Assembly (NCBI GenBank): GCA_964540095.1
Contig: CAZILH010000001.1
Coordinates: 2,552-66,551, forward strand
Origin: an uncultured Gammaproteobacteria bacterium
GTDB lineage: Bacteria > Patescibacteriota > Patescibacteriia > UBA1558 > GWA2-36-10
Length of the DNA: 64,000 nucleotides
Reading direction: 5' to 3'
Positions within the stretch are counted from its first letter, which is position 1. Each line of letters opens with the position of its first letter. A program made the translations under genes and the position numbers. Positions 1 through 64,000 of the stretch are shown here, one piece after another. The notes beneath the pieces were generated by a model, which saw only the letters and a program-made list of their open reading frames with translations, was not told the origin of the DNA and ran no database searches.

Positions 1-33
1 TCGTCGAGCTTAGCTCGATTTCGTCAGGAGGTA

Positions 34-477
34 GTGGCCATGATCGTCAAGAAAGACATTACCGTGATTTTCATCGGCTTGAATGAGACCTTGGTCCTGG
101 AGAGAATTTTGGCAGACCTCATCTTCTTTCTCTGCCAAAACAGGTTCAAAAACCTTGCGGATCGTCTCGGGTTAGAGAAGGGGGTTTCCCTACACTTCTC
201 AGAAGTCGGACCGCGCGGTAGATTCTGCATTGAGCTGCGCGTAGCTGAGACTGATCAGAGCTTCACGACCATTTCCTTTGACCTGTTCAAAGGCGTGAAA
301 CCAAACTTCATCCTGGAGTATCTAACCAGCAGACTTTCACAACTGGTGTCTGTTCAGGGCTACTACATGATCAGAAGTGACGTGCAATTCAGGGAAACGA
401 CAGAGCAAGACACTGCCTTCACTCCTCGTCCCAATGGCGACGCCTGGATATTGATCAGAATCACCAAGAATACTTGA
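34..477 (+). CDS. hypothetical protein (moderately GC-rich cassette, AGGAGG RBS upstream)
   Basis: Complete ORF preceded by aggagg; GC higher than flanking AT-rich DNA; no recognisable motif; followed by hairpin terminator at ~513-540. Confidence 0.3.
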   Translation: MAMIVKKDITVIFIGLNETLVLERILADLIFFLCQNRFKNLADRLGLEKGVSLHFSEVGPRGRFCIELRVAETDQSFTTISFDLFKGVKPNFILEYLTSRLSQLVSVQGYYMIRSDVQFRETTEQDTAFTPRPNGDAWILIRITKNT

Positions 478-512
478 TCAGACCAAGTGAATTCTCTGAA
501 AAAAACCCAAAA

Positions 513-540
513 GGGAGCGACCCTCGTCGCTCCCTTTTTC
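513..540. terminator. bidirectional intrinsic terminator (gggagcgac / gtcgctccc stem, T-runs on both sides)
   Basis: 9-bp perfect stem flanked by A-run upstream and T-run downstream; sits between convergent ORF 34-477 (+) and trmD (-). Confidence 0.6.
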
Positions 541-542
541 AT

Positions 543-1244
543 TTATCTAAATTTTTTTTGTTTCTCCCGCCACTCCTTAATCAATTTATGATTACCAGAA
601 AGCAAAACTTTCGGTACTTTCAAATTCATAAATTTATCTGGTCTAGTATATTGTGGGTATTCAACATTAAATTTTTTTGCCTGCTTATCATAGACCCCAA
701 AAGATTCATCAGCCACTGATTCTTCTTTGCCTACCACTCCTTTGACCAGACGAGAGACGCTGTCAACTACACAAGCCGCAGCCAGCTCTCCGCCAGTCAA
801 AACAAAATTGCCTAAAGAAATTTTTTCATCAATAAACTTATCAATGCGCGCATCAATTGCCTCATAGTGCCCAGCAATCAAAATCAGGCGATCATATTTG
901 ACTAATTGTTTTACTTTATTTTGATCCAAAGTATTGCCACGCGGTGTCAATAAAATAATCCTAGTTGTCTTGCTTTTGATCTTGCATATTTTTTTCAAAG
1001 TTTTGACAACCGGTTCGATTTTTATGACCATACCTGGTCCACCGCCATAGGGGGTGTCATCAACTGTTTTCCTTTTATCAGTCGCGGCTTGACGGATATC
1101 ATGAGTACGAATATCAATTAACTTTTTATCGCGCGCTCTTTTTAAAATTGAAGAATCAAAATAGCTATCTAAAATATTGGGAAAAATTGTCAGGATATCA
1201 AATTTCACCCGGTTAGAAATCATTTTTTGTTTATCTTTTTTCAT
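543..1244 (-). CDS. trmD: tRNA (guanine37-N1)-methyltransferase
   Basis: DILTIFP...YGGGPGMV motifs typical of TrmD/SPOUT; about 233 aa; lies downstream of rpsP and the KH-domain protein, as in the canonical operon. Confidence 0.9.
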   Translation of the reverse strand: MKKDKQKMISNRVKFDILTIFPNILDSYFDSSILKRARDKKLIDIRTHDIRQAATDKRKTVDDTPYGGGPGMVIKIEPVVKTLKKICKIKSKTTRIILLTPRGNTLDQNKVKQLVKYDRLILIAGHYEAIDARIDKFIDEKISLGNFVLTGGELAAACVVDSVSRLVKGVVGKEESVADESFGVYDKQAKKFNVEYPQYTRPDKFMNLKVPKVLLSGNHKLIKEWREKQKKFR

Positions 1245-1324
1245 AAAGTAAAATATATAACTTATTTATTTTTACATTTTCACACAAACCCTCTTAGAAT
1301 AAATTTCTAACCGGGCTCATAAAA

Positions 1325-2230
1325 TTATTGTAACCCCATTTCTTTTTTATAGCCCTCCAGCCATTCCGGCAAATTGACTTGCGGTTCCCAACCCAACAAT
1401 TTTTTAGCTTTTCTGTTATCAGCCAAACTTTCTTTTGGTTCCAAGCGAGCCGGGATATTTACACTTGGTCCGCCAATCATTTTGGCCAGCTCATTGATAC
1501 TGTAGCTGTGTCCTCGACCTAAGTTTATGACCTCGCCCTGACCCACAGTAGCACTTTCCATGGCTAACATATTTCCGCGGACAATATCAGCTACATTGGT
1601 ATAGTCGCGGCGATTTTCGCCATCACCGACTATGGTCATTGGCTCATTTTTTAATCTCTGCGACACAAAAATTCCCATGACCAGACAATAGGCGCCTTCC
1701 AGGGCTTGTCTTTTGCCGTAGACATTAAAATAACGCAAACAAACAGTTGGCAGATCATAGACCTGAGTGAACAAGCGACAATACATTTCGCCAACATATT
1801 TTTGCAAACCATAGGGACTCAAAGGTTTTGCTGGCATATCTTCCACTAGAGGCATTTTGTCTTGATCACCATAAGCCGAAGACGAGGCGCTGTAAATAAC
1901 TTTTTTTACTTTGGCATCTCGAGCCGCCACCAAAACATTGAGTGTGCAGGTCAGATTCATTTCGTTAGAAAATATCGGATCCTGGATAGATGGCTGAACG
2001 CGGGGAAAAGCCGCTAGATGAAAAACATAATCAACGCCCTGAAACAAGGGTTTGATGTCTGCAATATTTTTTAAGTCCAACAAATGAAACTTGGCCCTAG
2101 AATTGATATTTTCTTTTTTGCCAGTAGAAAGATTGTCAATAACCACTACTTCGTGGCCCTTGGCTACCAAAGCGTCAACTAGATTTGATCCTATAAAACC
2201 GGCTCCGCCGGTCACTAAACATTTTGACAT
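1325..2230 (-). CDS. NAD-dependent epimerase/dehydratase (UDP-sugar 4-epimerase family)
   Basis: N-terminal TGGAGFIGS Rossmann motif, SASSSAYGD and YxxxK (YGLQKY) short-chain dehydrogenase catalytic signature; start moved to MSKCLVTGG (2230) rather than upstream in-frame Met. Confidence 0.85.
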   Translation of the reverse strand: MSKCLVTGGAGFIGSNLVDALVAKGHEVVVIDNLSTGKKENINSRAKFHLLDLKNIADIKPLFQGVDYVFHLAAFPRVQPSIQDPIFSNEMNLTCTLNVLVAARDAKVKKVIYSASSSAYGDQDKMPLVEDMPAKPLSPYGLQKYVGEMYCRLFTQVYDLPTVCLRYFNVYGKRQALEGAYCLVMGIFVSQRLKNEPMTIVGDGENRRDYTNVADIVRGNMLAMESATVGQGEVINLGRGHSYSINELAKMIGGPSVNIPARLEPKESLADNRKAKKLLGWEPQVNLPEWLEGYKKEMGLQ

Positions 2231-2404
2231 AATATTTTTCTTAATATTATTAAAGATACTATAAATTTGAAAAAATACCAAACAGCTATACGCATATACC
2301 CTCCACAAACCATTGACAAAATGTTTTATATATGATATAAAACATGGTCAACTTGCCGCAAGATACTATCTTGCTTCTCTGCACCTTTTCATTGGAGGCA
2401 TGTC

Positions 2405-2974
2405 ATGAACACGCTCAAATTCAAGCAAATGCTGCGCTGGTCACTGTTGAGTGCTGGGGGAATCGCTCTCTTCTGGATGATCTACTACATTATTCGCGGC
2501 TTTGTCCCGGTGAGCGACACCATCCGATGGAGTCGAGACAACACTATTATGCCTCCGTTCACACTGTCCCGCTGGTGGGACATTATGATGGGACCCATTT
2601 TCTCCGTTTTTGTCGTCTCGATCCTCAATTCGAACAGATCAAAGAAGGACGAAGACGAAGACTGGTACACTGGCTTTAACTGCGATCCACTCCTCGTGTT
2701 GGTTGCTGGTCTAATCCTTGGCCTAATAATTGGCCTGGATTTGACTTCGCTGCTGCCCATCAACGGCTGCTTGATGTACAGTGTTCTACTTATGATCATC
2801 GGTGAACTCATGGGTCTGGGCTTTTTACTGACCCTTGGCCTGGCCATCGGTTTTGGTGTCAGCCTACGCTGCGGACTGGTGGTTGGTCTGGGCTTCAGCC
2901 TCATTTTTCTACTGCTATGGCTTTTGGGGAAGAAACTCATAATCCGACTCTGGAAATGGCTCATGATTCGATGA
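2405..2974 (+). CDS. GC-rich cassette: multi-pass membrane protein, unknown function
   Basis: GGAGG RBS 8 nt upstream, TTGACA-17-TATAAA promoter at ~2312-2340; GC about 55% versus about 35% flanks; several hydrophobic helices; terminator ~3083-3125. Confidence 0.5.
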   Translation: MNTLKFKQMLRWSLLSAGGIALFWMIYYIIRGFVPVSDTIRWSRDNTIMPPFTLSRWWDIMMGPIFSVFVVSILNSNRSKKDEDEDWYTGFNCDPLLVLVAGLILGLIIGLDLTSLLPINGCLMYSVLLMIIGELMGLGFLLTLGLAIGFGVSLRCGLVVGLGFSLIFLLLWLLGKKLIIRLWKWLMIR

Positions 2975-3179
2975 GTACCCCCACCTTACTCTTGCCACTT
3001 GGCGATTTGGGAAGTTGCTGTGAAAGGCTGAGCCAAATGGCCAACTGACCTCGCCATCAAACCCAGAGCATGTCTCTGGGTCTGCTCGAGCCCGACGCAA
3101 CACACGCGCCGGGCTTTTCTTTTTATACCAAATTTATGCTAAAATATAATTATTAATAACCTTTAAAATACAAAAAGCT

Positions 3180-4310
3180 ATGAAACTCAAATTAATCGTC
3201 TTGGCTATGATGCTTATTTGGCCACTAAGCAGTTTGGCCATAGAAGCCCACAACAACAATTACCTTACTTTGGCTGAAGATCAAACGGTCAATGGTAATT
3301 ATTACGCGGCCGGCAACAAAATAGAAATTTTCGGCACAGTCAACGGTGATGTGTTTGCGGTTGGTAATGATATTGTCATTGATTCAGACAACATCAATGG
3401 TGATATTTTTGCCGCTGGCAACACTATCAGCATCAAAGGCAAGGTCAATGGTTCGCTTCGCTTAGTCGGACAAAAATTGGTAGTCGACGCTGAAGTGACT
3501 AGAAATATTTTGGCCGCTGGACAGAACTTGGATATAAATAAAGACGCAAAAATCCAAGGGCATGTCACTTTTGCCGGACAATCAGCCAGTGTCTATGGCA
3601 CAGTAGGCGGCCGCTTAGAATCGGCCTTGGAAAATCTACGACTCAGTGGACAGATTGCTGGTGATGCTGATGTTTATTTGGGTAGCAAAGACAAAAAGTT
3701 AGCCAATATTGATTTAGCGAATGGCGCCAAGATCAATGGCCATCTCAAATACTGGTCTAGCCAAACTTTGAACCTTGATCAGACAAAGGTTTCTCAAGGC
3801 ATTGAGCATCAGTCCATTACGCAAGTTGTTAAACGCCAAGCCAAACAGGGCTTCGGTCTCTTTGGCTGGCTATGGGAATTTTTATCAATGTTAGTTATTG
3901 CTTTGCTGTGGTGGCGCTGGCACAACAAATTTTTCTACCAAGCTCATGAGTTGGTCCAGAAGAACAAAGGCAAAAGTTTGCTGTGGGGCTTTCTTTCTTT
4001 GATTGCCATACCAGTATTGATTATCCTCCTGATGATCACAGTAATCGGCATACCTTTGGCTCTGATACTCTTGGCTAGCTGGTTGATTGCTTTGTGCTTG
4101 GCCAAAATTTTGGCTGCCTGGATTTTGATCCGTTTTGTCCAACAAGCTTGGTGGAAAAAATATCATGGTAAGGATTGGGCCTTACTCACCTTAGGTATTT
4201 TTATTATGAGTTTACTGGCCAAAATACCAGTGATCGGCTGGTTAATATGTTTTATCTTTTACCTGTGGGCTTGGGGGGCAATCATTCACTATTTTTACAA
4301 CAAAAAATAA
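3180..4310 (+). CDS. exported beta-helix repeat protein (bactofilin-like polymer-forming repeats) with C-terminal multi-TM anchor
   Basis: Signal peptide, then about 8 repeats of the xVNGDvFAaGNxIxIxG pattern typical of bactofilin/DUF583 beta-helix, then 4-5 TM helices. Confidence 0.6.
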   Translation: MKLKLIVLAMMLIWPLSSLAIEAHNNNYLTLAEDQTVNGNYYAAGNKIEIFGTVNGDVFAVGNDIVIDSDNINGDIFAAGNTISIKGKVNGSLRLVGQKLVVDAEVTRNILAAGQNLDINKDAKIQGHVTFAGQSASVYGTVGGRLESALENLRLSGQIAGDADVYLGSKDKKLANIDLANGAKINGHLKYWSSQTLNLDQTKVSQGIEHQSITQVVKRQAKQGFGLFGWLWEFLSMLVIALLWWRWHNKFFYQAHELVQKNKGKSLLWGFLSLIAIPVLIILLMITVIGIPLALILLASWLIALCLAKILAAWILIRFVQQAWWKKYHGKDWALLTLGIFIMSLLAKIPVIGWLICFIFYLWAWGAIIHYFYNKK

Positions 4311-4334
4311 AATTAATATCTCCGTAAAACGAAA

Positions 4335-4373
4335 CCAGCCCAGCTTCTCGCGAGAGGCTTGGCTGGGTTTTTT
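4335..4373 (+). terminator. intrinsic terminator containing palindromic core TTCTCGCGAGAGG
   Basis: Long GC stem ccagcccagc...gcttggctgg followed by tttttt. Confidence 0.6.
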
Positions 4374-4408
4374 GTCTATAAATTATATTTCAAAATATTA
4401 AAATTTTC

Positions 4409-4447
4409 TTTAAAATGGAAAGGCACGAGACCGCAGGGTCTCGTGCC
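4409..4447 (-). terminator. intrinsic terminator of GC-rich cassette gene 4473-4952
   Basis: Perfect 11-bp stem ggcacgagacc/ggtctcgtgcc, T-run on minus strand. Confidence 0.6.
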
Positions 4448-4472
4448 TTGAGTTGTTTGGCGGCCGGCCGCC

Positions 4473-4952
4473 TCAGTTCAGCGGCAGATCCACCTTCACG
4501 GGCCAGTCGCTCTCCCGCACCGTCAGCAGAGCGTAGAGGACATTGTTGTCCATGAGATCTTGCACTTGAGGTGTGCCCAACCTGCGGAACGGTGCCCAGC
4601 GGAATTTGATCGTCGGCGTCGTCGCCGACTCGTCGATCTTGACGCGGAACTTCTCCATGGGAAGGGAAGAAATGGCGTAGGTGCCGTCGTTCATTTCCCA
4701 GGAGAACTTCAGATTGACGCTGGTGCTGACCTGACTGTCCAAGCTGCCGACAATTAAGAAGAAGCTGGCGGAGGTGCTCGAGTTGACCTCCGTCCGCTCC
4801 ACCATCTTGCGCAGCCGGTGCTCGCCGCCCAGAAGTGCCTCGGTCAGTGACTTCTTCGGATGCTTCTGCTCGTTTTGAACGCTCAGGATACAAACAACGG
4901 CCAGGGCTACGACAACGATCGTAACGATAATCCAAATCCAACGCTTCGACAT
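4473..4952 (-). CDS. GC-rich cassette: N-terminally membrane-anchored hypothetical protein
   Basis: AAGGAGAG RBS and TTGACA-17-TATAAG promoter upstream (RC of ~4953-5040); about 58% GC; single N-terminal TM then about 130-aa domain; overlapping ORFs in other frames judged GC artefacts. Confidence 0.5.
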   Translation of the reverse strand: MSKRWIWIIVTIVVVALAVVCILSVQNEQKHPKKSLTEALLGGEHRLRKMVERTEVNSSTSASFFLIVGSLDSQVSTSVNLKFSWEMNDGTYAISSLPMEKFRVKIDESATTPTIKFRWAPFRRLGTPQVQDLMDNNVLYALLTVRESDWPVKVDLPLN

Positions 4953-5084
4953 GGCCCTCTCCTTTCAGGGATGAATGTTCCGATAAAACATTTACTTATA
5001 TCATATATTTCATTTTTTGTCAACCTATAAAAACCAAAACGAAAAACCGAGCTTAGCTCGGTCTTTCTATTTTTTATGTACAAA

Positions 5085-5402
5085 TTATAATTTCAAATCG
5101 TCGACTTCTTCGTGTTTTGTTTCCACACGTGGCATTGGGGCAGCCATTGGTCTACCTTCTTTTTCTGGTTCGTAGACCTTCAAGTTCACGTAAGAATTAT
5201 TTTTGTTGCCCATGATGCGCAACAAAGTTCTCAATGACCTGGCGGTCTGACCTTGCTTGCCGATAATCTTACCCATCTCCGCTGGGTTGACCTTTAGGGT
5301 CAAAAGTACACCTCTCTCGTCGATGGTCCTTTCGACAACTACGTCTTCCGGCTTCTCAACTAGAGCTTTTACAATCATCTCCAAAAATTCTTTGTCATTC
5401 AT
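5085..5402 (-). CDS. KH-domain RNA-binding protein (YlqC/UPF0109 family)
   Basis: GKIIGKQGQTARSLRTLL KH motif; located immediately downstream of rpsP as in the rpsP-KH-rimM-trmD operon. Confidence 0.8.
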   Translation of the reverse strand: MNDKEFLEMIVKALVEKPEDVVVERTIDERGVLLTLKVNPAEMGKIIGKQGQTARSLRTLLRIMGNKNNSYVNLKVYEPEKEGRPMAAPMPRVETKHEEVDDLKL

Positions 5403-5498
5403 ATTTTTTCTTTAATAACTTCTTAGCATTATTCTTACAAAGGTCAAGAATAACTTAAGGCATTATAATATAATTTTAAAAAACGGTCAAACCAATCC

Positions 5499-5861
5499 CT
5501 AAACAGCCGCTTCAACAACTTCTTCTTTTTTTTCTTCAACTGGTTTTTCGACTTCGGCTGGTTTTTTCTTGGCGGCAATTTTTTCGCGACGAGCATTGGA
5601 CAAGCTCACGGCCTTGGCTTTCTGGCCAGTGATGACCTTTTGTTTGATCAACAAATTGTGCAAAGTAGCTGAAGCTACAGCACCTTGTGACAACCAATAT
5701 TTGATACGCTCAACCTTAAGTACTGCCACTTTAGTGTGGGGGTTGTAATTACCGACAATTTCTAGGTGGTCACCATACATATCACGTTTCTTTTCAGAAA
5801 CAACTATTCTGTAGGCAGCTTGCTTTTTACGACCGACTCTAGCCATTCTTATAGCTAACAT
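5499..5861 (-). CDS. rpsP: 30S ribosomal protein S16 with Lys/Glu-rich C-terminal extension
   Basis: MLAIRMARVGRKKQAAYRIVV matches S16 N-terminus (MLKIRLARxGxKKxPFYRIVV). Confidence 0.9.
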   Translation of the reverse strand: MLAIRMARVGRKKQAAYRIVVSEKKRDMYGDHLEIVGNYNPHTKVAVLKVERIKYWLSQGAVASATLHNLLIKQKVITGQKAKAVSLSNARREKIAAKKKPAEVEKPVEEKKEEVVEAAV

Positions 5862-6001
5862 CCTTTTTTAGAAATTAATTATTAAAAGGTGCCAAAATAT
5901 TACTATATTTGATAAAGTTTGTCAATGTCGACCCCACTCACCAAAACTCCTGGACTAATCTTTTATCTTTTTGTATAATATCCAGCAGCAAAAACAACTT
6001 T

Positions 6002-6865
6002 ATGATAAAAAAAGAAAAAATTGGGTTTATTGGACAAGGTTTTATTGGCAGAAGCTATGCTGACGATTATGAGGCCCGCGGTTATGAGGTCATTCGCTAT
6101 GATCGTCGACAATTCCCGCAAAACAAAGACCTGATTGCCACTTGCGATTTTGTTTTTATTGCCGTACCTACTCCCACCACGCCCCAGGGGTTTGACGACA
6201 GCGTTGTGCAAGAGGTCTTGAAATTAGTCGGCTCTGGAAAAATTGCGATTATCAAATCAACTATCAAAGTCGGAACCTGCAAAAAAATGCAGGCTCTATA
6301 CCCAGATATTGTGATCATGCATAGTCCAGAATTTTTGACAGAAAAAACCGCCCTAGCAGATGCCCAGCATCCTGATAGAAATATTGTTGGCATCACTGAT
6401 ATAAATAATCCGGATCTCAAAAACAAAGCCCAAACAGTAATCAACTCACTACCAAAAGCTCCCTTTGAATTGATTTGCTCAGCCGAGCACGCGGAGATGA
6501 TCAAGTACGCCAACAACTGCTGGTTTTACTTCAAGGTTGTTTTTATGAACACGCTCTATGACTTGGAGCAAAAACACGGCTTGAATCATGAAATAATAAA
6601 AGAAGCCCTGGCTCATGATCCGCGTATCGGCTCCACTCATCTTGATGTCGTGCATTCCGGACGCGTCGATGTTGTGCATCAAGGCGGACGAGGCGCTGGT
6701 GGCCATTGTTTTATCAAGGATTTTGAAACTTATATCAGCATGCTCAAAGAAGCCGGACTTTACGATCAACAAAAGGCCTGCGAAGCCATCCGCGATATTA
6801 ATTTGCAATATTTAAAAAACACCGGCAAGGACTTGGATCTCTTGAAAGGTGTCTACGGGGAATAA
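6002..6865 (+). CDS. NAD-binding dehydrogenase, nucleotide-sugar (UDP-glucose/GDP-mannose) dehydrogenase-like N-terminal domain
   Basis: IGFIGQGFIG Rossmann motif, FIAVPTPT motif reminiscent of the UgdH family; start set at MIKKEKIGF. Confidence 0.55.
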   Translation: MIKKEKIGFIGQGFIGRSYADDYEARGYEVIRYDRRQFPQNKDLIATCDFVFIAVPTPTTPQGFDDSVVQEVLKLVGSGKIAIIKSTIKVGTCKKMQALYPDIVIMHSPEFLTEKTALADAQHPDRNIVGITDINNPDLKNKAQTVINSLPKAPFELICSAEHAEMIKYANNCWFYFKVVFMNTLYDLEQKHGLNHEIIKEALAHDPRIGSTHLDVVHSGRVDVVHQGGRGAGGHCFIKDFETYISMLKEAGLYDQQKACEAIRDINLQYLKNTGKDLDLLKGVYGE

Positions 6866-6874
6866 ACTTGCCAA

Positions 6875-6905
6875 ATCCAGCCTCTCGCGAGAGGCTGGAT
6901 TATTT
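6875..6905. terminator. palindromic bidirectional terminator (ATCCAGCCTCTCGCGAGAGGCTGGAT)
   Basis: 26-bp perfect palindrome between convergent genes; shares CTCTCGCGAGAG core with terminator at 4335-4373. Confidence 0.55.
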
Positions 6906-9464
6906 AGCGGCTATTTCATCAGCTTGATCAAAACTCATGGAAAGCAGTTTTGAGACACCATCATCGCCCATGGTCACACCATAAATAATTTTGGCGTTAT
7001 GCATGGTGGCTCGATTGTGCGTGATGGCAATAAATTGAGTTTTATTGGAAATTTCTTGCAGTATCTGACTAAAACGAACTGAGTTGGCTTCATCCAAAGC
7101 AGCATCAACCTCGTCTAAGAATACAAACGGCGAGGGATTGTTGGAAATAATAGCGCAAATCAGAGCAATAGAGGTCAGCGCTTTTTCTCCGCCAGACAGC
7201 ATGCTGATACCCGACAATCTTTTACCTGGAGGCGTGGCTTTGATCTCAATACCATATTGTTTTTGAATTTTCTTTTCTGGAATTTCGCCATCAACACCTT
7301 CGACTTCCTCACCATTGCTGATAATATTTTCTTTAATATCCAAAATCAATTCAGCTTTGCCACCAGCAAACAATTTTTTGAAATAAGAATCAAATAGTTT
7401 GTTGATATTGTGAAAGGCCTGATCAAATTGTTTGGATATTGACTCATCTAGATCTTTGATTATTTTTTCTAAGTGCGCTATGGCCTCATTCAGATCGTCG
7501 CTCTGTGTTTTCAAGAATTGATAGCGTTCATTGACTTGGCTATATTCTTCCATGACAGCCGGATCAATGCCACCAATTATTTGTAATTGATTTTTTAAAC
7601 TAGCGATTTGAACCCGACTGGCCTCAGTATCAATCTGCCCCACTTTCTTGACCTGAAAGTCGGCCATTTCCTCGCCAATTTCTCGATTCAAATCTTCTTG
7701 CTTGGTCTCCAGACGAGCCAAAACAACTTTAATTTCATTTAACTTGCTATTTTTAGTATTAAACTCCTGCTGTATTTCGCGAAAATCTTTTTGGGACTGT
7801 ACCAAGCTGCTTTTCTTTTTTTCCTCTTGCTCATTGAAAGCGCGCACTTCTTTTTCAATGCTGGCAATTTTTTTATTCTGCGAATCAATTTTGGCTAGCA
7901 GAATTTCTAGTTGATCTTTCAAGCCCTTATTGTCCTGCTTATTTTCAGCTAGATTTTTACGCTCATTCTCTAACTTTATTAACTCTTGTTTGTCTTTGTT
8001 TAATTGTTGATTGATCAAAGCAATTTCTTGATCGGCCATGGCCAATCTAGTCTTGGCCTCATTGACCTCGGCCACCATATTATCCTTGGTCAGTAATAAT
8101 TGATTGAATTTTTCCGTCCAATCTTGATTGGTGTTTTTGGCTGGCCGAGAAAAATAATTTTTCACTTCCCACAAACTAGCGGTTATTTGCTGACACAATT
8201 TTTTCAATGACTCCAATTTGTCTAGAGCATCAATGTTTTCCAAAGCGCGTTCAAAATCTTGCTGTTTATCCAACAGCGCCGTCACCTTGTGGCTTATTTT
8301 TTCATTTGACCACTCATCATTGTTGTTCTTGACTTCGTCTTCTAATTTTTTAAAATCGGCTAAGATAACTTTTTGCTTGTTTTCTAAATCCAAAACCTGC
8401 TCTTGGGTTTGTTTTTGGCGGTGCTGTTTTTCCTCTAGGTGCAAATTTTGCAAATTAACTTCATTGGCTAGTGTATCTAATCTTTTTTTCAGCCAAACTA
8501 TATCTACCTGGCCAGTAGAAATCAATTGCACATCCATCTGCCCCTCAATAATGGCTTTTTCTTTGAGCGAACTATTGAGCTCATCCTGCGCTTGGCTCAG
8601 GCGATTTTGCAGATGATCAAAACTATCTTGACGACTGCGCCCTTTTTCTTCTTTTTCCAAACTAGTTTGCAAATCAACTAATTTTTGATTCAAATTTGAA
8701 ACTTCTTTGACTGAGGTCTGATACTGATCTTTATGACTAGACAATTCGCTGTTCAATTGATTGCTCAAAAAACTATAATAATCAGTTTGTAAATTATTCA
8801 AATCCCTAATTAATTGTTCTCTTTTTTCCAACCTTTTTACTTGCCGAGTCAAGCTACGCAAGTGTGGCTCCAATTCATTCAAAATCTGGCTGGTCTGACC
8901 TAGATTATTTTTGGCGCCTTCTAGCTTATTAATGGCTTGCTCTTTTTTGATCTGAAATTGACGAACGCCAGTGGCTTCATCAAAAAATTCTTTGCGCTCA
9001 GCCGATGATGAGGTCAGGATAGAGTCAATCATTCCCTGGCCAATGACGCTATAAGTCTTCTGGCCAAAATTGGCCTTGGCCAAGAGTAATTGCACATCCA
9101 TCAAGCGCACTCGGCTGTTATTAATCAAATACTCGCTCTCACCATTGCGATCAATTTTGCGAGTAATAATAATTTGCTCAAAATCTACATCAGCCAGATG
9201 GTCTTGATTGTTGAGATACAAACTAACTTGCGCAAAGCCCAAGCGCCCTTTTTTATCAGAGCCAGCAAAAATTACATCTTCTGATTTTTTGCCACGCAAA
9301 GTTTTGGAGCTTTGCTCGCCCAAGACCCAGCGGACAGCGTCAGCAATGTTTGACTTGCCTGAGCCATTTGGTCCGACTATGGCTGTCAATTCACGATTAA
9401 AAAAAAGCTCTGTGCTGTTGGCAAAAGATTTGAACCCCTGAATTTCTAGTTTTTCCAAATACAT
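6900..9464 (-). CDS. smc: chromosome segregation protein SMC (short form)
   Basis: N-terminal Walker A GPNGSGKSN, long coiled coils, C-terminal LSGGEKALTSIALICAI signature and Walker B FLDEVDAALD; start at MYLEKLEIQGFKSF. Confidence 0.9.
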   Translation of the reverse strand: MYLEKLEIQGFKSFANSTELFFNRELTAIVGPNGSGKSNIADAVRWVLGEQSSKTLRGKKSEDVIFAGSDKKGRLGFAQVSLYLNNQDHLADVDFEQIIITRKIDRNGESEYLINNSRVRLMDVQLLLAKANFGQKTYSVIGQGMIDSILTSSSAERKEFFDEATGVRQFQIKKEQAINKLEGAKNNLGQTSQILNELEPHLRSLTRQVKRLEKREQLIRDLNNLQTDYYSFLSNQLNSELSSHKDQYQTSVKEVSNLNQKLVDLQTSLEKEEKGRSRQDSFDHLQNRLSQAQDELNSSLKEKAIIEGQMDVQLISTGQVDIVWLKKRLDTLANEVNLQNLHLEEKQHRQKQTQEQVLDLENKQKVILADFKKLEDEVKNNNDEWSNEKISHKVTALLDKQQDFERALENIDALDKLESLKKLCQQITASLWEVKNYFSRPAKNTNQDWTEKFNQLLLTKDNMVAEVNEAKTRLAMADQEIALINQQLNKDKQELIKLENERKNLAENKQDNKGLKDQLEILLAKIDSQNKKIASIEKEVRAFNEQEEKKKSSLVQSQKDFREIQQEFNTKNSKLNEIKVVLARLETKQEDLNREIGEEMADFQVKKVGQIDTEASRVQIASLKNQLQIIGGIDPAVMEEYSQVNERYQFLKTQSDDLNEAIAHLEKIIKDLDESISKQFDQAFHNINKLFDSYFKKLFAGGKAELILDIKENIISNGEEVEGVDGEIPEKKIQKQYGIEIKATPPGKRLSGISMLSGGEKALTSIALICAIISNNPSPFVFLDEVDAALDEANSVRFSQILQEISNKTQFIAITHNRATMHNAKIIYGVTMGDDGVSKLLSMSFDQADEIAAK

Positions 9465-9521
9465 AAATAAAAAAATAACAACTGTTAGCGTTATTATTTT
9501 AACATAATTTATACTTTTAAT

Positions 9522-9730
9522 AAATATAAAGCCCCCGTCGACAAGTTGTTGTGTCTTGGATGAGACGGGGGCAAAGAATGAACGGGCGCCACAGCTATGA
9601 GTGGTCACTAGCCCTATCATGGGCTAGAGCTCCAGACACAGGGTCCGCGGCTACGGCTGAAGGACTCGCCTCAATTTCAACGAGTTCCACTCGTTACCTC
9701 TGTGGCGCCCGAAACGAAAACGAACAACGA
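9522..9730 (-). ncRNA. putative structured small RNA B (about 200 nt, GC-rich); identity unresolved
   Basis: Minus-strand TTGACA-17-TATCAT promoter (RC of ~9737-9765); 11-bp long-range stem gggcgccacag/ctgtggcgccc enclosing several hairpins; ends in 9-bp stem-loop gcccccgtc...gacgggggc plus T-run; no convincing ORF. Confidence 0.3.
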
Positions 9731-9782
9731 ATACAGATGATAGCAAACTAACCAGTAAATGTCAATGCCAGCCAAATACTTT

Positions 9783-10050
9783 AATAAAAAAATTAACCCT
9801 CCCATAGCCGTAGCTTTTGGGAGGGTTGAGGTAGTGGGTCGCCGCATCAATCGAAGAGGCATCGCTGTGGTTTAGCAGTTTTGAACACCGCAAGTGCATC
9901 TTGTCTCTACAGGAGGAAACGCTCTTGGTCTTGGCACGAAACTGTCCCGCCGGATCCCAGACTTCGATCTCGATCTAGACCGTGTGACCACAGCGATGAA
10001 GGCCTTTCCTCTTTGCTCGCGACGACCCCACAAAGGTGGCATGAGCGAAC
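9783..10050 (-). ncRNA. putative structured small RNA A (about 265 nt, GC-rich rod-like fold); SRP-RNA/6S-like candidates, identity unresolved
   Basis: Perfect minus-strand TTGACA-17-TATAAT promoter (RC of ~10057-10085); 12-bp perfect long-range pairing catcgctgtggt/accacagcgatg nested in outer stem gggtcgtcgc/gcggcgaccc; apical UCC-GGCG-GGA resembles SRP domain IV UCC-GGAA-GGA; terminator aaccctccc...gggagggtt plus T-run. Confidence 0.3.
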
Positions 10051-10109
10051 ACAATAATTATATTATGCCTTAATTTTTTTGTCAAAGTTTATTTATTAAA
10101 AAAAGGGAT

Positions 10110-10802
10110 TTACCATCCCTTTACTTTCAGGGCCTTAGTAGCGGCCGCTGTCTGGGCCTCTTGCTTGCTATAGCCCTCACCATCAGCCACCAATTCTTTA
10201 TCTAAGTATACACCGATAATAAATTTTTTATTATGATCTGGCCCTGATTCTGACAACACCCGATAACGCGGGGTGACATTGTTTATCTCTTGGGCTTTTT
10301 CTTGAAAGCGACTTTTGGCGTCAATATATGTTTGCGAAGCAATGATGTCTGGCAAAGTCACTAGTATATTTTTTTTAATAAACTTATCAACTACGCGAAA
10401 TCCTTGATCAAGGTAGATGGCTCCCAATAGAGCTTCCATGGCATTGGCCAAGATATAACCGCGGGCTTTTTTGTTGGTGTCTTGGGACTCACCCTTACTC
10501 AAATACAAAAAACCATAAACACCCAGCTTCTCCGCAATCGTGGCTAGGTGCGTAGCATTGACTAAAGCTGAACGCCAGTTAGTCAGAGTTCCTTCATTCT
10601 CCTGATAATTGTGATACAAATAATCAGTGACCGACAGTTCCAAAACCGCGTCACCCAAAAACTCCAAACGCTCATTTTGCTCTATTGGAAAATCTTTATG
10701 TTCATTCAAATAAGAGCGATGCACCAAAGCGTTTTTCAAAATATCCGTATCCTTAAATTTCACTTCCAGCTTGTCTTCCAATAAAGAAATATTTTTTTGC
10801 AT
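10110..10802 (-). CDS. rnc: ribonuclease III
   Basis: ERLEFLGDAVLELSV RNase III signature; C-terminal dsRBD. Confidence 0.9.
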   Translation of the reverse strand: MQKNISLLEDKLEVKFKDTDILKNALVHRSYLNEHKDFPIEQNERLEFLGDAVLELSVTDYLYHNYQENEGTLTNWRSALVNATHLATIAEKLGVYGFLYLSKGESQDTNKKARGYILANAMEALLGAIYLDQGFRVVDKFIKKNILVTLPDIIASQTYIDAKSRFQEKAQEINNVTPRYRVLSESGPDHNKKFIIGVYLDKELVADGEGYSKQEAQTAAATKALKVKGW

Positions 10803-10803
10803 A

Positions 10804-11667
10804 CTATTCCAAATTTAACTTTTGCCAAGCCATGTTAAAAATATCCTTGGCATTGTCATAGCCCAAAACATCCAAAACCTCGTGCCTAGGGTACCACTTT
10901 ACATCCAGCAATTCAGAAACTTTTGGCACTATGATTTCCTTGTCTTTGGTCTCGACCAAAAAATATTTTATTAGTTTGCGGTAGGGCTTCACCTCTGGCT
11001 TATGTACCTTGACTTGGGTCTCACCCAGATAATCTTTGACTACTAGATTTTTCAAGCCGGTCTCTTCAAACAACTCTCGAGCTACGGCCTTTTCCAAGCT
11101 TTCACCTTCATTGACGTGACCTTTGGGGAAAGTCCACTTACCATAAGCATCCAGCAACAATACAAAATAATAACCATCTTCTTCCTGACGATAAATCACA
11201 CCGCCGGCTGACACTTCTTTGATACCCTGACTGACTAAGGTCTGTTTTTCACCTTTACTAATCATTTCTTTGTAGATGCTACCCAAAACGCCATTAACAA
11301 ATTTGCCGCTAGCATCACCGCCAAAAGCTTTGGCTAGCTCTATGGCTTCATTGATGGCTACTTTTGGTGGTATGTCATGATCCATCTTCAACTCACAAAT
11401 ACCAATGCGCAAAACATTACGGTCAATCAAAGTAATTTGGTCTATCGGCCACTCTGGGGCAAATTTACCAATCAACTTATCAATGGACTTCTGATTGGCT
11501 ACCACTTTTTCAATCAAATTCAAAGCAAAACCTTGATCGTCAAATTCCGGAGCAAATTCTTTTTGATTAAATTTCAAAATGTCACCAATATTTCCTTGGT
11601 GATTATTAAAATCCCACTCAAAGAGTGCTTGTAAAACAATAGTTCGAGCTAAATGACGATTAGCCAT
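10804..11667 (-). CDS. nusB: NusB antitermination factor fused to a C-terminal NUDIX hydrolase domain
   Basis: N-terminal half near-identical to NusB core ([32 protein letters not shown] versus E. coli [32 protein letters not shown]); C-terminal half carries Nudix box [23 protein letters not shown]. Confidence 0.85.
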   Translation of the reverse strand: [287 protein letters not shown]

Positions 11668-11670
11668 TGC

Positions 11671-11865
11671 TTATTTTTTGTTTACTTGGCTTTTGGTGGC
11701 TACTTTTTTTTCACCCTTATAGTAACCACATTTATTGCAAGCGCGGTGTGGCAATAATATTGCTCCGCAATTTTTACACTTGGTGGTACTGGCTTTTTTC
11801 AAAGCAAAATGCGACGCCCTGCGACGCGCTGAACTCTTGGTAAGTTTCTTTGTAGGTAAACCCAT
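11671..11865 (-). CDS. rpmF: 50S ribosomal protein L32
   Basis: Basic about 64-aa protein with C-x2-C...C-x2-C zinc ribbon (CKNCGA...CNKCGYY), typical L32. Confidence 0.85.
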   Translation of the reverse strand: MGLPTKKLTKSSARRRASHFALKKASTTKCKNCGAILLPHRACNKCGYYKGEKKVATKSQVNKK

Positions 11866-11962
11866 AATTTTTTTATTAGTTTCGTGATTTTAGCTAAATT
11901 TCCTATTTTGGTCAAGGAAGACCAAGTAAATCCCCGTCAATTATACCAAAGTTTAGGACTAT

Positions 11963-12195
11963 TGACAAACATAAAAAAACATGATATTATGACCCATCTA
12001 TTTAGAAAAGCACCTTAATTAGCGTTTTTAATATTTTTTCAGGCAACTGTGTCCACGACAAGCATGGGAATCATTTTTTTCGTCTAATTTGGCTACGGCT
12101 GAATTATTTCAAAAAATGGTTTTCTTGGACACAGCTGCTTGGAAAAATAATCTATCGTGGCCATATAAAAAAACGTCCCGCACTGCGGGACGTTT
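11963..12195 (+). ncRNA. orphan promoter-to-terminator unit (about 200 nt), candidate sRNA
   Basis: TTGACA-17-TATTAT promoter at 11963-11991; 13-bp long-range inverted repeat gcaactgtgtcca/tggacacagctgc; terminator aaaaaacgtcccgcactgcgggacgttttttt; only tiny ORFs (7 and 18 aa). Confidence 0.3.
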
Positions 12196-12197
12196 TT

Positions 12198-14075
12198 TTA
12201 TTGACTTGGTGTTGTACTAGGAGTGGTGGTGGCCGTACCTCCACTAGCTTCAGCAGCAATTTCTTCGGCCGTAGCACCCACCAGGCAAACTGCCTGCCAA
12301 GGCACATAGTGACTAGAAAAAGTGACTTTGACTGGTTCTGGTTTGTTTAAATATTGAACAATATAATCAAACTTAGCATCAGCTCCGGCGTGGGCACTCT
12401 CCGTACACTTAGTTTGGCCTACTGGTAAATTGGTGGTTTTTACAATTTTTTTCGGCGCTGGAGAAACTACATTATAGATTATCGGCTTGGTGGTAGTAGC
12501 CACGCGACCATCTGCTGTCCCCCAAAAATCAAAATATAATTTTGTGCCCTCTATTCTGGTTTGAATCAAAATATAATTACCAGTGTCATTCAAAAATTTT
12601 AAATCTGGCTTAGGGTCATAAATCGTGGCATCCATGCCAGCGGGCTCATAATAAACCACCCGATAAGAATGATTGCGTCTTTCGGTGATTGGCAGACCAG
12701 TACTCAGAGCCGCTCGAAAAACAGTGGTGCCGATCTGACACAAACCCCCGCCATACTCTGGTATTGTTTTGCTGCCCTTGATCACCAACTCCTGCTTGTA
12801 GCCATGCTCACCATCAATGTCGCCCAAGGCCGTAATCAAAGAAAACTCTTCGTCAACATTGATAAGCAAACCATTGAGCGTGTCCGCCCCAACTCCTATA
12901 TTGTGTATGCGATTGGGGGGACTGCCCTTGAAATCCGATTCGCCAGTACCCAAAAGCGTGCCAATACCCAAATCATTGGCGTCGCTATTCATTATTTTTG
13001 GTTTGACTGTTTCTACAACAATATCAAAATTATTTTTATTAGAACCCAATATCTTTTCGGCATTAGCTATTGTCTTGGTCCAATCAATCATCTTGCCTTC
13101 TTGGCTAGCCATAAATTCCGAAACCTTGCCGTTGTTTAATTTGAACTTGGCATCCTGAACCAAAACTTCAATATCTGAACTTAAGCCCTGATCATCAAAA
13201 TATTTTTTTGCTTTTTCAATGTCAAAACCTAAATACGGTTTATTTTTATTAAATTTAATTTGTAGCCACTGTCGCCAATCAGCATTAGCAATAGTTGTTG
13301 CCTGCTCATTATAATGAGCTACCAAATCTCCTTGCTGAGTGGTGTTGATAATTTGACTACGAAACTTATCTATTACCGCGCTAGTGACTATGGGTTTGTC
13401 CTCGACCACTACTAAATTAATTTCTCCTGTCTGCAATTTTTTTATTTGCTCCTCAGTGTCTGACATGGCCTGCTCATAGGTAAATGTCTGGCCAATAATC
13501 TCTGGATTTATCTTCAAGCCACCGGCTGATTCAAACTCAAAACTAGCTTCTTTTTTGCTAGGCAACAAACCCTTGAAATCTTCCTCCAAAATACTGCGAT
13601 GACGCTCCTTATCCCAAGTATAATCAAGCGACCAAGTTTTGCCTCCCAGCATTACGCTAATTTTATTCAACAAATTAGCGGGCCGCTCATCTTTTTGAAA
13701 TTTTAAAATTTTATCCAAACTTTTTTCCATCTGCCACATGACCAAAGGAAAAGAGCTGTCAGCCGAACCAGCGCTAATAATAGGATAAATGGTGGACTTT
13801 TTGCCTTGTCCCATATAGACGAAGCCATCGCGACTAAAAGTGTCCAAATGCTCTTGGGTTTTCTTTTTGGCCTGCTCATAGGTCAGCCCGCCAATATTAA
13901 CACTGCCAAGTTTTGTTCCTGGCAAAAAAACATTGGCATACTTGTAGTTGACAGTGGCATTAGCCACAAAAACAGCTACCAATAAAAAACAAAAAACCGC
14001 TGCTACAATCAGAATTATTTTTAGCGGCCAATGCTTGTGCTTTTCTTCTGCAACAATTTTATCCTTCAGTGTCAT
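12198..14075 (-). CDS. VanW-family protein with N-terminal TM anchor
   Basis: EYGGGLCQIGTTVFRAAL matches the VanW domain GGGxCQxSTT motif; single N-terminal TM. Confidence 0.7.
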   Translation of the reverse strand: MTLKDKIVAEEKHKHWPLKIILIVAAVFCFLLVAVFVANATVNYKYANVFLPGTKLGSVNIGGLTYEQAKKKTQEHLDTFSRDGFVYMGQGKKSTIYPIISAGSADSSFPLVMWQMEKSLDKILKFQKDERPANLLNKISVMLGGKTWSLDYTWDKERHRSILEEDFKGLLPSKKEASFEFESAGGLKINPEIIGQTFTYEQAMSDTEEQIKKLQTGEINLVVVEDKPIVTSAVIDKFRSQIINTTQQGDLVAHYNEQATTIANADWRQWLQIKFNKNKPYLGFDIEKAKKYFDDQGLSSDIEVLVQDAKFKLNNGKVSEFMASQEGKMIDWTKTIANAEKILGSNKNNFDIVVETVKPKIMNSDANDLGIGTLLGTGESDFKGSPPNRIHNIGVGADTLNGLLINVDEEFSLITALGDIDGEHGYKQELVIKGSKTIPEYGGGLCQIGTTVFRAALSTGLPITERRNHSYRVVYYEPAGMDATIYDPKPDLKFLNDTGNYILIQTRIEGTKLYFDFWGTADGRVATTTKPIIYNVVSPAPKKIVKTTNLPVGQTKCTESAHAGADAKFDYIVQYLNKPEPVKVTFSSHYVPWQAVCLVGATAEEIAAEASGGTATTTPSTTPSQ

Positions 14076-14286
14076 TGTCTATCAAATCATTTAAAATTCT
14101 TTTTTGATCCTCGGCTGTCATTTTAATAGCGCTTGAATCCAAGGAAATATAGTAATTTATACTTTGATCAAATTTTTCACCCAACAGGGAGCTAGCCATA
14201 ATGACTTCCGCGCCAGTCGCGGTTTGAAAAACTAGTTTATCTCCCTCTGACCTAATATATTTTAGTAATAAATTTTTTGGCAACAT
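14059..14286 (-). CDS. small hypothetical protein (75 aa)
   Basis: ORF beginning right after hsp20 stop; no motif. Confidence 0.3.
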   Translation of the reverse strand: MLPKNLLLKYIRSEGDKLVFQTATGAEVIMASSLLGEKFDQSINYYISLDSSAIKMTAEDQKRILNDLIDNDTEG

Positions 14287-14287
14287 A

Positions 14288-14707
14288 CTAATTGTCGTCT
14301 TCCACCGAAATCTTCTTGCCATCAGCGTGATGAACTTTTGGCAAAACAATTGTCAGTATTCCATTTTTTATGGTGGCCTTTATTTTATCGGCTTGCACTT
14401 CTAATGGCAAAATAATCGAACGAGAAAAGCTACCCCAATAACATTCTTTGTAGAAATAATCATCTTCACTAATAGTTTGGTCTTGCTGTCGTTCACCGCG
14501 GATAGTCAACATGTCATTGTGAAAACTAATATCAATGTTGTCTGGATCTACTCCGGCTATGGTTGACTTGATAACAATATTATTTTTATCCTGATAAACA
14601 TCTACTGAGAGCTGACCCTCTTCGTCAAAGGCCTCTTCTTTATGCTCGATTGGCGCGGCTTCAAGCTCTTTAGCTGGCTGATTTTTTTTATTTTTCTTTT
14701 TAAACAT
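14288..14707 (-). CDS. Hsp20/alpha-crystallin family small heat-shock protein
   Basis: Alpha-crystallin domain pattern (GSFSRSIILP...GILTIVLPK). Confidence 0.85.
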   Translation of the reverse strand: MFKKKNKKNQPAKELEAAPIEHKEEAFDEEGQLSVDVYQDKNNIVIKSTIAGVDPDNIDISFHNDMLTIRGERQQDQTISEDDYFYKECYWGSFSRSIILPLEVQADKIKATIKNGILTIVLPKVHHADGKKISVEDDN

Positions 14708-14821
14708 AGTTATTGTTTATGCTTGTATTATAAAATCTTTCGAGTGACTTGTAAAGCAAAATTTGCCTTATCAGGATGATTATGATAAAAGAAAAGTGTA
14801 GGCACCAACCAAGGAGGAATT

Positions 14822-15082
14822 ATGGCCAACGTCATCAACGTCGACCAAGCTCCGCGGATCTCTCGGCGCCCCTTCTGGTACACCCTAGCGGTTTTTGCCT
14901 TTGTGGGCATGCTGATCCTGACGATCGGCTCGCTGTTCTTACCATCTCTAGCCGTCCTACTGCTCGAAGCACTCGTCCTGGGCCTCGCCCTGCTCTTTAC
15001 CTTGAGTTACTGGGTGATCGACATCGTTTGTCGAAGATTCGTTGACTGCCGCCAATTTCGGTGGCAAAAAAAAGGAGGCTGA
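14822..15082 (+). CDS. GC-rich cassette: small 2-TM membrane protein
   Basis: AAGGAGGA RBS at ~14808; GC-rich; two hydrophobic helices. Confidence 0.5.
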   Translation: MANVINVDQAPRISRRPFWYTLAVFAFVGMLILTIGSLFLPSLAVLLLEALVLGLALLFTLSYWVIDIVCRRFVDCRQFRWQKKGG

Positions 15083-15232
15083 GTGGGGATCGTGGCAGGT
15101 CCCAACAGAGAACAGATCCTGCATCAGTGGCCAACAAACGGCGCTGGTGCAGGATTTTTATTTTTAACAAAATTAAGAGCCCCCGTTCTGTGAAAAAACG
15201 GGGACTCATATTCGACAAGCTCCTAGCTAGAA

Positions 15233-15661
15233 TCAATCTGTGCGCAGATTGTAGATGAAGCTCTGCCTACGCAGATGATCAAGGATTGATTTGGTGACTG
15301 TTTGAGTGTCGCTGGTAGTCGTCAGGCCGATAGCTGTCCAACACACATCGTCAATTTGCAAAAGCCGAATGTCCCAATTCAGCTTCTGCTTATGCTGATA
15401 GTCGGTGAGCTCTTGACGCTGCGTGGGATCCAGTGGATAGCTGAATACCAGATAGACCTGATCCGGTGCCTCATACAAGACAAGGTAGATGAAGTCGATT
15501 TGGTACGGACTAATGACACCCTTACCCCATGTCAAACACTGGGTATTGTTGTGACTCGGTAATGTGGGCCAAATCAAAGGCATCACCGACGGCTCGTTGT
15601 TGCCAAGGGCCGGCATGGCCAAACACAGGAAGCAAAAGGCCAACAAAACAAAACGACACAT
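15233..15661 (-). CDS. GC-rich cassette: secreted hypothetical protein (signal peptide)
   Basis: N-terminal signal peptide MCRFVLLAFCFLCLAMPALG; GGAGG RBS; GC-rich. Confidence 0.5.
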   Translation of the reverse strand: MCRFVLLAFCFLCLAMPALGNNEPSVMPLIWPTLPSHNNTQCLTWGKGVISPYQIDFIYLVLYEAPDQVYLVFSYPLDPTQRQELTDYQHKQKLNWDIRLLQIDDVCWTAIGLTTTSDTQTVTKSILDHLRRQSFIYNLRTD

Positions 15662-15799
15662 GATGCCCCTCCTTGAGCGCTAGAAGTGATGAAAGAACTG
15701 GGACAATTGAGTAGTATATAGTAAATAAATAATTTGTAAAGAAAAAACAGGCTCGGATAATTCCGAGGCCTGCTTGTCTGGCCGACTCTGCTAAATACT

Positions 15800-16210
15800 T
15801 CACGCTTCCATCATGCGGACGAGACAAAGACGATTTTCATTGATCCGCCCAATAATCGACGGGGATTTGGCAAGCGCCTCCTCACTTCTTACTGCGCCCT
15901 CAATTCTATCTAGCTCTTGGCTAGTTAGCCGCCTTGCTGTGTAGCCAACCCCGCCGACACGACCATAAAAATCCAACAGCGAAGTTAGCACGCCATATCT
16001 CACATCCACGTTGAGCGTTTTGTCTTCTAGTTTTGCCAGAAGATAACTTATGTGAGTATCAGCCTCACGCTCAGTTCTGGCTCTACTAATTTCATTTTCT
16101 AACCTGCAAGCTTCCTCCTTTTTCTTGTCGCGATGTATTTGCCACCACATAGAAAAAGTTGCAACAAAAATGACCGAGCAGATTATCAGAATAGGAGTAA
16201 GGTAATGCAT
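15800..16210 (-). CDS. GC-rich cassette: N-terminal TM-anchored hypothetical protein
   Basis: GGAGG RBS; TM then charged coiled region; terminator hairpin ~15745-15780 downstream. Confidence 0.5.
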   Translation of the reverse strand: MHYLTPILIICSVIFVATFSMWWQIHRDKKKEEACRLENEISRARTEREADTHISYLLAKLEDKTLNVDVRYGVLTSLLDFYGRVGGVGYTARRLTSQELDRIEGAVRSEEALAKSPSIIGRINENRLCLVRMMEA

Positions 16211-16359
16211 GGCAACGCCTCCAAATCATCACTCTCTTGGCCAGACACTTAAAGAACTAATTTAAGTATATACTCTCTTTACCCTGGCCTGTCAATGGTG
16301 TATTTTTAATTCGTTTTATCAAAATTTCACAACTAAAAAACATCCTGTTTTGGGATGTC

Positions 16360-16437
16360 TGGTGGTCGCAGGAGGACTCGAACCTCCGACCTCTACAATG
16401 TCAATGTAGCGCTCTAACCAGCTGAGCTATGCGACCC
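16360..16437 (-). tRNA. tRNA-Val: tRNA-Val (anticodon GAC), CCA encoded
   Basis: RC folds as cloverleaf: GGGTCGCATAGCTCAGCTGGTTAGAGCGCTACATTGACATTGTAGAGGTCGGAGGTTCGAGTCCTCCTGCGACCACCA. Confidence 0.85.
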
Positions 16438-16940
16438 TATTTAATATATAAATACATGGCTGACCGACCAACTGGCTTATCAATTATTGTCGGCTGCCAA
16501 CCCTCTATTGGCCAGACATAGGCAATCACCCGTGTACCCGGCTTTAATTCTTTGGCCAATTTATTTTTTAATTGATCATAAATACGCGGAATCAAAAAGA
16601 AATATACTACATCTGCCTCTTTCAAGTCAACCAGCCAAAAATCACGAAATTTTATCTGTGCCTTACTACCTGAAAATATTTTTCTGATATACGCACCAAC
16701 AAATGGCAATATAGATACTTCCAAACCAATTGCCTTGGCACCCTGTTTGGCAGCCGCCATTACCAGTCGCCCGTCGCCGCAACCCAAATCATACACTACT
16801 TGTCCGGGCTTGATTTCTGCTAAACGCAAAAATCTTTCCACATCCTTTTGCCAGGTCGGCACCCAGCCAATACCACGAACCAGAGAATAGATGGTTGTAA
16901 CGGCAATGGCTATAACTAATATTAACAACAAATAATACAT
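16437..16940 (-). CDS. class I SAM-dependent methyltransferase with N-terminal TM helix
   Basis: VYDLGCGDGRL motif I of SAM MTases; stop codon abuts 5' end of tRNA-Val. Confidence 0.7.
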   Translation of the reverse strand: MYYLLLILVIAIAVTTIYSLVRGIGWVPTWQKDVERFLRLAEIKPGQVVYDLGCGDGRLVMAAAKQGAKAIGLEVSILPFVGAYIRKIFSGSKAQIKFRDFWLVDLKEADVVYFFLIPRIYDQLKNKLAKELKPGTRVIAYVWPIEGWQPTIIDKPVGRSAMYLYIK

Positions 16941-16943
16941 AAA

Positions 16944-17528
16944 TTATTCAATCATTTTCAAAAGTTCTTGTAGGACAATTGGCAGTTCTTTGGTGTTGTC
17001 TCGTTGGCCACTAAAATGTCCCTGTTTATGTTCTATAATTATTTTGGACCCCAACTTCTCGCGAAAATCATTTTGGTTTTCAAGTGGTACCCAAGGATCG
17101 TCGTCAGAAAAGATGGCCACACTTTTGCTTAGATGTTTTTTTATTTTATCAAAATCGATAGGCGCATCCAGCCACTCTTTGGCAACACTGCGAACCGTGT
17201 CGTCATCTTCTAGACCTACTAAACTTTTAAAAAAACCAGCCACAAAAACTGCCCCGCCAATTTTAGTATCCTTTGATAAATTTTCTAGATAACGCACAAT
17301 AGCTTGGCAGCCCATACTATGCCCAACAAAATAAGTGTCTTGATCGGGGCCTTTTACAAAATCCCTTAGAGCCGAAACCCAATTTTTTATTCTTGGTTCA
17401 TCGGCCTGAGGAAGTTGCGGAACAAAAACTTCAAAACCATGACTTTCTAACTGTCCTTTCAGCCAAGGAAACCACCCCTCTTCGGGATAACCGTCCCAAC
17501 CATGAATTATGTATACTTTTTTTGACAT
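16944..17528 (-). CDS. alpha/beta hydrolase (YdeN/RBBP9-like serine hydrolase)
   Basis: VYIIHGW...GHSMGC nucleophile elbow; start set at MSKKVYIIHGW to avoid overlap with tRNA-Leu. Confidence 0.7.
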   Translation of the reverse strand: MSKKVYIIHGWDGYPEEGWFPWLKGQLESHGFEVFVPQLPQADEPRIKNWVSALRDFVKGPDQDTYFVGHSMGCQAIVRYLENLSKDTKIGGAVFVAGFFKSLVGLEDDDTVRSVAKEWLDAPIDFDKIKKHLSKSVAIFSDDDPWVPLENQNDFREKLGSKIIIEHKQGHFSGQRDNTKELPIVLQELLKMIE

Positions 17529-17541
17529 GTCCTTAAATACT

Positions 17542-17638
17542 TGGTGCCGGGGAGAGGACTCGAACCTCCACACCCTTACGAGTACCAGCTCCTAAGGCTG
17601 GCGTGTCTACCAATTTCACCACCCCGGCATAAAACTAT
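17542..17638 (-). tRNA. tRNA-Leu: tRNA-Leu (anticodon TAG), long variable arm, CCA encoded
   Basis: RC: GCCGGGGTGGTGAAATTGGTAGACACGCCAGCCTTAGGAGCTGGTACTCGTAAGGGTGTGGAGGTTCGAGTCCTCTCCCCGGCACCA. Confidence 0.85.
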
Positions 17639-17771
17639 AAATTAAAACTTTTAAAAATACTGAACCACCCCACAATGACGCTGTTATTTATACTAAAAAA
17701 TGAAAAAAAAGTCAAAGTAACCAAGCCCACACAAAAAACAAGAGGGGCACCGGCTGTGTTGCCGACGCCCC

Positions 17772-18200
17772 CTAGAAACGAGTCTTATAGCAGACTGTCT
17801 CTTGACGACCATAAACCACTAAGTAGTCACGGCCGTATTCGCTGACAATGGCGATTGTGCCCTTGTCCGCCTTTTCATAAATGCGGTCAAAGAAGTGTGG
17901 CTCAGTCATACGGCCAGTAAAGGCGTTAGGCAGACAGTTGCTGTCAGGCAGTGTGCTGGCAAAGCTTCGACCATCAGGAAAACGATCAAGTAGAGACCAT
18001 GGCATTCGACCGGTAGCAGAGCGGAAATCCTTGATCGCTGGCTCAAGAAGCTGCGCCTGTGCTTCGGCTTTTTCTTGTTGTTGACCATCTTGATGTGCAT
18101 CTTTAAAAGCCCTGGCAATCCACATAACCAAACCAACTACCACGACAAGGGCCACGATAAGCACCGCCGCCCTTACTGCGCCTTTTTTAATTTTGTGCAT
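17772..18200 (-). CDS. GC-rich cassette: N-terminal TM-anchored hypothetical protein
   Basis: Strong AAGGAGGTGA RBS; divergent promoter region shared with 18384 gene; GC-rich. Confidence 0.5.
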   Translation of the reverse strand: MHKIKKGAVRAAVLIVALVVVVGLVMWIARAFKDAHQDGQQQEKAEAQAQLLEPAIKDFRSATGRMPWSLLDRFPDGRSFASTLPDSNCLPNAFTGRMTEPHFFDRIYEKADKGTIAIVSEYGRDYLVVYGRQETVCYKTRF

Positions 18201-18383
18201 AATGCAATCACCTCCTTCAAGGTGAAATGTGAAGTACTCTATCCCGCCCTGAAATTATCATTTTGCTGACACTGTGTCAAACTGCGCCTTACTAAATATT
18301 GACAAAATAGCCCTCATATAATAATATAATGCGTTCTTCACTGTCCTTCGCATCCCAACAAAAAACCCGAAATAATCGGGGAG

Positions 18384-18971
18384 GTGAAAATCATGTCTTT
18401 CTGGCAATGGTTGGAAAAGCGGCTGGTCACGGCTGACGATCCTCTTCCTCGTGGCTCAGCAGTCATCATTGGTGTTGGCATCGATGTGTCATCTAATGGT
18501 CGCTCTGCCAGCCCCTACTCCAGAGCCGTGGCTCAGAAGAGTGCTCTGCTCTTCCGTCTCGGCTGCGCTCGCCGGATTATCTTCACGGGTGGCTATTTCA
18601 AGCCCGGTGTTAGTGGCGTCACCGAAGCCTGGGGTATGGCCAACTGCCTCTTCCTTTACAAGCCGACCATACCAAGAGACAGGGTGGGGCTGGAGATCTA
18701 CGCCAACCGCACCTACCTGAACGCCGACTATACCTTACCCCTGCTTCGACCGGGTGAGAAAAGCGTGATCATTGTGGCCCAGCAGTGGCACGCTCGTCGT
18801 GTCCGTGCCACCTTCAAGAAACGCTGGGCTGGCTCAGGTATCGAAATCCGGGTCGTCAAGGCCTGGTCTAACTACGGTGGAGGAAGCCAGAAACGCCTCG
18901 ACCACTTCTGGTCATTTTTCCTCTGGGATTCACTCGCCTTCGTTGTCAGCAAGCTGAAGGGCTACTGCTGA
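18384..18971 (+). CDS. GC-rich cassette: DUF218/YdcF (ElyC/SanA-like) family protein
   Basis: GGAGGTG RBS, TTGACA-17-TAATAT promoter at ~18299-18327; pattern (IIFTGGY...VIIVAQQWHARR) resembles DUF218. Confidence 0.55.
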   Translation: MKIMSFWQWLEKRLVTADDPLPRGSAVIIGVGIDVSSNGRSASPYSRAVAQKSALLFRLGCARRIIFTGGYFKPGVSGVTEAWGMANCLFLYKPTIPRDRVGLEIYANRTYLNADYTLPLLRPGEKSVIIVAQQWHARRVRATFKKRWAGSGIEIRVVKAWSNYGGGSQKRLDHFWSFFLWDSLAFVVSKLKGYC

Positions 18972-19035
18972 CTCCTTGAGCTCCTTGCCCGCGCTACACA
19001 CGCCGGATAAGGAGCTTATTTTATTTTTAAAAAAT

Positions 19036-21540
19036 TTATTTTTTCTTTTTTAGCTTAGTAGTCAACACATAAAAAATACTTATTACTAAAAATCCCAGCA
19101 AGACAAATTTTAATATTTTTTTGGCTTGTGAGGATCCCTGATTGGCTTCCACCGTACTAGTGCTATTAGTGCTTGTTGAAATTTTTTCGCCCAAAACTTT
19201 TTGCTCCATTTGTAAATCACTTTTATCAAAAACATCCAGACGCACTACTTTTTCATCAAACTGCAATAAGCCACTAGCAATCACTTCAGTGCCTTTGTCT
19301 AGCTTTAAATCCTTGGTGTCAAACTTAAGACTCAGGCGCAAATTATATTCTTGATCAACATCATCAGCTAAATAAATATTTTTGCCATTTTTTTTGACCA
19401 CTACTCCGCGCGCAATCACTAATTGCCCGTTATGTTCTTCATTGAGATCTGTGCTGTCTATAATCTCTGGCTTAACTATTTCCTGGTCACCTTCTAAAAT
19501 ACTTATTTCCTGATCACTGGCAATTTTTACTCTGGGCCAGGGATCAACTCTGGTAATTTTGCCAGATAAATAAATTGCGTCGCCTCTTTTATACTTGGCA
19601 AAATCTAAAGCACCGTAGACCTCAACTAAACGATTTTCATAATCTAACAAATATAATATTTTATTATTCTGGCCCCAAACCGTGGCTGTAATATTTCTAT
19701 TTTCTCCTTTTTTATATTCCAAGTTTTCACTAGCCGCCTGGAGAGTGTTCGCAATGTTTGCTTGCTCCGGACTTGGGCTTTCACTAACAAACCATTCGTT
19801 ATTGGCTAAGTCCCAAGCATAGGACTGACCCTCGGGGATTTTTTCATATTTTACTTCTTGCCAAACTTCATTCAATGGTGTAAGTAGGCGTACGCTGTCT
19901 ATGGTGTTGTTCAAAGTAATTTGACTGGTATTTCTATCAATCACCAAAAAACTGCCAGCTGAAATAATCGTGCTAGTGGCAAAAACATACGACTTACTGC
20001 CACCCTCCTCATCGTCTAATTGCCAGCCAAGTAAATCAATGTTTTTGGCGCTGACGTTGTATAGTTCTATCCACTCACCATCATCATTGCCAACTGGATT
20101 GGGCAACAATTCGGTGATTAACAAATCTTCTGTTCTAAAATCTATGGACTTAACATCGGCTAACTTCAAGTCAACTGCTTTATTTTCCACAACAATATTT
20201 TTGGTGACTTCATTGCTTAGTCCAGTAGAATCAGTGACTTTTAATTTAACCAAATAATTACCCGCTTTTTCGTAGACGTGATTTTCTTTGGCCTCATCGC
20301 CATTTTGATTATCGCCAAAATCCCAAAAATACTTTAACTCCCCTTCTTCAGGATCGGTGGATTCAGCACCTGAAAAAATTATTTTTGTATTAGCAAAAAA
20401 TTTATCACCTTCGATTTTTAGCACAGCTTGCGGCGCTTGATTCTCTGGCAAGACATTGGCCTGGCCAGGTGTAGGACTTGGCGTCCAAGCCAATGACCCA
20501 TTTATCAAGGCCCAGCTCTTGCCCTCTGGCGCCGAAGCATCATAAACAGCGCTATCTAATATATTGTTGTCTGGCGAATAAACTTTCACACTATCACCGC
20601 CAGTGTTATTCAAAGATATTTTTGTTTGATTTTTGTAGAGTACCAAATACGAGTTGCCAGCCAAAAGCAAACCCTGCCCAATAGTATATTGTCCGGCCGA
20701 ATTGTCCTGCACCTTGAAGCCAGACAGATCAACTGTGTTTTGTCCTTGATTAAATAATTCTATCCATTCAGCGTCGTCACTGCCCACTGGATTGGGCAAC
20801 AACTCTGATATTTTTATTTGTGACCAATAATTAGTCGGCACTCTGGTGCCACTACTAACCGGCGCTTCGGGAGCTGGCGTCTCCGGCTCCTCATCAGCCG
20901 GTGGATCGTCACCATCGCCACCATCATCTGGCGGTAAAGGTGGTAGGTCTGTGCCTTGACTTTTCACTGCGCCCGGAGTGCCACCCAAGACAAAGCTCTC
21001 TTGCCAGTTACTCACTGCACTTTCTTGCGTCAAATTTATTTTTTCTAGTGTTTTGCCATTGCCACTTGCGCCCCAAGTAGAATCATAAATAGCGCTGATA
21101 CTTTGAGTTTGACCGCCATCAAAACTCAAAGCAATGGTACTGCTAGAATTACCCAAGCTCATGACTGTGTCAAAAACCGCTAAGGCAAATCCCGGATGCT
21201 CAGTCAAAAAATTCTGCGCATCAGAGGCAATGATAAAATATTCGCTCACGGCAATAGTACTGGTGCCATTGACCAAATTCAAAATATGATTTGAGCCATC
21301 AAAAAAACGCCAAGTATCAGCACCCGACCCAGTTAAAACTTCTACGGCTTCTGAGCCACCATTGTAGACCTCAATCCACTCACGACCACTATCTGATCCA
21401 TCCAAATCGTACATGATTTCAGAAATCACCAAGTCGCTACTCCCTGCTTGAATGGTCTGCGGACAAAGCAAAACAAATATTAAAATAACAAGCGCCCAAA
21501 GGGCGACCGCCCTTTGGGCGGAAATCGCTTTTCTTTTCAT
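19036..21540 (-). CDS. large surface protein with three lamin-tail domains (LTD), a PKD-like domain and C-terminal TM anchor
   Basis: Signal peptide; three repeats of the LTD signature (ISEIMY..GSD..EWIELYN); YFWDFGDNQNGDEAKENHVYEKAGNYLVKLKVTD PKD-like motif; C-terminal hydrophobic helix plus KKKK. Confidence 0.75.
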   Translation of the reverse strand: MKRKAISAQRAVALWALVILIFVLLCPQTIQAGSSDLVISEIMYDLDGSDSGREWIEVYNGGSEAVEVLTGSGADTWRFFDGSNHILNLVNGTSTIAVSEYFIIASDAQNFLTEHPGFALAVFDTVMSLGNSSSTIALSFDGGQTQSISAIYDSTWGASGNGKTLEKINLTQESAVSNWQESFVLGGTPGAVKSQGTDLPPLPPDDGGDGDDPPADEEPETPAPEAPVSSGTRVPTNYWSQIKISELLPNPVGSDDAEWIELFNQGQNTVDLSGFKVQDNSAGQYTIGQGLLLAGNSYLVLYKNQTKISLNNTGGDSVKVYSPDNNILDSAVYDASAPEGKSWALINGSLAWTPSPTPGQANVLPENQAPQAVLKIEGDKFFANTKIIFSGAESTDPEEGELKYFWDFGDNQNGDEAKENHVYEKAGNYLVKLKVTDSTGLSNEVTKNIVVENKAVDLKLADVKSIDFRTEDLLITELLPNPVGNDDGEWIELYNVSAKNIDLLGWQLDDEEGGSKSYVFATSTIISAGSFLVIDRNTSQITLNNTIDSVRLLTPLNEVWQEVKYEKIPEGQSYAWDLANNEWFVSESPSPEQANIANTLQAASENLEYKKGENRNITATVWGQNNKILYLLDYENRLVEVYGALDFAKYKRGDAIYLSGKITRVDPWPRVKIASDQEISILEGDQEIVKPEIIDSTDLNEEHNGQLVIARGVVVKKNGKNIYLADDVDQEYNLRLSLKFDTKDLKLDKGTEVIASGLLQFDEKVVRLDVFDKSDLQMEQKVLGEKISTSTNSTSTVEANQGSSQAKKILKFVLLGFLVISIFYVLTTKLKKKK

Positions 21541-21582
21541 ATTTAATTGTTAATTGTAATTATTGACTAAAAAAATTTATTT

Positions 21583-22098
21583 TTATCTAAAATAATTGTT
21601 AATTAATTCTTCTGTTTCTGTGCACTTTATAAATTCCGCATACCCCGGATCTTCTGGTTCTAGCATCCGCCCAGTACTACAAGCATCGGCCCATAATAAA
21701 TAATCTTTATAAGCGTGCTTTGGCCCAATAATACCGGCATTACAAAAAGCTTCTGGTTGAACTGTTAAAAAACTCAAAAATTTTTCATTGCTCCAATGAT
21801 AATAATTTGGAGTAATAATGGTCTTAATTCCCCCGGGCAAATCCAAACCCTTCATACTGCCACTCTCAGTGAGTTTTAAAAATTCATTAAACTCTTCATT
21901 GGGACAAGTCTTATCAAAAGATCTTTCTACTGGATTAGTTATTTCTTGATAGAGACTAAAATTTTCTATTTGTTTAATTATTGGGTTATTTTTTTTATTT
22001 GCTATAAAAAAATATAAGCCAACTAAAAACAATGGAATTAAAAATAAAATAATTAATAAATGCTTTTTATTTAATAAAAACATATTAAAAATCACCAC
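21583..22098 (-). CDS. hypothetical membrane-anchored protein
   Basis: N-terminal TM; AT-rich host-like composition; no motif. Confidence 0.4.
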   Translation of the reverse strand: MVIFNMFLLNKKHLLIILFLIPLFLVGLYFFIANKKNNPIIKQIENFSLYQEITNPVERSFDKTCPNEEFNEFLKLTESGSMKGLDLPGGIKTIITPNYYHWSNEKFLSFLTVQPEAFCNAGIIGPKHAYKDYLLWADACSTGRMLEPEDPGYAEFIKCTETEELINNYFR

Positions 22099-23105
22099 AT
22101 ATCAATTAAACTCCAATTAGCATATTTGTCCTCTCTTGTCCACGGCCAATAAACTCGCTTCGTGGAAATGTCCACTAAATGAAGTCCGCCAGCACCAGAA
22201 AAAATATAATATTTGTCATTGTTTGACCAAAAACCATCTATAAACATGCCCTCATTGTTTGTAAATAATAAATAATCTTTATCACTATCTATATCCCATA
22301 AAATAAACCGACAAAAATCAGTATTGTCACATTTCTGCTTAATAGCAAAATGACCATTGCTAGAAAGATGAAAGCCCAAATTATCTTCTGTCTTCTTGTC
22401 TTCTATTGCTCCAGAGGCCAAATCTAGTTTGCGTAAAAATGTATCTACTTCGTATAAAATTTTATTACCCTGTTTGGCAACCGTAAAGTACGGCCATAAA
22501 TTATCCACCAATTTATATTGAGTATTGCCATCATTCGTGACATATATAAAATCTTGCTGACCCTCCATGCCGCCCCGAACTAGGCCCATGATGTGAAAAT
22601 CTACTTTGCCAAAGTCATCAATACTCCCTACAATTTGATCATCTTTTTTGGCAAATGTTATTTGTTTTTTTTCGCTAGTATTATTAGTCAAATCAAAAAC
22701 CCAATAATACCTCCCTTCTTCTTTTCCTGTAAACAAAACCGTAAAGCGACCATTATTAGAAATGGAAAAGACCGGGTCGCCATCCTCTGGTGATAGCTTG
22801 TAAATTTCATTCTCACTGCGATTTAAGAGATTCCTAGCCAACAATGATCCATTTTTAATAAAATATAACAAATGTCTATCGGCATCCAACTCCACATCTG
22901 TTCGTTGATTAATGCTAACTTGATCAATTGTTTGACATTTATTATAAACGCATTGTTCCACCACAAAACCAACGGGGGTACTCCACAATCTGTAGTGTGG
23001 TTTCATAAATATTAGTTTTGTTCTGTCTTCAACTTTTTTTAAAAAAATAAAAGACCCACCAACTAAAATCAAACTTATTATCAAAATTATTATTTTTCTT
23101 TTCAT
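22092..23105 (-). CDS. hypothetical membrane-anchored protein (possible beta-propeller-like periplasmic domain)
   Basis: N-terminal TM; W/Y/D/G-rich repeats; no confident family. Confidence 0.4.
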   Translation of the reverse strand: MKRKIIILIISLILVGGSFIFLKKVEDRTKLIFMKPHYRLWSTPVGFVVEQCVYNKCQTIDQVSINQRTDVELDADRHLLYFIKNGSLLARNLLNRSENEIYKLSPEDGDPVFSISNNGRFTVLFTGKEEGRYYWVFDLTNNTSEKKQITFAKKDDQIVGSIDDFGKVDFHIMGLVRGGMEGQQDFIYVTNDGNTQYKLVDNLWPYFTVAKQGNKILYEVDTFLRKLDLASGAIEDKKTEDNLGFHLSSNGHFAIKQKCDNTDFCRFILWDIDSDKDYLLFTNNEGMFIDGFWSNNDKYYIFSGAGGLHLVDISTKRVYWPWTREDKYANWSLIDMW

Positions 23106-23140
23106 ATTTATAATTATAATATTATTGTAACATAAAATTA

Positions 23141-23176
23141 GTGCCGGACGGAGAGTGGGGACTCTCCGTCCGGACT
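23141..23176 (-). terminator. intrinsic terminator of GC-rich lipoprotein gene
   Basis: Perfect 12-bp stem ccggacggagag/ctctccgtccgg with tgggg loop. Confidence 0.6.
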
Positions 23177-23184
23177 TTCACGCA

Positions 23185-23808
23185 TCACCCACCAATCACG
23201 TAGTAGCAGGTGTAAAGTGACACCTGGGACTCGAAGGTGGAAAAAGAAACGAAGCGTTCACGAACATAGTTCGTGGCAACCCAGTTGCTTTCGATGATGT
23301 TCATGCCAGCCGAACCAGTCGCCGTCACAATGAATGTGTGTGGTGTGACGCCCTTGGACGTTTTCCAGTTGGTTTGCACGATGCAACCAGGAAAAACCGT
23401 CCTGATGTTGCCTAGGGGCCTCAGATAGGGACTGCTGGCGAAATACCAGCCACTGGCATTCGGGAGTGTGCTGGGCAAGTTCACCACATTCCGCGAGGCA
23501 GCCAAGACAACGGCACGAGCCCAATCCTTGCAGTTCAGGCCAACGTAACGCCCGTTGTCCACCCACGCCCTCTCAATGATCGCCTGATTCCGCGTAGCCT
23601 GACTCAAGCCACGCCACCACGCCTTGTCGGCGGCAGTCGGAATCGCCTTATCCACCTGCCCACTGGGAACATCCGGGTTCTCTCCGCCCGGCTGAACACT
23701 CGTGGTCGGAGCCGTGACCATCGGCTCCTCCCCATCACAGCCCGCCATCCAGGACAGCAGGCCCAGGGCCAGCAGTACGCTGACCAGCAAACTCACTCTG
23801 CTCTTCAT
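23185..23808 (-). CDS. GC-rich cassette: lipoprotein of unknown function
   Basis: Signal peptide with lipobox LSWMAGC; GGAGGA RBS; about 60% GC. Confidence 0.5.
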   Translation of the reverse strand: MKSRVSLLVSVLLALGLLSWMAGCDGEEPMVTAPTTSVQPGGENPDVPSGQVDKAIPTAADKAWWRGLSQATRNQAIIERAWVDNGRYVGLNCKDWARAVVLAASRNVVNLPSTLPNASGWYFASSPYLRPLGNIRTVFPGCIVQTNWKTSKGVTPHTFIVTATGSAGMNIIESNWVATNYVRERFVSFSTFESQVSLYTCYYVIGG

Positions 23809-24044
23809 GACAAGTCCTCCAATGAAAAAGACCTAGGAACAAACACGCGTCTGACTCTTGAGGGTAGTGGCAAAAATAAACCTCCTTTGTTGTAAAGAAC
23901 AAGTGCTCGCTCTTTTACCCTCACAAAAAATTGAGCCAGCTAAAAACTTTCGCTTTTCTTAGCTTGGACAAGGCCCGAAAGATACAGGCAAACTTTTTAG
24001 GCCTTGCTCCAAGATAAAAAAATATCTTAAAAAATTATGATAAA

Positions 24045-24458
24045 TTAATTATCTTCTTCAATTTGAATTTCCTCGATATCAATTTCTTCTTCCTTGGCGT
24101 TTTCGTCGCCTTTGGATTCCTTCTTTTGACTGCCACCGAGCATGATCAGATCAGAAGCCACAATCTCGGTCATATATTTTTTGACCTTATTCTTGTCTTC
24201 CCAAGATCTGTTCTGCAGACGGCCTTCGATGAAAACTTTGGAGCCCTTTTTCAAATAGGCGGTGATTATTTCGGCCAAATGTCCCCAAGCCACTACGCGG
24301 TGAAACTCGGCTCGATTCTTTTTTTCCTTGGTTTTGGCATCGCGCCACACATAATTGGTGGCCAAGGTCATGGTGGCTACCGCTTGCCCGCTGGGCAAAT
24401 TCTTGCTGATCGGATCTTTGGTAATGTTGCCGATCATACTAACCTTGTTTAGGTCCAT
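24045..24458 (-). CDS. ssb: single-stranded DNA-binding protein
   Basis: OB-fold SSB N-terminus (MIGNITKDP...ATNYVWRD...FHRVVAWG), Gly/acidic tail. Confidence 0.85.
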   Translation of the reverse strand: MDLNKVSMIGNITKDPISKNLPSGQAVATMTLATNYVWRDAKTKEKKNRAEFHRVVAWGHLAEIITAYLKKGSKVFIEGRLQNRSWEDKNKVKKYMTEIVASDLIMLGGSQKKESKGDENAKEEEIDIEEIQIEEDN

Positions 24459-24557
24459 ATCGCTTTTCCTTTCTTTGCCTGCCGTTTTCCGACAGAATAA
24501 TTATTAAAGTCAAACCAAAAACCCCTATTTAACCCATGCCAAAATAGGGGTAAGTGG

Positions 24558-24690
24558 ATTGACAAAAATGATTATTTATTTTAGAATCTAAATTGAGGTT
24601 AACCATTCCTTCAGGGGATATGGCAATCTCAAAATCGCTTTTCTTAACAAAGTCCCGCCCATAAAGCGGGGTTTTGTTTTTTATATAAAA
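24558..24690 (+). ncRNA. orphan promoter-terminator unit (about 95-nt transcript), candidate sRNA
   Basis: TTGACA-17-TAGAAT promoter at 24558-24586; nested stems ttgag/ctcaa; terminator cccgcc-cataaa-gcggg plus gttttgtttttt; no plus-strand ORF. Confidence 0.3.
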
Positions 24691-24857
24691 TAAATAATCG
24701 TAAAAAATGTTATTAATCCAGGTGGATTTAGCAGAAAAATTTGTTTTATTGTTAAAAATATAAAACATATCTTGGCTTTTCTTATAGCCGTCTATAAAAA
24801 CAATGACGGCTTACTCTGCCGTCATCTTAGCACTCGATATTTTGTTGTCAAGACCTA

Positions 24858-25454
24858 TTATAAATATTTTCCCAAAAAACTGCGCCGATGCAGTGGGCAT
24901 AAGCCGTGTTCTTTTATTAGGCGCAAATGCTCTTTGGTGCCATAGCCCTTATGTTGATCAAAATTATAGGCTGGAAATTCTTTGTGCCAATCAGTCATTA
25001 GTTGGTCACGAAACACTTTGGCAATAATTGAGGCGGCGGCAATTTCTTCATGCACACTTTCGCCGTGTTGGAAAAATTCAAGTTTAGTGTCTGGCCAATA
25101 TTTTTTGGCTGCGCCCACATAGTCAGCTACAATATTTATTTCTCCATGATTGATGTTGATAATTTTTTTTAATAAATCATTAAGCGCTTCTTGCATGACC
25201 AAAATATTAACCATTTGAATACCGCGCTGATCAATGATCTGACTATCAATTATTTTAATACTAAACAAAAAATTTTCCACTATCAACTCACTTAAAGCTT
25301 CTCTTTTTTTCTGAGACAACAATTTGGAATCCCGAACTTGCTTTAAAATATTTTTTTGCTCTTCCGAACCCATAGAAAAAACTGCCGCCCCGACAATCGG
25401 CCCAGCTACCGGTCCCCTACCCACTTCGTCAATGCCAATTTTGTATTTAGCCAT
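24858..25454 (-). CDS. rnhB: ribonuclease HII
   Basis: IGIDEVGRGPVAGPIVGAAV N-terminal RNase HII signature. Confidence 0.9.
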   Translation of the reverse strand: MAKYKIGIDEVGRGPVAGPIVGAAVFSMGSEEQKNILKQVRDSKLLSQKKREALSELIVENFLFSIKIIDSQIIDQRGIQMVNILVMQEALNDLLKKIININHGEINIVADYVGAAKKYWPDTKLEFFQHGESVHEEIAAASIIAKVFRDQLMTDWHKEFPAYNFDQHKGYGTKEHLRLIKEHGLCPLHRRSFLGKYL

Positions 25455-25543
25455 ATTTATATATTATACTTTTTTGACATAAAAAAGAAATGCCAGCTAT
25501 ACTTCTTGTGATGCACCAGAACCTAACAAATAGGGAGGTGGTC

Positions 25544-26047
25544 ATGGGACAACAACTCAAAGCCAAAATGGTGGTTTTTGAAAAACCGCAAATCGACGGT
25601 TTCGATTCAGAATGTTGGCTTGAGGGCATTTCAGTACTTACTCTTCCTCTCTTCTATTTTCTGGAACACGGGTGTGTCTTACCACAAGAAACCCAGCAAA
25701 ACGATTGCTCCTACATACACCCCTACTTCCAGATCCGAGAGACAAGAATAGAAGAGAACTGCCCCGTTGATGAGGCAATGGAGGCAGAAGGCGAAGAGTT
25801 GGACATGTCTCTAGCTGACCGAGATGTTGATTGGAAAGAACATGATGCTTTGGAAAGGCAATTTGATCTTGAAAATGAAGCTGGAACAGATGGCTTTGTA
25901 ATTATCACTTTGCCAAAATCAATCCTTTCCCTGACACCTTGGGATGCCCCCTGTGAAAACGAGGAAGAAATGCTGTGGGGCTTTGACCTCACTGCCAGCG
26001 ACATCCCTCGCACACCCATAACCTGCCAATACAGCAGGTACTCCTAA
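25544..26047 (+). CDS. moderately GC-rich cassette: acidic hypothetical protein
   Basis: GGGAGGTGG RBS before ATG at 25544; about 47% GC; strong terminator caccccgcgg...gcggggtg plus T-run at ~26052-26085. Confidence 0.45.
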   Translation: MGQQLKAKMVVFEKPQIDGFDSECWLEGISVLTLPLFYFLEHGCVLPQETQQNDCSYIHPYFQIRETRIEENCPVDEAMEAEGEELDMSLADRDVDWKEHDALERQFDLENEAGTDGFVIITLPKSILSLTPWDAPCENEEEMLWGFDLTASDIPRTPITCQYSRYS

Positions 26048-26093
26048 AACACCCCGCGGACAATTCTGCGGGGTGTTCACTTTTTTATTAATT

Positions 26094-27317
26094 TTACTTG
26101 CTCATGGCTTCAGCTATCCGCTCAATAGCCAATACAAAAGCCGCTGTTCGATAATCTATTTTTTTCTCCTTGGCTATGTCAAAAACTTTTTGCCAAGCAT
26201 TAATCATTTTGTCTTTGAGCTTGGTATTTACTTCTTCCTCACTCCAATATTGGTCAGCTTTGTTTTGCAACCACTCAAAATAAGAAACAGTCACGCCACC
26301 GGCATTAGCCAAAACATCAGGTATTAGCTCCACCCCTTTAGCAAACAATATTTCGTCGGCCTCGGGCGTAGTTGGGCCATTGCCCATTTCCAAAATCACC
26401 TTGGCCTTGATGCTTGGCGCATTGTCGGCTGTAATTTGATTTTCCAAAGCTGCTGGTACCAAAACATCAAGCTCTAAGGCAAAAAATTCTTCCAAAGAAA
26501 TTTCTTTGGTGTTGGGCAAATCGTTCAATGATTGTTTATTTTTTTTGCGCTCCAAAATCTCTGGGATATTGAGCCCGCTTTCGCTGTAAATAACATTTTT
26601 AGAATCAGCCACAGCCACCACCTTGTAGCCCTGCTCAAATAGCGCCTTGGCTATACCACCACCCACATTACCAAGACCCTGTATGGCTACTGACATTTTT
26701 TGTTCTTCCCAAGATCTTTTATTGACTAAATCATTCAAGACTATCATCCCGCCACTAGCCGTGGCCTGATCTCTGCCCTTAGAACCACCCATATCCAGTG
26801 GCTTACCAGTGACCACTCCCAGTTGTTTTTCACCAACTAATTTTGAATATTCGTCAGCCATCCAAGCCATTGTTTGAGGGTTGGTGTAAACATCTGGCGC
26901 TGGGATGTCTTTGTCTGGCCCAATCACATCCTGAAAAGCCCGAACCCAAGCGCGAGAAATTTTTTCCAATTCATTGACGCTCAATGACTTGGTGTCTATC
27001 ACTACTCCGCCCTTGGCTCCGCCCATAGGTATATCAACTACGGCTGTTTTGATGCTCATCCAAAAAGCCAAGGCCTTGACCTCATTGATATCGACTTGCG
27101 AATGAAAACGAATACCTCCTTTGTATGGACCACGAGCGTTGTTGTACTGCACACGATAACCCTCATATATTTCCAAAGTGTTGTCGTCTTTTTTTATGGC
27201 CAAATTAGCCGTGATTATTTTATCGGGCACGCTTAGTTTTTTCAATATTTCCGGACTCAATTTAATTATAGCAGCTGCTTTTGTCAGCTGTTGTAAAGCA
27301 TTATCAAATGGATTCAT
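26094..27317 (-). CDS. gdhA: Glu/Leu/Phe/Val dehydrogenase (glutamate dehydrogenase)
   Basis: Catalytic DIPMGGAKGGV motif and Rossmann GLGNVGG. Confidence 0.9.
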   Translation of the reverse strand: MNPFDNALQQLTKAAAIIKLSPEILKKLSVPDKIITANLAIKKDDNTLEIYEGYRVQYNNARGPYKGGIRFHSQVDINEVKALAFWMSIKTAVVDIPMGGAKGGVVIDTKSLSVNELEKISRAWVRAFQDVIGPDKDIPAPDVYTNPQTMAWMADEYSKLVGEKQLGVVTGKPLDMGGSKGRDQATASGGMIVLNDLVNKRSWEEQKMSVAIQGLGNVGGGIAKALFEQGYKVVAVADSKNVIYSESGLNIPEILERKKNKQSLNDLPNTKEISLEEFFALELDVLVPAALENQITADNAPSIKAKVILEMGNGPTTPEADEILFAKGVELIPDVLANAGGVTVSYFEWLQNKADQYWSEEEVNTKLKDKMINAWQKVFDIAKEKKIDYRTAAFVLAIERIAEAMSK

Positions 27318-27326
27318 TTTTTTGGT

Positions 27327-28268
27327 TTATTTACTCCAGTCCGGACCAGAGACCTGGCCTTTCTGAAGATATTTATAAGCTTGTAAGGCGGCTTTGGCTC
27401 CTTCGCCAGCCGAGATAACCACCTGTTTGTAGGCAATCTGAGAAATGTCGCCAGCCGCAAATATGCCCGGCACATTGGTTTCACAATCAGCGTTGATTCT
27501 GATCTCGTGCAATTCGGTCAGGTCCAGTAGATCTTTGACCCAATCGGTTTTGGCGATATGACCAATTTCCACAAATACGCCATCAACTTTTATTTCTTTG
27601 CTTTCATTTTTTGATTCGTAGACCAAGCTTTCTACTTTTGCACTGCCTTTTATTTCTTTAGTGACAGCTTCGAATATTATTTCTACTTTAGGGTCGCGAC
27701 TTACCCGCTGAATCAAGACATCCTCACCTTTTAGTTTTGGCTGGCGCACCAAAAGATAAACCTTGGCTACAATTTTACTCAAGTATTCAGCCGCATCCAT
27801 GGCGGAATTTCCTCCACCAACTACGACCACTGTTTTGCCTTTGTATAGCGGGCCATCGCAAGTAGCACAATAAGCCACTCCTCGACCAGCCAGCTCTTTT
27901 TCACCAGGCACATCTAGATTCCTGGGGGTCAGGCCAAAGGCCATAATTATTGCTTTGGTTTCTAGTTGTTTCCCGTCGGCTAGTTGTAATACGAAGTTGT
28001 CATCTTTTTTTTCCACACCAACTACTTCACTCAAAACCAATTCTGCCCCACTCTTTTCGGCCTGCGTTAGCATTTTTTGACCCAAAGTCGGTCCATCAAT
28101 TTCCTCATAGCCGGGATAATTTTCAATGCTGTTGGTCAAAGCCATCTGACCGCCAACGTCCATGGAAACAATCAGGGTCTTGAGAGCTCTCCGCGCCGCA
28201 TAAATAGCCGCGGTCAGCCCAGCTGGTCCGCCACCAACAACCACCAGATCGTATTTGTTGTCCGTCAT
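27327..28268 (-). CDS. trxB: thioredoxin-disulfide reductase
   Basis: VVVGGGPAGLTAA FAD motif, CATCDG redox-active site, GGGNSA NADPH motif. Confidence 0.9.
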   Translation of the reverse strand: MTDNKYDLVVVGGGPAGLTAAIYAARRALKTLIVSMDVGGQMALTNSIENYPGYEEIDGPTLGQKMLTQAEKSGAELVLSEVVGVEKKDDNFVLQLADGKQLETKAIIMAFGLTPRNLDVPGEKELAGRGVAYCATCDGPLYKGKTVVVVGGGNSAMDAAEYLSKIVAKVYLLVRQPKLKGEDVLIQRVSRDPKVEIIFEAVTKEIKGSAKVESLVYESKNESKEIKVDGVFVEIGHIAKTDWVKDLLDLTELHEIRINADCETNVPGIFAAGDISQIAYKQVVISAGEGAKAALQAYKYLQKGQVSGPDWSK

Positions 28269-28274
28269 AAAAAA

Positions 28275-28598
28275 TTATAGTTGTTTATTAATTTTTTCTA
28301 ACAAAACATTTTTGGACTGCATGCCCACCATGTCCTCTACTACTTTTCCGTTCTTAAAAATTTTTAAAGCCGGTATGGACATTATTTCAAATTCTTGGGA
28401 CTTAAGTTGGTTTTCTTCGACATTAAGCTTGGCGATTTTTATATTGCTTTTGTCTTTGAACTCTTCGGCCAACTGATCAATGATTGGTCCTTGCATTTTG
28501 CAAGGCATACACCACGAGGCCCAAAAATCTACCAAGGCCACTCCCTCAAATTTTTTTATTTCTTGATCAAAATTTTGATCGTTTAATTCTAGCGCCAT
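28275..28598 (-). CDS. trxA: thioredoxin
   Basis: WASWCMPCK (WCxxC) active site; about 107 aa. Confidence 0.9.
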   Translation of the reverse strand: MALELNDQNFDQEIKKFEGVALVDFWASWCMPCKMQGPIIDQLAEEFKDKSNIKIAKLNVEENQLKSQEFEIMSIPALKIFKNGKVVEDMVGMQSKNVLLEKINKQL

Positions 28599-28616
28599 AA
28601 ATTTAAAAATTAATTA

Positions 28617-28880
28617 TTAACTGGTCTTAAATAATATTTCTATTAATTTATTTAATTCTTTTTTCTTGTTTTTGCTTCCTGACTGATAACAGCCGTTCAC
28701 CTTGTCAGTGATCAGTAAGCGCGTGACTGAGTCCAGCGAAGCGCGCGCGGCCATAACAACTCGCACCACTTCTTCCACTTCTCTTTTTTCGCCGTACATT
28801 TTTTCAATCGCGCGAATCTGACCCTCAATACGATGAAGTTGGGAATATATTTTTTGTGGATGACAAACTTGTTTGCTCAT
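28617..28880 (-). CDS. CsoR/RcnR/FrmR-family metal- or stress-sensing transcriptional repressor
   Basis: HRIEGQIRAIEKM core helix of the DUF156/CsoR family; about 87 aa. Confidence 0.7.
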   Translation of the reverse strand: MSKQVCHPQKIYSQLHRIEGQIRAIEKMYGEKREVEEVVRVVMAARASLDSVTRLLITDKVNGCYQSGSKNKKKELNKLIEILFKTS

Positions 28881-29172
28881 ATACCCTCTAGGGGTATTAT
28901 AGCAAGGGCATAAAAATACGTCAAGTGGTGGGGTGCTGGTGACTAGTTATACTTCTCGACTCTCTCTCGACGAGCTCGAGATCGCTCGAAGAAATAAGCT
29001 TTTGTTCGAGTAAGGTTATGCAAAGCATAACTGCATCGAGAACTACGTATGTTCAGAACTTCTCGACTCCACCTTTCGGTGTCGCTCGAAGAAATGTGCT
29101 CTCTCAAATATTTGACAATAATCCTAATAGGTGATATAATATAGTGTTTCCATAACCCGGGAGGTTCTTTCT

Positions 29173-29445
29173 ATGACAGACCGCAAGGGTCCTTCGCCCG
29201 TAAGTGCGCTCTGCATCTGGGTGGCGTATCTGGCGGCAATCGCACTCGAGTCCCTGCTTCTCTGCCATACTTGGTGGCAGGTCGCGGCGCTGGTGGTAAT
29301 CGGGGTCGTGGTGTTCCTGATCATTATGGTTCCAGCTGGCGTGCTCAACATCAAGCGCTATGCCTCAGTACACATCCTTCTCATCGCCATCCTCGTCCTT
29401 TCTGCCCTCGTCTACAAGGCCCTCTACAAAACCATCTTCGGGTGA
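29173..29445 (+). CDS. GC-rich cassette: small 2-3 TM membrane protein
   Basis: GGGAGG RBS; hydrophobic; terminator gccccgc...gcggggc plus T-run at ~29455-29510. Confidence 0.45.
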   Translation: MTDRKGPSPVSALCIWVAYLAAIALESLLLCHTWWQVAALVVIGVVVFLIIMVPAGVLNIKRYASVHILLIAILVLSALVYKALYKTIFG

Positions 29446-29878
29446 CAACACATCACCCAGAATGGAGATTGAGCCCCGCGGTACACACGCTGCGGGGCCT
29501 TAATTTTGTTTAATTTTAATAATAAATTGGCTAACCCAGTTAGAAATTTACCTTAGTTTGCATATTAGATGAACTTATCGGCAACTAAGTGACAATTTTA
29601 CTAATAATGTAACGTGAAATACTCAAAATAATTTCTAACTGGGCTAATATTAGCCAAATATATTGCTTCTGTAAAGAAACGATAATAAATACTGGCCTTG
29701 ACAAATACTGATAAATAATATATTATTTTATGTTATTTTAAGTACTTTAAATTACTTGCAAAAACGCGGTAGTCATAGCCAAAAACGGCTTAAAAATAGG
29801 CCTTTTCTGGCTATGACTACCAATTCCGGTGGTCCGCTGGCGCCAAATGGCACATGTGCCAAAAAAAGGAGTGAAGAC

Positions 29879-30442
29879 ATGTCTTCATATTCCGAGGGCC
29901 AAGTCCACCAGCTAGTGGACAAGCTGGAGGCCGCCGGCTACACCGCCGACGACATTACCAAGCTTGGGCAGTCCAAGCACCTGCTCGAGATCAGGGATGT
30001 CTTGAACGACCGTGCTGTCATCAGCTACCCCAAGCACCTCATCGACTGCGACGCCTTGCCCTTCACCCCCAACGGCTGGGAAGTCGTCGAGCACAAGCAG
30101 GGTGGTCAGTTAGAGTGGAACCCCGCGCGGGTGAAGCTCTATCTGGCCAAGAGTCAGAAGCCCGGCAAGCTCGTCGAGGGCAGCAAGCTCCGCAATGAGC
30201 TGGAAGGCCAGATGGTCTTGAATGCCAACCTTCTCGACTACCTGCTGAAGAACCCTGAACTCATCCCCGACGAGTGGAAGAGAAAGGGAATTTTCTTCTG
30301 GGGCACAATCTACCGTTACTCGCTCGACGGCCTGTGTGTCCGCTACCTCTACTGGGACGGCAGCAGGTGGTACTGGAGCTACCGCTGGCTCTACGACAGC
30401 TTCTATTCCAACGATCTGGCTGCAGTGTCTGCAAGTATCTAG
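29879..30442 (+). CDS. GC-rich cassette: hypothetical protein with aromatic-rich C-terminus
   Basis: AAGGAG RBS before ATG 29879; upstream TTGACA-17-TATTAT promoter (~29707-29735) and 13-bp perfect palindrome in 5' UTR; about 60% GC. Confidence 0.45.
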   Translation: MSSYSEGQVHQLVDKLEAAGYTADDITKLGQSKHLLEIRDVLNDRAVISYPKHLIDCDALPFTPNGWEVVEHKQGGQLEWNPARVKLYLAKSQKPGKLVEGSKLRNELEGQMVLNANLLDYLLKNPELIPDEWKRKGIFFWGTIYRYSLDGLCVRYLYWDGSRWYWSYRWLYDSFYSNDLAAVSASI

Positions 30443-30621
30443 GTCCCTTGGACTTTGGATCTCGGGATCTCCTTTGATCCTTGGACCCCAGTCCTCTGGA
30501 CACACACAGAAGCCTCGTACTCCCATTGCGGATGCGGGGCTTCTTCTTTTTTTAAATAAAAAAACCGATAACATCGGCCCGTCTAAGTAAATTAAAATTG
30601 ATTAAAAATATAATCAAAATA

Positions 30622-30697
30622 TGGTGTCCTTGAGAGGAATCGAACCTCTATTTAGGCCTTAGGAGAGCCTTGTTCTATCCATTGAACTACAAGGACC
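30622..30697 (-). tRNA. tRNA-Arg: tRNA-Arg (anticodon CCT), CCA encoded
   Basis: RC: GGTCCTTGTAGTTCAATGGATAGAACAAGGCTCTCCTAAGGCCTAAATAGAGGTTCGATTCCTCTCAAGGACACCA. Confidence 0.85.
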
Positions 30698-30742
30698 AAC
30701 GTTTTGTCCCTAATCTTAGCTAAAGTTTTGAGTCGTAATATA

Positions 30743-30871
30743 TTATTGAAGCATTTTGGTCAAAAACTGCGTGCGACTCTCGATCATATAAACCGCTAAA
30801 TAAATTACCAAGATTGCTCCAACAATGATTCCCAATCTTTTTAACTCTACTTTGATATTTTCATCAGTCAT
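30743..30871 (-). CDS. possible small single-TM protein (42 aa)
   Basis: ATG-initiated ORF MTDENIKVELKRLGIIVGAILVIYLAVYMIESRTQFLTKMLQ; below ORF-track cutoff. Confidence 0.2.
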   Translation of the reverse strand: MTDENIKVELKRLGIIVGAILVIYLAVYMIESRTQFLTKMLQ

Positions 30872-31003
30872 AATGGTGTTTATTAATTAATGCCGTGTAA
30901 TTTTAGTATATACGGCTGTTTTTGTCCACAATCTTTTGTTTCTTTGACAATTTTGACTCCTTAAACTAAAATTAAGGTCGTTAATTTATAATAAAAAAAT
31001 AAT

Positions 31004-31447
31004 ATGTTTGGCAAAAAAGAAACCGTAGTAAGCACAAAAAATATTGAAACAATAATCGGCCCTTCAGTGCGAGTTGAGGGTAATTTTGCTGGCGAAGGCG
31101 ACCTAATTATTGAGGGTATGCTGGTCGGCACCTTAAACACCAAGAATAACCTCAAAATCGGCTCTAGCGCCGTAGTAGAGGCCACCGTCAAAGCCAATAA
31201 CGCCTTTATTGCCGGTCGCGTAAAGGGCAACATCGCTATCAAGGGACGTCTAGAAATCACTGGCTCGGCTGTAATTGTTGGCGACATCAAAGCCGCGATT
31301 CTGTCCATAGAAAGCGGTGCCTTGATCCAGGGAAATGTAGCCATGCCTCTTAGTGAGCCAAAACATGACGAGCATCGCGCTAACCCCAAAAAAGAAGTAA
31401 AGCGAACTGAAAATGAGTTGCCAGAAGAAAAACTTTTGGAATCATAA
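31004..31447 (+). CDS. bactofilin (polymer-forming cytoskeletal protein, DUF583)
   Basis: Cytoplasmic beta-helix repeats (VEGNFAGEGDLIIEG...VKANNAFIAGRVKGNIAIKGRLEITGSAVIVGDIKA) typical of bactofilin/CcmA. Confidence 0.75.
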   Translation: MFGKKETVVSTKNIETIIGPSVRVEGNFAGEGDLIIEGMLVGTLNTKNNLKIGSSAVVEATVKANNAFIAGRVKGNIAIKGRLEITGSAVIVGDIKAAILSIESGALIQGNVAMPLSEPKHDEHRANPKKEVKRTENELPEEKLLES

Positions 31448-31455
31448 ATTTTGTT

Positions 31456-32202
31456 ATGTATCTTTACATATACGATTCATTTTTAAGTGACAAAAAATAT
31501 TCTGATCTCTTGGTCCAAATTGAAAAACGCGTCACTGATTTGGGCATCAAAGGAAGAATTGCGCGTCTTTCGATTCTAAAAAACATGAAAGAGTTGATCA
31601 CCGACGGCATCAAGTCCGGAGTTCAGACCGTGGTGGTCATTGGCAATGTCCAAACTTTTGCCAAAGTTATTAATATTGTGGCTGGCTTGGAGGTGGTGCT
31701 AGGTTTGATACCAGTAGAGAACGACAACAAGATTGCCAAGATGCTGGGCATACCACCAAAACTTTTGGCTTGCGATGTTATTGCTTCGCGCATTATAAAA
31801 AAAATTGATCTGGGGCTAATCAATGGTCATTTTTTTGTGGGGCAAGCGGAAATCAATGACGCCAATGTTTTGATTGAGTATGACGGCTACAACGTGCGAC
31901 CAACTACGGCCAACAACAATATTACTGTCTATAATTTTGCCGATAAATCAACAATACCAAATTCAACACCAGTTGATGGCATCCTTGAGGTGGTAATCAC
32001 ACCAATGAAGTCCGGGGTCTTTGGCAAAAAAAATATTACTGGCACTATTTTACCTTTTTCCAAAATAAAAATAAGTACTGATGGCGAGGAGCAGGTCTCT
32101 ATCTTGACTGACGAACAAGTGATTATGAAAACTCCAGCCGAGATAAGTGTGGCACCTCAAAAACTCCGGGTGATAGTGGGTCCGGAAAGATGCTTTGAAT
32201 AA
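31456..32202 (+). CDS. putative lipid/diacylglycerol kinase catalytic-domain protein (NAD kinase/DAGK_cat superfamily)
   Basis: Weak resemblance only; about 248 aa soluble protein. Confidence 0.35.
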   Translation: MYLYIYDSFLSDKKYSDLLVQIEKRVTDLGIKGRIARLSILKNMKELITDGIKSGVQTVVVIGNVQTFAKVINIVAGLEVVLGLIPVENDNKIAKMLGIPPKLLACDVIASRIIKKIDLGLINGHFFVGQAEINDANVLIEYDGYNVRPTTANNNITVYNFADKSTIPNSTPVDGILEVVITPMKSGVFGKKNITGTILPFSKIKISTDGEEQVSILTDEQVIMKTPAEISVAPQKLRVIVGPERCFE

Positions 32203-32232
32203 AATCTAATTGAAGATGTACAAAAAAACCGC

Positions 32233-32931
32233 CTAAGTTGAGGCGGTCTTTTTTTTGAAACCCAGCACCATATATTGCTGGAGTATTGAGAAAAGTGTAG
32301 TAAATAGCCAATAAAGCGTCAAACCAGCGGGCAAGTTGCCACCAATGACAATCGTAAAAATCGGCATAAAATAAATCATTTGGTTGGTCATCATTTTGGA
32401 CATGCCGGTTTGCTGTGATTTGCCCATCAACATCTTGGACTGCCAGAATTGAGCCGCGCCAGCCAATATAGCGATAATCCAATTCTTGCTGGCCAAATTT
32501 ATAAAACCAAAGGCAATTATGTTTAGCTGTCCGGGATTCTGGACAAAAGAATATAGCAGGTCGCCGTTACCATTGTCTTTGGTCAAGCCGTTTAAGAAGA
32601 CCTGGTAGAGGGCAATCAAAAATGGTAATTGGATTAGCGTTGGCAAGCAAGAAGAAAATGGATTTATTTTTCTTTCTTTGTAGAGAGCCATGAGCTCGGG
32701 CGCCATCTTTTCCTTGTCGTCTTTGTATTTTTCTTTGATCTTTTCTATTTCCGGCTGAATAGTTTGCAATTCTTTTTGGGACTTGATGGCTTTTTTGGAA
32801 AAGGGATACAAAATCAATCTAATGATCAGGGTTATTAGAATAATAGCCACACCCAAATCGTGACCAGGGACCAGGTTGTATAAAAAAATTAATAAGTTGT
32901 AAATTGGCTGATAAAAAATTGTAGTAAACAT
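32233..32931 (-). CDS. yidC: membrane protein insertase YidC (short form)
   Basis: Five predicted TM helices, conserved region after TM1 (MQPEIEKIKEKYKDDKEKM); downstream of rnpA-yidD. Confidence 0.85.
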   Translation of the reverse strand: MFTTIFYQPIYNLLIFLYNLVPGHDLGVAIILITLIIRLILYPFSKKAIKSQKELQTIQPEIEKIKEKYKDDKEKMAPELMALYKERKINPFSSCLPTLIQLPFLIALYQVFLNGLTKDNGNGDLLYSFVQNPGQLNIIAFGFINLASKNWIIAILAGAAQFWQSKMLMGKSQQTGMSKMMTNQMIYFMPIFTIVIGGNLPAGLTLYWLFTTLFSILQQYMVLGFKKKTAST

Positions 32932-32932
32932 A

Positions 32933-33208
32933 TTATTTTATTGGATCAATTCCACCCTTTGACCAAGGATTACAGCGCAGTATGCGCCAAAGTGATAAAT
33001 AAATTCCTTTTATGGTTCCGTGTTTTTCAAATGCTTGTCGACTGTATTCTGAACAATGCGGATGAAAGCGACAAAAACCATGAGGGAAAAATATTTTTAA
33101 CCACCCTTGGTCTGGTGAAAGTGTTTTTTGATAAATTTTAATTAAAAAAATAAATATACTAGCCAACAATCGGTCGATTGTCTTTATTACTTTTAACATT
33201 ACTTTCAA
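32933..33208 (-). CDS. yidD: membrane protein insertion efficiency factor YidD
   Basis: CRFHPHCSEYSRQAFEKHGTIKGIYLSLWRILRCNPWSKGGIDP matches YidD consensus. Confidence 0.8.
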   Translation of the reverse strand: MKVMLKVIKTIDRLLASIFIFLIKIYQKTLSPDQGWLKIFFPHGFCRFHPHCSEYSRQAFEKHGTIKGIYLSLWRILRCNPWSKGGIDPIK

Positions 33209-33545
33209 TATACAGGCGCGTTGTTTTTAAAGCAAATTGGAATTGTTTCTGCAGATCTCGCAGAGTAAGCTCAGCACAACTTTTTTTGGCTATAAATAAG
33301 AGATCCACGCCGGTCTTAATTTTGGTCAGCTCTGGTCTGATGGCTTCCCGCATACGACGCTTGGTTTTGTTTCTGATAACAGCCCGTTTATCTACCTTGG
33401 TAGAAACCACAAAACCCAGACGCAGTAGGTTTTGGTTATTATATTGATATTTTAGCGTTAATTGGGGTAAAAAAAAAGTTTTGCCCCCTCGGACCAAGTT
33501 TTTGATATCCTTATCTGCGTGTAGCCTAAATTTTTTAGGCAACAT
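33159..33545 (-). CDS. rnpA: ribonuclease P protein component
   Basis: Basic about 128-aa protein with RNR-like motif (KTKRRMREAIR); positioned between rpmH and yidD. Confidence 0.85.
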   Translation of the reverse strand: MLPKKFRLHADKDIKNLVRGGKTFFLPQLTLKYQYNNQNLLRLGFVVSTKVDKRAVIRNKTKRRMREAIRPELTKIKTGVDLLFIAKKSCAELTLRDLQKQFQFALKTTRLYIESNVKSNKDNRPIVG

Positions 33546-33548
33546 AAT

Positions 33549-33689
33549 TTAGAGACTTATTTTCTTTCGGCCCCTAGCTTTTCGTCTTTTTAAGACCTTG
33601 CGACCATCTTTGGTGGCCATGCGCTTCATAAAGCCGTGTTTTCTGGCTCTTTTTCTTTTCTTTGGTTGGTATGTCCTTTTTGTTGCCAT
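33549..33689 (-). CDS. rpmH: 50S ribosomal protein L34
   Basis: Unannotated 46-aa [49 protein letters not shown] matching L34 consensus. Confidence 0.85.
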
Positions 33690-33848
33690 ATAAAATTAAA
33701 TTACCTAAATAAAATAACATATTTACTTAATTTAATCAAGGGGAGCCCTTGGCTCAGCTATACCCACATTTTATTAACAATTTATACACTTTCAATCTTA
33801 TTTGAGCATTTAAAAATATGTGGTATATTTACTGCAGTTTGTAAAAAC
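33690..33848. promoter_or_regulatory. oriC: candidate chromosomal replication origin (oriC) / dnaA promoter region
   Basis: AT-rich intergenic between divergent rpmH and dnaA; degenerate DnaA-box-like 9-mers (ATACCCACA, TTATACACT); second box-like cluster (TTATCAACA, TGCCCACA) in dnaA-dnaN spacer 35220-35452. Confidence 0.45.
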
Positions 33849-35219
33849 ATGGATAATTACGAAAAAATTTGGCAAAGTGTCCTTGGTCAACTGGAATTGT
33901 TGATCAGTAGGGCTAATTTTACCACCTGGTTCAAAAATACTTTTTTGGCCGAGTTTGATAACCAGCAAGTTGTGGTTGGGGTGCCCAATTCCTTTACCAA
34001 GGTTTGGTTAGAAAAAAAATACCACGACCATATTACTAAAGCCCTAGAAGACACCTTATCAAAAAGTAATCTACAAGTTATCTACAGGGTCGAAAATAGA
34101 GAAAATTTAGCTAATATTAGCAAAAATGTTGAGATTGTTGATAAGCCAATTGAGGAGCTTGTGCACAGTCCAAGTCCACAGCCAAAAACAAGCAATAAGT
34201 ATGGTTTAAACCAAAATTATACCTTTAATTCCTTTGTTGTTGGTCCAGGTAATGAGCTGGCCCAGGCAGCGGCCATGGCCGCCGCCCAAAAACCAGGGGA
34301 AATGTATAATCCTTTGTTTATATATGGTGGCGTTGGTTTGGGCAAAACTCACCTAGCTCAGGCCGTTGGCAACTATATTTTGGCTAAAAATCCACAAAAA
34401 AAGGTGCTTTATATAAACAGTGAGAAATTCACCAATGACTTTATTTTTGCCATAAAAAGGGGTCAAACAGACGAATTTAAGAACATTTATCGCAATGTAG
34501 ACGTCTTATTAATAGACGATATTCAGTTTATTGCCGGAAAAGAGCAGACACAAGAGGAGTTTTTTCATACTTTCAATGCTCTACACCAAAATAATAAGCA
34601 AATTGTACTTTCTTCTGATCGGCCACCAAAAGCGCTTGGCGGTGTGGAAAATAGACTAATTTCCCGCTTTGAGTGGGGTATGATTGCTGATATTTCTTTC
34701 CCAGACCTAGAAACTAGAGTGGCTATTTTGGAAATAAAATGCCAACAAAAAAATTATCATTTAGAAAAAGCTTTGACCCAGCTAGTGGCCGAAAGCATTC
34801 AAGAAAATATTCGTGAGCTAGAAGGAGCGCTAAACAGGATTATTGCTTTTCACCAACTGAACAATACGCGACCATCTTTAGAAAGTGTGCGCTCATTGTT
34901 GGGCGGTATTTCCGCTAATCCAAAAAAAGCCGGACTAACCACTAAAAAATTATTAAAAACTGTTATTGAATTTTTTGATATCAGCATGGACGAGTTGCTT
35001 GGTGCTAGTCGCAAAAAAGAATTGGTCATGCCCCGACAAATTGCCATGTACTTGATGCGCGAGCAACTGAAATCATCTTTCCCAAACATTGGACACGAGA
35101 TTGGCAGTCGCGATCACACCACGGCCATGCATGCTTGTGTAAAAATATCTGAATTAGTGGCGACCGATGAGCGCGTAAAAAACGACATTGCTGTGCTCAA
35201 ACAAAAGCTCTATGAATAA
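33849..35219 (+). CDS. dnaA: chromosomal replication initiator protein DnaA
   Basis: AAA+ Walker A GGVGLGKTHL, sensor motifs, C-terminal DNA-binding domain; start set at MDNYEKIWQ. Confidence 0.9.
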   Translation: MDNYEKIWQSVLGQLELLISRANFTTWFKNTFLAEFDNQQVVVGVPNSFTKVWLEKKYHDHITKALEDTLSKSNLQVIYRVENRENLANISKNVEIVDKPIEELVHSPSPQPKTSNKYGLNQNYTFNSFVVGPGNELAQAAAMAAAQKPGEMYNPLFIYGGVGLGKTHLAQAVGNYILAKNPQKKVLYINSEKFTNDFIFAIKRGQTDEFKNIYRNVDVLLIDDIQFIAGKEQTQEEFFHTFNALHQNNKQIVLSSDRPPKALGGVENRLISRFEWGMIADISFPDLETRVAILEIKCQQKNYHLEKALTQLVAESIQENIRELEGALNRIIAFHQLNNTRPSLESVRSLLGGISANPKKAGLTTKKLLKTVIEFFDISMDELLGASRKKELVMPRQIAMYLMREQLKSSFPNIGHEIGSRDHTTAMHACVKISELVATDERVKNDIAVLKQKLYE

Positions 35220-35452
35220 ACTGTTGATTAGTTAGAGCGAAGCTGTGGGCATCTCTTTAAAAATAATTTTTTTCTAAAACTAAAACCAAAATTTCTTTTT
35301 TCTACACAGAGTTATCAGGTGGTGGTGCACAAGGAGAGTTGATAAATAATTGCAAAATCACTGAACAAATACTTTATACAGCGCTAACTTATCAACATAT
35401 GCACCGTGCCTACTACGGCTATATAATATATATATAAATTAATAATAAGTAT

Positions 35453-36559
35453 ATGAAAATCATTTGTACGCAAGAAAATTTAAATTATGGATTGGGGTTG
35501 GTCTCACATATTGCCAATAAAAACAGTAATTTACCCATATTAAACAACGTTTTGATAAAAGCCGAGAAAGAAGGCATTACTTTAATAACCACTGACCTAG
35601 AGATTGGTGTAAAGGTTTTTGTACGCAGTAAAGTAGAGGAGGAGGGCGCCTTTACTGTGGATGCCAAACTATTAAACAGCTTTATTAATTTATTGCCAAA
35701 AGAAAATATTATCCTGACCCTGGGCGAGGACAATAGCTTGGAAGTGAAAAGCAAAAATCAAGACACGGCCATTCGCGGTATGGAAGCTGAGGATTTTCCC
35801 CTTATACCAGAAATCTCCAAAGACAACGAAATTGAGGTTTCGTCCTTGGACCTTAAAAAAAGTTTGAGCCAAGTAATATTTGCCGCCTCACTAGACAACA
35901 CTAGGGTGGAAATAAATGCGGTTAATTTTAATTTCAAAGGAGAACAATTGACCTTGGCCGCTACCGATAGCTATCGTCTGGCTGAAAAGAAAATAAAAAT
36001 TGCCAACCAGAGCAAAGAAAGCAATTTGATAATCCCCCTAAAAACCCTCCAAGAATTACTGCGCATTTTAAATGAAAATTCGGAAAAAAGTTTAAAAATA
36101 TATTTTAATGAAAATCAAATAATGTTTTCACTGGATGGTGTGGAGTTGGTCTCGCGGGTGATTGATGGCAACTATCCGGACTACAAGCAAATTATTCCTG
36201 ATAAATTTAACACCAACATCAAGTGTGATGCCGATAAATTGTTGCCAGCCATAAAAGCGGTGTCGCTTTTTTGTAAGCAGGGGATTAATGATATTCGGGT
36301 TAGTTTTGATAATGCCACTAACGAAATTGTTATTACCACCGCCTCATCGCACGCCGGCAAAAGCTTAGCCAAGGTGCCAGCCGAAATAAAAGGAGAAAAT
36401 AACGACATTATTTTTAACTACCGCTACATTATAGACGGACTAAATAATATTGATCAAAAAGAGGTGTTTATTAATATAAACAACAACACCTCCCCAGGAC
36501 TAATAGGGCCAGTGGGTCAGGAGGACTATATTTATTTGGTTATGCCCATTAGGCAATAG
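35453..36559 (+). CDS. dnaN: DNA polymerase III beta sliding clamp
   Basis: Three-domain clamp about 368 aa, N-terminus MKIICTQENLNYGLGLV; follows dnaA. Confidence 0.9.
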   Translation: MKIICTQENLNYGLGLVSHIANKNSNLPILNNVLIKAEKEGITLITTDLEIGVKVFVRSKVEEEGAFTVDAKLLNSFINLLPKENIILTLGEDNSLEVKSKNQDTAIRGMEAEDFPLIPEISKDNEIEVSSLDLKKSLSQVIFAASLDNTRVEINAVNFNFKGEQLTLAATDSYRLAEKKIKIANQSKESNLIIPLKTLQELLRILNENSEKSLKIYFNENQIMFSLDGVELVSRVIDGNYPDYKQIIPDKFNTNIKCDADKLLPAIKAVSLFCKQGINDIRVSFDNATNEIVITTASSHAGKSLAKVPAEIKGENNDIIFNYRYIIDGLNNIDQKEVFININNNTSPGLIGPVGQEDYIYLVMPIRQ

Positions 36560-36574
36560 CTTGTGGAAATGTTT

Positions 36575-36725
36575 TTTGGCAAATTATTATAAATTTGCTA
36601 TAATATATGGACACTCGAAAATCCCTGCGTCGAACAGGAGTTTCTCGGGCGCTATAGAGATATGTAATTTCAGAAATGAAGCAAAAAACATCCGTGCGCG
36701 ATCTAGGGTGTTTTTTGTTTAAAAA
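36575..36725 (+). ncRNA. small promoter-terminator unit downstream of dnaN (about 100-nt transcript), candidate sRNA or micro-ORF (16 aa)
   Basis: TTGGCA-17-TATAAT promoter ~36578-36606, terminator acatcc...gggtgt plus TTTTTT at ~36695-36720. Confidence 0.25.
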
Positions 36726-36734
36726 AAATTCCCC

Positions 36735-36771
36735 CGCCCCTGGACTGTGGTCCGGGTGGGGCGGGGGTAAG
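36735..36771 (-). terminator. intrinsic terminator of GC-rich basic-protein gene
   Basis: 10-bp stem cccccgcccc/ggggcggggg, A-run upstream on plus strand (T-run on minus). Confidence 0.6.
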
Positions 36772-36787
36772 AAGCGGCATGAGCCCG

Positions 36788-37348
36788 CTACTTCTTGGGC
36801 TTGGTTCTGGCCTTGGCCTTGGTCAGGGCCAAGGCAAAGCGCTGGAAGGCGCGCTTGACCTGGCGCTCGTAGACCAGGCCATAACGCTTGGCCAGGCGCC
36901 GGCCTTCGCGCTCCAGAGCACGATCATCACTTCTGAGTTGCATCCACACCTCGTGGAGGTGTGAGGTCTGCGCTGGCTTGATGCGGAAATCAACGTGCCG
37001 ACGGCGCTTTCCACTGCCACGGTGGCGGGGTTGCTGGGCCAGCCGTTTGCGTAGCTTGCCCTGCCTGGAGCGCAAGCCACGGACCTCTTGCCGTAGACGA
37101 GAACACTGGGCCGACTGGCGCTTGTTGGCGGCCTCCAGGCGTGAGACCCTGGCCCGAGACATTGCCAGGTCAGCGGCCAGGTCTTTGAGCGCCTTTTTCA
37201 CTAGACGCTCAAAGCGCGTTTGCTCAGCAGCGGCCGAGCGGCGCAGACCGGCTAGGGTTTGTTTTCGACGAGTCACGTAAGGACCCTCCTGGTGTTGGGG
37301 TGGAACAGCGGCTGAATTGCCGAACATTATCTTATACACCATAATCAC
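36788..37348 (-). CDS. GC-rich cassette (about 66% GC): highly basic Arg-rich coiled-coil protein
   Basis: TTGACA-17-TATAAG promoter upstream (RC of ~37349-37400); Arg/Lys-rich heptad-like sequence; other-frame ORFs considered GC artefacts. Confidence 0.45.
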   Translation of the reverse strand: MIMVYKIMFGNSAAVPPQHQEGPYVTRRKQTLAGLRRSAAAEQTRFERLVKKALKDLAADLAMSRARVSRLEAANKRQSAQCSRLRQEVRGLRSRQGKLRKRLAQQPRHRGSGKRRRHVDFRIKPAQTSHLHEVWMQLRSDDRALEREGRRLAKRYGLVYERQVKRAFQRFALALTKAKARTKPKK

Positions 37349-37401
37349 GTTTTTGTCAATAGTAAATTGCCCAGATATTTTAAATTTGTTATTATAAGGG
37401 C

Positions 37402-37968
37402 ATGATAGCTTATTTAAAAGGAAGTGTATTAAAAAAAGACCAAAAAGCCACCATAATAAACGTTAATGGTGTTGGTTATGAGGTTTTTTTAAAAAACAAA
37501 GACATTGCCAACCTCCAGGTTAACGAATTTGTGGAGTTTTTTATTCATTCTTATATAAAAGAAGACGCCCTAGATCTTTACGGTTTTGTTAATCCCGAAG
37601 AACTGGTTTTTTTCAAACAACTACTTCAGGTGTCTGGTATTGGTCCTAGGACGGCCATGAGTGTTATGTCTTTAGCCGAAGTGCTAGATTTGAAGCGAGC
37701 CATCACCAGTGGCAACCCCAGCTTCTTGCAACAGGTCTCTGGTATTGGCAAAAAAACAGCTGAGCGCCTAGTGGTGGAGCTGAAAGAAAAATTTATTGAC
37801 GAGGTGTCAGCCGATGGCGCTCTTATCAACACTGATCAACAAGTAATATCAGCCCTGGTTTCCTTGGGATACAAAGAGCGCGAGGTCATGGAAATGACCA
37901 GGGGCTTAGAACTTGAGGGCGACTTGTCAGACAAAATAAAACAGGTCTTAAAAAATACCAAAAAATAA
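37402..37968 (+). CDS. ruvA: Holliday junction branch migration complex subunit RuvA
   Basis: MIAYLKGSV...VNGVGYEV N-terminus, HhH motifs LLQVSGIGPRTAMSVMS / VSGIGKKTAERLV. Confidence 0.9.
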   Translation: MIAYLKGSVLKKDQKATIINVNGVGYEVFLKNKDIANLQVNEFVEFFIHSYIKEDALDLYGFVNPEELVFFKQLLQVSGIGPRTAMSVMSLAEVLDLKRAITSGNPSFLQQVSGIGKKTAERLVVELKEKFIDEVSADGALINTDQQVISALVSLGYKEREVMEMTRGLELEGDLSDKIKQVLKNTKK

Positions 37969-37970
37969 TT

Positions 37971-38990
37971 ATGAACATAGTTGTTGACCAAGAAAAAAAC
38001 TATGATAATTTGTTGTCTCGAAATTTTATTTCGGGCAACTTTTTGCAGAGTAGTGTTTGGAAAGATTTTTTAAAAAAGCAGAATAAAAAATATTGGCCAC
38101 TGATCGCCACCGATGAGGGTGTTGTTTTGGCTTTGTGCTTGGTATATGAGACCGACTTGCCCTTGGGCTTGAGTTATTTGACAGCACCAAAGGGTCCAAT
38201 CTTTTTAAAAAAAATCAGCGCCGAAAAAAAACAAGAATTAAGCAAATTACTTTTGTCAAAGGCCAGAGACATTTGCTTGTCTACAAAAAAAAGAGAAGAA
38301 ATATTTTTTCGCCTAGAGCCAAATACCGAAATCAAAATTCCTAAATTAAGAAAAAGCAAGGACATTCACCCGCGCGATACTTGGATTTTGGACTTGCAAC
38401 AGAGTGAAGAAGAAATTTTGAGTAAGATGCGCCCTAAGACCAGATACAACATTGCCTTAGCCAAAAAAAATGGCGTGCAAATAAAATTTAGTCGAGAAAA
38501 AAGTGATCTTAAAGAATTTTTGCGCTTAATAAAACTAACCGCCACTCGCAATCAGATCTCTATGCACGGTGACGAGTACTATAAACTGCTGTGGGAAACG
38601 TTAGTGGATAATCGCGCTGGTATTTTGGCTGTAGCCGAATATCGTGGTCAGGTAATTGCCGCCAACCTTTTGGTAAATTTTGGCCAGAGCTGTACTTATT
38701 TGCACGGCGGTTCAGATTATGAACATCGACACTTGATGGCCCCCCATCTTTTGCAGTGGGAAAGTATTAGGCAAGCCCAGGCCGCCGGTTTCTTGGTTTA
38801 TGATTTTTGGGGCATTGCGCCCAAGGATAATAGCCACCCTCGCTGGGAGGGCATTACGCGCTTTAAGAAGGGCTTTGGTGGGCAACGTGTAGTTTCGTGT
38901 GGGGCTTATGATTTTATTTATCACCCCACCTGGTATCAGGTTTATTATCTCGGTCGAAAGCTAGTTAATAAAGTAAGAAATTTACGATGA
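37971..38990 (+). CDS. FemAB-family peptidyltransferase (peptidoglycan interpeptide-bridge formation)
   Basis: Length and pattern resemble the FemX/MurM family (two GNAT-like halves; TYLHGGSDYEHRHLMAPHLLQWESI). Confidence 0.65.
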   Translation: MNIVVDQEKNYDNLLSRNFISGNFLQSSVWKDFLKKQNKKYWPLIATDEGVVLALCLVYETDLPLGLSYLTAPKGPIFLKKISAEKKQELSKLLLSKARDICLSTKKREEIFFRLEPNTEIKIPKLRKSKDIHPRDTWILDLQQSEEEILSKMRPKTRYNIALAKKNGVQIKFSREKSDLKEFLRLIKLTATRNQISMHGDEYYKLLWETLVDNRAGILAVAEYRGQVIAANLLVNFGQSCTYLHGGSDYEHRHLMAPHLLQWESIRQAQAAGFLVYDFWGIAPKDNSHPRWEGITRFKKGFGGQRVVSCGAYDFIYHPTWYQVYYLGRKLVNKVRNLR

Positions 38991-39709
38991 TCAAAAAAGT
39001 TTTGATTTCAGCGGCCGGTCGTGGCACCCGCATGCTTGATTTGGGTAAAGACAAGCCCAAACATTTAATCGAGGTTAATAACAAGCCCTTTTTGTATTAT
39101 TTACTAAGTAATTTAAAAAAAGCTGGTTTTACCGACATAACCATGGTAGTTGGCTACAAAAAAGAATTTATGGAAAAATTTTTTAGCCAGCACCAGGATG
39201 AGTTCAACATCACCTTAGTAAATCAGTTTGAAATTTTGGGAGACCAGCGCTATGGCACAGCTTGCCCACTAGAGTGTGTTCGCCAGCTAATGAGTGGTGA
39301 CAACTTTTTATCAGTGAACGGGGATAACATTTATGCTGTGGAAGATTTGGCCAACTTAAATACAGATGATGGTTTTTCTTATGTGGCTGGCTTCCCACAC
39401 CCTGAGCCACAAAATTATGGCGTCTTACAAGTAGATGAAAATGGTCTGCTAAAAAATATTGTTGAAAAACCAAAAAAGTTTGTTGGCAACCTCATCAACA
39501 CTGGCCTTTACAAATTCAGCCCAGAGGTGTTTAGTTATTTAGACAGAATTGGTTTGTCACCGCGCGGTGAGTATGAGCTGACCGACGTCGTCAATTTGAT
39601 GGCCAAAGATAGCAAAGTCAAAGCGATGAGTGTTAAGGGAATTTGGTTGGATTTTGGAAAACCGGCGGATATACCAAAGGTGGAAAACTATTTAAATGGG
39701 CATGATTAA
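38987..39709 (+). CDS. sugar-phosphate nucleotidyltransferase
   Basis: N-terminal ISAAGRGTRM...KPKHLIEV G-x-G-T-R motif of the NTP_transferase family. Confidence 0.75.
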   Translation: MIKKVLISAAGRGTRMLDLGKDKPKHLIEVNNKPFLYYLLSNLKKAGFTDITMVVGYKKEFMEKFFSQHQDEFNITLVNQFEILGDQRYGTACPLECVRQLMSGDNFLSVNGDNIYAVEDLANLNTDDGFSYVAGFPHPEPQNYGVLQVDENGLLKNIVEKPKKFVGNLINTGLYKFSPEVFSYLDRIGLSPRGEYELTDVVNLMAKDSKVKAMSVKGIWLDFGKPADIPKVENYLNGHD

Positions 39710-41012
39710 AAAAATAATAAAAAAATTAATCGGAAAAAAAATATTATCACGCTATCATTATTTTTTGGCGCGAACCGCTTCTTTTGTCTATGGATCGCCC
39801 AGTGAAAAAATGATTGTCATTGGCGTGACCGGCACCAACGGCAAAACCACTACCGTCAACATTATTTCCCAATACCTAGATTGCCTGCAAAAGAAAAATG
39901 GCCTAGCTTCAACCGTGAATTTCAAGGTTAACGACAAAAAGTGGCTCAACAAAAAAAAGATGACCATGCTTGGTCGTTTTCAAACTCAAAGATTACTTAG
40001 GCAGATGTTAAAAGCTGGTTGCGAATATGCCATTATTGAAACATCTTCGCAGGGTATTGAACAACACCGTCAGATTGGTATCAATTACGACGTGTTGCTT
40101 TTTACTAATTTAAGTCCGGAGCACATTGAGGCGCACGGTAGCTTTGAAAACTATCGGGCAGCCAAAGAAAAACTTTTTGCAGAGTTTGGTTCCTTGCCAA
40201 AGAAAAATATCAATGGCCAGGAAATAAAAAAAATTATAATTAGCAACATTGATGATCCAGAAACAGCGCGCTTGAAAAAACACCAGGTTGATAAATTTTT
40301 AACTTACGGATTTGAAAATAGCAGCGACTACCAAGGGACGGATTTGCAGGCCGGAGAGGGGAGAGTTTCATTCAAGTTAAGTGGCCAAGAAATTAGCGCT
40401 AAATATTTAGGCAAGTTCAATGCTTATAATATTTTGGCCGCCCTGGCTTGTTTGGATGCTTTGGGGCTAGACACTAAGCAGGCAATTTCTTGCGGTTTGC
40501 GCAACATACCCGGTCGCCAAGAATGGATTAAATTGGGGCAAAACTTTAAAATAATGGTTGATTATGCCCCAGAGCCAGAGAGCTTGACACAGCTTTATGA
40601 GGCCATAAAAGAAGTAAACAGAAATAAGCTCATTCATGTTTTGGGCTCTTGTGGCGGTGGTCGTGATCAAGCCAGGCGCCCGATTTTGGGTAAAATGGCC
40701 GGCAAAATGGCTGATTTGGTGATAGTAACCAACGAAGACCCCTATGACGACGATCCACAAATGATCATTGATAATGTGGCGCAAGGAGCATTGGAGGCCG
40801 GAAAAGAACTTGATAAAACCCTATTAAAATACCTTGATCGCCGAAAAGCCATCAAAAAAGCACTGTCTGAGGCCAAAGAGAATGATTTTGTTTTGATAAC
40901 TGGTAAGGGCGCCGAACAATTTATTTGTGTGGCCAACGAAAAAAAGATACCCTGGGACGATAGAATGGTTGTCAAAGAAGAGTTACAAAATCTTAATTTA
41001 TCAACAAAATAG
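39696..41012 (+). CDS. Mur ligase family protein (MurE/MurT-like)
   Basis: GVTGTNGKTTT P-loop about 45 aa from N-terminus (MurT-like short N-terminus), Mur ligase middle and C-terminal domains. Confidence 0.65.
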   Translation: MGMIKKIIKKLIGKKILSRYHYFLARTASFVYGSPSEKMIVIGVTGTNGKTTTVNIISQYLDCLQKKNGLASTVNFKVNDKKWLNKKKMTMLGRFQTQRLLRQMLKAGCEYAIIETSSQGIEQHRQIGINYDVLLFTNLSPEHIEAHGSFENYRAAKEKLFAEFGSLPKKNINGQEIKKIIISNIDDPETARLKKHQVDKFLTYGFENSSDYQGTDLQAGEGRVSFKLSGQEISAKYLGKFNAYNILAALACLDALGLDTKQAISCGLRNIPGRQEWIKLGQNFKIMVDYAPEPESLTQLYEAIKEVNRNKLIHVLGSCGGGRDQARRPILGKMAGKMADLVIVTNEDPYDDDPQMIIDNVAQGALEAGKELDKTLLKYLDRRKAIKKALSEAKENDFVLITGKGAEQFICVANEKKIPWDDRMVVKEELQNLNLSTK

Positions 41013-41066
41013 GGGTTTTTTAGTAAAATAAAGTTTTTTAAAGTAGGTGGCAATGCTTGCACCGCC

Positions 41067-41096
41067 AGGCGCAAGGCGCCTGGCGGTGTGGATAAG
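41067..41096. terminator. GC-rich 13-bp perfect hairpin (caccgccaggcgc/gcgcctggcggtg) downstream of Mur ligase gene
   Basis: Perfect inverted repeat with aagg loop in otherwise AT-rich spacer; weak T-run. Confidence 0.4.
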
Positions 41097-41243
41097 GTGT
41101 GTGCAAAGAGTGGTTTTTGTGGATATTTTAGCAAAAATTCATTAAAATTTGACAAACATAAAAAATTGTATATATAGTATTTTTGGCCAATATTGGCGAT
41201 TTGTTTATAAAAAAAATATTTAAAGCAAAAAAATGGGTCAAAT

Positions 41244-41275
41244 CCTTGACACGGACCCTAAATTTTGTTATCATC
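41244..41275 (+). promoter_or_regulatory. sigma70-like promoter upstream of rpoB (TTGACA-17-TATCAT); second candidate at ~41150-41180
   Basis: Near-consensus hexamers with 17-nt spacer in 400-bp intergenic before rpoB. Confidence 0.4.
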
Positions 41276-41425
41276 CAGACATGAATTTTTTCGCGACTAA
41301 TATAGATTAGTCAATTTGTAATCAAAGACTGACCCAAAATATATGGGTGAGCTTCTTTTTTTATGCTACAAAATAAGCAATTTTGTGACGCTTAGCTAAA
41401 TATTTATTACTAAATATAAAGGTTT

Positions 41426-44400
41426 ATGTCTCAAACCAAGCTTGCGACCTCTCGTAAATATTTCACACCCCTGCGCGAGGCAATTCCCTTGCCCGACTTA
41501 ATAGAAATCCAAAAAAAATCGTATCATTGGTTTTTTCAGGATGGCTTAAAAGAATTATTTGATGAGATTTCGCCCATTAAAGATTTTATTGGCCGAGATT
41601 TAGAATTATTCTTTTTAGAATATTATTTGGATGAGCCAAAGTTTGACGAGGTGACTGCCAAAAGTAAAAACCTTACTTTTGAGGCGCCACTGAGAGTCAA
41701 TGTCCGCTTATCAAACAAACGCACCAACGAAGTCAAGGAGCAGGAGATTTATCTGGGAGATTTTCCTCTGATGACTGATCGCGGTACTTTCATAGTCAAT
41801 GGCGTGGAAAGAGTGGTGGTCTCACAATTGATTCGCAGTGCTGGAGTTTTCTTTTCCTCAGAAGTACATCGTGGTCGTCGTTACTATGGCGCCAAAATTA
41901 TTCCTAATCGTGGAGCTTGGTTGGAAATAGAAACTGATGCCAGCAATGTAATCTATGTAAAAATCGATCGCAAGCGCAAGGTGCCCGTCACTTCACTGCT
42001 TCGGGCCTTTGGTGTTTCTAGCGACGAAGAGATATTAAAATTATTTTCTGATGTTGATACCCACCCTGAGGTGAAGTTTATCAAAGCAACTATTGCCAAA
42101 GATATTGCTCACAATGAAGCTGATGGTTTGCGGGAAGTATATCGTCGCATCAGACCAGGCGATCTAGCCACGGTTGATAATGCGCGTAGTTTGATCCGCT
42201 CTATATTTTTTAATTTTGATCGTTATGATTTTGGGCGCGTGGGTCGCTACAAAATAAACGCGCGTTTTAGTTTGGATATTCCCAACAACAAAGAAACTAG
42301 AGTATTGCGCGTGGAGGATTTGGTTTTGGTCATTAAAGAAATTATTAGACTGAATCTTACTCAAGACGAAGCCGACGATATTGATCACTTGGGTAATAGA
42401 CGCGTCAGAGCAGTTGGTGAGTTGGTGCAAAATAGATTCAGGATTGGTTTGGCTCGCATGGAGCGCATTGTCAAGGATCGCATGAGCACCCTGGATATCA
42501 ATAATTTGACGCCTAGCCAATTGATTAATGCGCGGCCGGTTATTGGTGTTATTAAGGAGTTTTTTATGAGCTCCCAACTTTCACAATTTATGGACCAAGT
42601 AAATCCTTTGGCCGAACTAGAACACAAGCGCCGACTTTCTGCTATGGGACCAGGTGGTCTTTCTCGCGAAAGAGCGGGCTTTGAGGTTCGTGATGTGCAC
42701 CGCACCCACTATGGTCGCATTTGTCCAATTGCTACACCAGAAGGACCAAACATTGGTTTGGTCGGACACCTAGCTTCTTATGCTAGGGTCAATGATTTTG
42801 GTTTTATTGAAACACCATTTAGAAAAGTTTTGCATGATATTGAAAATGATCCAAAAATCACTGAAGGCAAGATTGCCCGAGTAGACATCAAGGATCCCAA
42901 TAGCAAAAAAGTTTTGATAAGCGCCAACGAAGTTATTAGTGCCAGTAAGGCCAAAGAACTAGCCAAGATAAAAGAAATAGAAGTGGTGCCCATTAAACCA
43001 TTGGTCACCAAAGAGATTGTTTATTTGGACGCCTTTGAAGAAGAAAAATACAACACCTGCGCTTCAACTGCAGCTACCGACGAGCATGGTTATTTTGAAA
43101 ATGGTTTTGCCGAAATTAGAATCAAAGGCAACCCAACCTTTGATACGGTTGATAAAATAGATTTGATGGATGTGGCACCGCACCAGATTATTAGTATTGC
43201 CACGGCCCTGATTCCTTTTTTGGAAAACGATGATGCTACTCGCGCTTTGATGGGTACCAATATGCAGCGCCAATCCGTTTCTTTGATCAAACCCGAAGCG
43301 CCAATTGTGGGCACTGGTGTTGAAGCTAAGGCCGCTATTGACTCAGGACAAGTAGTGGTCAGCAAAGAAGAGGGCGAAATTACCATGGTTGATGGACGCC
43401 GCATTGAAGTGACCAACAAAGATGGTGTGGCTACTATTTATCATTTGAATAAATTTGCTCGTTCCAACACCTCGACTAGCATGAACCAGCACCCTATAGT
43501 CAATAAAGCCGAGCATGTCAAAAAAGGTCAAGCCATTGCTGATGGTGCGGCCACTGACCAGGGTGAACTAGCCCTGGGCCGTAATGTTTTGGTGGCCTAT
43601 ATGACTTGGGATGGCGGAAACTACGAAGATGCTATTTTGATTTCTGAACGAGTAGTTAAAGAAGATTTTTATACCTCAATCAGCATCGAAGATTATTCTA
43701 TTGATGTACGCGATACTAAGTTAGGACCAGAGATGGTCACCAGAGACATCCCCAATGTCAGCGAAGAAAAATTAAAAGATCTAGATCGCGAAGGCGTGGT
43801 GCGCATCGGTGCCAACGTTTCTTCGGGGGATATTTTGGTTGGCAAGATCACGCCCAAAGGTGAGACCGAGCTTTCGGCTGAAGAAAAATTGTTGCGCGCT
43901 ATTTTTGGCGAAAAAGCCAAAGATGTTCGCGACACTTCATTGTATATAAAACACGGTGAGCGCGGAAAAGTAATTGATATAAAAATATTTTCTAGGGACA
44001 AGGGTGATAAATTACCAGCTGGCGTGATTAAAACAATCCAGATTACCATTGCCCAACTTAGAAAGATTCAGGTTGGCGATAAAATGGCTGGTCGTCATGG
44101 TAATAAGGGAGTTATTTCTAGGGTGGTAGCTGATGCTGACATGCCTTTCTTGGCTGATGGTACTCCGGTAGATATTATTTTAAACCCACTTGGCGTTATT
44201 TCTCGTATGAACTTAGGTCAGTTATTAGAAACCCACCTTGGTTTGGCAGCTAGAACCTTGGGTTACAAAGTGGCTAGTCCGTCTTTGAATAGTGTGCCTG
44301 AAGAAATAATTCGCACCGAGTTGAAGCGCGCTGGTTTGCCAGAAAGTGGTAAATTACAACTTTATGATGGTCGCAATGGCCGAGCCTTTGAACACAAGAC

Positions 44401-44863
44401 AACCGTTGGCGTGGCCTATATGATGAAGTTGAATCACTTGGTAGAAGATAAGATTCACCAAAGATCAATTGGACCATACTCCTTAGTTACTCAGCAACCC
44501 TTGGGTGGCAAGGCTCAATTTGGCGGACAGCGTTTTGGTGAAATGGAAGTTTGGGCTCTGGAGGCCTATGGCGCTTCCAATACTTTGCAAGAAATGATCA
44601 CCATCAAGTCCGATGATGTGCCTGGTCGCTCCAAGGCCTACGAATCAATCATTAAGGGTGAGCCCATAACTCGCTTGAATATACCAGAGTCATTCAATGT
44701 TTTGGTCAGGGAATTAAAGGGCCTGGGCTTGGAAGTCGAACTAATTGGTCAGCGAGAAAGAAAGATTGAGGAAGTGGATTATGAGACCAGAGAAATTTTG
44801 GATGAACAGGCCCCAATCATCATGGATGCGCCAGCCAATGGTCCGCTTGAGAACGAAGAATAA
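41426..44863 (+). CDS. rpoB: DNA-directed RNA polymerase subunit beta
   Basis: 1145 aa, conserved rif-cluster and catalytic regions. Confidence 0.95.
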   Translation: MSQTKLATSRKYFTPLREAIPLPDLIEIQKKSYHWFFQDGLKELFDEISPIKDFIGRDLELFFLEYYLDEPKFDEVTAKSKNLTFEAPLRVNVRLSNKRTNEVKEQEIYLGDFPLMTDRGTFIVNGVERVVVSQLIRSAGVFFSSEVHRGRRYYGAKIIPNRGAWLEIETDASNVIYVKIDRKRKVPVTSLLRAFGVSSDEEILKLFSDVDTHPEVKFIKATIAKDIAHNEADGLREVYRRIRPGDLATVDNARSLIRSIFFNFDRYDFGRVGRYKINARFSLDIPNNKETRVLRVEDLVLVIKEIIRLNLTQDEADDIDHLGNRRVRAVGELVQNRFRIGLARMERIVKDRMSTLDINNLTPSQLINARPVIGVIKEFFMSSQLSQFMDQVNPLAELEHKRRLSAMGPGGLSRERAGFEVRDVHRTHYGRICPIATPEGPNIGLVGHLASYARVNDFGFIETPFRKVLHDIENDPKITEGKIARVDIKDPNSKKVLISANEVISASKAKELAKIKEIEVVPIKPLVTKEIVYLDAFEEEKYNTCASTAATDEHGYFENGFAEIRIKGNPTFDTVDKIDLMDVAPHQIISIATALIPFLENDDATRALMGTNMQRQSVSLIKPEAPIVGTGVEAKAAIDSGQVVVSKEEGEITMVDGRRIEVTNKDGVATIYHLNKFARSNTSTSMNQHPIVNKAEHVKKGQAIADGAATDQGELALGRNVLVAYMTWDGGNYEDAILISERVVKEDFYTSISIEDYSIDVRDTKLGPEMVTRDIPNVSEEKLKDLDREGVVRIGANVSSGDILVGKITPKGETELSAEEKLLRAIFGEKAKDVRDTSLYIKHGERGKVIDIKIFSRDKGDKLPAGVIKTIQITIAQLRKIQVGDKMAGRHGNKGVISRVVADADMPFLADGTPVDIILNPLGVISRMNLGQLLETHLGLAARTLGYKVASPSLNSVPEEIIRTELKRAGLPESGKLQLYDGRNGRAFEHKTTVGVAYMMKLNHLVEDKIHQRSIGPYSLVTQQPLGGKAQFGGQRFGEMEVWALEAYGASNTLQEMITIKSDDVPGRSKAYESIIKGEPITRLNIPESFNVLVRELKGLGLEVELIGQRERKIEEVDYETREILDEQAPIIMDAPANGPLENEE

Positions 44864-44884
44864 ATAAATTAGCCAATAAAATAT

Positions 44885-47800
44885 ATGCCAACTCCATCGT
44901 CAACCAAAACAACCTTTGTCGGTAATGACAAAAACACGGTTTTGGAATTTGATGCCATAAAATTACGCCTGGCCTCACCAGAAGATATTCATGGCTGGTC
45001 ACACGGCGAGGTCTTGAAGCCAGAGACGCTGAATTATCGCACTCAAAAGCCAGAAAAAGATGGTTTGTTTTGCGAAAAAATATTTGGACCAACCAAGGAT
45101 TGGGAGTGTTATTGCGGCAAATATAAACGCATCAGATACAAAGGCATTGTTTGCGACAAATGCGGAGTCGAAGTCACTAGGGCTGTAGTCCGTCGTGAGC
45201 GCATGGGCCACATTGATTTGGCTGCTCCGGTGTCTCACATTTGGTTTTTACGAGGCATTCCCTCAAAGATCGGTTTGGTGCTTGACCTAAGCATCCAGTC
45301 ATTAGAAAAAATAATTTATTTTGCTTCTTTTATTGTGATCAAAATTGACGAGCCAGCTCGTCAGGAGACCCTAGAGCAAATAAAAACTGAGTTAAAAAGC
45401 AAGCGTAAGCAAATTGATAACGAGTTCAATCAACGTTCCCAGGAAATAAATAAAAGCAAAGTAAAAATGTTGGCTAATGGTGAGGCCAAAGAAAAAGTAG
45501 ACAGAAAAACCGAACAAGAGTTGTTGGCGCTAAACGTTGCCAAAATTGATAAAGTTAAAACCCTAGAAGAGGCCGCTGAAACCGCCATTAAAGAGCTTAA
45601 GGATTTGCACGAGCTACAAATTGTTTCTGAAAACAAATATCAGGAACTTTCTTTGCGCTATGGCCATGTTTTTGAGGCCGGTATTGGTGCTGAAGCAATC
45701 TTTGATTTACTCAAAAAAATTAGCTTGCCAAAATTGTTAAACGATTTAGAGGAAGAAATCAAAACAGCTCTACCATCCAAGACCAAAAAACTTATTAGAC
45801 GCTCGCGCTTGATTAAGAGTTTGGTTATAAATAAAATCAGACCAGAATGGATGATAATGTCGGCCATACCAGTCATACCTCCGGATTTGCGTCCCATGGT
45901 TCAGCTAGATGGTGGACGCTTTGCTTCCTCTGATCTCAATGATTTGTATCGTCGAGTGATCAATCGCAACAACCGCTTGAAGAGATTGAAGGAGTTGAAT
46001 GCCCCAGAAGTTATACAGCGCAATGAAAAAAGAATGTTGCAAGAGGCCGTTGATGCCTTGATAGATAATAATGCCAGACACGGCAAAACAGTGACGGCCT
46101 CCACTGGGCAAAAACGCATGCTCAAGAGTATTGCTGATATGCTGAAAGGTAAGCAAGGTCGTTTTCGTCAGAACCTGCTTGGCAAAAGGGTCGACTACTC
46201 TGGTCGCTCGGTAATTGTTGTTGGTCCGCACTTAAAATTACATCAATGTGGTTTGCCAAAAATAATGGCCCTAGAACTATTCAGACCATTTGTAATTTCT
46301 AAATTGATCAAAGCCGAACTAGTGCACAATGTGCGTAGTGCTAATAAATATATTGAGGCCGGTCATCCTGAGGTTTGGGCCATATTGGAAGACATTATTA
46401 AGGACGCTCATGTTTTACTTAACCGTGCTCCAACTTTACATCGTTTGGGTATTCAAGCCTTTCGGCCAATATTGATTGAGGGTAAAGCCATACAACTACA
46501 CCCACTTGTTTGCACGGCTTTCAATGCCGACTTTGATGGCGATCAAATGGCCGTACACGTGCCCTTGACCGAAGAAGCTAAGTTTGAGGCCTCAAGCTTG
46601 ATGTTGTCATCCAACAACCTATTAAAACCAGCTACTGGAGAACCAGTGACCATGCCAACGCAAGATATGGTATGGGGTGGCTACTACATGACCTACATCC
46701 GCAAAGACGCCAAAGTAGTTAAAGTATTTACCGATGAAGATGAGGCCGAGAAGGTGTTTACTATGGGCCTGATAAAATTACAAGATCTAATTAAAGTCAG
46801 AGTCGGGAAAGTAAATAATCAAATTTTAGAAACCTCAATTGGTCGTATTTTATTTAATAAGATTTTACCAAAAGAAATTTCTTTTGTGAACAACGCCGTG
46901 GACAAAAAAGCCATGAAGAATATTGTGGCTGAAGCTTTCCGTATTTTGCCACACGACAGGACAGTTCGTTTGTTAGACGACATCAAAGATTTGGCCTTCC
47001 GTTATATCACTGATTCGGGTATGTCTTGGGGCATGGATGACATACCGCGAGTGGAGGCCAAGGCCGCTTTGATCAAGGAAGCAGAAAAACAAGTAGAAGA
47101 AATAAAGGAACAATATAATAATGGTTTATTGACCAACCATGAGCGTTACATAAAAGTAATTGAGGTTTGGAATGAGATTAAAAATCGTATTAGTGAACAG
47201 TGCAAACTAGTGTTCAACCAAGAAAACTCCATTGCTTCAATTATCAACTCCGGCGCTCGTGGTACTTGGTCACAGATGTTACAGATCATGGGTTTGAAAG
47301 GCACGGTTATCAATCCAGCTGGTGAGGTTATTGAATTGCCCATCAAAGCCAGCTTTCGTGAGGGCTTGGACGTTTTGGAGTATTTTATTTCTACTCATGG
47401 CACCAGAAAAGGATTGTCTGATACGGCCTTGCGTACAGCCAGCGCCGGTTATTTGACTAGACGCTTGGTTGACGTTTCTCAAGATGTGGTAGTTTTGGAG
47501 GAAGATTGTGGAGACAAAGAGGGCCTACTCATTGACAAGGAGGAGAGCGCCAATTTTAATGAGCCCTTGCATGAACGCATCATTGGCCGCGTTTTGATAA
47601 ATGACATCAAGGATCCAAACAGTAAAAAAGTTTTAATTAAAAAAGGAGTACTAGTCACCAAAGAATTAGCCGACCACGTTGCCAAAGTTGATTTGGAGTC
47701 CATCCGCATTCGTTCTGTTTTGACCTGTAAGGCCATACGCGGCGTGTGTCAAAAGTGCTATGGTTATGATTTGGGCTATAATCGTTTGGTGGAAAAGGGT

Positions 47801-48778
47801 ACGGCCGTTGGTATAGTGGCCGCCCAAAGTATTGGTGAGCCCGGTACTCAATTGACCATGCGCACCTTCCACACGGGTGGTGTGTCCGAGGGTGATATTA
47901 CCCAAGGTCTACCCAGAGTTGAAGAGTTGTTTGAAGCACGCCTACCAAAGAAGCCAGCCATCATTGCTCCGGTCAATGGCGTGGTCTTGATTACGGAAAC
48001 AAACAAATTGATTAGCAAGGATAACCAGGTCATCAAAATAGAGCCACAGGGAGCGCGTATTGCTAAATATGATTTAGACAAATCCACCGAGCTCAAAGTC
48101 AAAGACGGCGAAGAGGTGGCCAAAGAACAATTGTTGATCATCAACGAAGAACAAGAGATAAGAGCCACCTTTGCTGGTATTGCTAAGTTGACCGACGATC
48201 AATTACAAATTATAAGTCACAAAAACGAAGTGATTGACGTTATTATACCAGCCGGCTACAAACTTTATGTAAAAAATAAAGACATAGTGGTTGAGGGTCA
48301 ATCCATGACCGAGGGTAGTGTTGATTTACACGAACTGTATCAGATCAAAGGACAGCTAGCCGTGCAGAAATATATTATCAAAGAGATTAAGAGCATTTAT
48401 TCTTTGCAGGGACAAAATTTGAACGACAAGCACGTAGAGCTCATTGTCAAACAAATGTTTTCCAGAATTTTTATCAAGGACATTGGTGATACCGATTTAT
48501 TGCCAGGGGAAATTATTACTAGCACTCAGTTTAGTGAGGCCAATCGCAAGACCAAGGGCCAAGAGGCCAAGGGAGAAGTCCTATTGATGGGCATTACTAA
48601 GGCAGCCCTAACCTCAGACTCATTCTTGTCAGCGGCCTCGTTCCAAGAAACAGCTAGAGTTTTAATCGACGCTGCTATTTCTGGTCGCATCGATCATCTC
48701 AAAGGATTGAAAGAGAATGTGATTATTGGTCGCAAAATACCAGCTGGTACAGGATTCATAGACAAAACAACCAAATAA
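44885..48778 (+). CDS. rpoC: DNA-directed RNA polymerase subunit beta'
   Basis: Zn-finger [20 protein letters not shown], catalytic NADFDGD, trigger loop; terminator aaaagcccccaatattgggggctttttt follows. Confidence 0.95.
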
Positions 48779-48885
48779 AAAAAGCCCCCAATATTGGGGG
48801 CTTTTTTGGTAGGACGGGATTTTATTTTTATACTAGATTGTGATAAAATATACCGATAAGATAGCTGTATAATAAGCTTTTTATT

Positions 48886-51117
48886 ATGTCTAGAAAAAAC
48901 AAACGAAAGCAGGAGGAAAAATTGGGTCAAGATTTGGCCGTGGGCTTTAGTATGTCGCCAGACACCAAGGGTGCCATAATTACCATTGTGGTCTTTTTGG
49001 TAGCCTTTTTGTCCATCCTGTCACTTTTTAATTTGGCCGGGCCATTTGGTCGGGGCCTAAACTATGGTTTGGGCTTCTTATTTGGCTGGGCTGATTGGCT
49101 GTTTATTATTATCCTATTGTTGGTTGGCTATTTTCTTTTGCGCAGCCAAAGTCATCGCTTGAAATTTGTGACTTACCTGGGTTTATTTTTATTGATATTG
49201 GCCATCACTGGTCTGCTTAATTTTTTGGTGCAAGATTATACTTTTTCTGAAATTAGCAAAACCGGCATTGGCGGTGGTTCTTTGGGCTTTGGCGCTGGTT
49301 ATCTTTTTTCTACTTTTTTAGGTTTTTGGGGCTCATTGGGAGTTTTGATAGCCATGATGATAATCGGTTTGTTTATTAGTTTCAACACCTCGTTCAAGGA
49401 TATTAGCGCGCGAGCCAGATCCTTCGGTTTGTTGAAAGAAAAAATAATTCCCCCCACCCCCCAAGAAGAGGAAGATGAGGAAGAATTTGTTCCTGAGGAA
49501 ATATTAAACACAGAAAAAGAAGCACCCCTTGAACCAGAAGAAATAATCGAGACCGACAAGAGTACTGAAATGGGCACGGAAGCAAGCGAACCTAGTCGTA
49601 GGCCCAGGAAAAAAATTGTTATACCAATGGATTTGCTGACCAGGTCAAATACCAAGCCAGATTCTGGAGATATCGATGCTAACACGCAAAAAATAAAAAA
49701 AACATTTGAAAATTTTGGTATTGAGGTTACTATGGGCGAAGTCAATGTTGGCCCAACTGTCACTCAATATACTTTACGCCCAGCTGAGGGTGTGCGCTTG
49801 GCTCAAGTTTTGACTTTGCAAAATGATTTGGCTCTGGCATTGGCCGCGCATCCTATCAGAATGGAAGCTCCTATCCCTGGAAAATCTTTGGTGGGCATAG
49901 AGGTGCCAAACCAGAGTATTTCTATAGTTAAGGTTAGAGATGTTTTGGAGAGTCCGGCCTATACTAGGCGCAAGAGCAACTTAAGTATTGTTTTGGGCAA
50001 AGATGTTTCTGGTACAGCTGTAATGGCTAACCTAGCTAGTATGCCCCATCTTTTGATAGCTGGTTCCACTGGCTCGGGAAAATCTATTTGCATCAACAGT
50101 ATTATTTTGAGTTTGATGTATCAAAACTCGCCAGATGATTTACGTTTTATTTTAATTGACCCCAAGCGAGTAGAGCTTTCAATTTACAATGACATTATTT
50201 ATTTAGAGTCGCCAGTTATTACCGACACCGATAAAATTATCAATGCTTTGCGTTTTGTGGTCAATGAAATGCATGAGCGTTATAAATTATTACAGGCGGC
50301 CAACAAAAAAAATATTGACTCCTACAACAAAGCAGTGATTGTCAATCGTTTGCCATATTACGTGGTAATAGTCGATGAATTTGCTGCCCTGATGTCATTG
50401 GCGTCCAAAGAAGTAGAGGCAGCCGTAGTAAGTTTAGCTCAATTAGGTCGAGCCGCTGGCATTCACTTGATTTTGGCTACCCAGCGCCCTTCGGTTGATG
50501 TTATCACCGGTTTAATCAAGGCCAATATTACCTCACGCATTGCTTTTGCAGTGGCTTCGGCCATGGATTCACGGACTATTTTGGATTCATCGGGCGCTGA
50601 TAAACTACTTGGCAAGGGAGACATGTTGTTTATGACTTCAGATTCATCAAAATTAAAACGCATCCAGGGCGCCTATGTTACTGATGAGGAGATTTCTGAC
50701 GTAGTGGCTTTCTTGAAAGAGCAAGGTGAGCCACAATACAACCCCAAAGTCACCGAGCACCAGGGCGGAGCAACAATCGTTGGTGGGGGGTATAATAATC
50801 AAGAAGACACACTTTCTCAAGAAGCTAAGGAAATAGTAATCAGGGCTGGTAAGGCCTCAGCCACGCTATTACAGCGACGCTTGAGAGTTGGTTATGCGCG
50901 AGCTGCTAGGTTGCTGGATATTTTGGAAGAAATGGGAGTAGTGGGTCCAGCGGATGGCTCCAAGGCCAGAGATGTATTAATCAAGCAGGATGATTTGGAA
51001 GAAAATTTTTCATCGGCCCTAGATGAAGAAGTGGTGGCCGATGACGAAACAGGCGAAGACGAAAAAGAAGATGGCGGAGAAGATTATCTGGCCAGCCAAG
51101 ATCATAAAAATTATTAG
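48886..51117 (+). CDS. ftsK: DNA translocase FtsK/SpoIIIE
   Basis: N-terminal TM helices, acidic linker, motor domain Walker A GSTGSGKS, C-terminal gamma winged-helix (LLQRRLRVGYARAARLLDILEEMGVV). Confidence 0.9.
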   Translation: MSRKNKRKQEEKLGQDLAVGFSMSPDTKGAIITIVVFLVAFLSILSLFNLAGPFGRGLNYGLGFLFGWADWLFIIILLLVGYFLLRSQSHRLKFVTYLGLFLLILAITGLLNFLVQDYTFSEISKTGIGGGSLGFGAGYLFSTFLGFWGSLGVLIAMMIIGLFISFNTSFKDISARARSFGLLKEKIIPPTPQEEEDEEEFVPEEILNTEKEAPLEPEEIIETDKSTEMGTEASEPSRRPRKKIVIPMDLLTRSNTKPDSGDIDANTQKIKKTFENFGIEVTMGEVNVGPTVTQYTLRPAEGVRLAQVLTLQNDLALALAAHPIRMEAPIPGKSLVGIEVPNQSISIVKVRDVLESPAYTRRKSNLSIVLGKDVSGTAVMANLASMPHLLIAGSTGSGKSICINSIILSLMYQNSPDDLRFILIDPKRVELSIYNDIIYLESPVITDTDKIINALRFVVNEMHERYKLLQAANKKNIDSYNKAVIVNRLPYYVVIVDEFAALMSLASKEVEAAVVSLAQLGRAAGIHLILATQRPSVDVITGLIKANITSRIAFAVASAMDSRTILDSSGADKLLGKGDMLFMTSDSSKLKRIQGAYVTDEEISDVVAFLKEQGEPQYNPKVTEHQGGATIVGGGYNNQEDTLSQEAKEIVIRAGKASATLLQRRLRVGYARAARLLDILEEMGVVGPADGSKARDVLIKQDDLEENFSSALDEEVVADDETGEDEKEDGGEDYLASQDHKNY

Positions 51118-51120
51118 TCC

Positions 51121-51798
51121 ATGTCAAATTTTGAACGCAAAGAACTTCGGCGCACTCACACCATGGCTGACAAGCTAAAAAATTTGCGGCTAAACAAAGA
51201 AATAACCGTAGAAGTTTTGGCTAAAAAAATAAATATTCCAGCTAAATATATTGTATGCTTGGAAGATGGTAAGCACGATAATTTACCCGGCGATATTTAT
51301 GTGCGCGCTTGGCTAAAAAAAATAGCTAGTTTTTATGAAATTGACGCCAATGGTTTGCTGGTTGATTATCATCTAGAAAAAAACATAAATCACAAGATCA
51401 ACAAAGACCTAAAAACAGAAAACAAGAAGGCAATCAAAAGCAGTCGATTTTTGCGACCAAGAACCTTGCGTTGGTTAGTGGTTGGAGGAGTAGTTTTGGC
51501 TCTGTTGGTCTACTTGGTCTTCGAAATAGTTAATATCATTTTCCCACCATATTTGAATATCACTCAGCCCAGTAATAATTTCAAAACCAAAGAGGCCAGC
51601 GTAGAAATAATCGGCCAGACCAAAAGCGAGGCCCAAGTCATGATCAATGGAGAGTTGATAGCCCTAGATCAGGAGGGAAAATTCAAAAAAGCGGTCAATT
51701 TGACAATCGGCTTGAATAATTTACAGATTAGTGCTAAAAAGAAGCATAGTCGAACTAGATATTTGGAATTATTAATTTTAAGAGAATCATTAGAATAA
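51121..51798 (+). CDS. RodZ-like HTH (XRE-type) membrane protein
   Basis: N-terminal HTH, central TM helix, C-terminal domain; architecture of RodZ. Confidence 0.55.
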   Translation: MSNFERKELRRTHTMADKLKNLRLNKEITVEVLAKKINIPAKYIVCLEDGKHDNLPGDIYVRAWLKKIASFYEIDANGLLVDYHLEKNINHKINKDLKTENKKAIKSSRFLRPRTLRWLVVGGVVLALLVYLVFEIVNIIFPPYLNITQPSNNFKTKEASVEIIGQTKSEAQVMINGELIALDQEGKFKKAVNLTIGLNNLQISAKKKHSRTRYLELLILRESLE

Positions 51799-51841
51799 TT
51801 AATAGCAAGCTTTCGCAGGCAGGTTTGCAGAAAGGAGCTAT

Positions 51842-52873
51842 TTGTATATGGCACAAGAGAAAGAGAAAAGAGTGAAGAATAACTTTGATCAAGCCACCAA
51901 GACGGCTATCGATCAGATACGCGAGCGTTTTGGTGAGGGCGCGATCATGAGCTTGGGAGATGCCAAGGCCATGAATGTTGACACCATTAGCACGGGCTGT
52001 TTGTCTTTGGATTTAGCTTTGGGTGTAGGGGGCGTGCCAAAGGGCAGGATTATTGAAATATATGGTCCAGAGGCCTCAGGCAAAACCACCCTGGCTCAGC
52101 ACATTGTATCAGAAGCCCAAAAAGCTGGCATAGTAGCCGCCTTTATTGATGCCGAACACGCTTTAGACCCGGATTACGCCAAACGCATTGGGGTAAATGT
52201 CAATGAATTGTTGATTTCCCAGCCAGACACTGGTGAACAAGCTTTGGAGATAGTAGAGGCCTTGGTCAGGTCTGGAGGAGTTGGGGTCATTGTGGTTGAC
52301 TCAGTAGCCGCTCTAGTGCCCAAGGCGGAAATAGAGGGTGAAATGGGTGCTCAGCACATGGGTTTGCAAGCTAGATTGATGAGTCAGGCCTTACGCAAAC
52401 TAGCCGGCATAGTCAGTAAGAGCAATACTTTGGTAATTTTTATCAACCAGATTAGGATGAAAATTGGAGTGTTTTTTGGCAATCCCGAAACCACCACTGG
52501 TGGTAATGCTTTAAAATTTTATTCTTCGGTCAGGATAGAAGTCAGGCGCTCAGCTCAAATCAAGCAAGGCGAAAAGATTATTGGCAATCAAGTCAAGGCC
52601 AAGGTCGTAAAAAATAAAGTAGCCGCTCCATTCAAGGCCTGTACTTTTGACATCATGTACAATGAGGGCATTTCTGTGGCTGGTGATGTTTTGGATATGG
52701 GTTTGGAATATCATATTATCAATAAGAGTGGCAATTCTTATTCTTATGGAGAAACCAAACTGGGAGTTGGCCGTGAAAATGCCAAGAATTATTTGAAAGA
52801 AAATCCTGATTTAATAGCCAGTATAAAAAAAGAAGTTTGGAAGGTGCATAAGTCAGCGGAAATTGAAAATTAG
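51842..52873 (+). CDS. recA: recombinase RecA
   Basis: Walker [11 protein letters not shown]1/L2 loops; alternative start MAQEKEK at 51848; terminator ccgccccgccc-ttctcgaa-gggcggggcgg follows. Confidence 0.95.
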
Positions 52874-52959
52874 GGGTTATATTTTATAGGTTCCGCCCCG
52901 CCCTTCTCGAAGGGCGGGGCGGGTTTGTTTTATTCGCGACAAGTTAGTATAATAAGCAT

Positions 52960-54381
52960 ATGTCTGTAATGAATAAAATATTTACCAACACTATTTGGCA
53001 GATAATAATAAGGTTTTTTGATGTTATTGTTGGTATTATAAATATCGGAATAATTACTCGTGTTTTGGGTCAAACACAATTTGGTTTTTATACCACGATT
53101 TTTGTATTTTTGCAGACAGTGATGACTATCGGCGATTTTGGTTTGTATTTGACCCTGTTGAATGAAGTATCGGCTACTCAGGACAAAAAAGAAGAGAAAA
53201 AAAGAATCGATAATATTTTTGCTATTCGTCTTGTTTCGGCGTTGGTAATTTTTGCTCTAGCGCCACTATTGATAAAGATTTTTCCTTATGACCAGACAGT
53301 GAAGGTTGGGGTGATTTTTTTAGCAGGCGCATTTTTTTGGCAAAGTTTAGTTTCTACTTTGACAGCCGTGTTTGCCAAGTATTTGGATATGGCCAAAGCA
53401 ACTTTGGCTTATTTGATGGCTAGGGTGATTTATTTATTATCACTCATATACATCTATCAACACAGTGGCACTTTAAATCAAATACTTTTTTGGAACACAC
53501 TTAGCGCGGCCATTGGCTTTTTTGTTTTATTGATTTTTATAAAAAAACACCAGCGTTTGGGGATGGCTTGGGATTTTTTGTATTGGAAAAAAGTTTTTAA
53601 AATTGCTTGGCCATTATCTTTGGGCGTGGTACTCAATCTAGTGTATTTCAAGGCCGACACCTTGATTTTGTCCGCTTATCATTCAGCCGAAAAAGTCGGC
53701 CTCTATGGTGCTGCTTACAAAGTATTGGAGGTCTTAGTGACTTTTCCGCACATGTTTATGGGTTTGATTCTACCACTCTTTGTGGCTTCTTGGGTGAAAA
53801 AAGATTTGGAAAAACTAAGGATCATTCAACAGCATACCTTTGATTTTTTCTCCATTATCAATATTTGGATGATTTTGGTTGTTTGGCTGATGAGCGAAAA
53901 AATTATGCTGTTGATTACTGGTCAAGAGTTTGTCCAGTCAGCACCGATTCTAAACATTTTGGTTTTGGCTGTGGTGGCCATATTTTTTGGCACCATGTTC
54001 ACCTATCTAGTTGTGGCCATGGGTTTGCAGAAAAAAATGCTTAAGTATTATTTTTTGACCGCCATATTTGGCTTGGTCGCTTATTTTCTATTTATTCCCA
54101 AGTATGGCTATTGGGCGGCTGCCATTATTACGGTGCTGGCCGAGGCTTTTGTTTGGGTAGCTGCTTATTTTCTGGTTAAAAAAAGTGCTAATATTAGCTT
54201 AAAAACAGGAGTTTTGGGACGCGCCATATTAGCGGCTATGCTTAGTTTTATTTTATTTTGGTCATTCCGTGATTGGCCAGTAATATTTTTGGGGCTGGCT
54301 GTTTCGGCTTTTTATTTCTTTATGCTTTTTGTTTTACGGGCCATCAAAAAAGACGAGCTAAAAATTATATTAAATAAGTAA
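52960..54381 (+). CDS. MOP-superfamily oligosaccharide/lipid-II flippase (Wzx/MurJ-like)
   Basis: About 473 aa, 12-14 predicted TM helices, Wzx-like pattern; no soluble domains. Confidence 0.55.
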   Translation: MSVMNKIFTNTIWQIIIRFFDVIVGIINIGIITRVLGQTQFGFYTTIFVFLQTVMTIGDFGLYLTLLNEVSATQDKKEEKKRIDNIFAIRLVSALVIFALAPLLIKIFPYDQTVKVGVIFLAGAFFWQSLVSTLTAVFAKYLDMAKATLAYLMARVIYLLSLIYIYQHSGTLNQILFWNTLSAAIGFFVLLIFIKKHQRLGMAWDFLYWKKVFKIAWPLSLGVVLNLVYFKADTLILSAYHSAEKVGLYGAAYKVLEVLVTFPHMFMGLILPLFVASWVKKDLEKLRIIQQHTFDFFSIINIWMILVVWLMSEKIMLLITGQEFVQSAPILNILVLAVVAIFFGTMFTYLVVAMGLQKKMLKYYFLTAIFGLVAYFLFIPKYGYWAAAIITVLAEAFVWVAAYFLVKKSANISLKTGVLGRAILAAMLSFILFWSFRDWPVIFLGLAVSAFYFFMLFVLRAIKKDELKIILNK

Positions 54382-54382
54382 A

Positions 54383-55666
54383 ATGTTGAATTTATTTTTT
54401 ATTTTAATCGCTGGGTTTATCTTTGCTTATGTTGCTAAAAAAAATATTTTGTGGGGTCTGTCACTAATTATTATTTTTTTGCCAAGTTATCTCTGGCGTT
54501 TTCAGATATTGTCCTTACCCTCAACTTTTTTAGAGTTGATGATTTTAATTTTATTTTTTATTTGGCTGATTTATGCCAAGCCCTATAAAAAAGAATTTTG
54601 CTTGGCACAAAAAATAGAAAAAAAATGGTTTTATTTAGCAATGCTCTGGCTAGTAGTCAGCGTGATAGCTTGGCTGTATAATCCAACCATAAAATCTTTG
54701 GGTCTTTGGCGCGCTTATTTTTTGGAGCCGCTATTATTTTTTGTGGTGCTTATCACCAGCTTGAAAAATGAAAAAGATTATCAGACAATAATAAAATCAA
54801 CAGCCATTTTAATTTTTTGGTTGGCTATTTTTGCTATCATCCAAAATTTTACCGGCATCAATTTACCAGCGGCCTTCGATTTTCCGAAAACCAAGAGATT
54901 AACCAGTGTCTTTTTGTATCCCAATTCTTTGAGCTTGCTGACGGCCGGTATTAGCGGATTTTTGGTGGCTTATTATATTTGTGTTCAGCGAAAATGGGAA
55001 TATTTGGCCATCGGGATCTTGGGAATTTTTTTATCTTGGTGGGCAGTCAGTCAAGGGGCCTTGCTGGCCATTTTGTTTGCTCTTATTTTTTTTGGAACAG
55101 TGAAATTATATAAAAAATTAAAAAACAAAAAACAAAAATATTTATTTTTTTTAGTAATCATTTCTTTGTTGTTAATATTTTTTAGTAGTCGCTTAAGAGA
55201 CGACTTTAGCCAACAGCTTTTTCATCCAGTTCTTGATTTGCAGGCCACATCGCTAGAAATACGTAGTAGTCAGTGGCAAGAAACTTATGCCCTGCTCAAA
55301 GACAATTGGCTAAAAGGTGCTGGGCTTAATGGTTACCAAATAAAATCAGTGCCTTATCATAAGACAGCCTGGCTAGAAATATACTTATATCCGCACAATA
55401 TATTTTTAAATTTTTGGGTGGAGTTGGGATTCCTTGGCTTGCTGGCTTTTTTGTCCTTACTTTATTTTATTGCCCAAGAAATAAAAAAAATATTTTTGTC
55501 CAAGAATAAATTGGCTTGGCCACTGTTGATTTTTTGGCTTATCTGGTTGATTCATGGCCTGGTTGATGCGCCTTATTTCAAAAATGACCTAAGTTTATTG
55601 TTTTTTGTATTTTTAGCACTGACCGCACAAGCTAAAAATATAAAAACAATTTACAAAGAAGCGTAA
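54383..55666 (+). CDS. Wzy_C-domain membrane protein (O-antigen ligase / PglL-like O-oligosaccharyltransferase family)
   Basis: Multi-TM protein with the larger periplasmic loop toward the C-terminal third, as in the Wzy_C family. Confidence 0.5.
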   Translation: MLNLFFILIAGFIFAYVAKKNILWGLSLIIIFLPSYLWRFQILSLPSTFLELMILILFFIWLIYAKPYKKEFCLAQKIEKKWFYLAMLWLVVSVIAWLYNPTIKSLGLWRAYFLEPLLFFVVLITSLKNEKDYQTIIKSTAILIFWLAIFAIIQNFTGINLPAAFDFPKTKRLTSVFLYPNSLSLLTAGISGFLVAYYICVQRKWEYLAIGILGIFLSWWAVSQGALLAILFALIFFGTVKLYKKLKNKKQKYLFFLVIISLLLIFFSSRLRDDFSQQLFHPVLDLQATSLEIRSSQWQETYALLKDNWLKGAGLNGYQIKSVPYHKTAWLEIYLYPHNIFLNFWVELGFLGLLAFLSLLYFIAQEIKKIFLSKNKLAWPLLIFWLIWLIHGLVDAPYFKNDLSLLFFVFLALTAQAKNIKTIYKEA

Positions 55667-55684
55667 TTTTAGTATAATATACAT

Positions 55685-56551
55685 ATGCAAAAGATTAGGA
55701 AGGCAGTAATTCCGGTGGCGGGATTTGGCACTAGATTTTTACCAGCCACCAAAGCCCAGCCCAAGGAAATGTTGACTGTGGTTGATAAACCAATCATCCA
55801 ATACATTGTGGAAGAGGCCGTGCAGTCCGGTATTGAAGAAATAATTTTTGTTACTTCAGCTAATAAGCGCGCCATTGAAGATCATTTTGATCGCAATTTT
55901 GAACTAGAATACCGCCTTCGTCAGAAGGGGAAAAAAACAGAATTGGCCGAGATGCTAAAAATTTCGGACATGGCCAAATTTATTTATGTCCGACAAAAAA
56001 CACCAAAGGGCTTGGGACACGCTGTATTGACTGCTCGAGAGCTGATTGGTGACGAGCCATTTGTGGTAATTGCTGGCGATGACATTATTGATTCCAAGGT
56101 GCCAGCCATAAAACAATTAATGCGGGTTTATGAAAAATACGAAGACATAGTTTTGGGTGTCACCAAAGTCAACAAAAAAGAAACCCACAAATACGGCATT
56201 ATTGATCCCCTAAAAATTGATGAGCACACAGCGGAAATAAAAAAGTTAATTGAAAAACCTGCCCCCAGCAAAGCGCCTTCCAACTTGGCTGTCACTGGCC
56301 GCTATATATTGACCCCAGAGATATTTGATTTCTTGGCCAAGCAAAAAGCCGGCGCTGGCAATGAGATTCAGCTGACTGATGCTATTGCCCGCTATATCAA
56401 AGAGCGAGCTGGCTACGCCTGTCTTTATGAGGGAGATTATTATGACTGTGGCAACAAGCTGGAGTTCATGAAGGCCATTATAAATTTTGGTCTAAAAAGA
56501 TCGGCCTTCAAGAAAGAATTAAAAAAATATTTACGTCAAATAGTAAATTAA
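55685..56551 (+). CDS. galU: UTP--glucose-1-phosphate uridylyltransferase
   Basis: KAVIPVAGFGTRFLPATKAQPKEML N-terminal GalU signature. Confidence 0.85.
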   Translation: MQKIRKAVIPVAGFGTRFLPATKAQPKEMLTVVDKPIIQYIVEEAVQSGIEEIIFVTSANKRAIEDHFDRNFELEYRLRQKGKKTELAEMLKISDMAKFIYVRQKTPKGLGHAVLTARELIGDEPFVVIAGDDIIDSKVPAIKQLMRVYEKYEDIVLGVTKVNKKETHKYGIIDPLKIDEHTAEIKKLIEKPAPSKAPSNLAVTGRYILTPEIFDFLAKQKAGAGNEIQLTDAIARYIKERAGYACLYEGDYYDCGNKLEFMKAIINFGLKRSAFKKELKKYLRQIVN

Positions 56552-56552
56552 T

Positions 56553-57917
56553 ATGCGTGGCTACAAAATAATTACATTATTATTAATCGGAGTGTTTGTC
56601 ATCACCTCTGGTTTTGGTTGTAAGGGCTTGGGTTGTTCTACAGATGTTGCTAGTCAACCCGTAGCTTTGACCTACTGGGGAGTGTGGGATAGCCCCACGC
56701 AAGTAGCTGGTTTGATACAGGATTATCAGGCTAGCCACCCTACTGTGAAAATCATCTACAAACAACTTCGCTATGAAGAATACGAAAGAAAATTATTAGA
56801 GGCCTGGGCTGATGATCGGGGGCCAGATATTTTTGCCATTCCCGCTAGCTGGCTCAATAAATACCAAAATCGCATTGTGCCCATGCCTAGTAAAGTCCAA
56901 ATTCCAGTGCAAGAAATAAAAGGCACTATAAAAAAAGAAACGGTTGTCACCTTGCAGACAGTCACAGGACTTCGTGCTGATGAAGTCAAAAATCAGTATG
57001 TTGATGTGGTATACAACAATGTTGTCAAAAATAATCAAATCTATGCTCTGCCATATTCGCTAGACACACTGGTCACTTTTTATAACGAAGATTTGCTTGA
57101 TCAGGCTAGCTTGCCTGAAAAAATTATCACCTTCAATGATCTGGTGGACCAGACCAGTCAGCTGACCAAAGTGACTACTGATAATAAAATAGTCCAATCA
57201 GGCGTGGCTTTGGGTACTGCCGACAATATACCAAGATTTTTTGATATAGTTTCTAGTTTGATGCTCCAGACCGAGGTTAATCTGAAGGGCGCAAAGTTTA
57301 ATCCAGTTGGCGGAGAGCAATCAGCCGCCAGATTTCGAGAAGCCATAAATTTTTATATCAGCTTTGCTCGACCGGGCTTGGCCTCATATTCTTGGGATAA
57401 GAGTTTGCCCAATGCTTTTGATATGTTTAGCTCTGGCAAACTAGCTTACTTCTTTGGCTATAGCTATCACGCTGACGCTTTGCGTAAAGCGGGCGTGCCA
57501 TTTGAATGGGGTATTACCAATTTTCCACAAACTGAAGGATCACAAGGTACAAAATATTATGCTGATTACTGGGTCAATGTTGTGGCCAAAAAGTCCAAGA
57601 ACCAAGGCGTGGCTTGGAACTTTGTTCAAAACACCGCTAGCGCCCAAAATGTCAAAAAATATTTGGATCAAAACAAAAAACCAACTGCCTTGCGTTCATT
57701 GATCACTGAGCAAAAGAATAACCCCGACATTGCTCCTTTTGCCAATCAGGTTTTGACAGCCGACAACTGGTATACTGGTTATGATTATCCCAAAGCTGAA
57801 AGTTACATGGCCGAGTTTATCAATGGTCTAGCTGACAACAAAATTGATATCAACAACCAGTCAGATTTGAAATTATTTATTGATAGAATAAATCAAACCT
57901 ACCAACCCAGCCAATGA
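56553..57917 (+). CDS. extracellular solute-binding lipoprotein (ABC transporter SBP family 1, sugar-type)
   Basis: Lipoprotein signal (ITSGFGC), SBP_bac_1-like length and pattern; no adjacent permease genes. Confidence 0.7.
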   Translation: MRGYKIITLLLIGVFVITSGFGCKGLGCSTDVASQPVALTYWGVWDSPTQVAGLIQDYQASHPTVKIIYKQLRYEEYERKLLEAWADDRGPDIFAIPASWLNKYQNRIVPMPSKVQIPVQEIKGTIKKETVVTLQTVTGLRADEVKNQYVDVVYNNVVKNNQIYALPYSLDTLVTFYNEDLLDQASLPEKIITFNDLVDQTSQLTKVTTDNKIVQSGVALGTADNIPRFFDIVSSLMLQTEVNLKGAKFNPVGGEQSAARFREAINFYISFARPGLASYSWDKSLPNAFDMFSSGKLAYFFGYSYHADALRKAGVPFEWGITNFPQTEGSQGTKYYADYWVNVVAKKSKNQGVAWNFVQNTASAQNVKKYLDQNKKPTALRSLITEQKNNPDIAPFANQVLTADNWYTGYDYPKAESYMAEFINGLADNKIDINNQSDLKLFIDRINQTYQPSQ

Positions 57918-58600
57918 AATATTTTAAAATAATAATTTTAGTAGCCCTTGCTTTGCCGCTAATAGCTTTTGCGCAAACAACACCGCCAGGGTTTTTGGAC
58001 TCCTTGAGTTGTGTCACTGATGGGGATTGCCAATTAGCTGATGTGGCCACGGGTTTTATTTTGTTGACCAAGTTATTGCTTGGCGCTATGGGAGCGGTGG
58101 CCTTGTTGTACTTTGTGATTGGTGGCTTCCAGTGGATGACCTCACAGGGCAACCAAGAAAAAGTGCGTAAAGGCCAGCAGACCATGACCAACACCGTCAT
58201 TGCTTTGTTCATTGCTTTTACTAGTTATTTACTATTGAACTTTTTTGTCAATAATATTTTGGGAGTAAAGAGTGATTATATGATCGGCGATGCCCTAGCT
58301 CAGTGCGATGGCAAGTCAGATGGCACGGCCTGCAACGTGGTTGCTGGTAGCACCTCCATCAATCCCTACGAATGTTTTTCTGAAGAGTGTGTCACTAAAT
58401 GTAAGGTAAAAGCCAATATGACTAGTTTGAATTGGCAGTGTTATACTGTACCGAATCCAGAATTAATATCAACAGACACTACTTATTATGAGAGAAACCT
58501 GTGTCCTGGTGATGAACACACTGTTTGCACTTTATTAAATGCCAGTGGAGAACCAGCTGATCCAGCTTATCAAGCATTCTTGCATCGTTTTGTTCCTTGA
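57914..58600 (+). CDS. pilin-like 2-TM protein (VirB2/TrbC-like topology) fused to C-terminal Cys-rich extracellular domain
   Basis: Sec signal (AFA-QTT), conserved paralog core LLLGAMGAVALLYFVIGGFQWMTSQGNQEKVRKGQQT...IALFIAFTSYLLLNF, then about 100-aa domain with at least 10 Cys. Confidence 0.5.
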   Translation: MKYFKIIILVALALPLIAFAQTTPPGFLDSLSCVTDGDCQLADVATGFILLTKLLLGAMGAVALLYFVIGGFQWMTSQGNQEKVRKGQQTMTNTVIALFIAFTSYLLLNFFVNNILGVKSDYMIGDALAQCDGKSDGTACNVVAGSTSINPYECFSEECVTKCKVKANMTSLNWQCYTVPNPELISTDTTYYERNLCPGDEHTVCTLLNASGEPADPAYQAFLHRFVP

Positions 58601-58616
58601 TTATAAAATTATATAT

Positions 58617-58943
58617 ATGAAAAAAATAATAAATTTGTTTTGGCTGGCCACTCTTCCTATTTCTGCTTGGGCAGCCGATGGAAAAATTGAGCTAGAAAAT
58701 CCGGTGTCAGCAAACAGTGTGCCGGAGCTCATCAACACGGTAATCAAAGCTATCTTAGGTATAGTTGGCGCCGTAGCTTTGTTGTATCTGGTTTTGGGTG
58801 GCTTTACTTGGCTCACTTCCCAAGGCAATCCGGAAAAAGTAAAGAAAGGTAGAGAAACACTGGTCTGGGCAATATTTGGCCTAGCTATGATTTTCTTTAG
58901 CTACGTGATATTAAATTATGTCTTTACCGAATTTTTGTCTTGA
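58617..58943 (+). CDS. pilin-like 2-TM small secreted protein (VirB2/TrbC-like), paralog 2
   Basis: Sec signal (AWA-ADG); core AILGIVGAVALLYLVLGGFTWLTSQGNPEKVKKGRETLVWAIFGLAMIFFSYVILNYV. Confidence 0.5.
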   Translation: MKKIINLFWLATLPISAWAADGKIELENPVSANSVPELINTVIKAILGIVGAVALLYLVLGGFTWLTSQGNPEKVKKGRETLVWAIFGLAMIFFSYVILNYVFTEFLS

Positions 58944-59032
58944 TGTTTTGTGGTTTTTGGACTATAATATTATTAGTAAAAAGTACCTTGTTATTAATTA
59001 TTAAAATCTTAAAAATGAGAGGAGGTGAAGAA

Positions 59033-59398
59033 ATGAAAAAATTATTAGTTGCTTTAATGCTTTTAGCGCCAAGTATGGCCATGGCTCAAGCTCCTGACAT
59101 AAGTGAAGATCCATTTGGTCGCAATACCCTAGGAGAGCTTTCAACAGCGGGTGAAAGCAAAGACATATTTGTGGTAATTTCAAATATTACGAATATCATC
59201 TTGACTTTCTTAGGCGCGATTGCCGTCTTGTTATTCCTTTATGGTGGATTCAAATGGTTCACTTCTCAGGGTAACAGTGAGCAAATTGAAGCTGCCAAGA
59301 AAATCATGGGCGCCGCCGTTGTTGGCTTGGCCATTATTTTCGCTTCATACGCCGCCGCTCAATACATCTTTGATCAATTATCAAATCAACTTTTATAG
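59033..59398 (+). CDS. pilin-like 2-TM small secreted protein (VirB2/TrbC-like), paralog 3
   Basis: GAGGAGGTG RBS; Sec signal (AMA-QAP); core LTFLGAIAVLLFLYGGFKWFTSQGNSEQIEAAKKIMGAAVVGLAIIFASYAAAQYI. Confidence 0.5.
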   Translation: MKKLLVALMLLAPSMAMAQAPDISEDPFGRNTLGELSTAGESKDIFVVISNITNIILTFLGAIAVLLFLYGGFKWFTSQGNSEQIEAAKKIMGAAVVGLAIIFASYAAAQYIFDQLSNQLL

Positions 59399-59471
59399 CG
59401 GTATATTTGAACTCAGACATATAGTCTAGACTATAGTAGGCAAACTTTTTGCCTACTAAGGTGTGAATTAT

Positions 59472-59855
59472 ATGTATCAATATATTATTTCCTTATTTCT
59501 ATTGTTGCCTTTTACTGCCCTAGCAGTGAATCCTTTGGACTCTTTGAATGAAGCGGCTGGAGGCACTGGCTTGGTGAGTAATAAAACTCCGATTCAAATT
59601 ATTACCTCCATTATCAACACCATCCTTTATTTTGTGGGGGCCATAGTTATTGTTCTGATGCTTTGGGCGGGTTTCAAGTGGATGACCTCAGCTGGCAACA
59701 CCGACGCCATCAAAAAATCTAGAGAAACTATTATCAATGCCGTGATTGGCTTGGTAATTATTTTCGCTTCATATGTAATAGTCAATTATGTAATGCTAAG
59801 ATTGATTGAGGGTATTGGTGTTGGGGGTGTAACGGGCTCCACGGTTATTGATTAA
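59472..59855 (+). CDS. pilin-like 2-TM small secreted protein (VirB2/TrbC-like), paralog 4
   Basis: Sec signal (ALA-VNP); core ILYFVGAIVIVLMLWAGFKWMTSAGNTDAIKKSRETIINAVIGLVIIFASYVIVNYV. Confidence 0.5.
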   Translation: MYQYIISLFLLLPFTALAVNPLDSLNEAAGGTGLVSNKTPIQIITSIINTILYFVGAIVIVLMLWAGFKWMTSAGNTDAIKKSRETIINAVIGLVIIFASYVIVNYVMLRLIEGIGVGGVTGSTVID

Positions 59856-59887
59856 TTAATATTAGATTTTTATAAAAATAAATAACG

Positions 59888-59916
59888 GCTCCAATCTATC
59901 ATCGATTGGAGCCGTG
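59888..59916. terminator. bidirectional terminator hairpin ggctccaatc/gattggagcc
   Basis: 10-bp perfect stem, A-run upstream (T-run on minus strand) between convergent pilin paralog 4 and GC-rich lipoprotein gene. Confidence 0.55.
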
Positions 59917-59935
59917 TTGTGACACCGCGGTGATC

Positions 59936-60583
59936 CTAGTGGATCAAGAACACTGCGTCGACAGCGCGACCTTTATAAGGCACCTTATGGCCAGGTGCCA
60001 AGTAATGATAGCGATGTCCTATTGTGGCATAGGTGTTTGCGTTTGCGAGTCGCCAGCTGAGAAAGTACTCACCATCGACAACGAACAAGGTTTTGTCCTC
60101 AAAGGTTTTGAGGATAAAGGTATTACCTCGCCCATCAGCAAAGCTCAGGGGCATCGGGCTGGTGTTCTCCACAACGATTTCCAACTTTGCCCAGTTGCGG
60201 AGTAGATCCTCGGTGATGGTGATGGCTTGGTTGAATAGGCCAACACCCCTGTAGTGTTGTACTCGCAACTCGCCGTTGTAGCCAACCACTTCCTTCCAGG
60301 AGACTTCGTAGTCGAAGTACTTCTTGGAGGTGAACTCGACTGGCAGGGAGTCCCTGTAGGCCACCGGCATGAAAACCCCGCCATTCACAGCGATCGATAC
60401 CCAGCCGTCGTATTGCTGGTAAAAACCGATGCTGGTGATCGGTTTATCATCCCCGTAGGGATGATCCAACGGGCGACCTTCTCGGTCTTGGTAATCGACA
60501 CCCAGGCCAAAGGGCAGGCGGCCAGCGCAGCCACAGAGCGGTAGCAGGGCCACCAGGCACAGGGAAACAAACACGTTACGCAT
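59936..60583 (-). CDS. GC-rich cassette: lipoprotein of unknown function
   Basis: Consensus TTGACA-17-TATAAT promoter and GAGGTG RBS upstream (RC of ~60584-60680); lipobox LPLCGC; about 55% GC. Confidence 0.5.
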   Translation of the reverse strand: MRNVFVSLCLVALLPLCGCAGRLPFGLGVDYQDREGRPLDHPYGDDKPITSIGFYQQYDGWVSIAVNGGVFMPVAYRDSLPVEFTSKKYFDYEVSWKEVVGYNGELRVQHYRGVGLFNQAITITEDLLRNWAKLEIVVENTSPMPLSFADGRGNTFILKTFEDKTLFVVDGEYFLSWRLANANTYATIGHRYHYLAPGHKVPYKGRAVDAVFLIH

Positions 60584-60730
60584 ATAGCACCTCACTTGTT
60601 CAAGGTTCGGATTCATGCCCAAAATAGGGCTTTTACTAACATTATATTATATACTAAATATCAATATTTGTCAATGTCACACTTTAAAAACAAGCCGACG
60701 GCTTGAATTTGGTGTGCTATAATTATACTG

Positions 60731-62620
60731 ATGAATTTTGTCAGTAGAATAAAATTCGACATAACCAAACACAGCCCAAGATATCTGTGGGGCAGTATTC
60801 TGGTCTTTATTTTGTTTTTTACTTTTTTGGTTCTCAAGAAATATTATTATTTTGGTTACAACATTTCTGACTTGGGTATTTTTAACCAAACTTTTTTCAA
60901 TACTTTACATGGTCGTTGGTTTGCTGAAACCATTACCTTGAACAATTATCTAGCTGATCATTTTTCACCGGCCCTGCTTTTGCTGTTGCCGTTTTATGCC
61001 ATCAAGCCATCAGCCAGCACCTTGCTGATTATTCAAGTGATAATTACCGCTCTATCAGCTTGGCCAATTTATCTTATTGCCAAAAAATATTCTAGCAATG
61101 TCATCTTTGCTTATGGCGTAGCTTTTTTGTGGCTGACCAATCCTTTTGTGCATCGTCAGGTATTATTTGAGTTTCATATGTTGCACCTGATGGTCTTTTT
61201 GTTTTTTTGGGCTTTTTATTTTTATCAGCAAAAAAAGACCAAGTGGTTTGTATTGTTTTTCATTCTCACCCTACTTACTCGTGAAGATACTGCTTTTTTG
61301 TTTTTGGGTCTGGCCTTGTTTAGTTTGTTAGAAAAAAGGTCACTAAAGTTTAGTATAAATATTTTTATTAGCTCATTAGTATATTTTTTGGTGGCGGTTT
61401 ATATTATCAGTTTGGTTTCGCCAGCCAATAGTTTCAAATTTTTGGTATATTATGATTGGCTGGGGGGCGATAGCATGTTTAGCATTATTTTTAACTGGCT
61501 GAAGCACCCCTTGGCCGTGCTTGGTCACATTTTTACCACAAATAATATTGTTCTTATTTTTTATTATTTTTTACCATTTCTTTTTATTCCGTTTTTAGCC
61601 AAAAAATATTTACTTTTGTCGCTAGTTCCATTTTTGTTATATCTGATGAAGAATGGTGGCATCAATGGCGTCCAGTTACAAACGCACTATGTCATGTTTT
61701 TGATGCCCGGAATTTTCTTGGCCTATATTTTTGGGCTTTGGTTCATATTTAGTAAAAAAAATGTTCAAAAATTAGGACTGGTTTATAAACACCGGCCATT
61801 TTTTATTGCCCTATTTGTTTTTTCAATTTTATTTTTTGTGATATTTGACACACCCATTTTTTCAGTACTTAGCAAGAAATTTTTACCAAATTACCATCAA
61901 GATAGGCAAAAAATAATTGACCTAATTCCAGCCCAGGCAACAGTGTGCGCGGATTCGTCATTTTTACCGGCCTTGAGCACACGCAGAGAGATCTACAATA
62001 TTGATTATGCTTATTACGGCAAGACAATATTTGCGGAAAGAGATTTTAGCTTGCCAAAAGTAGATTATATCTTGATGGATATGAGCCAATTTATTTCCAC
62101 CAAAAATGATAGTAATAGCCCGCTATATTGGAAACATGGCGATCCACTGACTATGCCGGATCGCTGGGGGGCTGTTTTGGCGGATTACAACTTGACTTAT
62201 GCCAAAGATAATATTTTTTTGTGGCAGAGCAAGGGCACTTCTGGCCAAAAGGGCTGGCCTTATTTTGAGCTTGGGTCAGTGGCGAGCGGAGAAGATGGTC
62301 TGCTCAAGGACTGGTCATTAACACGGTCTTCTGAAGGGCAGACATTAAAAATAAATTACAATAATTTGGACTCCAATTATTATCTAGTCAGATTTTATCA
62401 GAACGACCAATATTGGGAAGTGCTTTTTGATTATGGGCTTTATTCTTTGGCACAAAACAAAGCCGGGCAAACAGCAACAGTTTATTATTATTTGAACAGC
62501 CAAGTTGACTCCTTTGAGATTTATCATTATGAGAGTCGCAATGTTTTGGGCGACTGGAGTAACTTGGGCCTGCTTATCAAAAGAGAAAAAGTATTTGACA
62601 GAGCTTATTTTAGCCAATAA
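60731..62620 (+). CDS. large polytopic membrane protein, putative GT-C-type glycosyltransferase (ArnT/PMT/DUF2079-like) with C-terminal soluble domain
   Basis: About 11 TM helices in N-terminal 430 aa plus about 190-aa extracytoplasmic domain; classification by architecture only. Confidence 0.45.
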   Translation: MNFVSRIKFDITKHSPRYLWGSILVFILFFTFLVLKKYYYFGYNISDLGIFNQTFFNTLHGRWFAETITLNNYLADHFSPALLLLLPFYAIKPSASTLLIIQVIITALSAWPIYLIAKKYSSNVIFAYGVAFLWLTNPFVHRQVLFEFHMLHLMVFLFFWAFYFYQQKKTKWFVLFFILTLLTREDTAFLFLGLALFSLLEKRSLKFSINIFISSLVYFLVAVYIISLVSPANSFKFLVYYDWLGGDSMFSIIFNWLKHPLAVLGHIFTTNNIVLIFYYFLPFLFIPFLAKKYLLLSLVPFLLYLMKNGGINGVQLQTHYVMFLMPGIFLAYIFGLWFIFSKKNVQKLGLVYKHRPFFIALFVFSILFFVIFDTPIFSVLSKKFLPNYHQDRQKIIDLIPAQATVCADSSFLPALSTRREIYNIDYAYYGKTIFAERDFSLPKVDYILMDMSQFISTKNDSNSPLYWKHGDPLTMPDRWGAVLADYNLTYAKDNIFLWQSKGTSGQKGWPYFELGSVASGEDGLLKDWSLTRSSEGQTLKINYNNLDSNYYLVRFYQNDQYWEVLFDYGLYSLAQNKAGQTATVYYYLNSQVDSFEIYHYESRNVLGDWSNLGLLIKREKVFDRAYFSQ

Positions 62621-62624
62621 TTAG

Positions 62625-63920
62625 CTAGTAAGCTATTTTATAAATTAGAAAATATTTATCTTCATAGGATAAGGAAATATTCCGGTCTTTTTTTATATTG
62701 GTGATTAAGTTTTCGTGCCGATTTTTTTCCACAAAAATATAGCTACTTTTAAAATTATTTTTGATTTCCCAAGCGAGATTGTCTTTTAGGTCGCCCTTGG
62801 TGATATCAATGTATTTTTTTTGTAAATCCGGATGCGAAAAATACATAAAAGAAAAATCTAAGCCAACAATATAATAATTGTGGTCGTTATAATAAAAAAG
62901 CATTGGCCACTCGTCCCAGTCCTCGTGGAAGATTACGCTATTTTTGGGGGTGTTGTTTTTTAGCCAATTGGCACTTGACTGGTAGCGATCAATTGAGAGA
63001 TCTTTGGGTGTTTTGGTATCTAATATTTTTTTGTAAATATTTGGTTGCGCAATAATACAAAAAACAGCCAAATAAATTAATAAAAATGTTTTTTGCCATT
63101 TAAGCAGAGAGCGCAAGTATTTGGTAATTGTTTTAAAGCCAATTTTTTTAATAATATCAGTCCAAGCACTGGCTGTAAAAATTAATAAAAAAGGAAGATA
63201 ATATTCAACAAAGCGGTATGATTTTAGGGTCAATAACAAAAATAAAAAGCTTAGCAAAAAACTAAACCAGCTTAAATGGCTAATTTTTTTGTAATTGAAA
63301 AACAAAATTATTATGGCCATGATTCCCAAAATAAAAAAATAATCGCCCGAATGTATTACTTGCGGGATTGAGCGACCATACCACTCGCCACCAACAGAAA
63401 AAAGATAGCCATAGTTAATGACTCCGATTAGAAAAAATTGTTCGTAATAAAATTTTAGATTATAAGGAAAGTAGGGGTTGATTATTACGCCAGCCAACAA
63501 ACCGCTCATCAAGAATAGTAAGGTTTTTTTATCAGCAATGAATTTGTTTTTATCATCCCAAGATATGAGTAGGCGCCGGTGAAAGAGCTTGATTTTTTTG
63601 TGGTGTATAAAATCGTAAATGGTTGTCGCTAGCAAAAAAATAAGTCCCAGCAAAAAGGCGATCGGCCAGCCACCATAGAGCCAAACAAAAAGAAATCCCA
63701 AAGTAAAAATCAGCCAGCGCTTTTTGTAATACAAAGCATAAATAAAAAAGCAGATAAATATTAAAGATAAGCTATTTACTTTGATTAGGGTTAGGCGAAA
63801 AGTAAGATCTGGCAAGCTGATTAGCAAAAAAGCCCACAACCACGGCCAGACAATGTTTAGCTTTTTAAATAGCCAGTAGAAAGTTAGCCCCATTAAAGCG
63901 GCAAAAAATACTGTGGCCAC
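62625..63920 (-). CDS. polytopic membrane protein, putative GT-C-like glycosyltransferase/polymerase
   Basis: About 10 TM helices followed by C-terminal soluble domain; convergent with preceding gene. Confidence 0.4.
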   Translation of the reverse strand: MATVFFAALMGLTFYWLFKKLNIVWPWLWAFLLISLPDLTFRLTLIKVNSLSLIFICFFIYALYYKKRWLIFTLGFLFVWLYGGWPIAFLLGLIFLLATTIYDFIHHKKIKLFHRRLLISWDDKNKFIADKKTLLFLMSGLLAGVIINPYFPYNLKFYYEQFFLIGVINYGYLFSVGGEWYGRSIPQVIHSGDYFFILGIMAIIILFFNYKKISHLSWFSFLLSFLFLLLTLKSYRFVEYYLPFLLIFTASAWTDIIKKIGFKTITKYLRSLLKWQKTFLLIYLAVFCIIAQPNIYKKILDTKTPKDLSIDRYQSSANWLKNNTPKNSVIFHEDWDEWPMLFYYNDHNYYIVGLDFSFMYFSHPDLQKKYIDITKGDLKDNLAWEIKNNFKSSYIFVEKNRHENLITNIKKDRNISLSYEDKYFLIYKIAY

Positions 63921-64000
63921 CTTGACCCCGATTAACGGTGATTGAATGTAGGTAAAAGGGACTAATAATAGATGATAAAGCAGGTGGTGGTCAGTAAAGT

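Follow-up and report, generated by a model that had tools for sequence, protein, structure and literature searches.

Replacement-type hypervariable loci, or flexible genomic islets, are familiar from surface-antigen and O-antigen loci and from the hypervariable regions of SAR11 and Prochlorococcus. Accessory DNA has a lower GC content than the core in most bacteria. The window analyzed here, a 64,000-nucleotide stretch of a small Patescibacteria genome, carries about 14 GC-rich accessory genes that resemble such islets in that fixed backbone slots hold different, often non-homologous, envelope-related genes in each strain, with fast protein evolution and apparent exchange through conserved flanks. 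They differ from the islets in being single genes at more than 10 sites within 64 kb and in being 10 to 20 points GC-richer than the core. With phage morons they share the single-gene unit with its own promoter and factor-independent terminator, deviant composition, a position between functionally linked genes, presence or absence among relatives, and a frequent antisense orientation to the neighbors. Unlike morons, they lie in chromosomal housekeeping surroundings, and neither phage proteins nor phage relatives turned up; classical morons are not known for coding sequences that diverge faster than their flanks. Integron gene cassettes are likewise small single-gene units of variable content, but the islands have their own promoters and lack an integrase, attC/attI sites, an array, and common end sequences. 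The islands are a heterogeneous set of lineage-specific envelope or interaction proteins and not one system, and describing them as a system not yet recognized, as a sequence-only reading of this DNA had done, is the wrong frame. The explanation we favor, to which we give an even chance of being correct, is that these are Patescibacteria accessory genes in autonomous units, exchanged within a GC-richer Patescibacteria pool and then drifting to host composition.

Composition and architecture of the GC-rich units

The window has a GC content of 41.1%. Ten intervals that the sequence-only reading had singled out as discrete islands range from 46.5 to 62.3% GC (pooled, 51.8% versus 39.5% outside), and eight of them exceed every equal-length non-island window (z = 2.9 to 6.2). 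Intervals 34-477 (48.4% GC, z = 2.1) and 25544-26085 (46.5% GC, z = 1.8) are weak. Codon usage was not uniform either: GC3, measured for island open reading frames (ORFs) in the frame with the lowest GC2 (GC1 > GC2 < GC3 periodicity), is 0.61 to 0.81 in the islands versus 0.31 to 0.47 in core genes. Third positions are A.115, C.393, G.298, and T.193 in islands and A.258, C.206, G.203, and T.333 in core genes, and leucine is encoded by CTG/CTC in islands versus TTG/TTA in core genes. No Rfam family matched inside any island, and the islands are not RNA genes. Because 14776-16215, 17772-18975, and 29124-30600 each contain two or three separate transcription units, the gene count is about 14. The predicted units are as follows.

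I1, 1..539, + strand: CDS 40-477, 145 aa, orphan, no signal peptide, GC3 0.63; ribosome-binding site; terminator hairpin 509-539
I2, 2283..3124, + strand: promoter 2313-2341 (TTGACA-17-TATAAA); CDS 2405-2974, 189 aa, about five transmembrane segments, GC3 0.63; terminator 3088-3124
I3, 4335..5033, - strand: promoter 5023-4995 (TTGACA-17-TATAAG); CDS 4952-4473, 159 aa, signal-anchor, GC3 0.79; terminator 4449-4420; the unit adds a hairpin at 4335-4373, now the terminator of the upstream gene
I4a, 14776..15165, + strand: CDS 14822-15082, 86 aa, two transmembrane segments, GC3 0.68; terminator 15116-15165
I4b, 15177..15740, - strand: promoter 15740-15713; CDS 15661-15233, 142 aa, signal peptide, GC3 0.61; terminator 15207-15177
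I4c, 15742..16295, - strand: promoter 16295-16265; CDS 16210-15800, 136 aa, N-terminal anchor; terminator 15770-15742; GC of the unit just 46%; adjoins tRNA-Val (16360-16436)
I5a, 17733..18280, - strand: promoter 18280-18252; CDS 18200-17772, 142 aa, N-terminal anchor; terminator 17772-17733; adjoins tRNA-Leu
I5b, 18299..19028, + strand: promoter 18299-18327; CDS 18393-18971, DUF218, GC3 0.66; terminator 18972-19028
I6, 23144..23896, - strand: CDS 23808-23185, 207 aa, lipoprotein (lipobox LSWMAGC) with predicted CHAP-fold domain, GC 58%, GC3 0.70; terminator 23173-23144
I7, 25474..26086, + strand: promoter 25474-25503; CDS 25544-26047, 167 aa, acidic, cytoplasmic; terminator 26048-26086; inserted between gdh and rnhB in antisense orientation
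I8a, 29112..29507, + strand: 12/12 consensus promoter 29112-29140; CDS 29173-29445, 90 aa, three or four transmembrane segments, GC3 0.74; terminator 29473-29507
I8b, 29698..30553, + strand: promoter 29698-29726; CDS 29879-30442, 187 aa, GC3 0.81; terminator 30509-30553; adjoins tRNA-Arg (30622-30696)
I9, 36721..37359, - strand: promoter 37359-37331; CDS 37327-36788, 179 aa, 49 Lys+Arg, helical, the highest island GC (62%); terminator 36767-36721; inserted between dnaN and ruvA
I10, 59874..60674, - strand: 12/12 consensus promoter 60674-60646; CDS 60580-59936, lipoprotein (lipobox LPLCGC), GC3 0.66; terminator 59915-59874; beside T4SS-pilin-like genes

The I1 promoter lies beyond the window edge. 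Each gene appears from these signals to be an autonomous transcription unit, usually with an AT-rich sigma-70-type promoter, followed by a GGAGG ribosome-binding site, a GC-rich coding sequence, and a GC hairpin terminator. The expression signals had been reported earlier and were borne out: GGAGG-type ribosome-binding sites stand 6 to 9 nt before the ATG in 12 of the 14 genes, and a GC-rich hairpin follows all 14. The three 12/12 consensus promoters found before ORFs, at 29112-29140 (+), 60674-60646 (-), and 10085-10057 (-), are all part of an island or of a GC-rich untranslated unit, and promoters matching 11/12 or 10/12 positions occur at 25474, 29698, and 18299. The further claim that almost all of the products are exported held for the nine proteins with a lipobox or a hydrophobic segment, N-terminal or internal, but I1, I5b, I7, I8b, and I9 look cytoplasmic.

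Variation of the units between strains

The window was compared with relatives whose backbone is 76 to 94% identical. The units occupy intergenic slots of this conserved backbone. Close strains differ in which units they have, hold unrelated GC-rich genes instead in some slots, and in others carry coding sequences far more diverged than the flanks. The earlier proposal that they interrupt conserved neighborhoods and vary between strains was thus upheld, with clean empty sites in relatives for I2, I3, I4c, I7, I8b, and I9. I3 is carried by L001 and L006 (94% identical) and cleanly missing from L007 and L008, I4c is missing from L012 and L015, and I9 from L101 and L103 (210-bp spacer). I7 is found in L015 and L016 and replaced by a 40-bp spacer in L010, L011, L012, and L014. 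Two slots are filled by unrelated GC-rich genes in other strains. The I2 slot, empty in L008, holds unrelated GC-rich genes in L001 and L007 (GC3 0.82 and 0.79) that have the ATTGACAAAATG -35 motif and the terminator in common with I2, while unrelated genes take the place of I8b in L010 and L012, and L015 has nothing in that slot.

Where the same slot holds alleles of one gene, the island coding sequence is less conserved than its own flanks, and the change is abrupt, at the ribosome-binding site on one side and just past the stop codon on the other. The I1 protein is only 34 to 39% identical to its L001 allele, yet identity is 100% over the 31 nt that lead to the ribosome-binding site and is regained about 20 nt past the stop. 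DNA identity is 62 to 75% in the I8a coding sequence versus 89 to 96% in its 120-nt flanks (L010, L012, and L015), and 66 to 84% versus 85 to 94% for I4a. I4b proteins are 77 to 85% identical in L012 and L015 (dN 0.08 to 0.14); I5a is found in all close relatives (dN 0.09 to 0.15 versus about 0.03 in core genes), and I5b is kept in all relatives at 75 to 79% protein identity. Overall, dN in islands is 3 to 10 times that of core genes, and dN/dS is 0.2 to 0.6 (0.23 for I3) versus 0.03 to 0.1. Substitutions are biased to third codon positions. This pattern, together with codon periodicity and ribosome-binding-site spacing, indicates that the ORFs are real genes under weak purifying selection.

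Identified members

Three members could be identified, a diversity-generating retroelement (DGR)-type variable protein without its retroelement (I8b), a wall-hydrolase lipoprotein with a modeled CHAP fold (I6), and a DUF218 protein (I5b; Pfam, E = 4.4e-13, above the curated cut-off); the others are orphans. I8b shares with described DGRs (PMC5758913; PMC8144416) the target family, a conserved scaffold, hypervariability in the C-terminal 40 residues, and similar sequence past the stop. Its family comprises 421 homologs. The homolog in L018 and L019 adjoins bAvd and a reverse transcriptase, and the mismatches of the template/variable repeat pair there are A-specific. I8b is a DGR-type variable protein of a Patescibacteria-wide target family; because, unlike DGRs, the window contains no reverse transcriptase, Avd, or template repeat, it is a target that is either orphan or remote. 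DGR features are lacking in the other 13 genes, and the substitution spectrum of the islands is ordinary (74% transitions versus 82% in core genes).

The structural model of I6 matches CHAP endolysin domains (5d74, E = 2.6e-5, probability 1.0), with Cys93 and His157 conserved, and no Pfam model matches the mature domain. With the CHAP and NlpC-P60 hydrolases of phage endolysins and type VI secretion Tae effectors, the mature domain of I6 shares its CHAP fold and the conserved pair of Cys and His. Unlike them, I6 is a lipoprotein found only in a narrow Patescibacteria family, and in sister strains a Peptidase_C39_2 domain can stand in its place behind one signal peptide: L010 has a Peptidase_C39_2 lipoprotein with the identical signal peptide and a swapped mature domain, and L015 lacks the whole I6 region. 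This conserved signal peptide with a swapped mature domain, and the RecA encoded within the window, were counted in favor of exchange.

Origin of the islands and of their GC-richness

The source is a metagenome-assembled genome and most of the proteins are orphans, which would fit an artefact, whether chimeric assembly or spurious ORFs in GC-rich non-coding DNA. Identical islands and junctions nevertheless recur in independent JGI, ENA, NCBI, and Logan assemblies from different samples, and the dN/dS values below 1, third-position bias, codon periodicity, correct ribosome-binding-site spacing, and confident structure models for two proteins make such an artefact extremely improbable. The sequence-only reading had proposed capture from the high-GC host of an episymbiont, such as an actinobacterium, with the genes kept as secreted effectors behind native promoters. 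Codon usage like that of a 55 to 60% GC genome, AT-rich promoters before GC-rich coding regions, and the wall hydrolase would suit that idea. Searches of 5.8 billion and 1.8 billion proteins, however, found homologs of I8b (421), I6 (about 12), I9 (4, the close relatives, at 63 to 85% identity), and I10 (five clusters, 40 to 48% identity) only in Patescibacteria-type genomes and metagenome contigs, and the contigs with I8b homologs have sizes and contexts typical of the candidate phyla radiation. With GC3 highest and GC2 lowest, the ORFs are in their native frame, and the searches should therefore detect donor homologs if there were any. Because no homolog was found outside Patescibacteria, host capture is not supported, and we regard it as very unlikely. 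Origin as phage morons or as prophage or mobile-element remnants, such as integron-like cassettes or tRNA-targeting islands, is somewhat less far-fetched but still improbable. The single genes with their own promoters and terminators, the tRNA genes abutting three islands (three tRNAs), the 7- to 9-nt A/T-rich direct repeats flanking I3, I4c, I7, and I9, and four IMG/VR relatives of the I8b C-terminal domain would fit it. Those four relatives were the sole result of PHROGs, IMG/VR, phage, and plasmid searches; IMG/VR yielded no relative of I3, I6, or I9, the islands neither contain nor adjoin any phage, integrase, transposase, or recombinase gene, no end sequences or attC-like repeats are common to the islands, and A/T-run repeats of this length are expected by chance in AT-rich spacers. 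Of the moron-like character first ascribed to the islands, discrete, independently transcribed, strain-variable insertion stands, and the phage link does not.

A more substantial alternative, possible though doubtful, is that GC-richness is maintained locally by a persistent force confined to these fast-evolving coding sequences, either GC-biased gene conversion tied to frequent recombination of diverged alleles or selection on synonymous GC or mRNA properties, in long-resident balanced or hypervariable loci that are not recent imports. The I8b family is GC-richer than its flanks or host in 53 of 54 Patescibacteria genomes (28 to 57% GC; mean excess, 12 points), including hosts of 50 to 55% GC, without clear decay in hosts of about 31% GC, and within single DGR cassettes the target gene is 20 to 30 points GC-richer than the adjacent reverse-transcriptase gene. 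For this family, GC-richness is thus probably a gene-family property, and a donor signature fails to explain it. In a second, four-sequence set, equilibrium GC was 0.37 for the target versus 0.28 for the retroelement genes that follow it. More distant relatives have the CHAP gene in synteny and GC-rich for their genomes (GC-rich in L113, elevated in L111), with an AT-rich neighbor in all those examined. Highly diverged same-slot alleles of I8a and I1, near synonymous saturation, are all GC-rich beside conserved AT-rich regulatory flanks, although host bias should by then have cut the GC3 excess to 14 to 44% of its start. No GC-rich donor or reservoir was identified, which also counts against import, and a parsimony signal of decay can be reproduced by artefact alone. 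Against local maintenance, the equilibrium GC3 of the islands in a synonymous-site likelihood fit is 0.39 (wide 95% interval, 0.20 to 0.66; three genes), below a root of 0.71, with 0.33 and 0.45, respectively, for core genes. Highly expressed core genes, including rpoB, rpoC, and rpsP, are not GC-rich, which argues against a general selection tied to expression. At other Patescibacteria loci, few ORFs are GC-high outliers (11 of 256, the majority being DGR targets), and gene-conversion effects this large are not known from bacteria.

Under the favored explanation, exchange within the Patescibacteria gene pool, genes would move by homologous recombination for which conserved flanks, promoters, signal peptides, and terminators provide the anchors, and occasionally by illegitimate insertion at A/T-rich microhomologies. 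The source pool would be GC-richer than this genome, and imported genes would gradually approach host composition. AT-rich accessory genes (21583-23105, 29 to 34% GC) are also found in the variable loci, as a compositionally mixed pool would predict. The island genes may serve as fast-evolving cell-surface and host-interaction factors, a role that a wall hydrolase of the type modeled for I6 would fit.

Composition and expression signals of the GC-rich islands

The window has an overall GC content of 41.1%, and its housekeeping genes are strongly co-oriented with replication, in blocks flanking a GC-skew minimum near 30.6 kb.

Backbone gene blocks of the window
trmD, rpsP, SMC, RNase III and VanW-like genes
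gdh, rnhB, SSB and thioredoxin system genes
yidC, rnpA, dnaA, dnaN and ruvA
FemAB, Mur ligase, rpoB, rpoC, FtsK and RecA genes

The sequence-only reading had picked out 10 intervals as discrete compositional islands, and the composition analysis bears this out. GC content of the intervals ranged from 46.5 to 62.3% (pooled, 51.8% versus 39.5% elsewhere), and 8 of the 10 exceeded every background window of equal length, the weak exceptions being 34-477 and 25544-26085. GC at third codon positions (GC3) was 0.61 to 0.81 in the island open reading frames (ORFs; genes I1 to I10, about 14 in all) versus 0.31 to 0.47 in core genes, in the frame with the lowest GC at second positions (GC2). Codon usage was also qualitatively unlike between islands and core.

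Fraction of the codon family in island and core genes
Leu CTG plus CTC: islands 0.62, core 0.15
Phe TTC: islands 0.68, core 0.13
Lys AAG: islands 0.73, core 0.26

Structured RNA genes were ruled out as the source of the GC peaks: no Rfam family lies inside the islands, and the only such genes are three flanking tRNAs (tRNA-Val, tRNA-Leu, and tRNA-Arg), each of which adjoins one island.

Ribosome-binding sites and terminators had also been noted for most islands checked, and promoters for several, and these signals could be mapped for the units. The window contains three perfect TTGACA-17-TATAAT promoters, two of which drive I8a and I10, and several promoters matching at 10-11/12 positions drive further island genes. 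GGAGG-type ribosome-binding sites at canonical spacing precede 12 of 14 island genes, and a GC-rich hairpin terminates every unit. The description of the products as small exported proteins holds for nine of the 14; I1, I5b, I7, I8b, and I9 have no hydrophobic segment.

Island genes are oriented head-on to replication in 9 of 14 cases versus 3 of 42 core genes (Fisher p = 4e-5). For this count, replichores were assigned by the GC-skew minimum and the position of dnaA, which place the origin region at about 30.6-35.4 kb.

Promoters were also found outside the island genes. On the minus strand at 9621-10085, strong promoters at 10085-10057 (12/12) and 9765-9737 (11/12, with TG) are each followed by a GC-rich stretch that lacks a convincing ORF. 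The former stretch, of ~250 nt, stops at a hairpin and T-run near 9800, and the latter, of ~110 nt, reaches the SMC start codon. The region has no Rfam match with E < 0.6 and only 83% identity to the related locus L001; the stretches look like small RNAs or leaders of no known family. A candidate small RNA lies on the plus strand at 36576-36735, between dnaN and the I9 insertion, where a TTGGCA-17-TATAAT promoter (36576-36604) is followed by ~100 nt to a T-run. This unit is nearly identical in L101 and L103, loci from two relatives, and has no Rfam match.

Divergence confined to coding regions and turnover between strains

Contigs syntenic with the window carry the label Patescibacteria group bacterium. 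The window was compared with the relatives JBAYIQ010000004 (L007, L012; DNA identity about 84-94%), JGI Ga0393274_0000149 (L001, L010, L101; about 88-94%), ERZ781236 contigs (L015, L103; about 87-91%), and CAYRIU010000034.1 (L008; about 76%), with L111 and L113 as more distant genomes. L008 is collinear with the window over 17 kb, though its record is titled "uncultured Gammaproteobacteria bacterium," which is probably a binning or naming error.

Where orthologs exist, dN was 0.04 to 0.66 for islands and 0.003 to 0.07 for core genes, and dN/dS was 0.2 to 0.6 and 0.03 to 0.1, respectively. Unusually, divergence is restricted to the coding region, and the regulatory flanks are conserved: coding sequence identity was 62-75% for I8a (flanks, 89-96%), 64% for I1 (85-91%), and 66-84% for I4a (85-94%), while coding and flanking conservation were equal for core genes. 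Along the I1 alignment, identity is 100% up to and including the ribosome-binding site, drops to ~55-64% immediately after it, and recovers ~20 nt past the stop codon. The island substitution spectrum is ordinary (transitions, 74% versus 82% in the core) and therefore gives no sign of a specialized mutator. The islands are real but fast-evolving genes.

The sequence-only reading also suspected strain-variable insertions in conserved neighborhoods, and empty or replaced sites were indeed found in relatives for seven islands or slots.

Island content in relatives of the window
I2 slot: empty in L008; L001 and L007 hold unrelated GC-rich secreted or membrane proteins
I3, 4335-5033: present in L001 and L006 (94%), precisely absent from L007 and L008
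I4c: missing from L012 and L015
I6 region: Peptidase_C39_2 and PsbP-like genes instead in L010 and L012; deleted in L015
I7: missing from four relatives (40-bp spacer), present in L015
I8b slot: an unrelated GC-rich gene of 217-224 aa instead in L010 and L012; absent in L015
I9: 615-bp insertion, not in L101 or L103
I4a, I4b, I5a, I5b, I8a: common to close relatives

At the I3 site, L007 and L008 have convergent neighbors separated by a single bidirectional terminator. All three I2-slot cassettes have a common ATTGACAAAATG -35 region and the same terminator, and I6 and the alternative lipoprotein are identical over the signal peptide and ~35 residues, with unrelated mature domains. The backbone has slots that hold autonomously expressed units, and the content of these slots turns over between strains. 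The same island junctions were found in independent JGI, ENA, NCBI, and Logan assemblies, and chimeras are therefore excluded.

Two further features were seen near variable sites. At the I4c position, L012 and L015 have a ~200-250-bp GC-rich (47-51%) segment beside tRNA-Val (e.g., L015 16150-16396), bounded on its other side by a terminator hairpin. Two copies of a ~110-bp unit, at 29532-29646 and 1208-1315, end in the inverted repeat CCC(A/G)GTTAGAAAT and have an AT-rich interior that is not conserved; compared with L015, the copy at 29532-29646 is inserted. The unit could represent a paired operator or a MITE-like element.

Island gene families

I8b (187 aa) has 421 homologs at 50-85% identity, all of them named Patescibacteria hypothetical proteins. 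In two unrelated Patescibacteria genomes (L018 and L019), a homolog is followed directly by bAvd and an RVT_1 reverse transcriptase, with a template/variable repeat pair that differs at adenines, as in a diversity-generating retroelement (DGR). I8b is 55-60% identical to confirmed DGR targets, and the family alignment (A1) shows the conserved scaffold and hypervariable C terminus of a DGR target protein, the scaffold being invariant and the C-terminal 40 residues hypervariable. A C-type-lectin fold is weakly supported: the structure model is confident (pLDDT 91.8), and its C-type-lectin matches are weak (E >= 0.2). The remaining DGR components, a reverse transcriptase (usually with avd) and a template/variable repeat, are missing at the I8b locus: tblastn with the L018 and L019 proteins found no reverse transcriptase or Avd in the window or close relatives, and the I8b variable region occurs only once in the window, which leaves no template repeat. 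In other genomes, too, many copies of the family are orphans. I8b belongs to a DGR target family, yet its locus is not itself a DGR.

Of the 54 loci that had 1.5 kb or more of flanking sequence, from hosts of 28-57% GC, 53 have a family gene GC-richer than the home genome (mean, +12 points; maximum, +27; sign test p = 6e-15). The reverse transcriptase gene in these cassettes is 6 points AT-richer than its flanks. Among the I8b-family loci (L018-L100, e.g., L052, L032, and L096), the GC content of the target exceeds that of the reverse transcriptase by as much as 30 points within single DGR cassettes, with 56% versus 26% GC in L052. In one cluster, the target scaffold diverges ~5x faster than the adjoining avd and reverse transcriptase genes.

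The mature domain of the I6 lipoprotein models as a CHAP fold. Its best Foldseek match is the endolysin CHAP domain 5d74 (E = 2.6e-5, probability 1.0), and 4olk, 4csh, and a T6SS amidase are also among the matches; no Pfam model matches I6. The family alignment (A2) has an invariant Cys93 and an almost invariant His157, which together with the modeled fold makes I6 a predicted papain-like hydrolase of the CHAP/NlpC-P60 type. Only ~12 homologs were found, all from Patescibacteria. The CHAP gene keeps its position and GC excess in L113 (57.9% versus 41%) and partly in L111 (42.5% versus 34%), while the syntenic gene beside it (337-338 aa) is AT-richer than the genome in the window, L111, and L113, so that the composition of neighboring genes deviates in opposite directions in more than one species. 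This gene is one of two membrane-anchored accessory ORFs of very low GC (29-34%) that adjoin I6 at 21583-23105 on the minus strand.

Pfam, PHROGs, PADLOC, and NCBIfam scans of the islands returned only sub-threshold noise apart from I5b, a DUF218 protein (Pfam PF02698; 49.7 bits versus a gathering cut-off of 27.6). I9 homologs occur only in four close relatives, and I10 homologs form five clusters at 40-48% identity. Two T4SS-pilin-like (TrbC/VirB2) genes at 57914-58600 and 59463-59855 flank the region just upstream of I10, and genes for a DUF2079 membrane protein, a polysaccharide flippase, and a Wzy-like ligase lie close by, which places I10 in an envelope-biogenesis neighborhood.

Origin of the cassettes and of their GC content

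The islands had been likened to phage morons. They do have a feature of morons in being autonomous one-gene transcription units with their own promoter and terminator; however, morons lie between phage genes, whereas the island flanks are chromosomal (trmD, rpsP, dnaN, ruvA, gdh, rnhB, and similar) and no PHROGs match of note was found. A phage or plasmid origin found no support in IMG/VR scans (I3, I6, and I9) or in tblastn and blastn searches against phage and plasmid records. Unlike integron cassettes, the islands have no attC-like sequence common to their ends, and no integrase is among the annotated genes. Three islands abut tRNAs, as tRNA-associated genomic islands do, yet an integrase is absent. 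The islands have no mutual DNA or translated similarity, and a repeated mobile element was rejected. The suggestion that the genes were captured from a high-GC host is unsupported because no homolog outside Patescibacteria was found in the homolog searches with I8b, I6, I9, and I10, for which every match came from Patescibacteria-type sources; the remaining 10 island genes were searched against family, phage, and plasmid libraries. The island gene families are restricted to Patescibacteria, and the islands work like replacement-type hypervariable islets. Most probably, they belong to a pool of accessory genes that Patescibacteria exchange by recombination.

The conserved flanks, promoters, signal peptides, and terminators would provide homology arms for allele and cassette replacement, and RecA is encoded in the window. 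First insertions may have used A/T-rich microhomologies; the 7-9-nt repeats that flank I3, I4c, I7, and I9 are weak evidence in AT-rich DNA. Pressure to diversify at the cell surface, with hosts or phages as plausible agents, would act on the products, which comprise anchored or secreted proteins, a predicted wall hydrolase, and a lectin-like variable protein.

For the GC-richness itself, we slightly favor import of cassettes from a GC-richer pool followed by amelioration. A two-state likelihood fit to synonymous columns of I5a, I5b, and I8a placed GC3 at 0.71 for the root and 0.39 at equilibrium, the latter with a wide interval (0.20-0.66), compared with 0.45 and 0.33 for core genes. Import is also consistent with the AT-rich accessory genes that occupy variable loci and with the rarity of GC-high outlier ORFs in ~19 other Patescibacteria loci, which indicates that their density in the window is lineage-specific. 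The other reading is that the GC-richness is maintained locally. In its furthest-reaching form, which we consider rather unlikely, a process confined to accessory envelope coding regions would both speed their divergence and keep them GC-rich. Such a process would act from just past the ribosome-binding site to just past the stop codon; candidates are selection on synonymous GC and, at hypervariable loci that are hot for recombination, GC-biased gene conversion. It would explain why DGR targets are GC-rich and their reverse transcriptases AT-rich across the candidate phyla radiation. Local maintenance gains from the compositions of the I8b cassettes and of the CHAP gene and its neighbor. Near-saturated alleles of one slot are, moreover, all GC-rich, when a simple relaxation calculation predicts that most of the excess would be lost. 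A parsimony test in which the islands seemed to decay toward AT was discounted, as simulation yields the same ratio at equilibrium. DGR-style adenine mutagenesis was rejected as the source of GC-richness, since third positions are depleted in T as well as in A and the substitution spectrum is ordinary.

Our search, which covered the literature incompletely, found no account of GC-rich accessory cassettes in Patescibacteria. What is new is the density of single-gene slots, the limitation of divergence to coding regions, and, above all, accessory genes that are GC-richer than the core. Acquired DNA in bacteria is usually AT-rich, and GC-rich accessory genes over an AT-rich core, together with GC-rich DGR targets, run contrary to this rule. 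Local maintenance of the GC content, if it proves true, would make the islands an unusually strong bacterial case of gene-specific composition control, and the accessory genome would then systematically exceed the core in GC, whereas bacteria usually show the opposite. Attachment to host cells is the presumed lifestyle of bacteria of the candidate phyla radiation, and few of the proteins that mediate this contact have been identified. The islands offer a compact candidate class for this role: strongly signaled, fast-evolving, strain-variable envelope genes, among them a predicted wall hydrolase and a retroelement-type ligand-binding protein, that can be found by base composition alone.

Follow-up and report, generated by a model that had tools for sequence, protein, structure and literature searches.

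Organization of the rnc-smc intergenic region

We studied the gap between rnc and smc in a 64,000-nucleotide stretch of DNA, here called the window. Positions 9522-10085 of the minus strand hold two non-coding units, named A and B. They lie downstream of the rnc terminator and upstream of the promoter that smc has for itself, which is conserved (see below). In each, a sigma70 promoter close to perfect precedes a domain closed by a long-range stem, and a hairpin terminator follows. An earlier note on this DNA had described two tandem minus-strand units here, and the sequence features that it listed were all found, with some details amended below. Its statement that the gap has no credible ORF was confirmed; its description of the region as GC-rich was right in direction, the GC content being above that of the window, but the excess was modest (0.493 vs 0.411, the 94.5th percentile among segments of the same size). 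The opposite strands of both units folded about equally stably; it is the promoters and T-runs that assign the units to the minus strand. Fold z-scores of sliding 150-nt segments over all intergenic gaps gave no discrimination, because terminator hairpins dominate these gaps.

The promoter of unit A (10057-10085, minus strand) matched the consensus at 12/12 positions, with TTGACA at 10085-10080, a 17-nt spacer and TATAAT at 10062-10057, and was thus as perfect as had been claimed. This exact pattern occurred three times in 64 kb, vs 0.04 expected, and both hexamers were invariant in the window (WIN) and in related loci L001-L005, among which neutral sites are saturated. The putative transcript (9786-10050, minus strand, ~265 nt), with its 5' end placed by promoter geometry and its 3' end by the terminator T-run, had a predicted fold of -105 kcal/mol (z = -4.6; 0/200 shuffles were as stable). 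Its 5' leader, largely unpaired in the predicted fold, carries the invariant motif UCGCUCAUGCCAC(C) at 10035-10048 (minus strand), with an AUG inside it, and was identical in six genomes (WIN, L001-L005) whose identity at fourfold-degenerate sites is 36-73%. The closing stem P1 pairs GGGUCGUCGCG (DNA GGGTCGTCGCG; 10018-10028, minus strand) with UGCGGCGACCC (DNA TGCGGCGACCC; 9836-9846, minus strand); this is the outer stem reported earlier as 10 bp, which measured 11 bp including two G-U pairs. Helix P2 joins GAGG (10008-10011, minus strand), part of a conserved GCAA(A/G)GAG segment, to CCUC (9856-9859, minus strand), and has its counterpart in GGAG/CUCC of L003 and L004 and in GGAGAC/GUCUUC of L005. 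The perfect 12-bp long-range pairing that had been pointed out is helix P3, formed by CAUCGCUGUGGU (DNA CATCGCTGTGGT; 9998-9987, minus strand) and ACCACAGCGAUG (DNA ACCACAGCGATG; 9871-9860, minus strand); it was kept in L001 and L002 and missing from L003-L005. P3 encloses a hypervariable, dispensable apical domain (9872-9986, minus strand), which was ~70 nt long in L003-L005 and reduced to a 6-nt loop in L014. The UCC-GGCG-GGA element noticed before, TCCGGCGGGA at 9945-9954 (minus strand), does lie in this domain, where the predicted fold makes it an arm of a multibranch loop and not the apex of a rod. The terminator, AACCCTCCC...GGGAGGGTT (9786-9827, minus strand), has a 9-bp G+C-rich stem (9827-9795) capped by a GC-UACG-GC mini-hairpin and followed by U7 (T7 at 9792-9786), agreeing with the stem and U-run of the earlier description; it was retained in L005.

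Unit B has a TTGACA-17 nt-TATCAT promoter (9737-9765, minus strand), as proposed, with TTGACA at 9765-9760 and TATCAT at 9742-9737 (11/12 matches) and an upstream TG forming an extended -10; TTGACA and TGCTA(A/T)... were retained in L001 and L002. The putative transcript (9522-9730, minus strand, ~210 nt, both ends placed from sequence signals) had a predicted fold of -86.6 kcal/mol (z = -5.0; 0/200 shuffles as stable), and the consensus fold had 58 pairs. Its closing stem P1 pairs CGGGCGCCACAG (9700-9711, minus strand) with CUGUGGCGCCCG (DNA CTGTGGCGCCCG; 9583-9594, minus strand), so that the long-range stem seen earlier is there but with 12 bp rather than 11. The interior (9599-9692, minus strand) is, in the RNAalifold consensus, a four-way junction closed by helix P1b (GAGUGG/CCACUC, 9687-9692 with 9599-9604, minus strand) and bearing hairpins h1 (9665-9684), h2 (9630-9662) and h3 (9608-9627), all on the minus strand. 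The terminator, GCCCCCGUC (DNA GCCCCCGTC)...GACGGGGGC (9522-9572, minus strand), has the stem described before (9572-9531), followed by a U-rich tail, UUUAUAUUU, which is interrupted (DNA TTTATATTT) and not a clean U-run. A generic terminator scan missed it because its loop is 24 nt long.

Downstream of the unit B terminator and ahead of the smc start codon, an extended -10 promoter of the form TATGnTAAAAT (TGTTAAAAT, 9504-9496, minus strand) together with a 5'-UTR hairpin was conserved in all the relatives, including L013 and L016, which have no units. A reading of TTATGTTAAAAT upstream of smc as a dif/Xer site was rejected: the motif is this conserved extended -10, and there is no GC-skew switch here.

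Conservation among related loci

The host group of units A and B is a narrow Patescibacteria clade related to Komeilibacteria. Related loci (L001, L002 and so on), those of L001/L081 (Ga0172379) and L002 being from groundwater, were compared with the window; an rnc-anchored metagenome scan gained ~15 loci at ~70% identity and no relatives at intermediate divergence, which leaves the power of the covariation analysis low. WIN, L001 and L002 formed the close set, in which fourfold-degenerate sites, 60-73% identical between the window and L001 or L002, served as the neutral benchmark. Against it, the unit A leader and basal rod (87-98% identical), the unit B core (84-91%) and the terminators (88-95%: unit A 88-95%, unit B 91-94%) were under purifying selection, whereas the spacers (44-75%) and the unit A apical domain (54-72%, with 8-20 gap columns) changed at the neutral rate. 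By this comparison, selection in unit A falls on the leader UCGCUCAUGCCAC, on P1 and P2 at the base and on the terminator, with the apical 115 nt drifting neutrally, and in unit B, among close relatives, on the whole core.

Compensatory changes were found in both closing stems, within sets of 6 and 4 distinct rows whose distant members were picked partly for stem formation. In unit A P1, across six distinct homologs, 98% of the cells were paired and 5/11 pairs were compensatory around an invariant core, GGUCG/CGACC; register-shifted controls dropped to 28-61% paired cells. An alignment of unit A has to allow L003 and L004 a bulge. In unit B P1, 91% were paired and 5/11 pairs were compensatory, and the core GCGCC/GGCGC was invariant in WIN, L001, L002, L003, L012 and L015. 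RNAalifold showed two further compensatory pairs in h3 (A-U to G-C and G-C to A-U), and the unit B terminator of L001 carries an extra C in the 5' arm and an extra G in the 3' arm, i.e., a compensatory paired insertion.

Beyond the close set the relatives shared an architecture, with two to four units per gap: promoter, leader, long G+C-rich closing stem and terminator. Distant relatives of unit B retained only this kind of likeness (leader, closing stem with the GCGCC/GGCGC core, second long-range helix, three or four hairpins and terminator), the interiors of the B-type units of L003, L012 and L015 being unrelated in sequence to that of the window. The gap itself ranged from 63 to 2137 bp and contained other sRNA-like units or unrelated protein genes: the units were replaced by protein genes in L004, L005, L008, L010 and L011, and L013 and L016 have a 63-nt gap with no units. 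In the relatives, insertions are tolerated at the rnc-smc site and what it contains changes rapidly; since units are missing or replaced there, their function is either dispensable or very lineage-specific.

A third structured RNA, unit C, lies at 12030-12151 on the plus strand of the window and was much better conserved than A and B; it is a better candidate than they are for a curated family of its own. Its covariance model matched neither of them, and paralogy was rejected on that ground. Units A and C have a 9-mer in common, GCUACGGCU, whose complement occurs in B; it is most simply explained as a favoured UACG-tetraloop cap. A complementarity between A and B through this 9-mer was discarded, as it is not kept in L002.

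Alternative explanations and probable identity

The earlier note had offered two identities for the units, known housekeeping RNAs in divergent CPR form or novel sRNAs. That they are highly divergent CPR versions of SRP RNA, 6S RNA, RNase P RNA or tmRNA is highly improbable: the Rfam, ARAGORN and conservation evidence goes against it, in spite of the very strong promoters, the rod-like basal structure and two suggestive motifs. Matches at gathering scores were absent from the units, from the whole window and from 19 related loci, and Rfam, run with permissive filters, gave nothing on the transcribed (minus) strand even at E<=10, be it SRP, 6S, RNase P, tmRNA or any other family; the plus-strand matches at that threshold were terminator or A/T look-alikes. 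One of the motifs is UCC-GGCG-GGA, loosely like the UCC-GGAA-GGA of SRP RNA and formerly compared with its domain IV. Domain IV (helix 8) has a GNRA tetraloop with symmetric and asymmetric loops that bind Ffh and is universally conserved, but the loop found here is not GNRA, and the element lies in a segment changing at the neutral rate, has the sequence TCCTGTGAG in L001 and has been lost by deletion in L002. The other motif, GAGGAAAGGCC of unit A, is one base off the RNase P CR-I motif, GAGGAAAGUCC. Bacterial RNase P RNA has a P4 pseudoknot and motifs CR-I to CR-V in about 330-400 nt; the units, at ~265 and ~210 nt, are too short for it and for tmRNA, no complementary P4 3' strand for GAGGAAAGGCC was present in them, and L003-L005 have AAGGAGUG in place of the GAGGAAAG motif, the resemblance of GAGGAAAGGCC being lost there. 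A tmRNA has a tRNA-like acceptor and T-arm and a tag-peptide reading frame, and both ARAGORN, which found only three tRNAs in the window, and Rfam were negative for it. A 6S RNA is a rod of ~180 nt made of a closing stem, a large central bubble and a terminal stem, at variance with the multibranch apex of unit A and the four-way junction of unit B. The neutral drift of the unit A interior, down to 6 nt in L014, and the unit-less rnc-smc sites of L013 and L016 also speak against any of these families. The earlier note had held that the lack of both an Rfam match and covariation would count against the units; Rfam matches were indeed lacking, but covariation was present, so that argument reaches only halfway.

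Other readings were weighed as well. The region has ORFs of 27-66 aa on both strands and the AUG of the unit A leader, yet an overlooked small protein is hardly conceivable: none of these ORFs is preceded by a ribosome-binding site, indels of 1, 2, 5 and 7 nt between close homologs break the frame (those of 1, 2 and 7 nt within otherwise conserved unit sequence), and in L003 and L005 the peptide that starts at the leader AUG has another length and another sequence. Genuine small genes in other gaps, by contrast, carry GGGAGG sites, and their folds are no more stable than those of shuffled sequences. No similarity was found between the units and the protein cargo of the relatives, on which Pfam was uninformative, and decay of the L004/L005 protein gene was rejected as an origin, since the sole tblastn match crosses a stop codon. 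Promoter, structured domain, terminator and gene follow each other in the classical order of an attenuator, and ~58 nt separate the end of the unit B terminator from the start codon of smc, so that unit B, or A and B together, could be imagined as a cis-acting, riboswitch-like leader governing read-through into smc. This is very unlikely, given that smc's own promoter and 5'-UTR hairpin intervene downstream of that terminator whatever the gap contains, and that the B-type interiors of L003, L012 and L015 have diverged from that of the window as ligand-binding aptamers do not, with no conserved ligand-binding core; neither an anti-terminator pairing obvious by eye nor an Rfam riboswitch or leader match was found. 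It is improbable, too, that the units are transcribed leftovers of cassettes inserting at a hotspot, i.e., selfish or decaying cargo with no cell function. Such an origin would fit a gap of 63-2137 bp whose cargo is unrelated and in part encodes hypothetical membrane and secreted proteins, the tandemly duplicated promoter-upstream modules of L002, L004 and L005, the G+C content above the genome background and the neutral evolution of the unit A interior. It would not fit the leader, basal rod, B core and terminators, in which purifying selection is clear by comparison with synonymous sites, nor the compensatory changes in the stems; extra copies were absent from the window, from the 160 loci outside their gaps and from viral contigs, and there is no recombinase or tRNA nearby. 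A MITE or other dispersed mobile repeat, which would occur in several copies with terminal inverted repeats, was rejected on the same count, since neither the 64-kb window nor the 160 loci, away from their rnc-smc gaps, yielded another copy; pattern scans of viral contigs gave one 18-nt chance match with a 17-mer and chance-level matches only with a 14-mer. Somewhat less remote, although still unlikely, is that the RNase III encoded just upstream (10110-10802) has the units as its substrates, decoys or regulators, with their long and almost perfect basal duplexes being cleaved or bound for RNA maturation or enzyme titration. The units lie directly downstream of rnc, their basal stacks (11 + 4 + 12 bp in unit A, 12 + 2 + 6 bp in unit B) come close to the two helical turns, approximately, that RNase III requires, and the bases of the stems keep their sequence as well as their pairing, as for a protein contact. 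But the helices are broken by internal loops, L013 and L016 have rnc and smc without units, and the units track the clade and not rnc, the gap downstream of rnc being mostly short where smc is not next.

Units A and B are probably separate genes for two small non-coding RNAs that are strongly transcribed and lie outside the described RNA families, judging by their sequence signals and conservation. The second identity offered by the earlier note, novel sRNAs, accords with what was found: independent, non-coding, structured promoter-to-terminator units under purifying selection, with compensatory changes in both closing stems and in h3. The general class of trans-encoded sRNAs has an intergenic position, non-coding content and an own promoter and intrinsic terminator, all found here as signals predicted from sequence, and above-neutral conservation with compensatory structure, found here in small sets partly chosen for pairing. 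The lack of a known family, the narrow range and the fast evolution point to lineage-specific sRNAs and not to divergent housekeeping RNAs.

Proposed function and likeness to known systems

Units A and B would act in trans as stand-alone small RNAs, in which the functional contact would be the single-stranded 5' leader, the sequence-conserved base of the closing stem, or both, and the remainder would be a stable scaffold protecting the RNA. As the favoured mode of action we tentatively suggest that the leader base-pairs with a conserved RNA target; protein binding or titration at the stem base comes next and is possible, if doubtful. The pairing of the leaders with the translation start regions of ~60 window genes was no better than that of shuffled leaders, and the complement of the leader was absent from the window at up to two mismatches. 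More speculatively, and with little probability, the rnc-smc site may host a modular RNA family in which conserved stem base and leader make a protein handle, possibly for RNase III, and the hypervariable apex is not junk but a specificity module that diversifies rapidly. If true, episymbiotic CPR bacteria would have an RNA system resembling guides or decoys, whose units come and go at a hotspot dedicated to them.

CPR/Patescibacteria genomes are tiny and tightly packed, and here ~560 nt of non-coding DNA would be maintained under selection and driven by the strongest promoter class of the window. This suggests that CPR organisms maintain lineage-specific sRNAs and that one intergenic site between housekeeping genes can be a cradle for the turnover of sRNA and small-protein genes; our search of the literature on CPR small and regulatory RNAs found no matching description. 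The practical value is modest: two candidate sRNA families and a better conserved third become available for RNA family databases and for testing in metatranscriptomes, and it is made clear that annotating the units as SRP, 6S or RNase P RNA, however tempting, would be a mistake.

Several known systems resemble the units in part. In E. coli, the autoregulatory RNase III stem-loop rncO is likewise a long RNA duplex physically tied to rnc; it lies within the 5' leader of that gene's mRNA, whereas the units lie downstream of the rnc terminator and have their own promoters, being separate transcripts. With bacterial SRP (4.5S) RNA they share a short UCC-GGCG-GGA hairpin-like element and, in unit A, a long hairpin-like shape; the loop is GGCG instead of GNRA, however, and the conserved AGCA/GGA symmetric loop is unrecognisable. 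The 6S RNA (RF00013), which is highly expressed, binds the sigma70 holoenzyme and serves as template for product RNAs, is also rod-like, ~200 nt long and poorly conserved across phyla, its 5' and 3' parts pairing in a long interrupted helix. Unlike it, the units have no large central bubble between two long helices, both have a long unpaired 5' leader, and unit A opens into a multibranched, dispensable apical domain while unit B forms a four-way junction. Y RNAs and YrlA have a sequence-conserved basal stem made from both ends and a variable distal domain, and the units are similarly modular, with a conserved basal stem, as expected of a protein-binding site, a variable distal domain and a terminal U-run. 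They differ in that there is no Rsr/Ro (TROVE) gene nearby, no tRNA-like domain, T-arm motif or Rfam match, and in the 20-nt unpaired 5' leader that both carry. The trans-encoded sRNAs RybB and OmrA/B have a conserved 5' seed and a Rho-independent terminator. Compared with them, the body of the units is unusually large and G+C-rich, with a closing stem of 11-12 bp around a multi-hairpin domain, and neither sequence nor Rfam relates the units to any described sRNA. They are nevertheless like them in being intergenic and stand-alone, about 200-260 nt long, with their own sigma70 promoter and intrinsic terminator, and in having a short single-stranded 5' segment as the most conserved part, a fast-evolving body, a narrow range and a rapid turnover.

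Two predicted transcription units between rnc and smc

The gap between rnc (10110-10802, minus; RNase III, Pfam Ribonuclease_3 and dsrm) and smc (6900-9464, minus; SMC, Pfam SMC_N) is occupied by two minus-strand structured units, A (9786-10050) and B (9522-9730); all the features that the earlier note had listed for 9522-10085 were found present. Downstream of the rnc terminator (10122-10102), unit A has a promoter with a 12/12 match (TTGACA at 10085-10080, 17 nt, TATAAT at 10062-10057). Its outer stem has 11 bp (10028-10018 with 9846-9836), its inner stem 12 bp without mismatch (9998-9987 with 9871-9860), and U7 follows the terminator (9827-9795). Unit B has a promoter at 9765-9737 (11/12 match, extended -10 TG), a closing stem of 12 bp (9711-9700 with 9594-9583) and a terminator hairpin (9572-9531) whose U-tail is interrupted. 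The G+C content of the region was 0.493 versus 0.411 for the window, i.e., at the 94.5th percentile, raised but not extreme. Relative to dinucleotide shuffles the folding z was -4.6 for unit A and -5.0 for unit B; since the opposite strands folded about equally well, the orientation of both units rests on the promoters and T-runs.

No ORF in the gap presented a ribosome-binding site and the close homologs carried 1-, 2-, 5- and 7-nt indels within conserved sequence; the missing sites and the frame-breaking indels ruled out a protein-coding reading. Two other strong-promoter gaps, used as negative controls, corresponded to small protein genes with GGGAGG sites; at a z of about -1 these folded no better than their shuffles. 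Read from the DNA, our results show A and B to be two independent predicted non-coding transcription units.

Three perfect TTGACA-N17-TATAAT promoters were found in the window, where 0.04 would be expected. One of the three drives the gene of a 90-aa hydrophobic protein (29173-29445; GGGAGG site, terminator at 29473-29498), located in a 1.2-kb gap with two small genes, 28617-28880 (minus) and 29112-29498 (plus). The 87-aa ORF at 28617-28880 (minus) is read as a putative CsoR/RcnR-like repressor.

Conservation in relatives and comparison with known RNAs

An rnc-anchored fetch yielded 80 loci from genomes and 80 from metagenomes (numbered L001, L002, etc.), all from Patescibacteria, L007 being labelled Komeilibacteria. 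Both units were complete only in L001 (identical to L081) and L002, where rnc is 97% identical. The identities of the unit regions were judged against the fourfold-degenerate sites of rnc and smc, which were 60-73% identical between the window and L001/L002, and 36-48% identical, i.e., saturated, between the window and L003/L004. Identity was 87-98% for the leader and basal helices of unit A, 84-91% in the unit B core and 88-95% in both terminators, versus 44-75% in the surrounding spacers and 54-72%, with 8-20 gap columns, in the unit A apical domain (9872-9986). Against this benchmark the values indicate selection at the base and at the ends of each unit and not at the unit A apex; this selection is shown to bear mainly on three elements, namely the 5' leader, the stem base and the terminator.

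Six homologs of unit A, compared at saturating divergence, shared the leader UCGCUCAUGCCAC without change and also retained the closing stem P1, the helix P2 and the terminator. In P2, GCAA(A/G)GAG pairs with CUC(Y)UC, with the variants GAGG/CCUC, GGAG/CUCC and GGAGAC/GUCUUC. The unit B consensus consists of a 12-bp P1 and a 6-bp helix P1b, which close a four-way junction carrying three hairpins. Two pairs of hairpin 3 were compensatory, and the L001 terminator gained one C-G pair through a paired insertion. In the small sets extended with distant copies, recognised partly by stem formation, unit A P1 (with L008, L012 and L014 added) was 98% paired, versus 28-61% in register-shifted controls, with both-sided changes at 5 of 11 pairs and an invariant GGUCG/CGACC core, and the second units of L003, L012 and L015 kept the unit B architecture and its GCGCC/GGCGC P1 core, where compensatory changes were seen at 5 of 11 flanking pairs. 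The interiors of these second units showed no sequence relation to one another or to unit B.

The earlier note had proposed either divergent housekeeping RNAs, to be sought in Rfam, or novel small RNAs. At gathering score Rfam 15 matched only three tRNAs in the whole window, and it gave no family for the units there and no match in 19 related loci. Searches of the region alone against Rfam with permissive filters gave no transcribed-strand match at E<=10 for SRP, 6S, RNase P or tmRNA, and ARAGORN found no tmRNA. The UCC-GGCG-GGA element (9945-9954) sits inside the neutrally evolving apex of unit A, has TCCTGTGAG as its L001 counterpart and is deleted from L002, so that an SRP RNA identity for unit A fails. 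The unit A interior is about 70-90 nt in L003-L005 versus 171 nt in the window, and in L014 the stem sequence (GGGUCGUCG...CGGCGACCC) closes a loop of just 6 nt. Another sequence, GAGGAAAGGCC, is one mismatch away from the RNase P CR-I motif, a resemblance gone in L003-L005. With no match to the units from Rfam or ARAGORN, the housekeeping proposal is rejected; that of novel small RNAs is supported by the non-coding character of the units, their own promoters and terminators, and the selection on leader, stem base and terminator.

Turnover of the rnc-smc gap

Where the rnc of a relative was 66% identical or more, the gap measured from 63 to 2137 bp. An extended -10 promoter of smc, TATGnTAAAAT (window 9504-9496), and a 5'-UTR hairpin were kept in essentially every relative, and in L013 and L016 the whole gap is the 63 nt containing these two elements. 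Because the smc promoter is kept without the units, these are insertions between the rnc terminator and the smc promoter. That unit B is an attenuator of smc is strongly argued against by the same promoter, which lies downstream of unit B and is present even in L013 and L016. The smc 5' UTR (9465-9510, minus) forms a small conserved hairpin, AAUAACGCU...AGUUGUUAU, then U7 abutting the AUG, without a Shine-Dalgarno sequence; this terminator-like leader is retained clade-wide just upstream of smc and could in itself have a regulatory role for that gene.

Other relatives presented two to four units of like build (promoter, leader, long G+C-rich closing stem and terminator) with mostly unrelated sequences, and some had protein genes instead. 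Hypothetical proteins of 127 aa in L004 (4333-4718, plus; AGGAGG ribosome-binding site) and 118 aa in L005 (about 1218-1574, plus) are 40% identical (E = 2e-19) and take the position of unit B; L008 carries two membrane proteins, and L010 and L011 a secreted protein. None of these had a confident Pfam family, the only match among the cargo being a sub-threshold Biotin_lipoyl in a fifth protein, the 158-aa ORF of L087. Comparison with this cargo ruled out that the units are remnants of it. Units A and B were single-copy throughout the sequence searched and absent from viral contigs. The rnc-smc site is a hotspot of fast turnover in a reduced genome.

The sequence preceding the unit A promoter (…ACACGGTGGATAAATGTATTTTGAC) is duplicated in tandem two to three times at L004 3706-4036 (where 3767-3866 is a run of N), L005 725-869 and L002 3718-3877, each extra copy being followed by a short G+C-rich hairpin. 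The GGTGG within this sequence is complementary, in inverted orientation, to the CCACC of the unit A leader.

Proposed mode of action and the neighboring unit C

Units A and B would be trans-acting small RNAs. A short pyrimidine-rich motif, G-Y-Y-C-Y-U, was defined after the data had been seen and is a lead only; of the 24 non-redundant leaders of strong promoters in the rnc-smc gaps, 12 have it 12-25 nt past the -10 box, versus about 10% of background windows. Its forms UUGUUCUU, UUGCUCUUC and UUGUCCUUC came from the gaps of L001-L019 and L084-L094 and from the window (10030-10045 and 9715-9725), and the set includes the promoters driving the L004/L005 protein gene; the motif would fit a common 5' functional segment. 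The search for a target gave none: pairing of the leaders with about 60 start regions of the window was no better than that of shuffled leaders. Given that the stem bases are conserved in sequence and that the units lie next to rnc, the units may bind a protein or serve as RNase III substrates, although they follow the clade and not rnc.

Upstream of rnc there is a NusB-NUDIX fusion gene (10804-11667, minus; Pfam NusB at residues 7-133, NUDIX at 152-266), preceded by a 64-aa ORF (11671-11865, minus) read as a probable ribosomal protein L32 gene (rpmF). Divergent from the latter is a third structured non-coding unit, C, extending from promoter to terminator at 11962-12200 (plus; core 12030-12151). 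Its promoter has TTGACA at 11962-11967, 17 nt and TATTAT with TG at 11985-11990, and its bidirectional terminator (12166-12198) is common to a convergent VanW-like gene. The core is a rod of roughly 50 bp, in which an invariant bulge of 10 nt lies within the invariant 22-nt segment CUGUGUCCACGACAAGCAUGGG; folding z was -8.6 and 14 of 43 consensus pairs were compensatory. No Rfam family matched unit C. In L001-L004, L006-L013 and L015-L019 its covariance model found a match of 120-136 bits at the syntenic position; for L021, L023 and L034 the score there was 71-88 bits. The model did not match A or B, to which unit C is not related. Far more conserved than these, unit C is a better candidate than either for curation as a new RNA family.

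The 9-mer GCTACGGCT occurs three times in the 64 kb (0.25 expected), once within each unit: 9806-9814 (minus), 9650-9658 (plus) and 12092-12100 (plus). The copies in A and C make up a GC-UACG-GC tetraloop cap; the transcribed strand of B carries the complement of the 9-mer, giving a 9-10 bp A-B complementarity kept in L001 and weakened in L002.

The comparisons made here support the reading of A and B as putative lineage-restricted bacterial small RNA genes of a familiar kind, mildly unusual in their size, in the combination of a closing stem with a variable interior, and in lying in tandem at a site of fast turnover.

Follow-up and report, generated by a model that had tools for sequence, protein, structure and literature searches.

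Why does the gene for NusB, a factor of rRNA antitermination, continue without a stop codon into a complete Nudix hydrolase domain, and what might the attached domain do there? The question is raised by an open reading frame (ORF) in a 64,000-nucleotide stretch of Patescibacteria DNA, which we refer to as the window. To our knowledge, nearly all work on NusB and the rRNA antitermination complex concerns E. coli, in which we know of no subunit that acts on RNA 5' ends. Our literature search found no paper describing a NusB-Nudix fusion, and the databases name such proteins 'NusB' only, or 'ADP-ribose pyrophosphatase' in the case of fragments. The fusion therefore exposes a gap in annotation. 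The features of the locus are given below.

10804..11667, minus strand: nusB::nudix fusion ORF, 287 aa plus stop, ATG start, uninterrupted
11254..11667, minus strand: NusB domain, residues 1-138, all-helical (Pfam and TIGR01951 scores above cut-offs)
11215..11253, minus strand: inter-domain linker, residues 139-151, conserved in the window's clade
10807..11214, minus strand: Nudix domain, residues 152-287, aq_158/Ndx1-type alpha/beta/alpha fold (Pfam and fold matches)
11053..11121, minus strand: canonical Nudix box, residues 183-205 (G183-L205), an exact fit to GX5EX7REUXEEXGU
11671..11865, minus strand: rpmF, ribosomal protein L32, 64 aa (ORF; Pfam Ribosomal_L32p, E 2.6e-16)
10110..10802, minus strand: rnc, RNase III with dsRBD, 230 aa (Pfam Ribonucleas_3_3, E 1.7e-38; dsrm, E 4.7e-15)
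11968 to 11940, minus strand: promoter-like TTGTCA-17-TATAAT with extended -10 TG (consensus scan, 11/12 matches; pattern only)
11915 to 11887, minus strand: promoter-like TTGACC-17-TAAAAT (consensus scan, 10/12 matches; pattern only)
10102..10122, minus strand: terminator-like hairpin with T-run over the rnc stop (consensus scan; pattern only)

The first-pass annotation of this DNA had the coordinates and the ORF right and left the strand, which is minus, unstated. It also described a tight rpmF-nusB/nudix-rnc operon, and this description holds: the three genes share one strand, with 3 nt between rpmF and the fusion ORF and 1 nt between the fusion stop and the rnc start codon. Both promoter-like sites are located upstream of rpmF, within 11887..11968 (minus strand). 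It is likely that rpmF is the first gene of a three-gene unit and that the hairpin at the rnc stop is its 3' end, and rnc is probably translationally coupled to the fusion ORF. The 64-kb window contains no second NusB and no second Nudix protein, nor does it hold an rRNA operon, an rRNA leader or a boxA. Rfam and ARAGORN searches of the rnc-smc gap returned nothing.

Gene order helps to identify the protein. In most related loci rpmF lies upstream of nusB, and in nearly all of them rnc lies downstream. The NusB-only loci (n=25) have the order rpmF-nusB-rnc as well, and the fusion loci share that position. Since Patescibacteria keep this order whether or not the Nudix module is present, the fusion protein is taken to be the housekeeping NusB. 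In model bacteria, nusB is found in ribH-nusB or similar contexts, whereas the fusion lies between rpmF and rnc. Other bacteria have an rpmF-plsX-fab-acpP-rnc-smc cluster, of which the rpmF...rnc-smc adjacency seen here may partly be a historical remnant, and this possibility weakens the inference from synteny.

The assignment of the N-terminal half, read earlier as about 140 residues of NusB, was borne out for residues 1-138. Pfam NusB (PF01029) matches residues 7-133 (E 7e-34, 117.5 bits against a cut-off of 23.1), and the NCBIfam nusB equivalog TIGR01951 scores 133.4 bits (cut-off 88.35). The matching PDB sequences are the NusB proteins of T. maritima, Aquifex and E. coli (E 4e-21 to 5e-17). 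An AF2 model has pLDDT >90 across most of residues 1-137, and Foldseek aligns this half with NusB from the NusB-NusE-BoxA complex (3r2c, TM 0.90, rmsd 1.6 A) and with 1tzv (TM 0.85). The near-identity to E. coli NusB that had been reported is likewise present in the conserved segments, with the KVAINE...KFVNGVL core identical in the two proteins. R4, R8 and Q13 align with E. coli R6, R10 and Q15, and the positions of this N-terminal Arg motif and of Q13 are 87-94% conserved among 54 diverse fusions. By family score, fold, core and Arg motif the N-terminal half is thus a canonical NusB; the difference is that NusB of E. coli, Aquifex aeolicus and Thermotoga maritima is a single domain of ~140 aa, whereas a 136-residue Nudix domain is added here.

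A NusB-like fold joined to an enzyme has a precedent in RsmB/Sun, the 16S rRNA m5C967 methyltransferase. There, a NusB-like N-terminal domain, helical and RNA-binding, precedes an enzymatic domain that modifies rRNA, and the architectural plan is alike. RsmB, however, combines a SAM methyltransferase with a NusB paralogue, whereas the fusion combines a Nudix domain with the NusB orthologue itself, and the NusB half of the fusion matches the RsmB models weakly.

The C-terminal half had been described as a complete Nudix domain with a canonical box, and we agree: Pfam NUDIX (PF00293) matches residues 152-266 (E 1e-19, 71.3 bits against a cut-off of 21.1), and the box at nt 11053-11121 fits the motif exactly. 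The top PDB sequence match is Aquifex aq_158 (3i7u; E 7e-15 over the whole domain, 32% identity, query 11-142 against chain 3-126), followed by Thermus Ndx1 and then CT771. Foldseek also places 3i7u first (TM 0.89, rmsd 2.0 A), with Thermus Ndx1 at TM 0.88; many other solved Nudix enzymes, and NrtR, are among the fold matches too. The alignment maps R197, E198, E201 and E202 onto R46, E47, E50 and E51 of aq_158. Among the best-conserved residues of the Nudix half is a Lys that coincides with the phosphate-binding lysine of the 'PKG' motif in related Nudix enzymes. From its intact box, the window protein is predicted to have Mg2+-dependent pyrophosphohydrolase activity.

With aq_158 and Thermus thermophilus Ndx1 (an Ap6A hydrolase) the fusion shares the signature SAGG...W(T/S)FPKG...REUXEE and the essential glutamate, E51 in aq_158. 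These two proteins differ from it in being stand-alone, at 126-134 aa, and their identity to the module is modest. A further difference lies at aq_158 Y67, which is replaced by valine (V219) in the window protein and its clade; among 54 diverse fusions, 80% have Tyr at this aligned position. In ApnA hydrolases, a Tyr of the X-loop downstream of the box contacts the adenine of ApnA (PMC5389931). From the alignment, aq_158 Y67 would be this marker, and by the same mapping the adenine-contact Tyr is absent from the window's clade.

RNA 5'-pyrophosphatases of better-known bacteria are more distant. RppH and YtkD/BsRppH convert 5'-triphosphate or Np4-capped RNA to 5'-monophosphate RNA (PMC8833179, PMC7044304), a chemistry like the one we propose for the fusion, but they are not its orthologues. 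The NCBIfam RppH models (PRK00714) give 25-33 bits on the fusion against cut-offs of 116-259, the YtkD model TIGR02705 gives 26 bits against 154, and E. coli RppH structures align with the fusion at the Nudix box alone.

The fusion is one genuine, conserved ORF, and each half is a full-length member of its family that folds well. The best 120 matching clusters listed, drawn from NCBI, JGI, ENA and Logan, all consist of two-domain proteins of 285-303 aa with 55-92% identity. In the two-domain sequences that we examined, comprising the window and 55 further loci, both domains are encoded by a single ORF (56/56). Additionally, NCBI and Logan assemblies both contain exactly this fusion protein, under the plain name NusB. 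The search for the same fusion in related genomes, which had been proposed earlier, thus found it. The worry about a frameshift merge, raised at the same time, can be set aside, as frame and length are the same in independent projects. That a sequencing or assembly error joined two neighbouring genes was a possibility a priori, with nothing further in its favor, and we now regard its probability as negligible: frame and length agree among the 120 listed clusters and the 55 two-domain loci, the exact protein recurs in NCBI and Logan assemblies, and the seeming stand-alone fragments are truncations at contig ends.

Three such candidates (P0121-P0123), the best hits of a Nudix-only database search, had appeared to be stand-alone Nudix genes upstream of rnc. 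We rejected them as fusions truncated at contig ends and left them out of the counts. In locus L001, for example, the ORF at 115..717 still encodes the NusB C-terminus, and the others come from contigs of 0.8-1.2 kb. The Nudix-only search itself was also left out of the counts, as its 123 candidates do not include the full-length fusions.

The fusion is widespread. Clustering at 50% identity leaves at least 54 separate groups of it among the Patescibacteria, which are ultra-small bacteria, so the first-pass description of it as unusual is correct in comparison with model bacteria and does not apply within Patescibacteria, where it is common. It had also been stated that close relatives with the same operon and no fusion would refute the reading. 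The same operon without a Nudix domain, rpmF-nusB-rnc, does exist, but only in more distant Buchananbacteria- and Kerfeldbacteria-like lineages, whereas the close relatives (group A, 51-95% identity) keep the fusion in 14/14 cases. Some relatives carry C-terminal extensions on NusB that show no detectable Nudix signature. A split nusB|nudix arrangement was found in none of 80 loci.

Divergence within the family is considerable. The most divergent fusions share 51-59% identity with the window protein in NusB and 24-39% in the Nudix half. In pairwise BLAST comparisons, the Nudix modules of clade A, to which the window protein belongs, and clade B score 60-100 bits, no higher than against stand-alone Nudix proteins. 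A neighbor-joining tree of the NusB domain, midpoint-rooted and drawn without support values, places clade A inside NusB-only lineages and clade B apart. This pattern suggests that the fusion was gained at least twice, or that it is old and has been lost several times since an early ancestor.

The state of the catalytic box differs between these lineages. It is canonical and invariant in all 15 members of the window's clade (15/15). In the other fusion lineages it is canonical in 13/41 sequences of one set and 9/54 of another, leaving 28/41 and 45/54 non-canonical; in the Campbellbacteria genome CP011215, an example of a pseudo-enzyme, the box reads GSGLEGEDPEKCTARVVKKEMGV. W178, K182, Y235, W258 and Y270 are retained in most other fusion lineages despite the loss of the catalytic glutamates. 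The dN/dS ratio is 0.02-0.11 in pairs with estimable dS and 0.03-0.07 for degenerate Nudix modules, indicating strong purifying selection, and these values are to be read with many pairs saturated (dS >1 or undefined) and dS of ~1 or less only in WIN/L004, L027/L030 and L028/L029. Since most fusion lineages have no intact box, hydrolysis is not the family-wide function. The function that they have in common is probably binding, given that the box residues were lost outside the window's clade and the modules nevertheless remain under purifying selection. At one end of the family stands a presumably active enzyme and at the other a pseudo-enzyme, with purifying selection throughout, a natural series in which to follow how a Nudix fold turns into a binding module.

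What would be bound is the point on which several explanations part. One is that the module is a ligand sensor: a free nucleotide signal, whether Np4N, an alarmone or a metabolite derived from NAD, would bind to it and allosterically tune NusB/boxA/NusE binding, so that rRNA antitermination follows the metabolic state. The modules of the window's clade would, in addition, hydrolyse the ligand and thereby reset the signal. Mostly degenerate boxes under purifying selection, with the pocket-type residues W178, K182, Y235, W258 and Y270 kept, would suit such a role, as would the conserved linker of clade A. Non-enzymatic Nudix domains are moreover an established class (PMC5389931), and NrtR, which appears among the fold matches, is a precedent in which a Nudix-like domain, often catalytically degenerate, serves as effector sensor beside a nucleic-acid-binding domain (PMC2330246). 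It parallels the degenerate-box fusion lineages. NrtR, however, is a repressor of NAD genes with an N-terminal Nudix domain and a C-terminal winged-helix DNA binder, whereas the fusion has the reverse order, an RNA-binding partner and an intact box. The window protein, with its canonical box, accordingly falls outside the NrtR-like non-catalytic Nudix domains, which are recognized by a degenerate box in a retained fold; many of the other fusion lineages do fit that description. A pure sensor has no need of the perfect catalytic box found in the window's clade, the nearest homologues are enzymes rather than regulators, the sequence suggests no effector, and inter-domain contact is not confidently predicted. 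On balance we think the sensor explanation unlikely.

Another explanation dispenses with the ligand. The Nudix fold could be a protein or RNA scaffold that stabilizes NusB/NusE within the antitermination complex, with catalysis vestigial, in analogy to SuhB. This enzyme-fold protein joins NusB/E-boxA and is needed if NusB/E are to be stably integrated and RNase III is to process the RNA efficiently (PMC6614801; bioRxiv 10.64898/2026.03.17.712431). In the E. coli rrnTAC, SuhB is a separate dimer of the inositol-monophosphatase fold that sits on NusA-AR2, whereas here the Nudix domain is covalently attached to NusB. A structural subunit would account for boxes that are degenerate in most lineages while selection is still purifying, and the C-terminal extensions of some relatives, which have no Nudix signature, fit it as well. 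Yet NusB-only Patescibacteria with the same operon do without the module, the invariant catalytic residues of clade A indicate that activity is selected there, and the conserved lysine at the 'PKG' position looks like a ligand contact rather than a protein interface. A purely structural role therefore seems improbable to us.

The linker was compared in 33 members of the window's clade, in which E140, K141 and E151 never vary and G139 is kept in >=90%. In the other fusion clade, linkers are longer and Lys-rich. The AF2 model gives the linker a pLDDT of ~65 and the whole fusion a pTM of 0.57, a value at which domain orientation is not confidently predicted. Such a loosely fixed orientation would also be compatible with two domains that have little to do with each other. 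Genome reduction in Patescibacteria favors gene fusions, and an ordinary Ap4A or nucleotide-pyrophosphate hydrolase might have been fused to NusB by an intergenic deletion, with co-expression as the sole gain; stand-alone relatives of the module do exist in unrelated contexts, ctpB-nudix-HU/L9. The evidence on retention makes this explanation very unlikely. The fusion has been kept over very deep divergence, with no split arrangement among the 80 loci, and the NusB tree implies either at least two origins or persistence since an early ancestor. A housekeeping hydrolase without its catalytic residues would be expected to erode, yet dN/dS is as low as given above in the degenerate modules, and the linker of clade A is conserved.

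A clue to a ligand comes from aq_158 (PDB 3I7U/3I7V). Once called an Ap4A hydrolase, it has been renamed Omnivore RNA pyrophosphatase, as it was found in 2026 to remove ppp, pp, m7G, NAD, FAD, Np4 and sugar caps in vitro, leaving 5'-monophosphate RNA (PMC13145063). The E51A substitution abolishes its activity (PMC13145063), and E51 aligns with E202 of the fusion. RNA activity of ApnA hydrolases had been foreseen in a review of the Nudix clan (PMC5389931). The authors of the aq_158 study caution that the specificity of a Nudix protein is not predictable unless a close homologue has been characterized, and that the biological role of aq_158 itself is unknown (PMC13145063). The link to hydrolysis of RNA caps or 5' ends suggested in the first-pass annotation is now better supported, because the closest solved homologue is known to be an RNA 5' pyrophosphatase and decapping enzyme; hydrolysis as a property shared by the family does not stand, as most fused boxes are degenerate. 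The alarmone or (p)ppGpp role raised in the same annotation is speculative.

Our best reading is that the module tethered to NusB recognizes either a nucleotide or the 5' end of RNA, and that in the window's clade it is, as predicted from its box, catalytic. In full, the mechanism would run as follows. NusB and S10/NusE would bind boxA in the nascent pre-rRNA leader, and NusB would travel with RNA polymerase within the antitermination complex. The linker of ~13 residues would hold the Nudix active site close to the 5' portion of the growing transcript, where the module would recognize the 5'-terminal oligophosphate, be it a triphosphate or an Np4/NAD-type cap. In the window's clade, hydrolysis of the 5' oligophosphate would then leave a 5'-monophosphate, the product of aq_158 in vitro. 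Antitermination would thereby be coupled to 5'-end maturation and leader turnover, while the co-transcribed RNase III would cleave the leader-trailer helix alongside. In most other fusion lineages, the module would probably only bind the same ligand, without catalysis. We hold this complete mechanism, with a tethered Nudix domain that acts on the 5' end of nascent pre-rRNA here and merely binds it elsewhere, tentatively and with a little less than even confidence. Against it stand the identity to aq_158 of merely 32%, the RppH models far under their cut-offs, the replacement of the adenine-contact Tyr by Val219 in the clade, the broken box of most fusion lineages, and the inter-domain geometry, which is not confidently predicted (pTM 0.57).

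A stronger version, which we find possible but doubtful, makes the Nudix module an integral subunit of rRNA antitermination that grips the pre-rRNA 5' triphosphate or cap and takes the part of a lock played by SuhB. The module would hydrolyse the triphosphate or cap in the window's clade and merely grip it in the pseudo-enzyme clades, and it would physically tie antitermination to the retention of the 5' end and to processing by RNase III. If this were true, in vivo evidence would for the first time point to 'Ap4A hydrolases' of the aq_158 type as RNA 5'-end enzymes. Eukaryotic mRNA decapping offers a loose parallel in Dcp2, which places a helical N-terminal regulatory domain before a catalytic Nudix domain that acts on RNA 5' ends. 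It is an analogy only: the helical domains are unrelated, and the two-domain fold match is loose (rmsd 11-15 A, TM ~0.34).

The fusion places a NusB with a domain of the RNA-5'-pyrophosphatase type beside RNase III, an arrangement conserved over much of the candidate phyla radiation. It hints at a link between rRNA transcription and RNA-end processing that has so far not been described, and it yields a concrete, testable hypothesis, a coupling of 5'-end chemistry with antitermination and with the processing of rRNA. It also provides 'Rosetta-stone' evidence on the biological role of 'Ap4A hydrolases' of the aq_158/Ndx1 class.

A minor observation concerns the stand-alone proteins nearest to the module. 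Their genes overlap the upstream ctpB by 25-60 nt, which makes their start sites uncertain, and as called they have basic N-terminal tails with 6-11 K/R in 18-29 residues. Such tails might be a faint sign of RNA binding.

The fusion gene, at 10804-11667 on the minus strand, is one ORF of 287 aa with an ATG start. Pfam finds NusB at residues 7-133 (E 7e-34) and NUDIX at residues 152-266 (E 1e-19), both far over their gathering scores, and the NusB half scores 133 bits against the NCBI equivalog TIGR01951 (cut-off 88). The first-pass annotation had described NusB and Nudix as sharing an uninterrupted reading frame in a tight operon with rpmF and rnc, and this is what we find. Its claim of a canonical Nudix box also holds, residues 183-205 (nt 11053-11121) matching GX5EX7REUXEEXGU exactly, as does that of near-identity to E. 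coli NusB: KFVNGVL and a 12-residue stretch are identical. The features of the operon are as follows.

11968->11940: promoter-like site before rpmF, 11/12 consensus matches, extended -10
Ending 3 nt upstream of the fusion ORF: rpmF (L32), from Pfam
10804-11667, minus strand: nusB::nudix fusion ORF
Starting 1 nt downstream of the fusion ORF: rnc (RNase III with dsRBD), from Pfam
10122->10102: terminator-like hairpin overlapping the rnc stop

Given the 3-nt and 1-nt spacers, the promoter-like site and the terminator-like hairpin, rpmF-nusB::nudix-rnc looks like a compact three-gene unit, probably with translational coupling. The remaining genes of the window, including trmD, rpsP, khpA, smc, rpoB and rpoC, and its 41% GC fit a Patescibacteria chromosome. 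Other bacteria have an rpmF-plsX-fab-acpP-rnc-smc cluster, and the arrangement rpmF...rnc-smc may in part be what is left of it. Immediately upstream of the operon (12198-14075, minus strand) lies a gene for a 625-aa protein with VanW and PG_binding_4 domains, and at 19036-21540 one whose 834-aa product has lamin-tail and PKD domains; both are large surface proteins typical of Patescibacteria, unrelated to the fusion.

Searched against 5.8 billion protein clusters, the window protein gave at least 120 matches, from Patescibacteria, Komeilibacteria, Parcubacteria and Nomurabacteria; those listed are 285-303 aa long and 55-92% identical, and all have both Pfam domains. An identical protein is already public and, like the listed matches that carry a name, is called only ‘transcription antitermination factor NusB’. 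The same two-domain ORF recurs across NCBI, JGI, ENA and Logan assemblies, which makes it next to inconceivable that a frameshift or assembly error created the fusion. An exhaustive search by HMM through 1.84 billion representatives at 50% identity gave 304 matches at E <= 1e-30, the best 150 of which include at least 54 near-complete two-domain representatives. Six proteins from this search (P0269, P0273 and P0281, 338-345 aa; P0249, P0276 and P0325, 251-268 aa) are NusBs extended at the C-terminus by 100-200 residues for which Pfam has no matching family. In P0269 and P0281 the match to the fusion profile is partial and runs as far as position 223-228; such extensions may be remnants of Nudix too diverged to recognise, or other modules attached at the same site.

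To compare loci, one genome per GTDB species was scanned, the best 80 of 584 relatives were kept, and L32, NusB, Nudix and RNase III were mapped onto them. Re-reading the ORFs gave three groups. Group A (14 loci and the window, 51-95% identity, Komeilibacteria-like) carries the fusion as a single ORF of 286-303 aa, in which the linker is short and conserved. Group B (41 loci, overall identity about 37-45%) takes in the complete Campbellbacteria genome CP011215, Nomura- and Taylorbacteria, Paceibacterota and Minisyncoccia; its fusion is again a single ORF, of 282-316 aa (263 aa in L026, cut by a contig end), with a longer, Lys-rich linker. The 25 loci of group C (Buchanan- and Kerfeldbacteria and others) encode NusB alone (139-176 aa) and have no Nudix within 4 kb; rnc follows in most, directly in all but two, and two loci are cut before rnc. 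Wherever present, the Nudix module lies in-frame, exactly between NusB and rnc, and no split nusB|nudix pair was seen among the best 80 of 584 relatives. Three apparent stand-alone Nudix genes (P0121-P0123) were rejected as contig-end fragments still encoding the NusB C-terminus. Some TPA assemblies bear MAG titles such as ‘uncultured Gammaproteobacteria’, which are unreliable, since those loci share sequence and synteny with Patescibacteria-labelled ones.

In a midpoint-rooted neighbor-joining tree of NusB domains, which carries no support values, group A falls as one clade inside the NusB-only group C, and group B forms a separate clade. The Nudix modules of A and B are no more similar to each other than to stand-alone Nudix proteins. 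Possible histories are two or more separate origins of the fusion at one site, or an ancient fusion with several losses; either implies selection for NusB-Nudix linkage. One fusion locus, L019 (1912-2289, 4001-4876), stands alone outside both clades; its Nudix module is nearer clade A than clade B, and a second, separate Nudix-like gene lies ~2 kb upstream.

The AlphaFold model of the window protein (mean pLDDT 90.5) superposes its NusB half on Aquifex NusB from the NusB-NusE-BoxA complex (TM 0.90, rmsd 1.6 A). R4 and R8 of the N-terminal Arg motif, and Q13, align with E. coli NusB R6, R10 and Q15 and are 87-94% conserved in 54 diverse fusions. Because of this fold, the Arg motif and the same rpmF-nusB-rnc slot as in group C, the fusion is predicted to carry the housekeeping NusB and not a paralogue; the 64-kb window holds no second NusB or second Nudix.

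The Nudix half aligns end-to-end with the Aquifex aeolicus enzyme aq_158 (PDB 3I7U; E 7e-15, 32% identity, TM 0.89, rmsd 2.0 A), followed by the Ap6A hydrolase Ndx1 of Thermus (TM 0.88) and CT771 of Chlamydia. RppH models match the box only, with scores far under their cut-offs. Long annotated as an Ap4A hydrolase, aq_158 was reported in 2026 to convert RNA bearing 5'-triphosphate, diphosphate, m7G, NAD, FAD, Np4 and sugar caps to 5'-monophosphate, whatever the 5' sequence or structure, and its E51A mutant is inactive (PMC13145063). By alignment, aq_158 R46/E47/E50/E51 correspond to window R197/E198/E201/E202. ApnA hydrolases contact adenine through an X-loop tyrosine (PMC5389931), which aligns with aq_158 Y67; the position is Val219 in group A, whereas it is Tyr in 80% of the 54 diverse fusions. 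The window module is of the aq_158 type, with its predicted catalytic residues intact in group A and under selection. The closest stand-alone relatives of the fused module (P0124 in L002/L003, P0128 in L084, P0134 in L085; 36-42% identity) have canonical boxes and Lys/Arg-rich N-terminal tails. Their genes always follow directly on a ctpB-like S41 peptidase gene, which they overlap, near HU or ribosomal protein genes; the pairing is conserved.

The box is canonical in 15/15 members of group A vs 13/41 of group B, where 26/41 have K, A, V or G in place of E198. Only 9/54 diverse representatives keep it: E198 is conserved in 22%, E201 in 54%, R197 in 56%, E189 in 63% and E202 in 72%, and among many boxes that read as plainly dead are SRIVKKEFG, VDILKRKINM and IQILNNKFAP. 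This is not an alignment artefact, since the flanking D.FG.WT.PKG motif aligns cleanly. The most conserved module positions are W178, K182, W258 and Y270 (93% each), Y235 (91%), G155 (89%) and T179 (85%). Nei-Gojobori dN/dS was read from three pairs, all others being saturated at synonymous sites.

dN/dS of the two domains in three pairs of fusion loci
L027/L030 (box GERAEE, dS 0.85): Nudix 0.068, NusB 0.038
L028/L029 (box GERVKE, dS 0.61): Nudix 0.028, NusB 0.056
Window/L004: Nudix 0.043, NusB 0.024

As their values resemble those of the NusB part and of the window/L004 pair, the degenerate modules are not decaying. The box pattern and low dN/dS together indicate that the Nudix fold is selected everywhere and catalysis in some clades only, the window's included. 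That the module is an unrelated housekeeping hydrolase merely co-expressed with NusB is improbable, because degenerate modules are kept under purifying selection and the best 80 loci show no split arrangement.

NusB and NusE bind the boxA of the pre-rRNA leader and move along with RNAP. The linker of ~13 residues would keep the Nudix pocket close to the 5' part of nascent RNA that carries boxA, where the module may recognise a 5' oligophosphate or cap. Np4 and other caps are added at initiation and taken off by Nudix enzymes (PMC7044304, PMC8833179), and the leader-trailer helix is essential (PMC10250234). We tentatively propose that the NusB-tethered module serves 5'-end recognition on boxA-bearing RNA: in the window's clade it would convert the oligophosphate or cap to a 5'-monophosphate, and in the pseudo-enzyme clades it would probably bind without converting. 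Against this proposal stand the 32% identity to aq_158, whose authors explicitly warn against predicting specificity from sequence (PMC13145063), the relative domain orientation, which AlphaFold does not predict (pTM 0.57), and the possibility that the gene neighbourhood partly reflects the older cluster. In E. coli, stable NusB/NusE integration requires the enzyme-fold protein SuhB (PMC6614801), and the Nudix half could be a built-in structural subunit of that kind, which we consider unlikely. We give about the same low weight to an NrtR-like ligand sensor (PMC2330246) that tunes antitermination.

The first-pass annotation had called the fusion unusual. It is not rare among relatives, as groups A and B and the diverse representatives attest. 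Full-text literature searches found no published description of a NusB-Nudix fusion and nothing relevant on NusB or Nudix in CPR/Patescibacteria; of 36 papers that name both NusB and Nudix, the 20 listed include none about a fusion. A review of the Nudix clan does not mention NusB (PMC5389931). Precomputed Pfam annotations show the architecture, though the proteins are named only NusB. Each part is known; new are the covalent coupling of the two, how widely it occurs, and the series from active enzyme to pseudo-enzyme.

The rnc-smc gap contains two candidate small RNA genes.

9783-10085, minus strand: candidate small RNA gene 1, with promoter match, structured body and hairpin
9497-9765, minus strand: candidate small RNA gene 2, directly downstream of gene 1
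6900-9620, minus strand: smc ORF as called mechanically, start at 9620

The first has a perfect sigma-70-type promoter match (TTGACA-17-TATAAT, 10085->10057). Its body, ~268 nt long and GC-rich, is closed by a long helix (MFE -105 kcal/mol, z = -4.6 vs shuffles); after it come a CCCUCCC...GGGAGGG hairpin and then a run rich in U (UUAAUUUUUUU). Neither a tmRNA nor any Rfam family, whether at gathering score or at E <= 1, was found in it, and the region is conserved (83%) in L004 only. The second has a promoter-like site (TTGACA-17-TATCAT, extended -10 TG, 9765->9737), a body of ~200 nt closed by GGGCGCCACAG/CUGUGGCGCCC (MFE -90 kcal/mol, z = -5.1) and a GCCCCCGUC...GACGGGGGC hairpin with a U-rich tail; it has no match in Rfam and is possibly a divergent 6S- or SRP-like RNA. 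In the listed smc ORF the conserved SMC N-terminus (MYLEKLEIQGFKSF) does not begin until ~53 codons in, near 9461, and the first ~160 nt of that ORF, which overlap the second candidate, are probably not coding.
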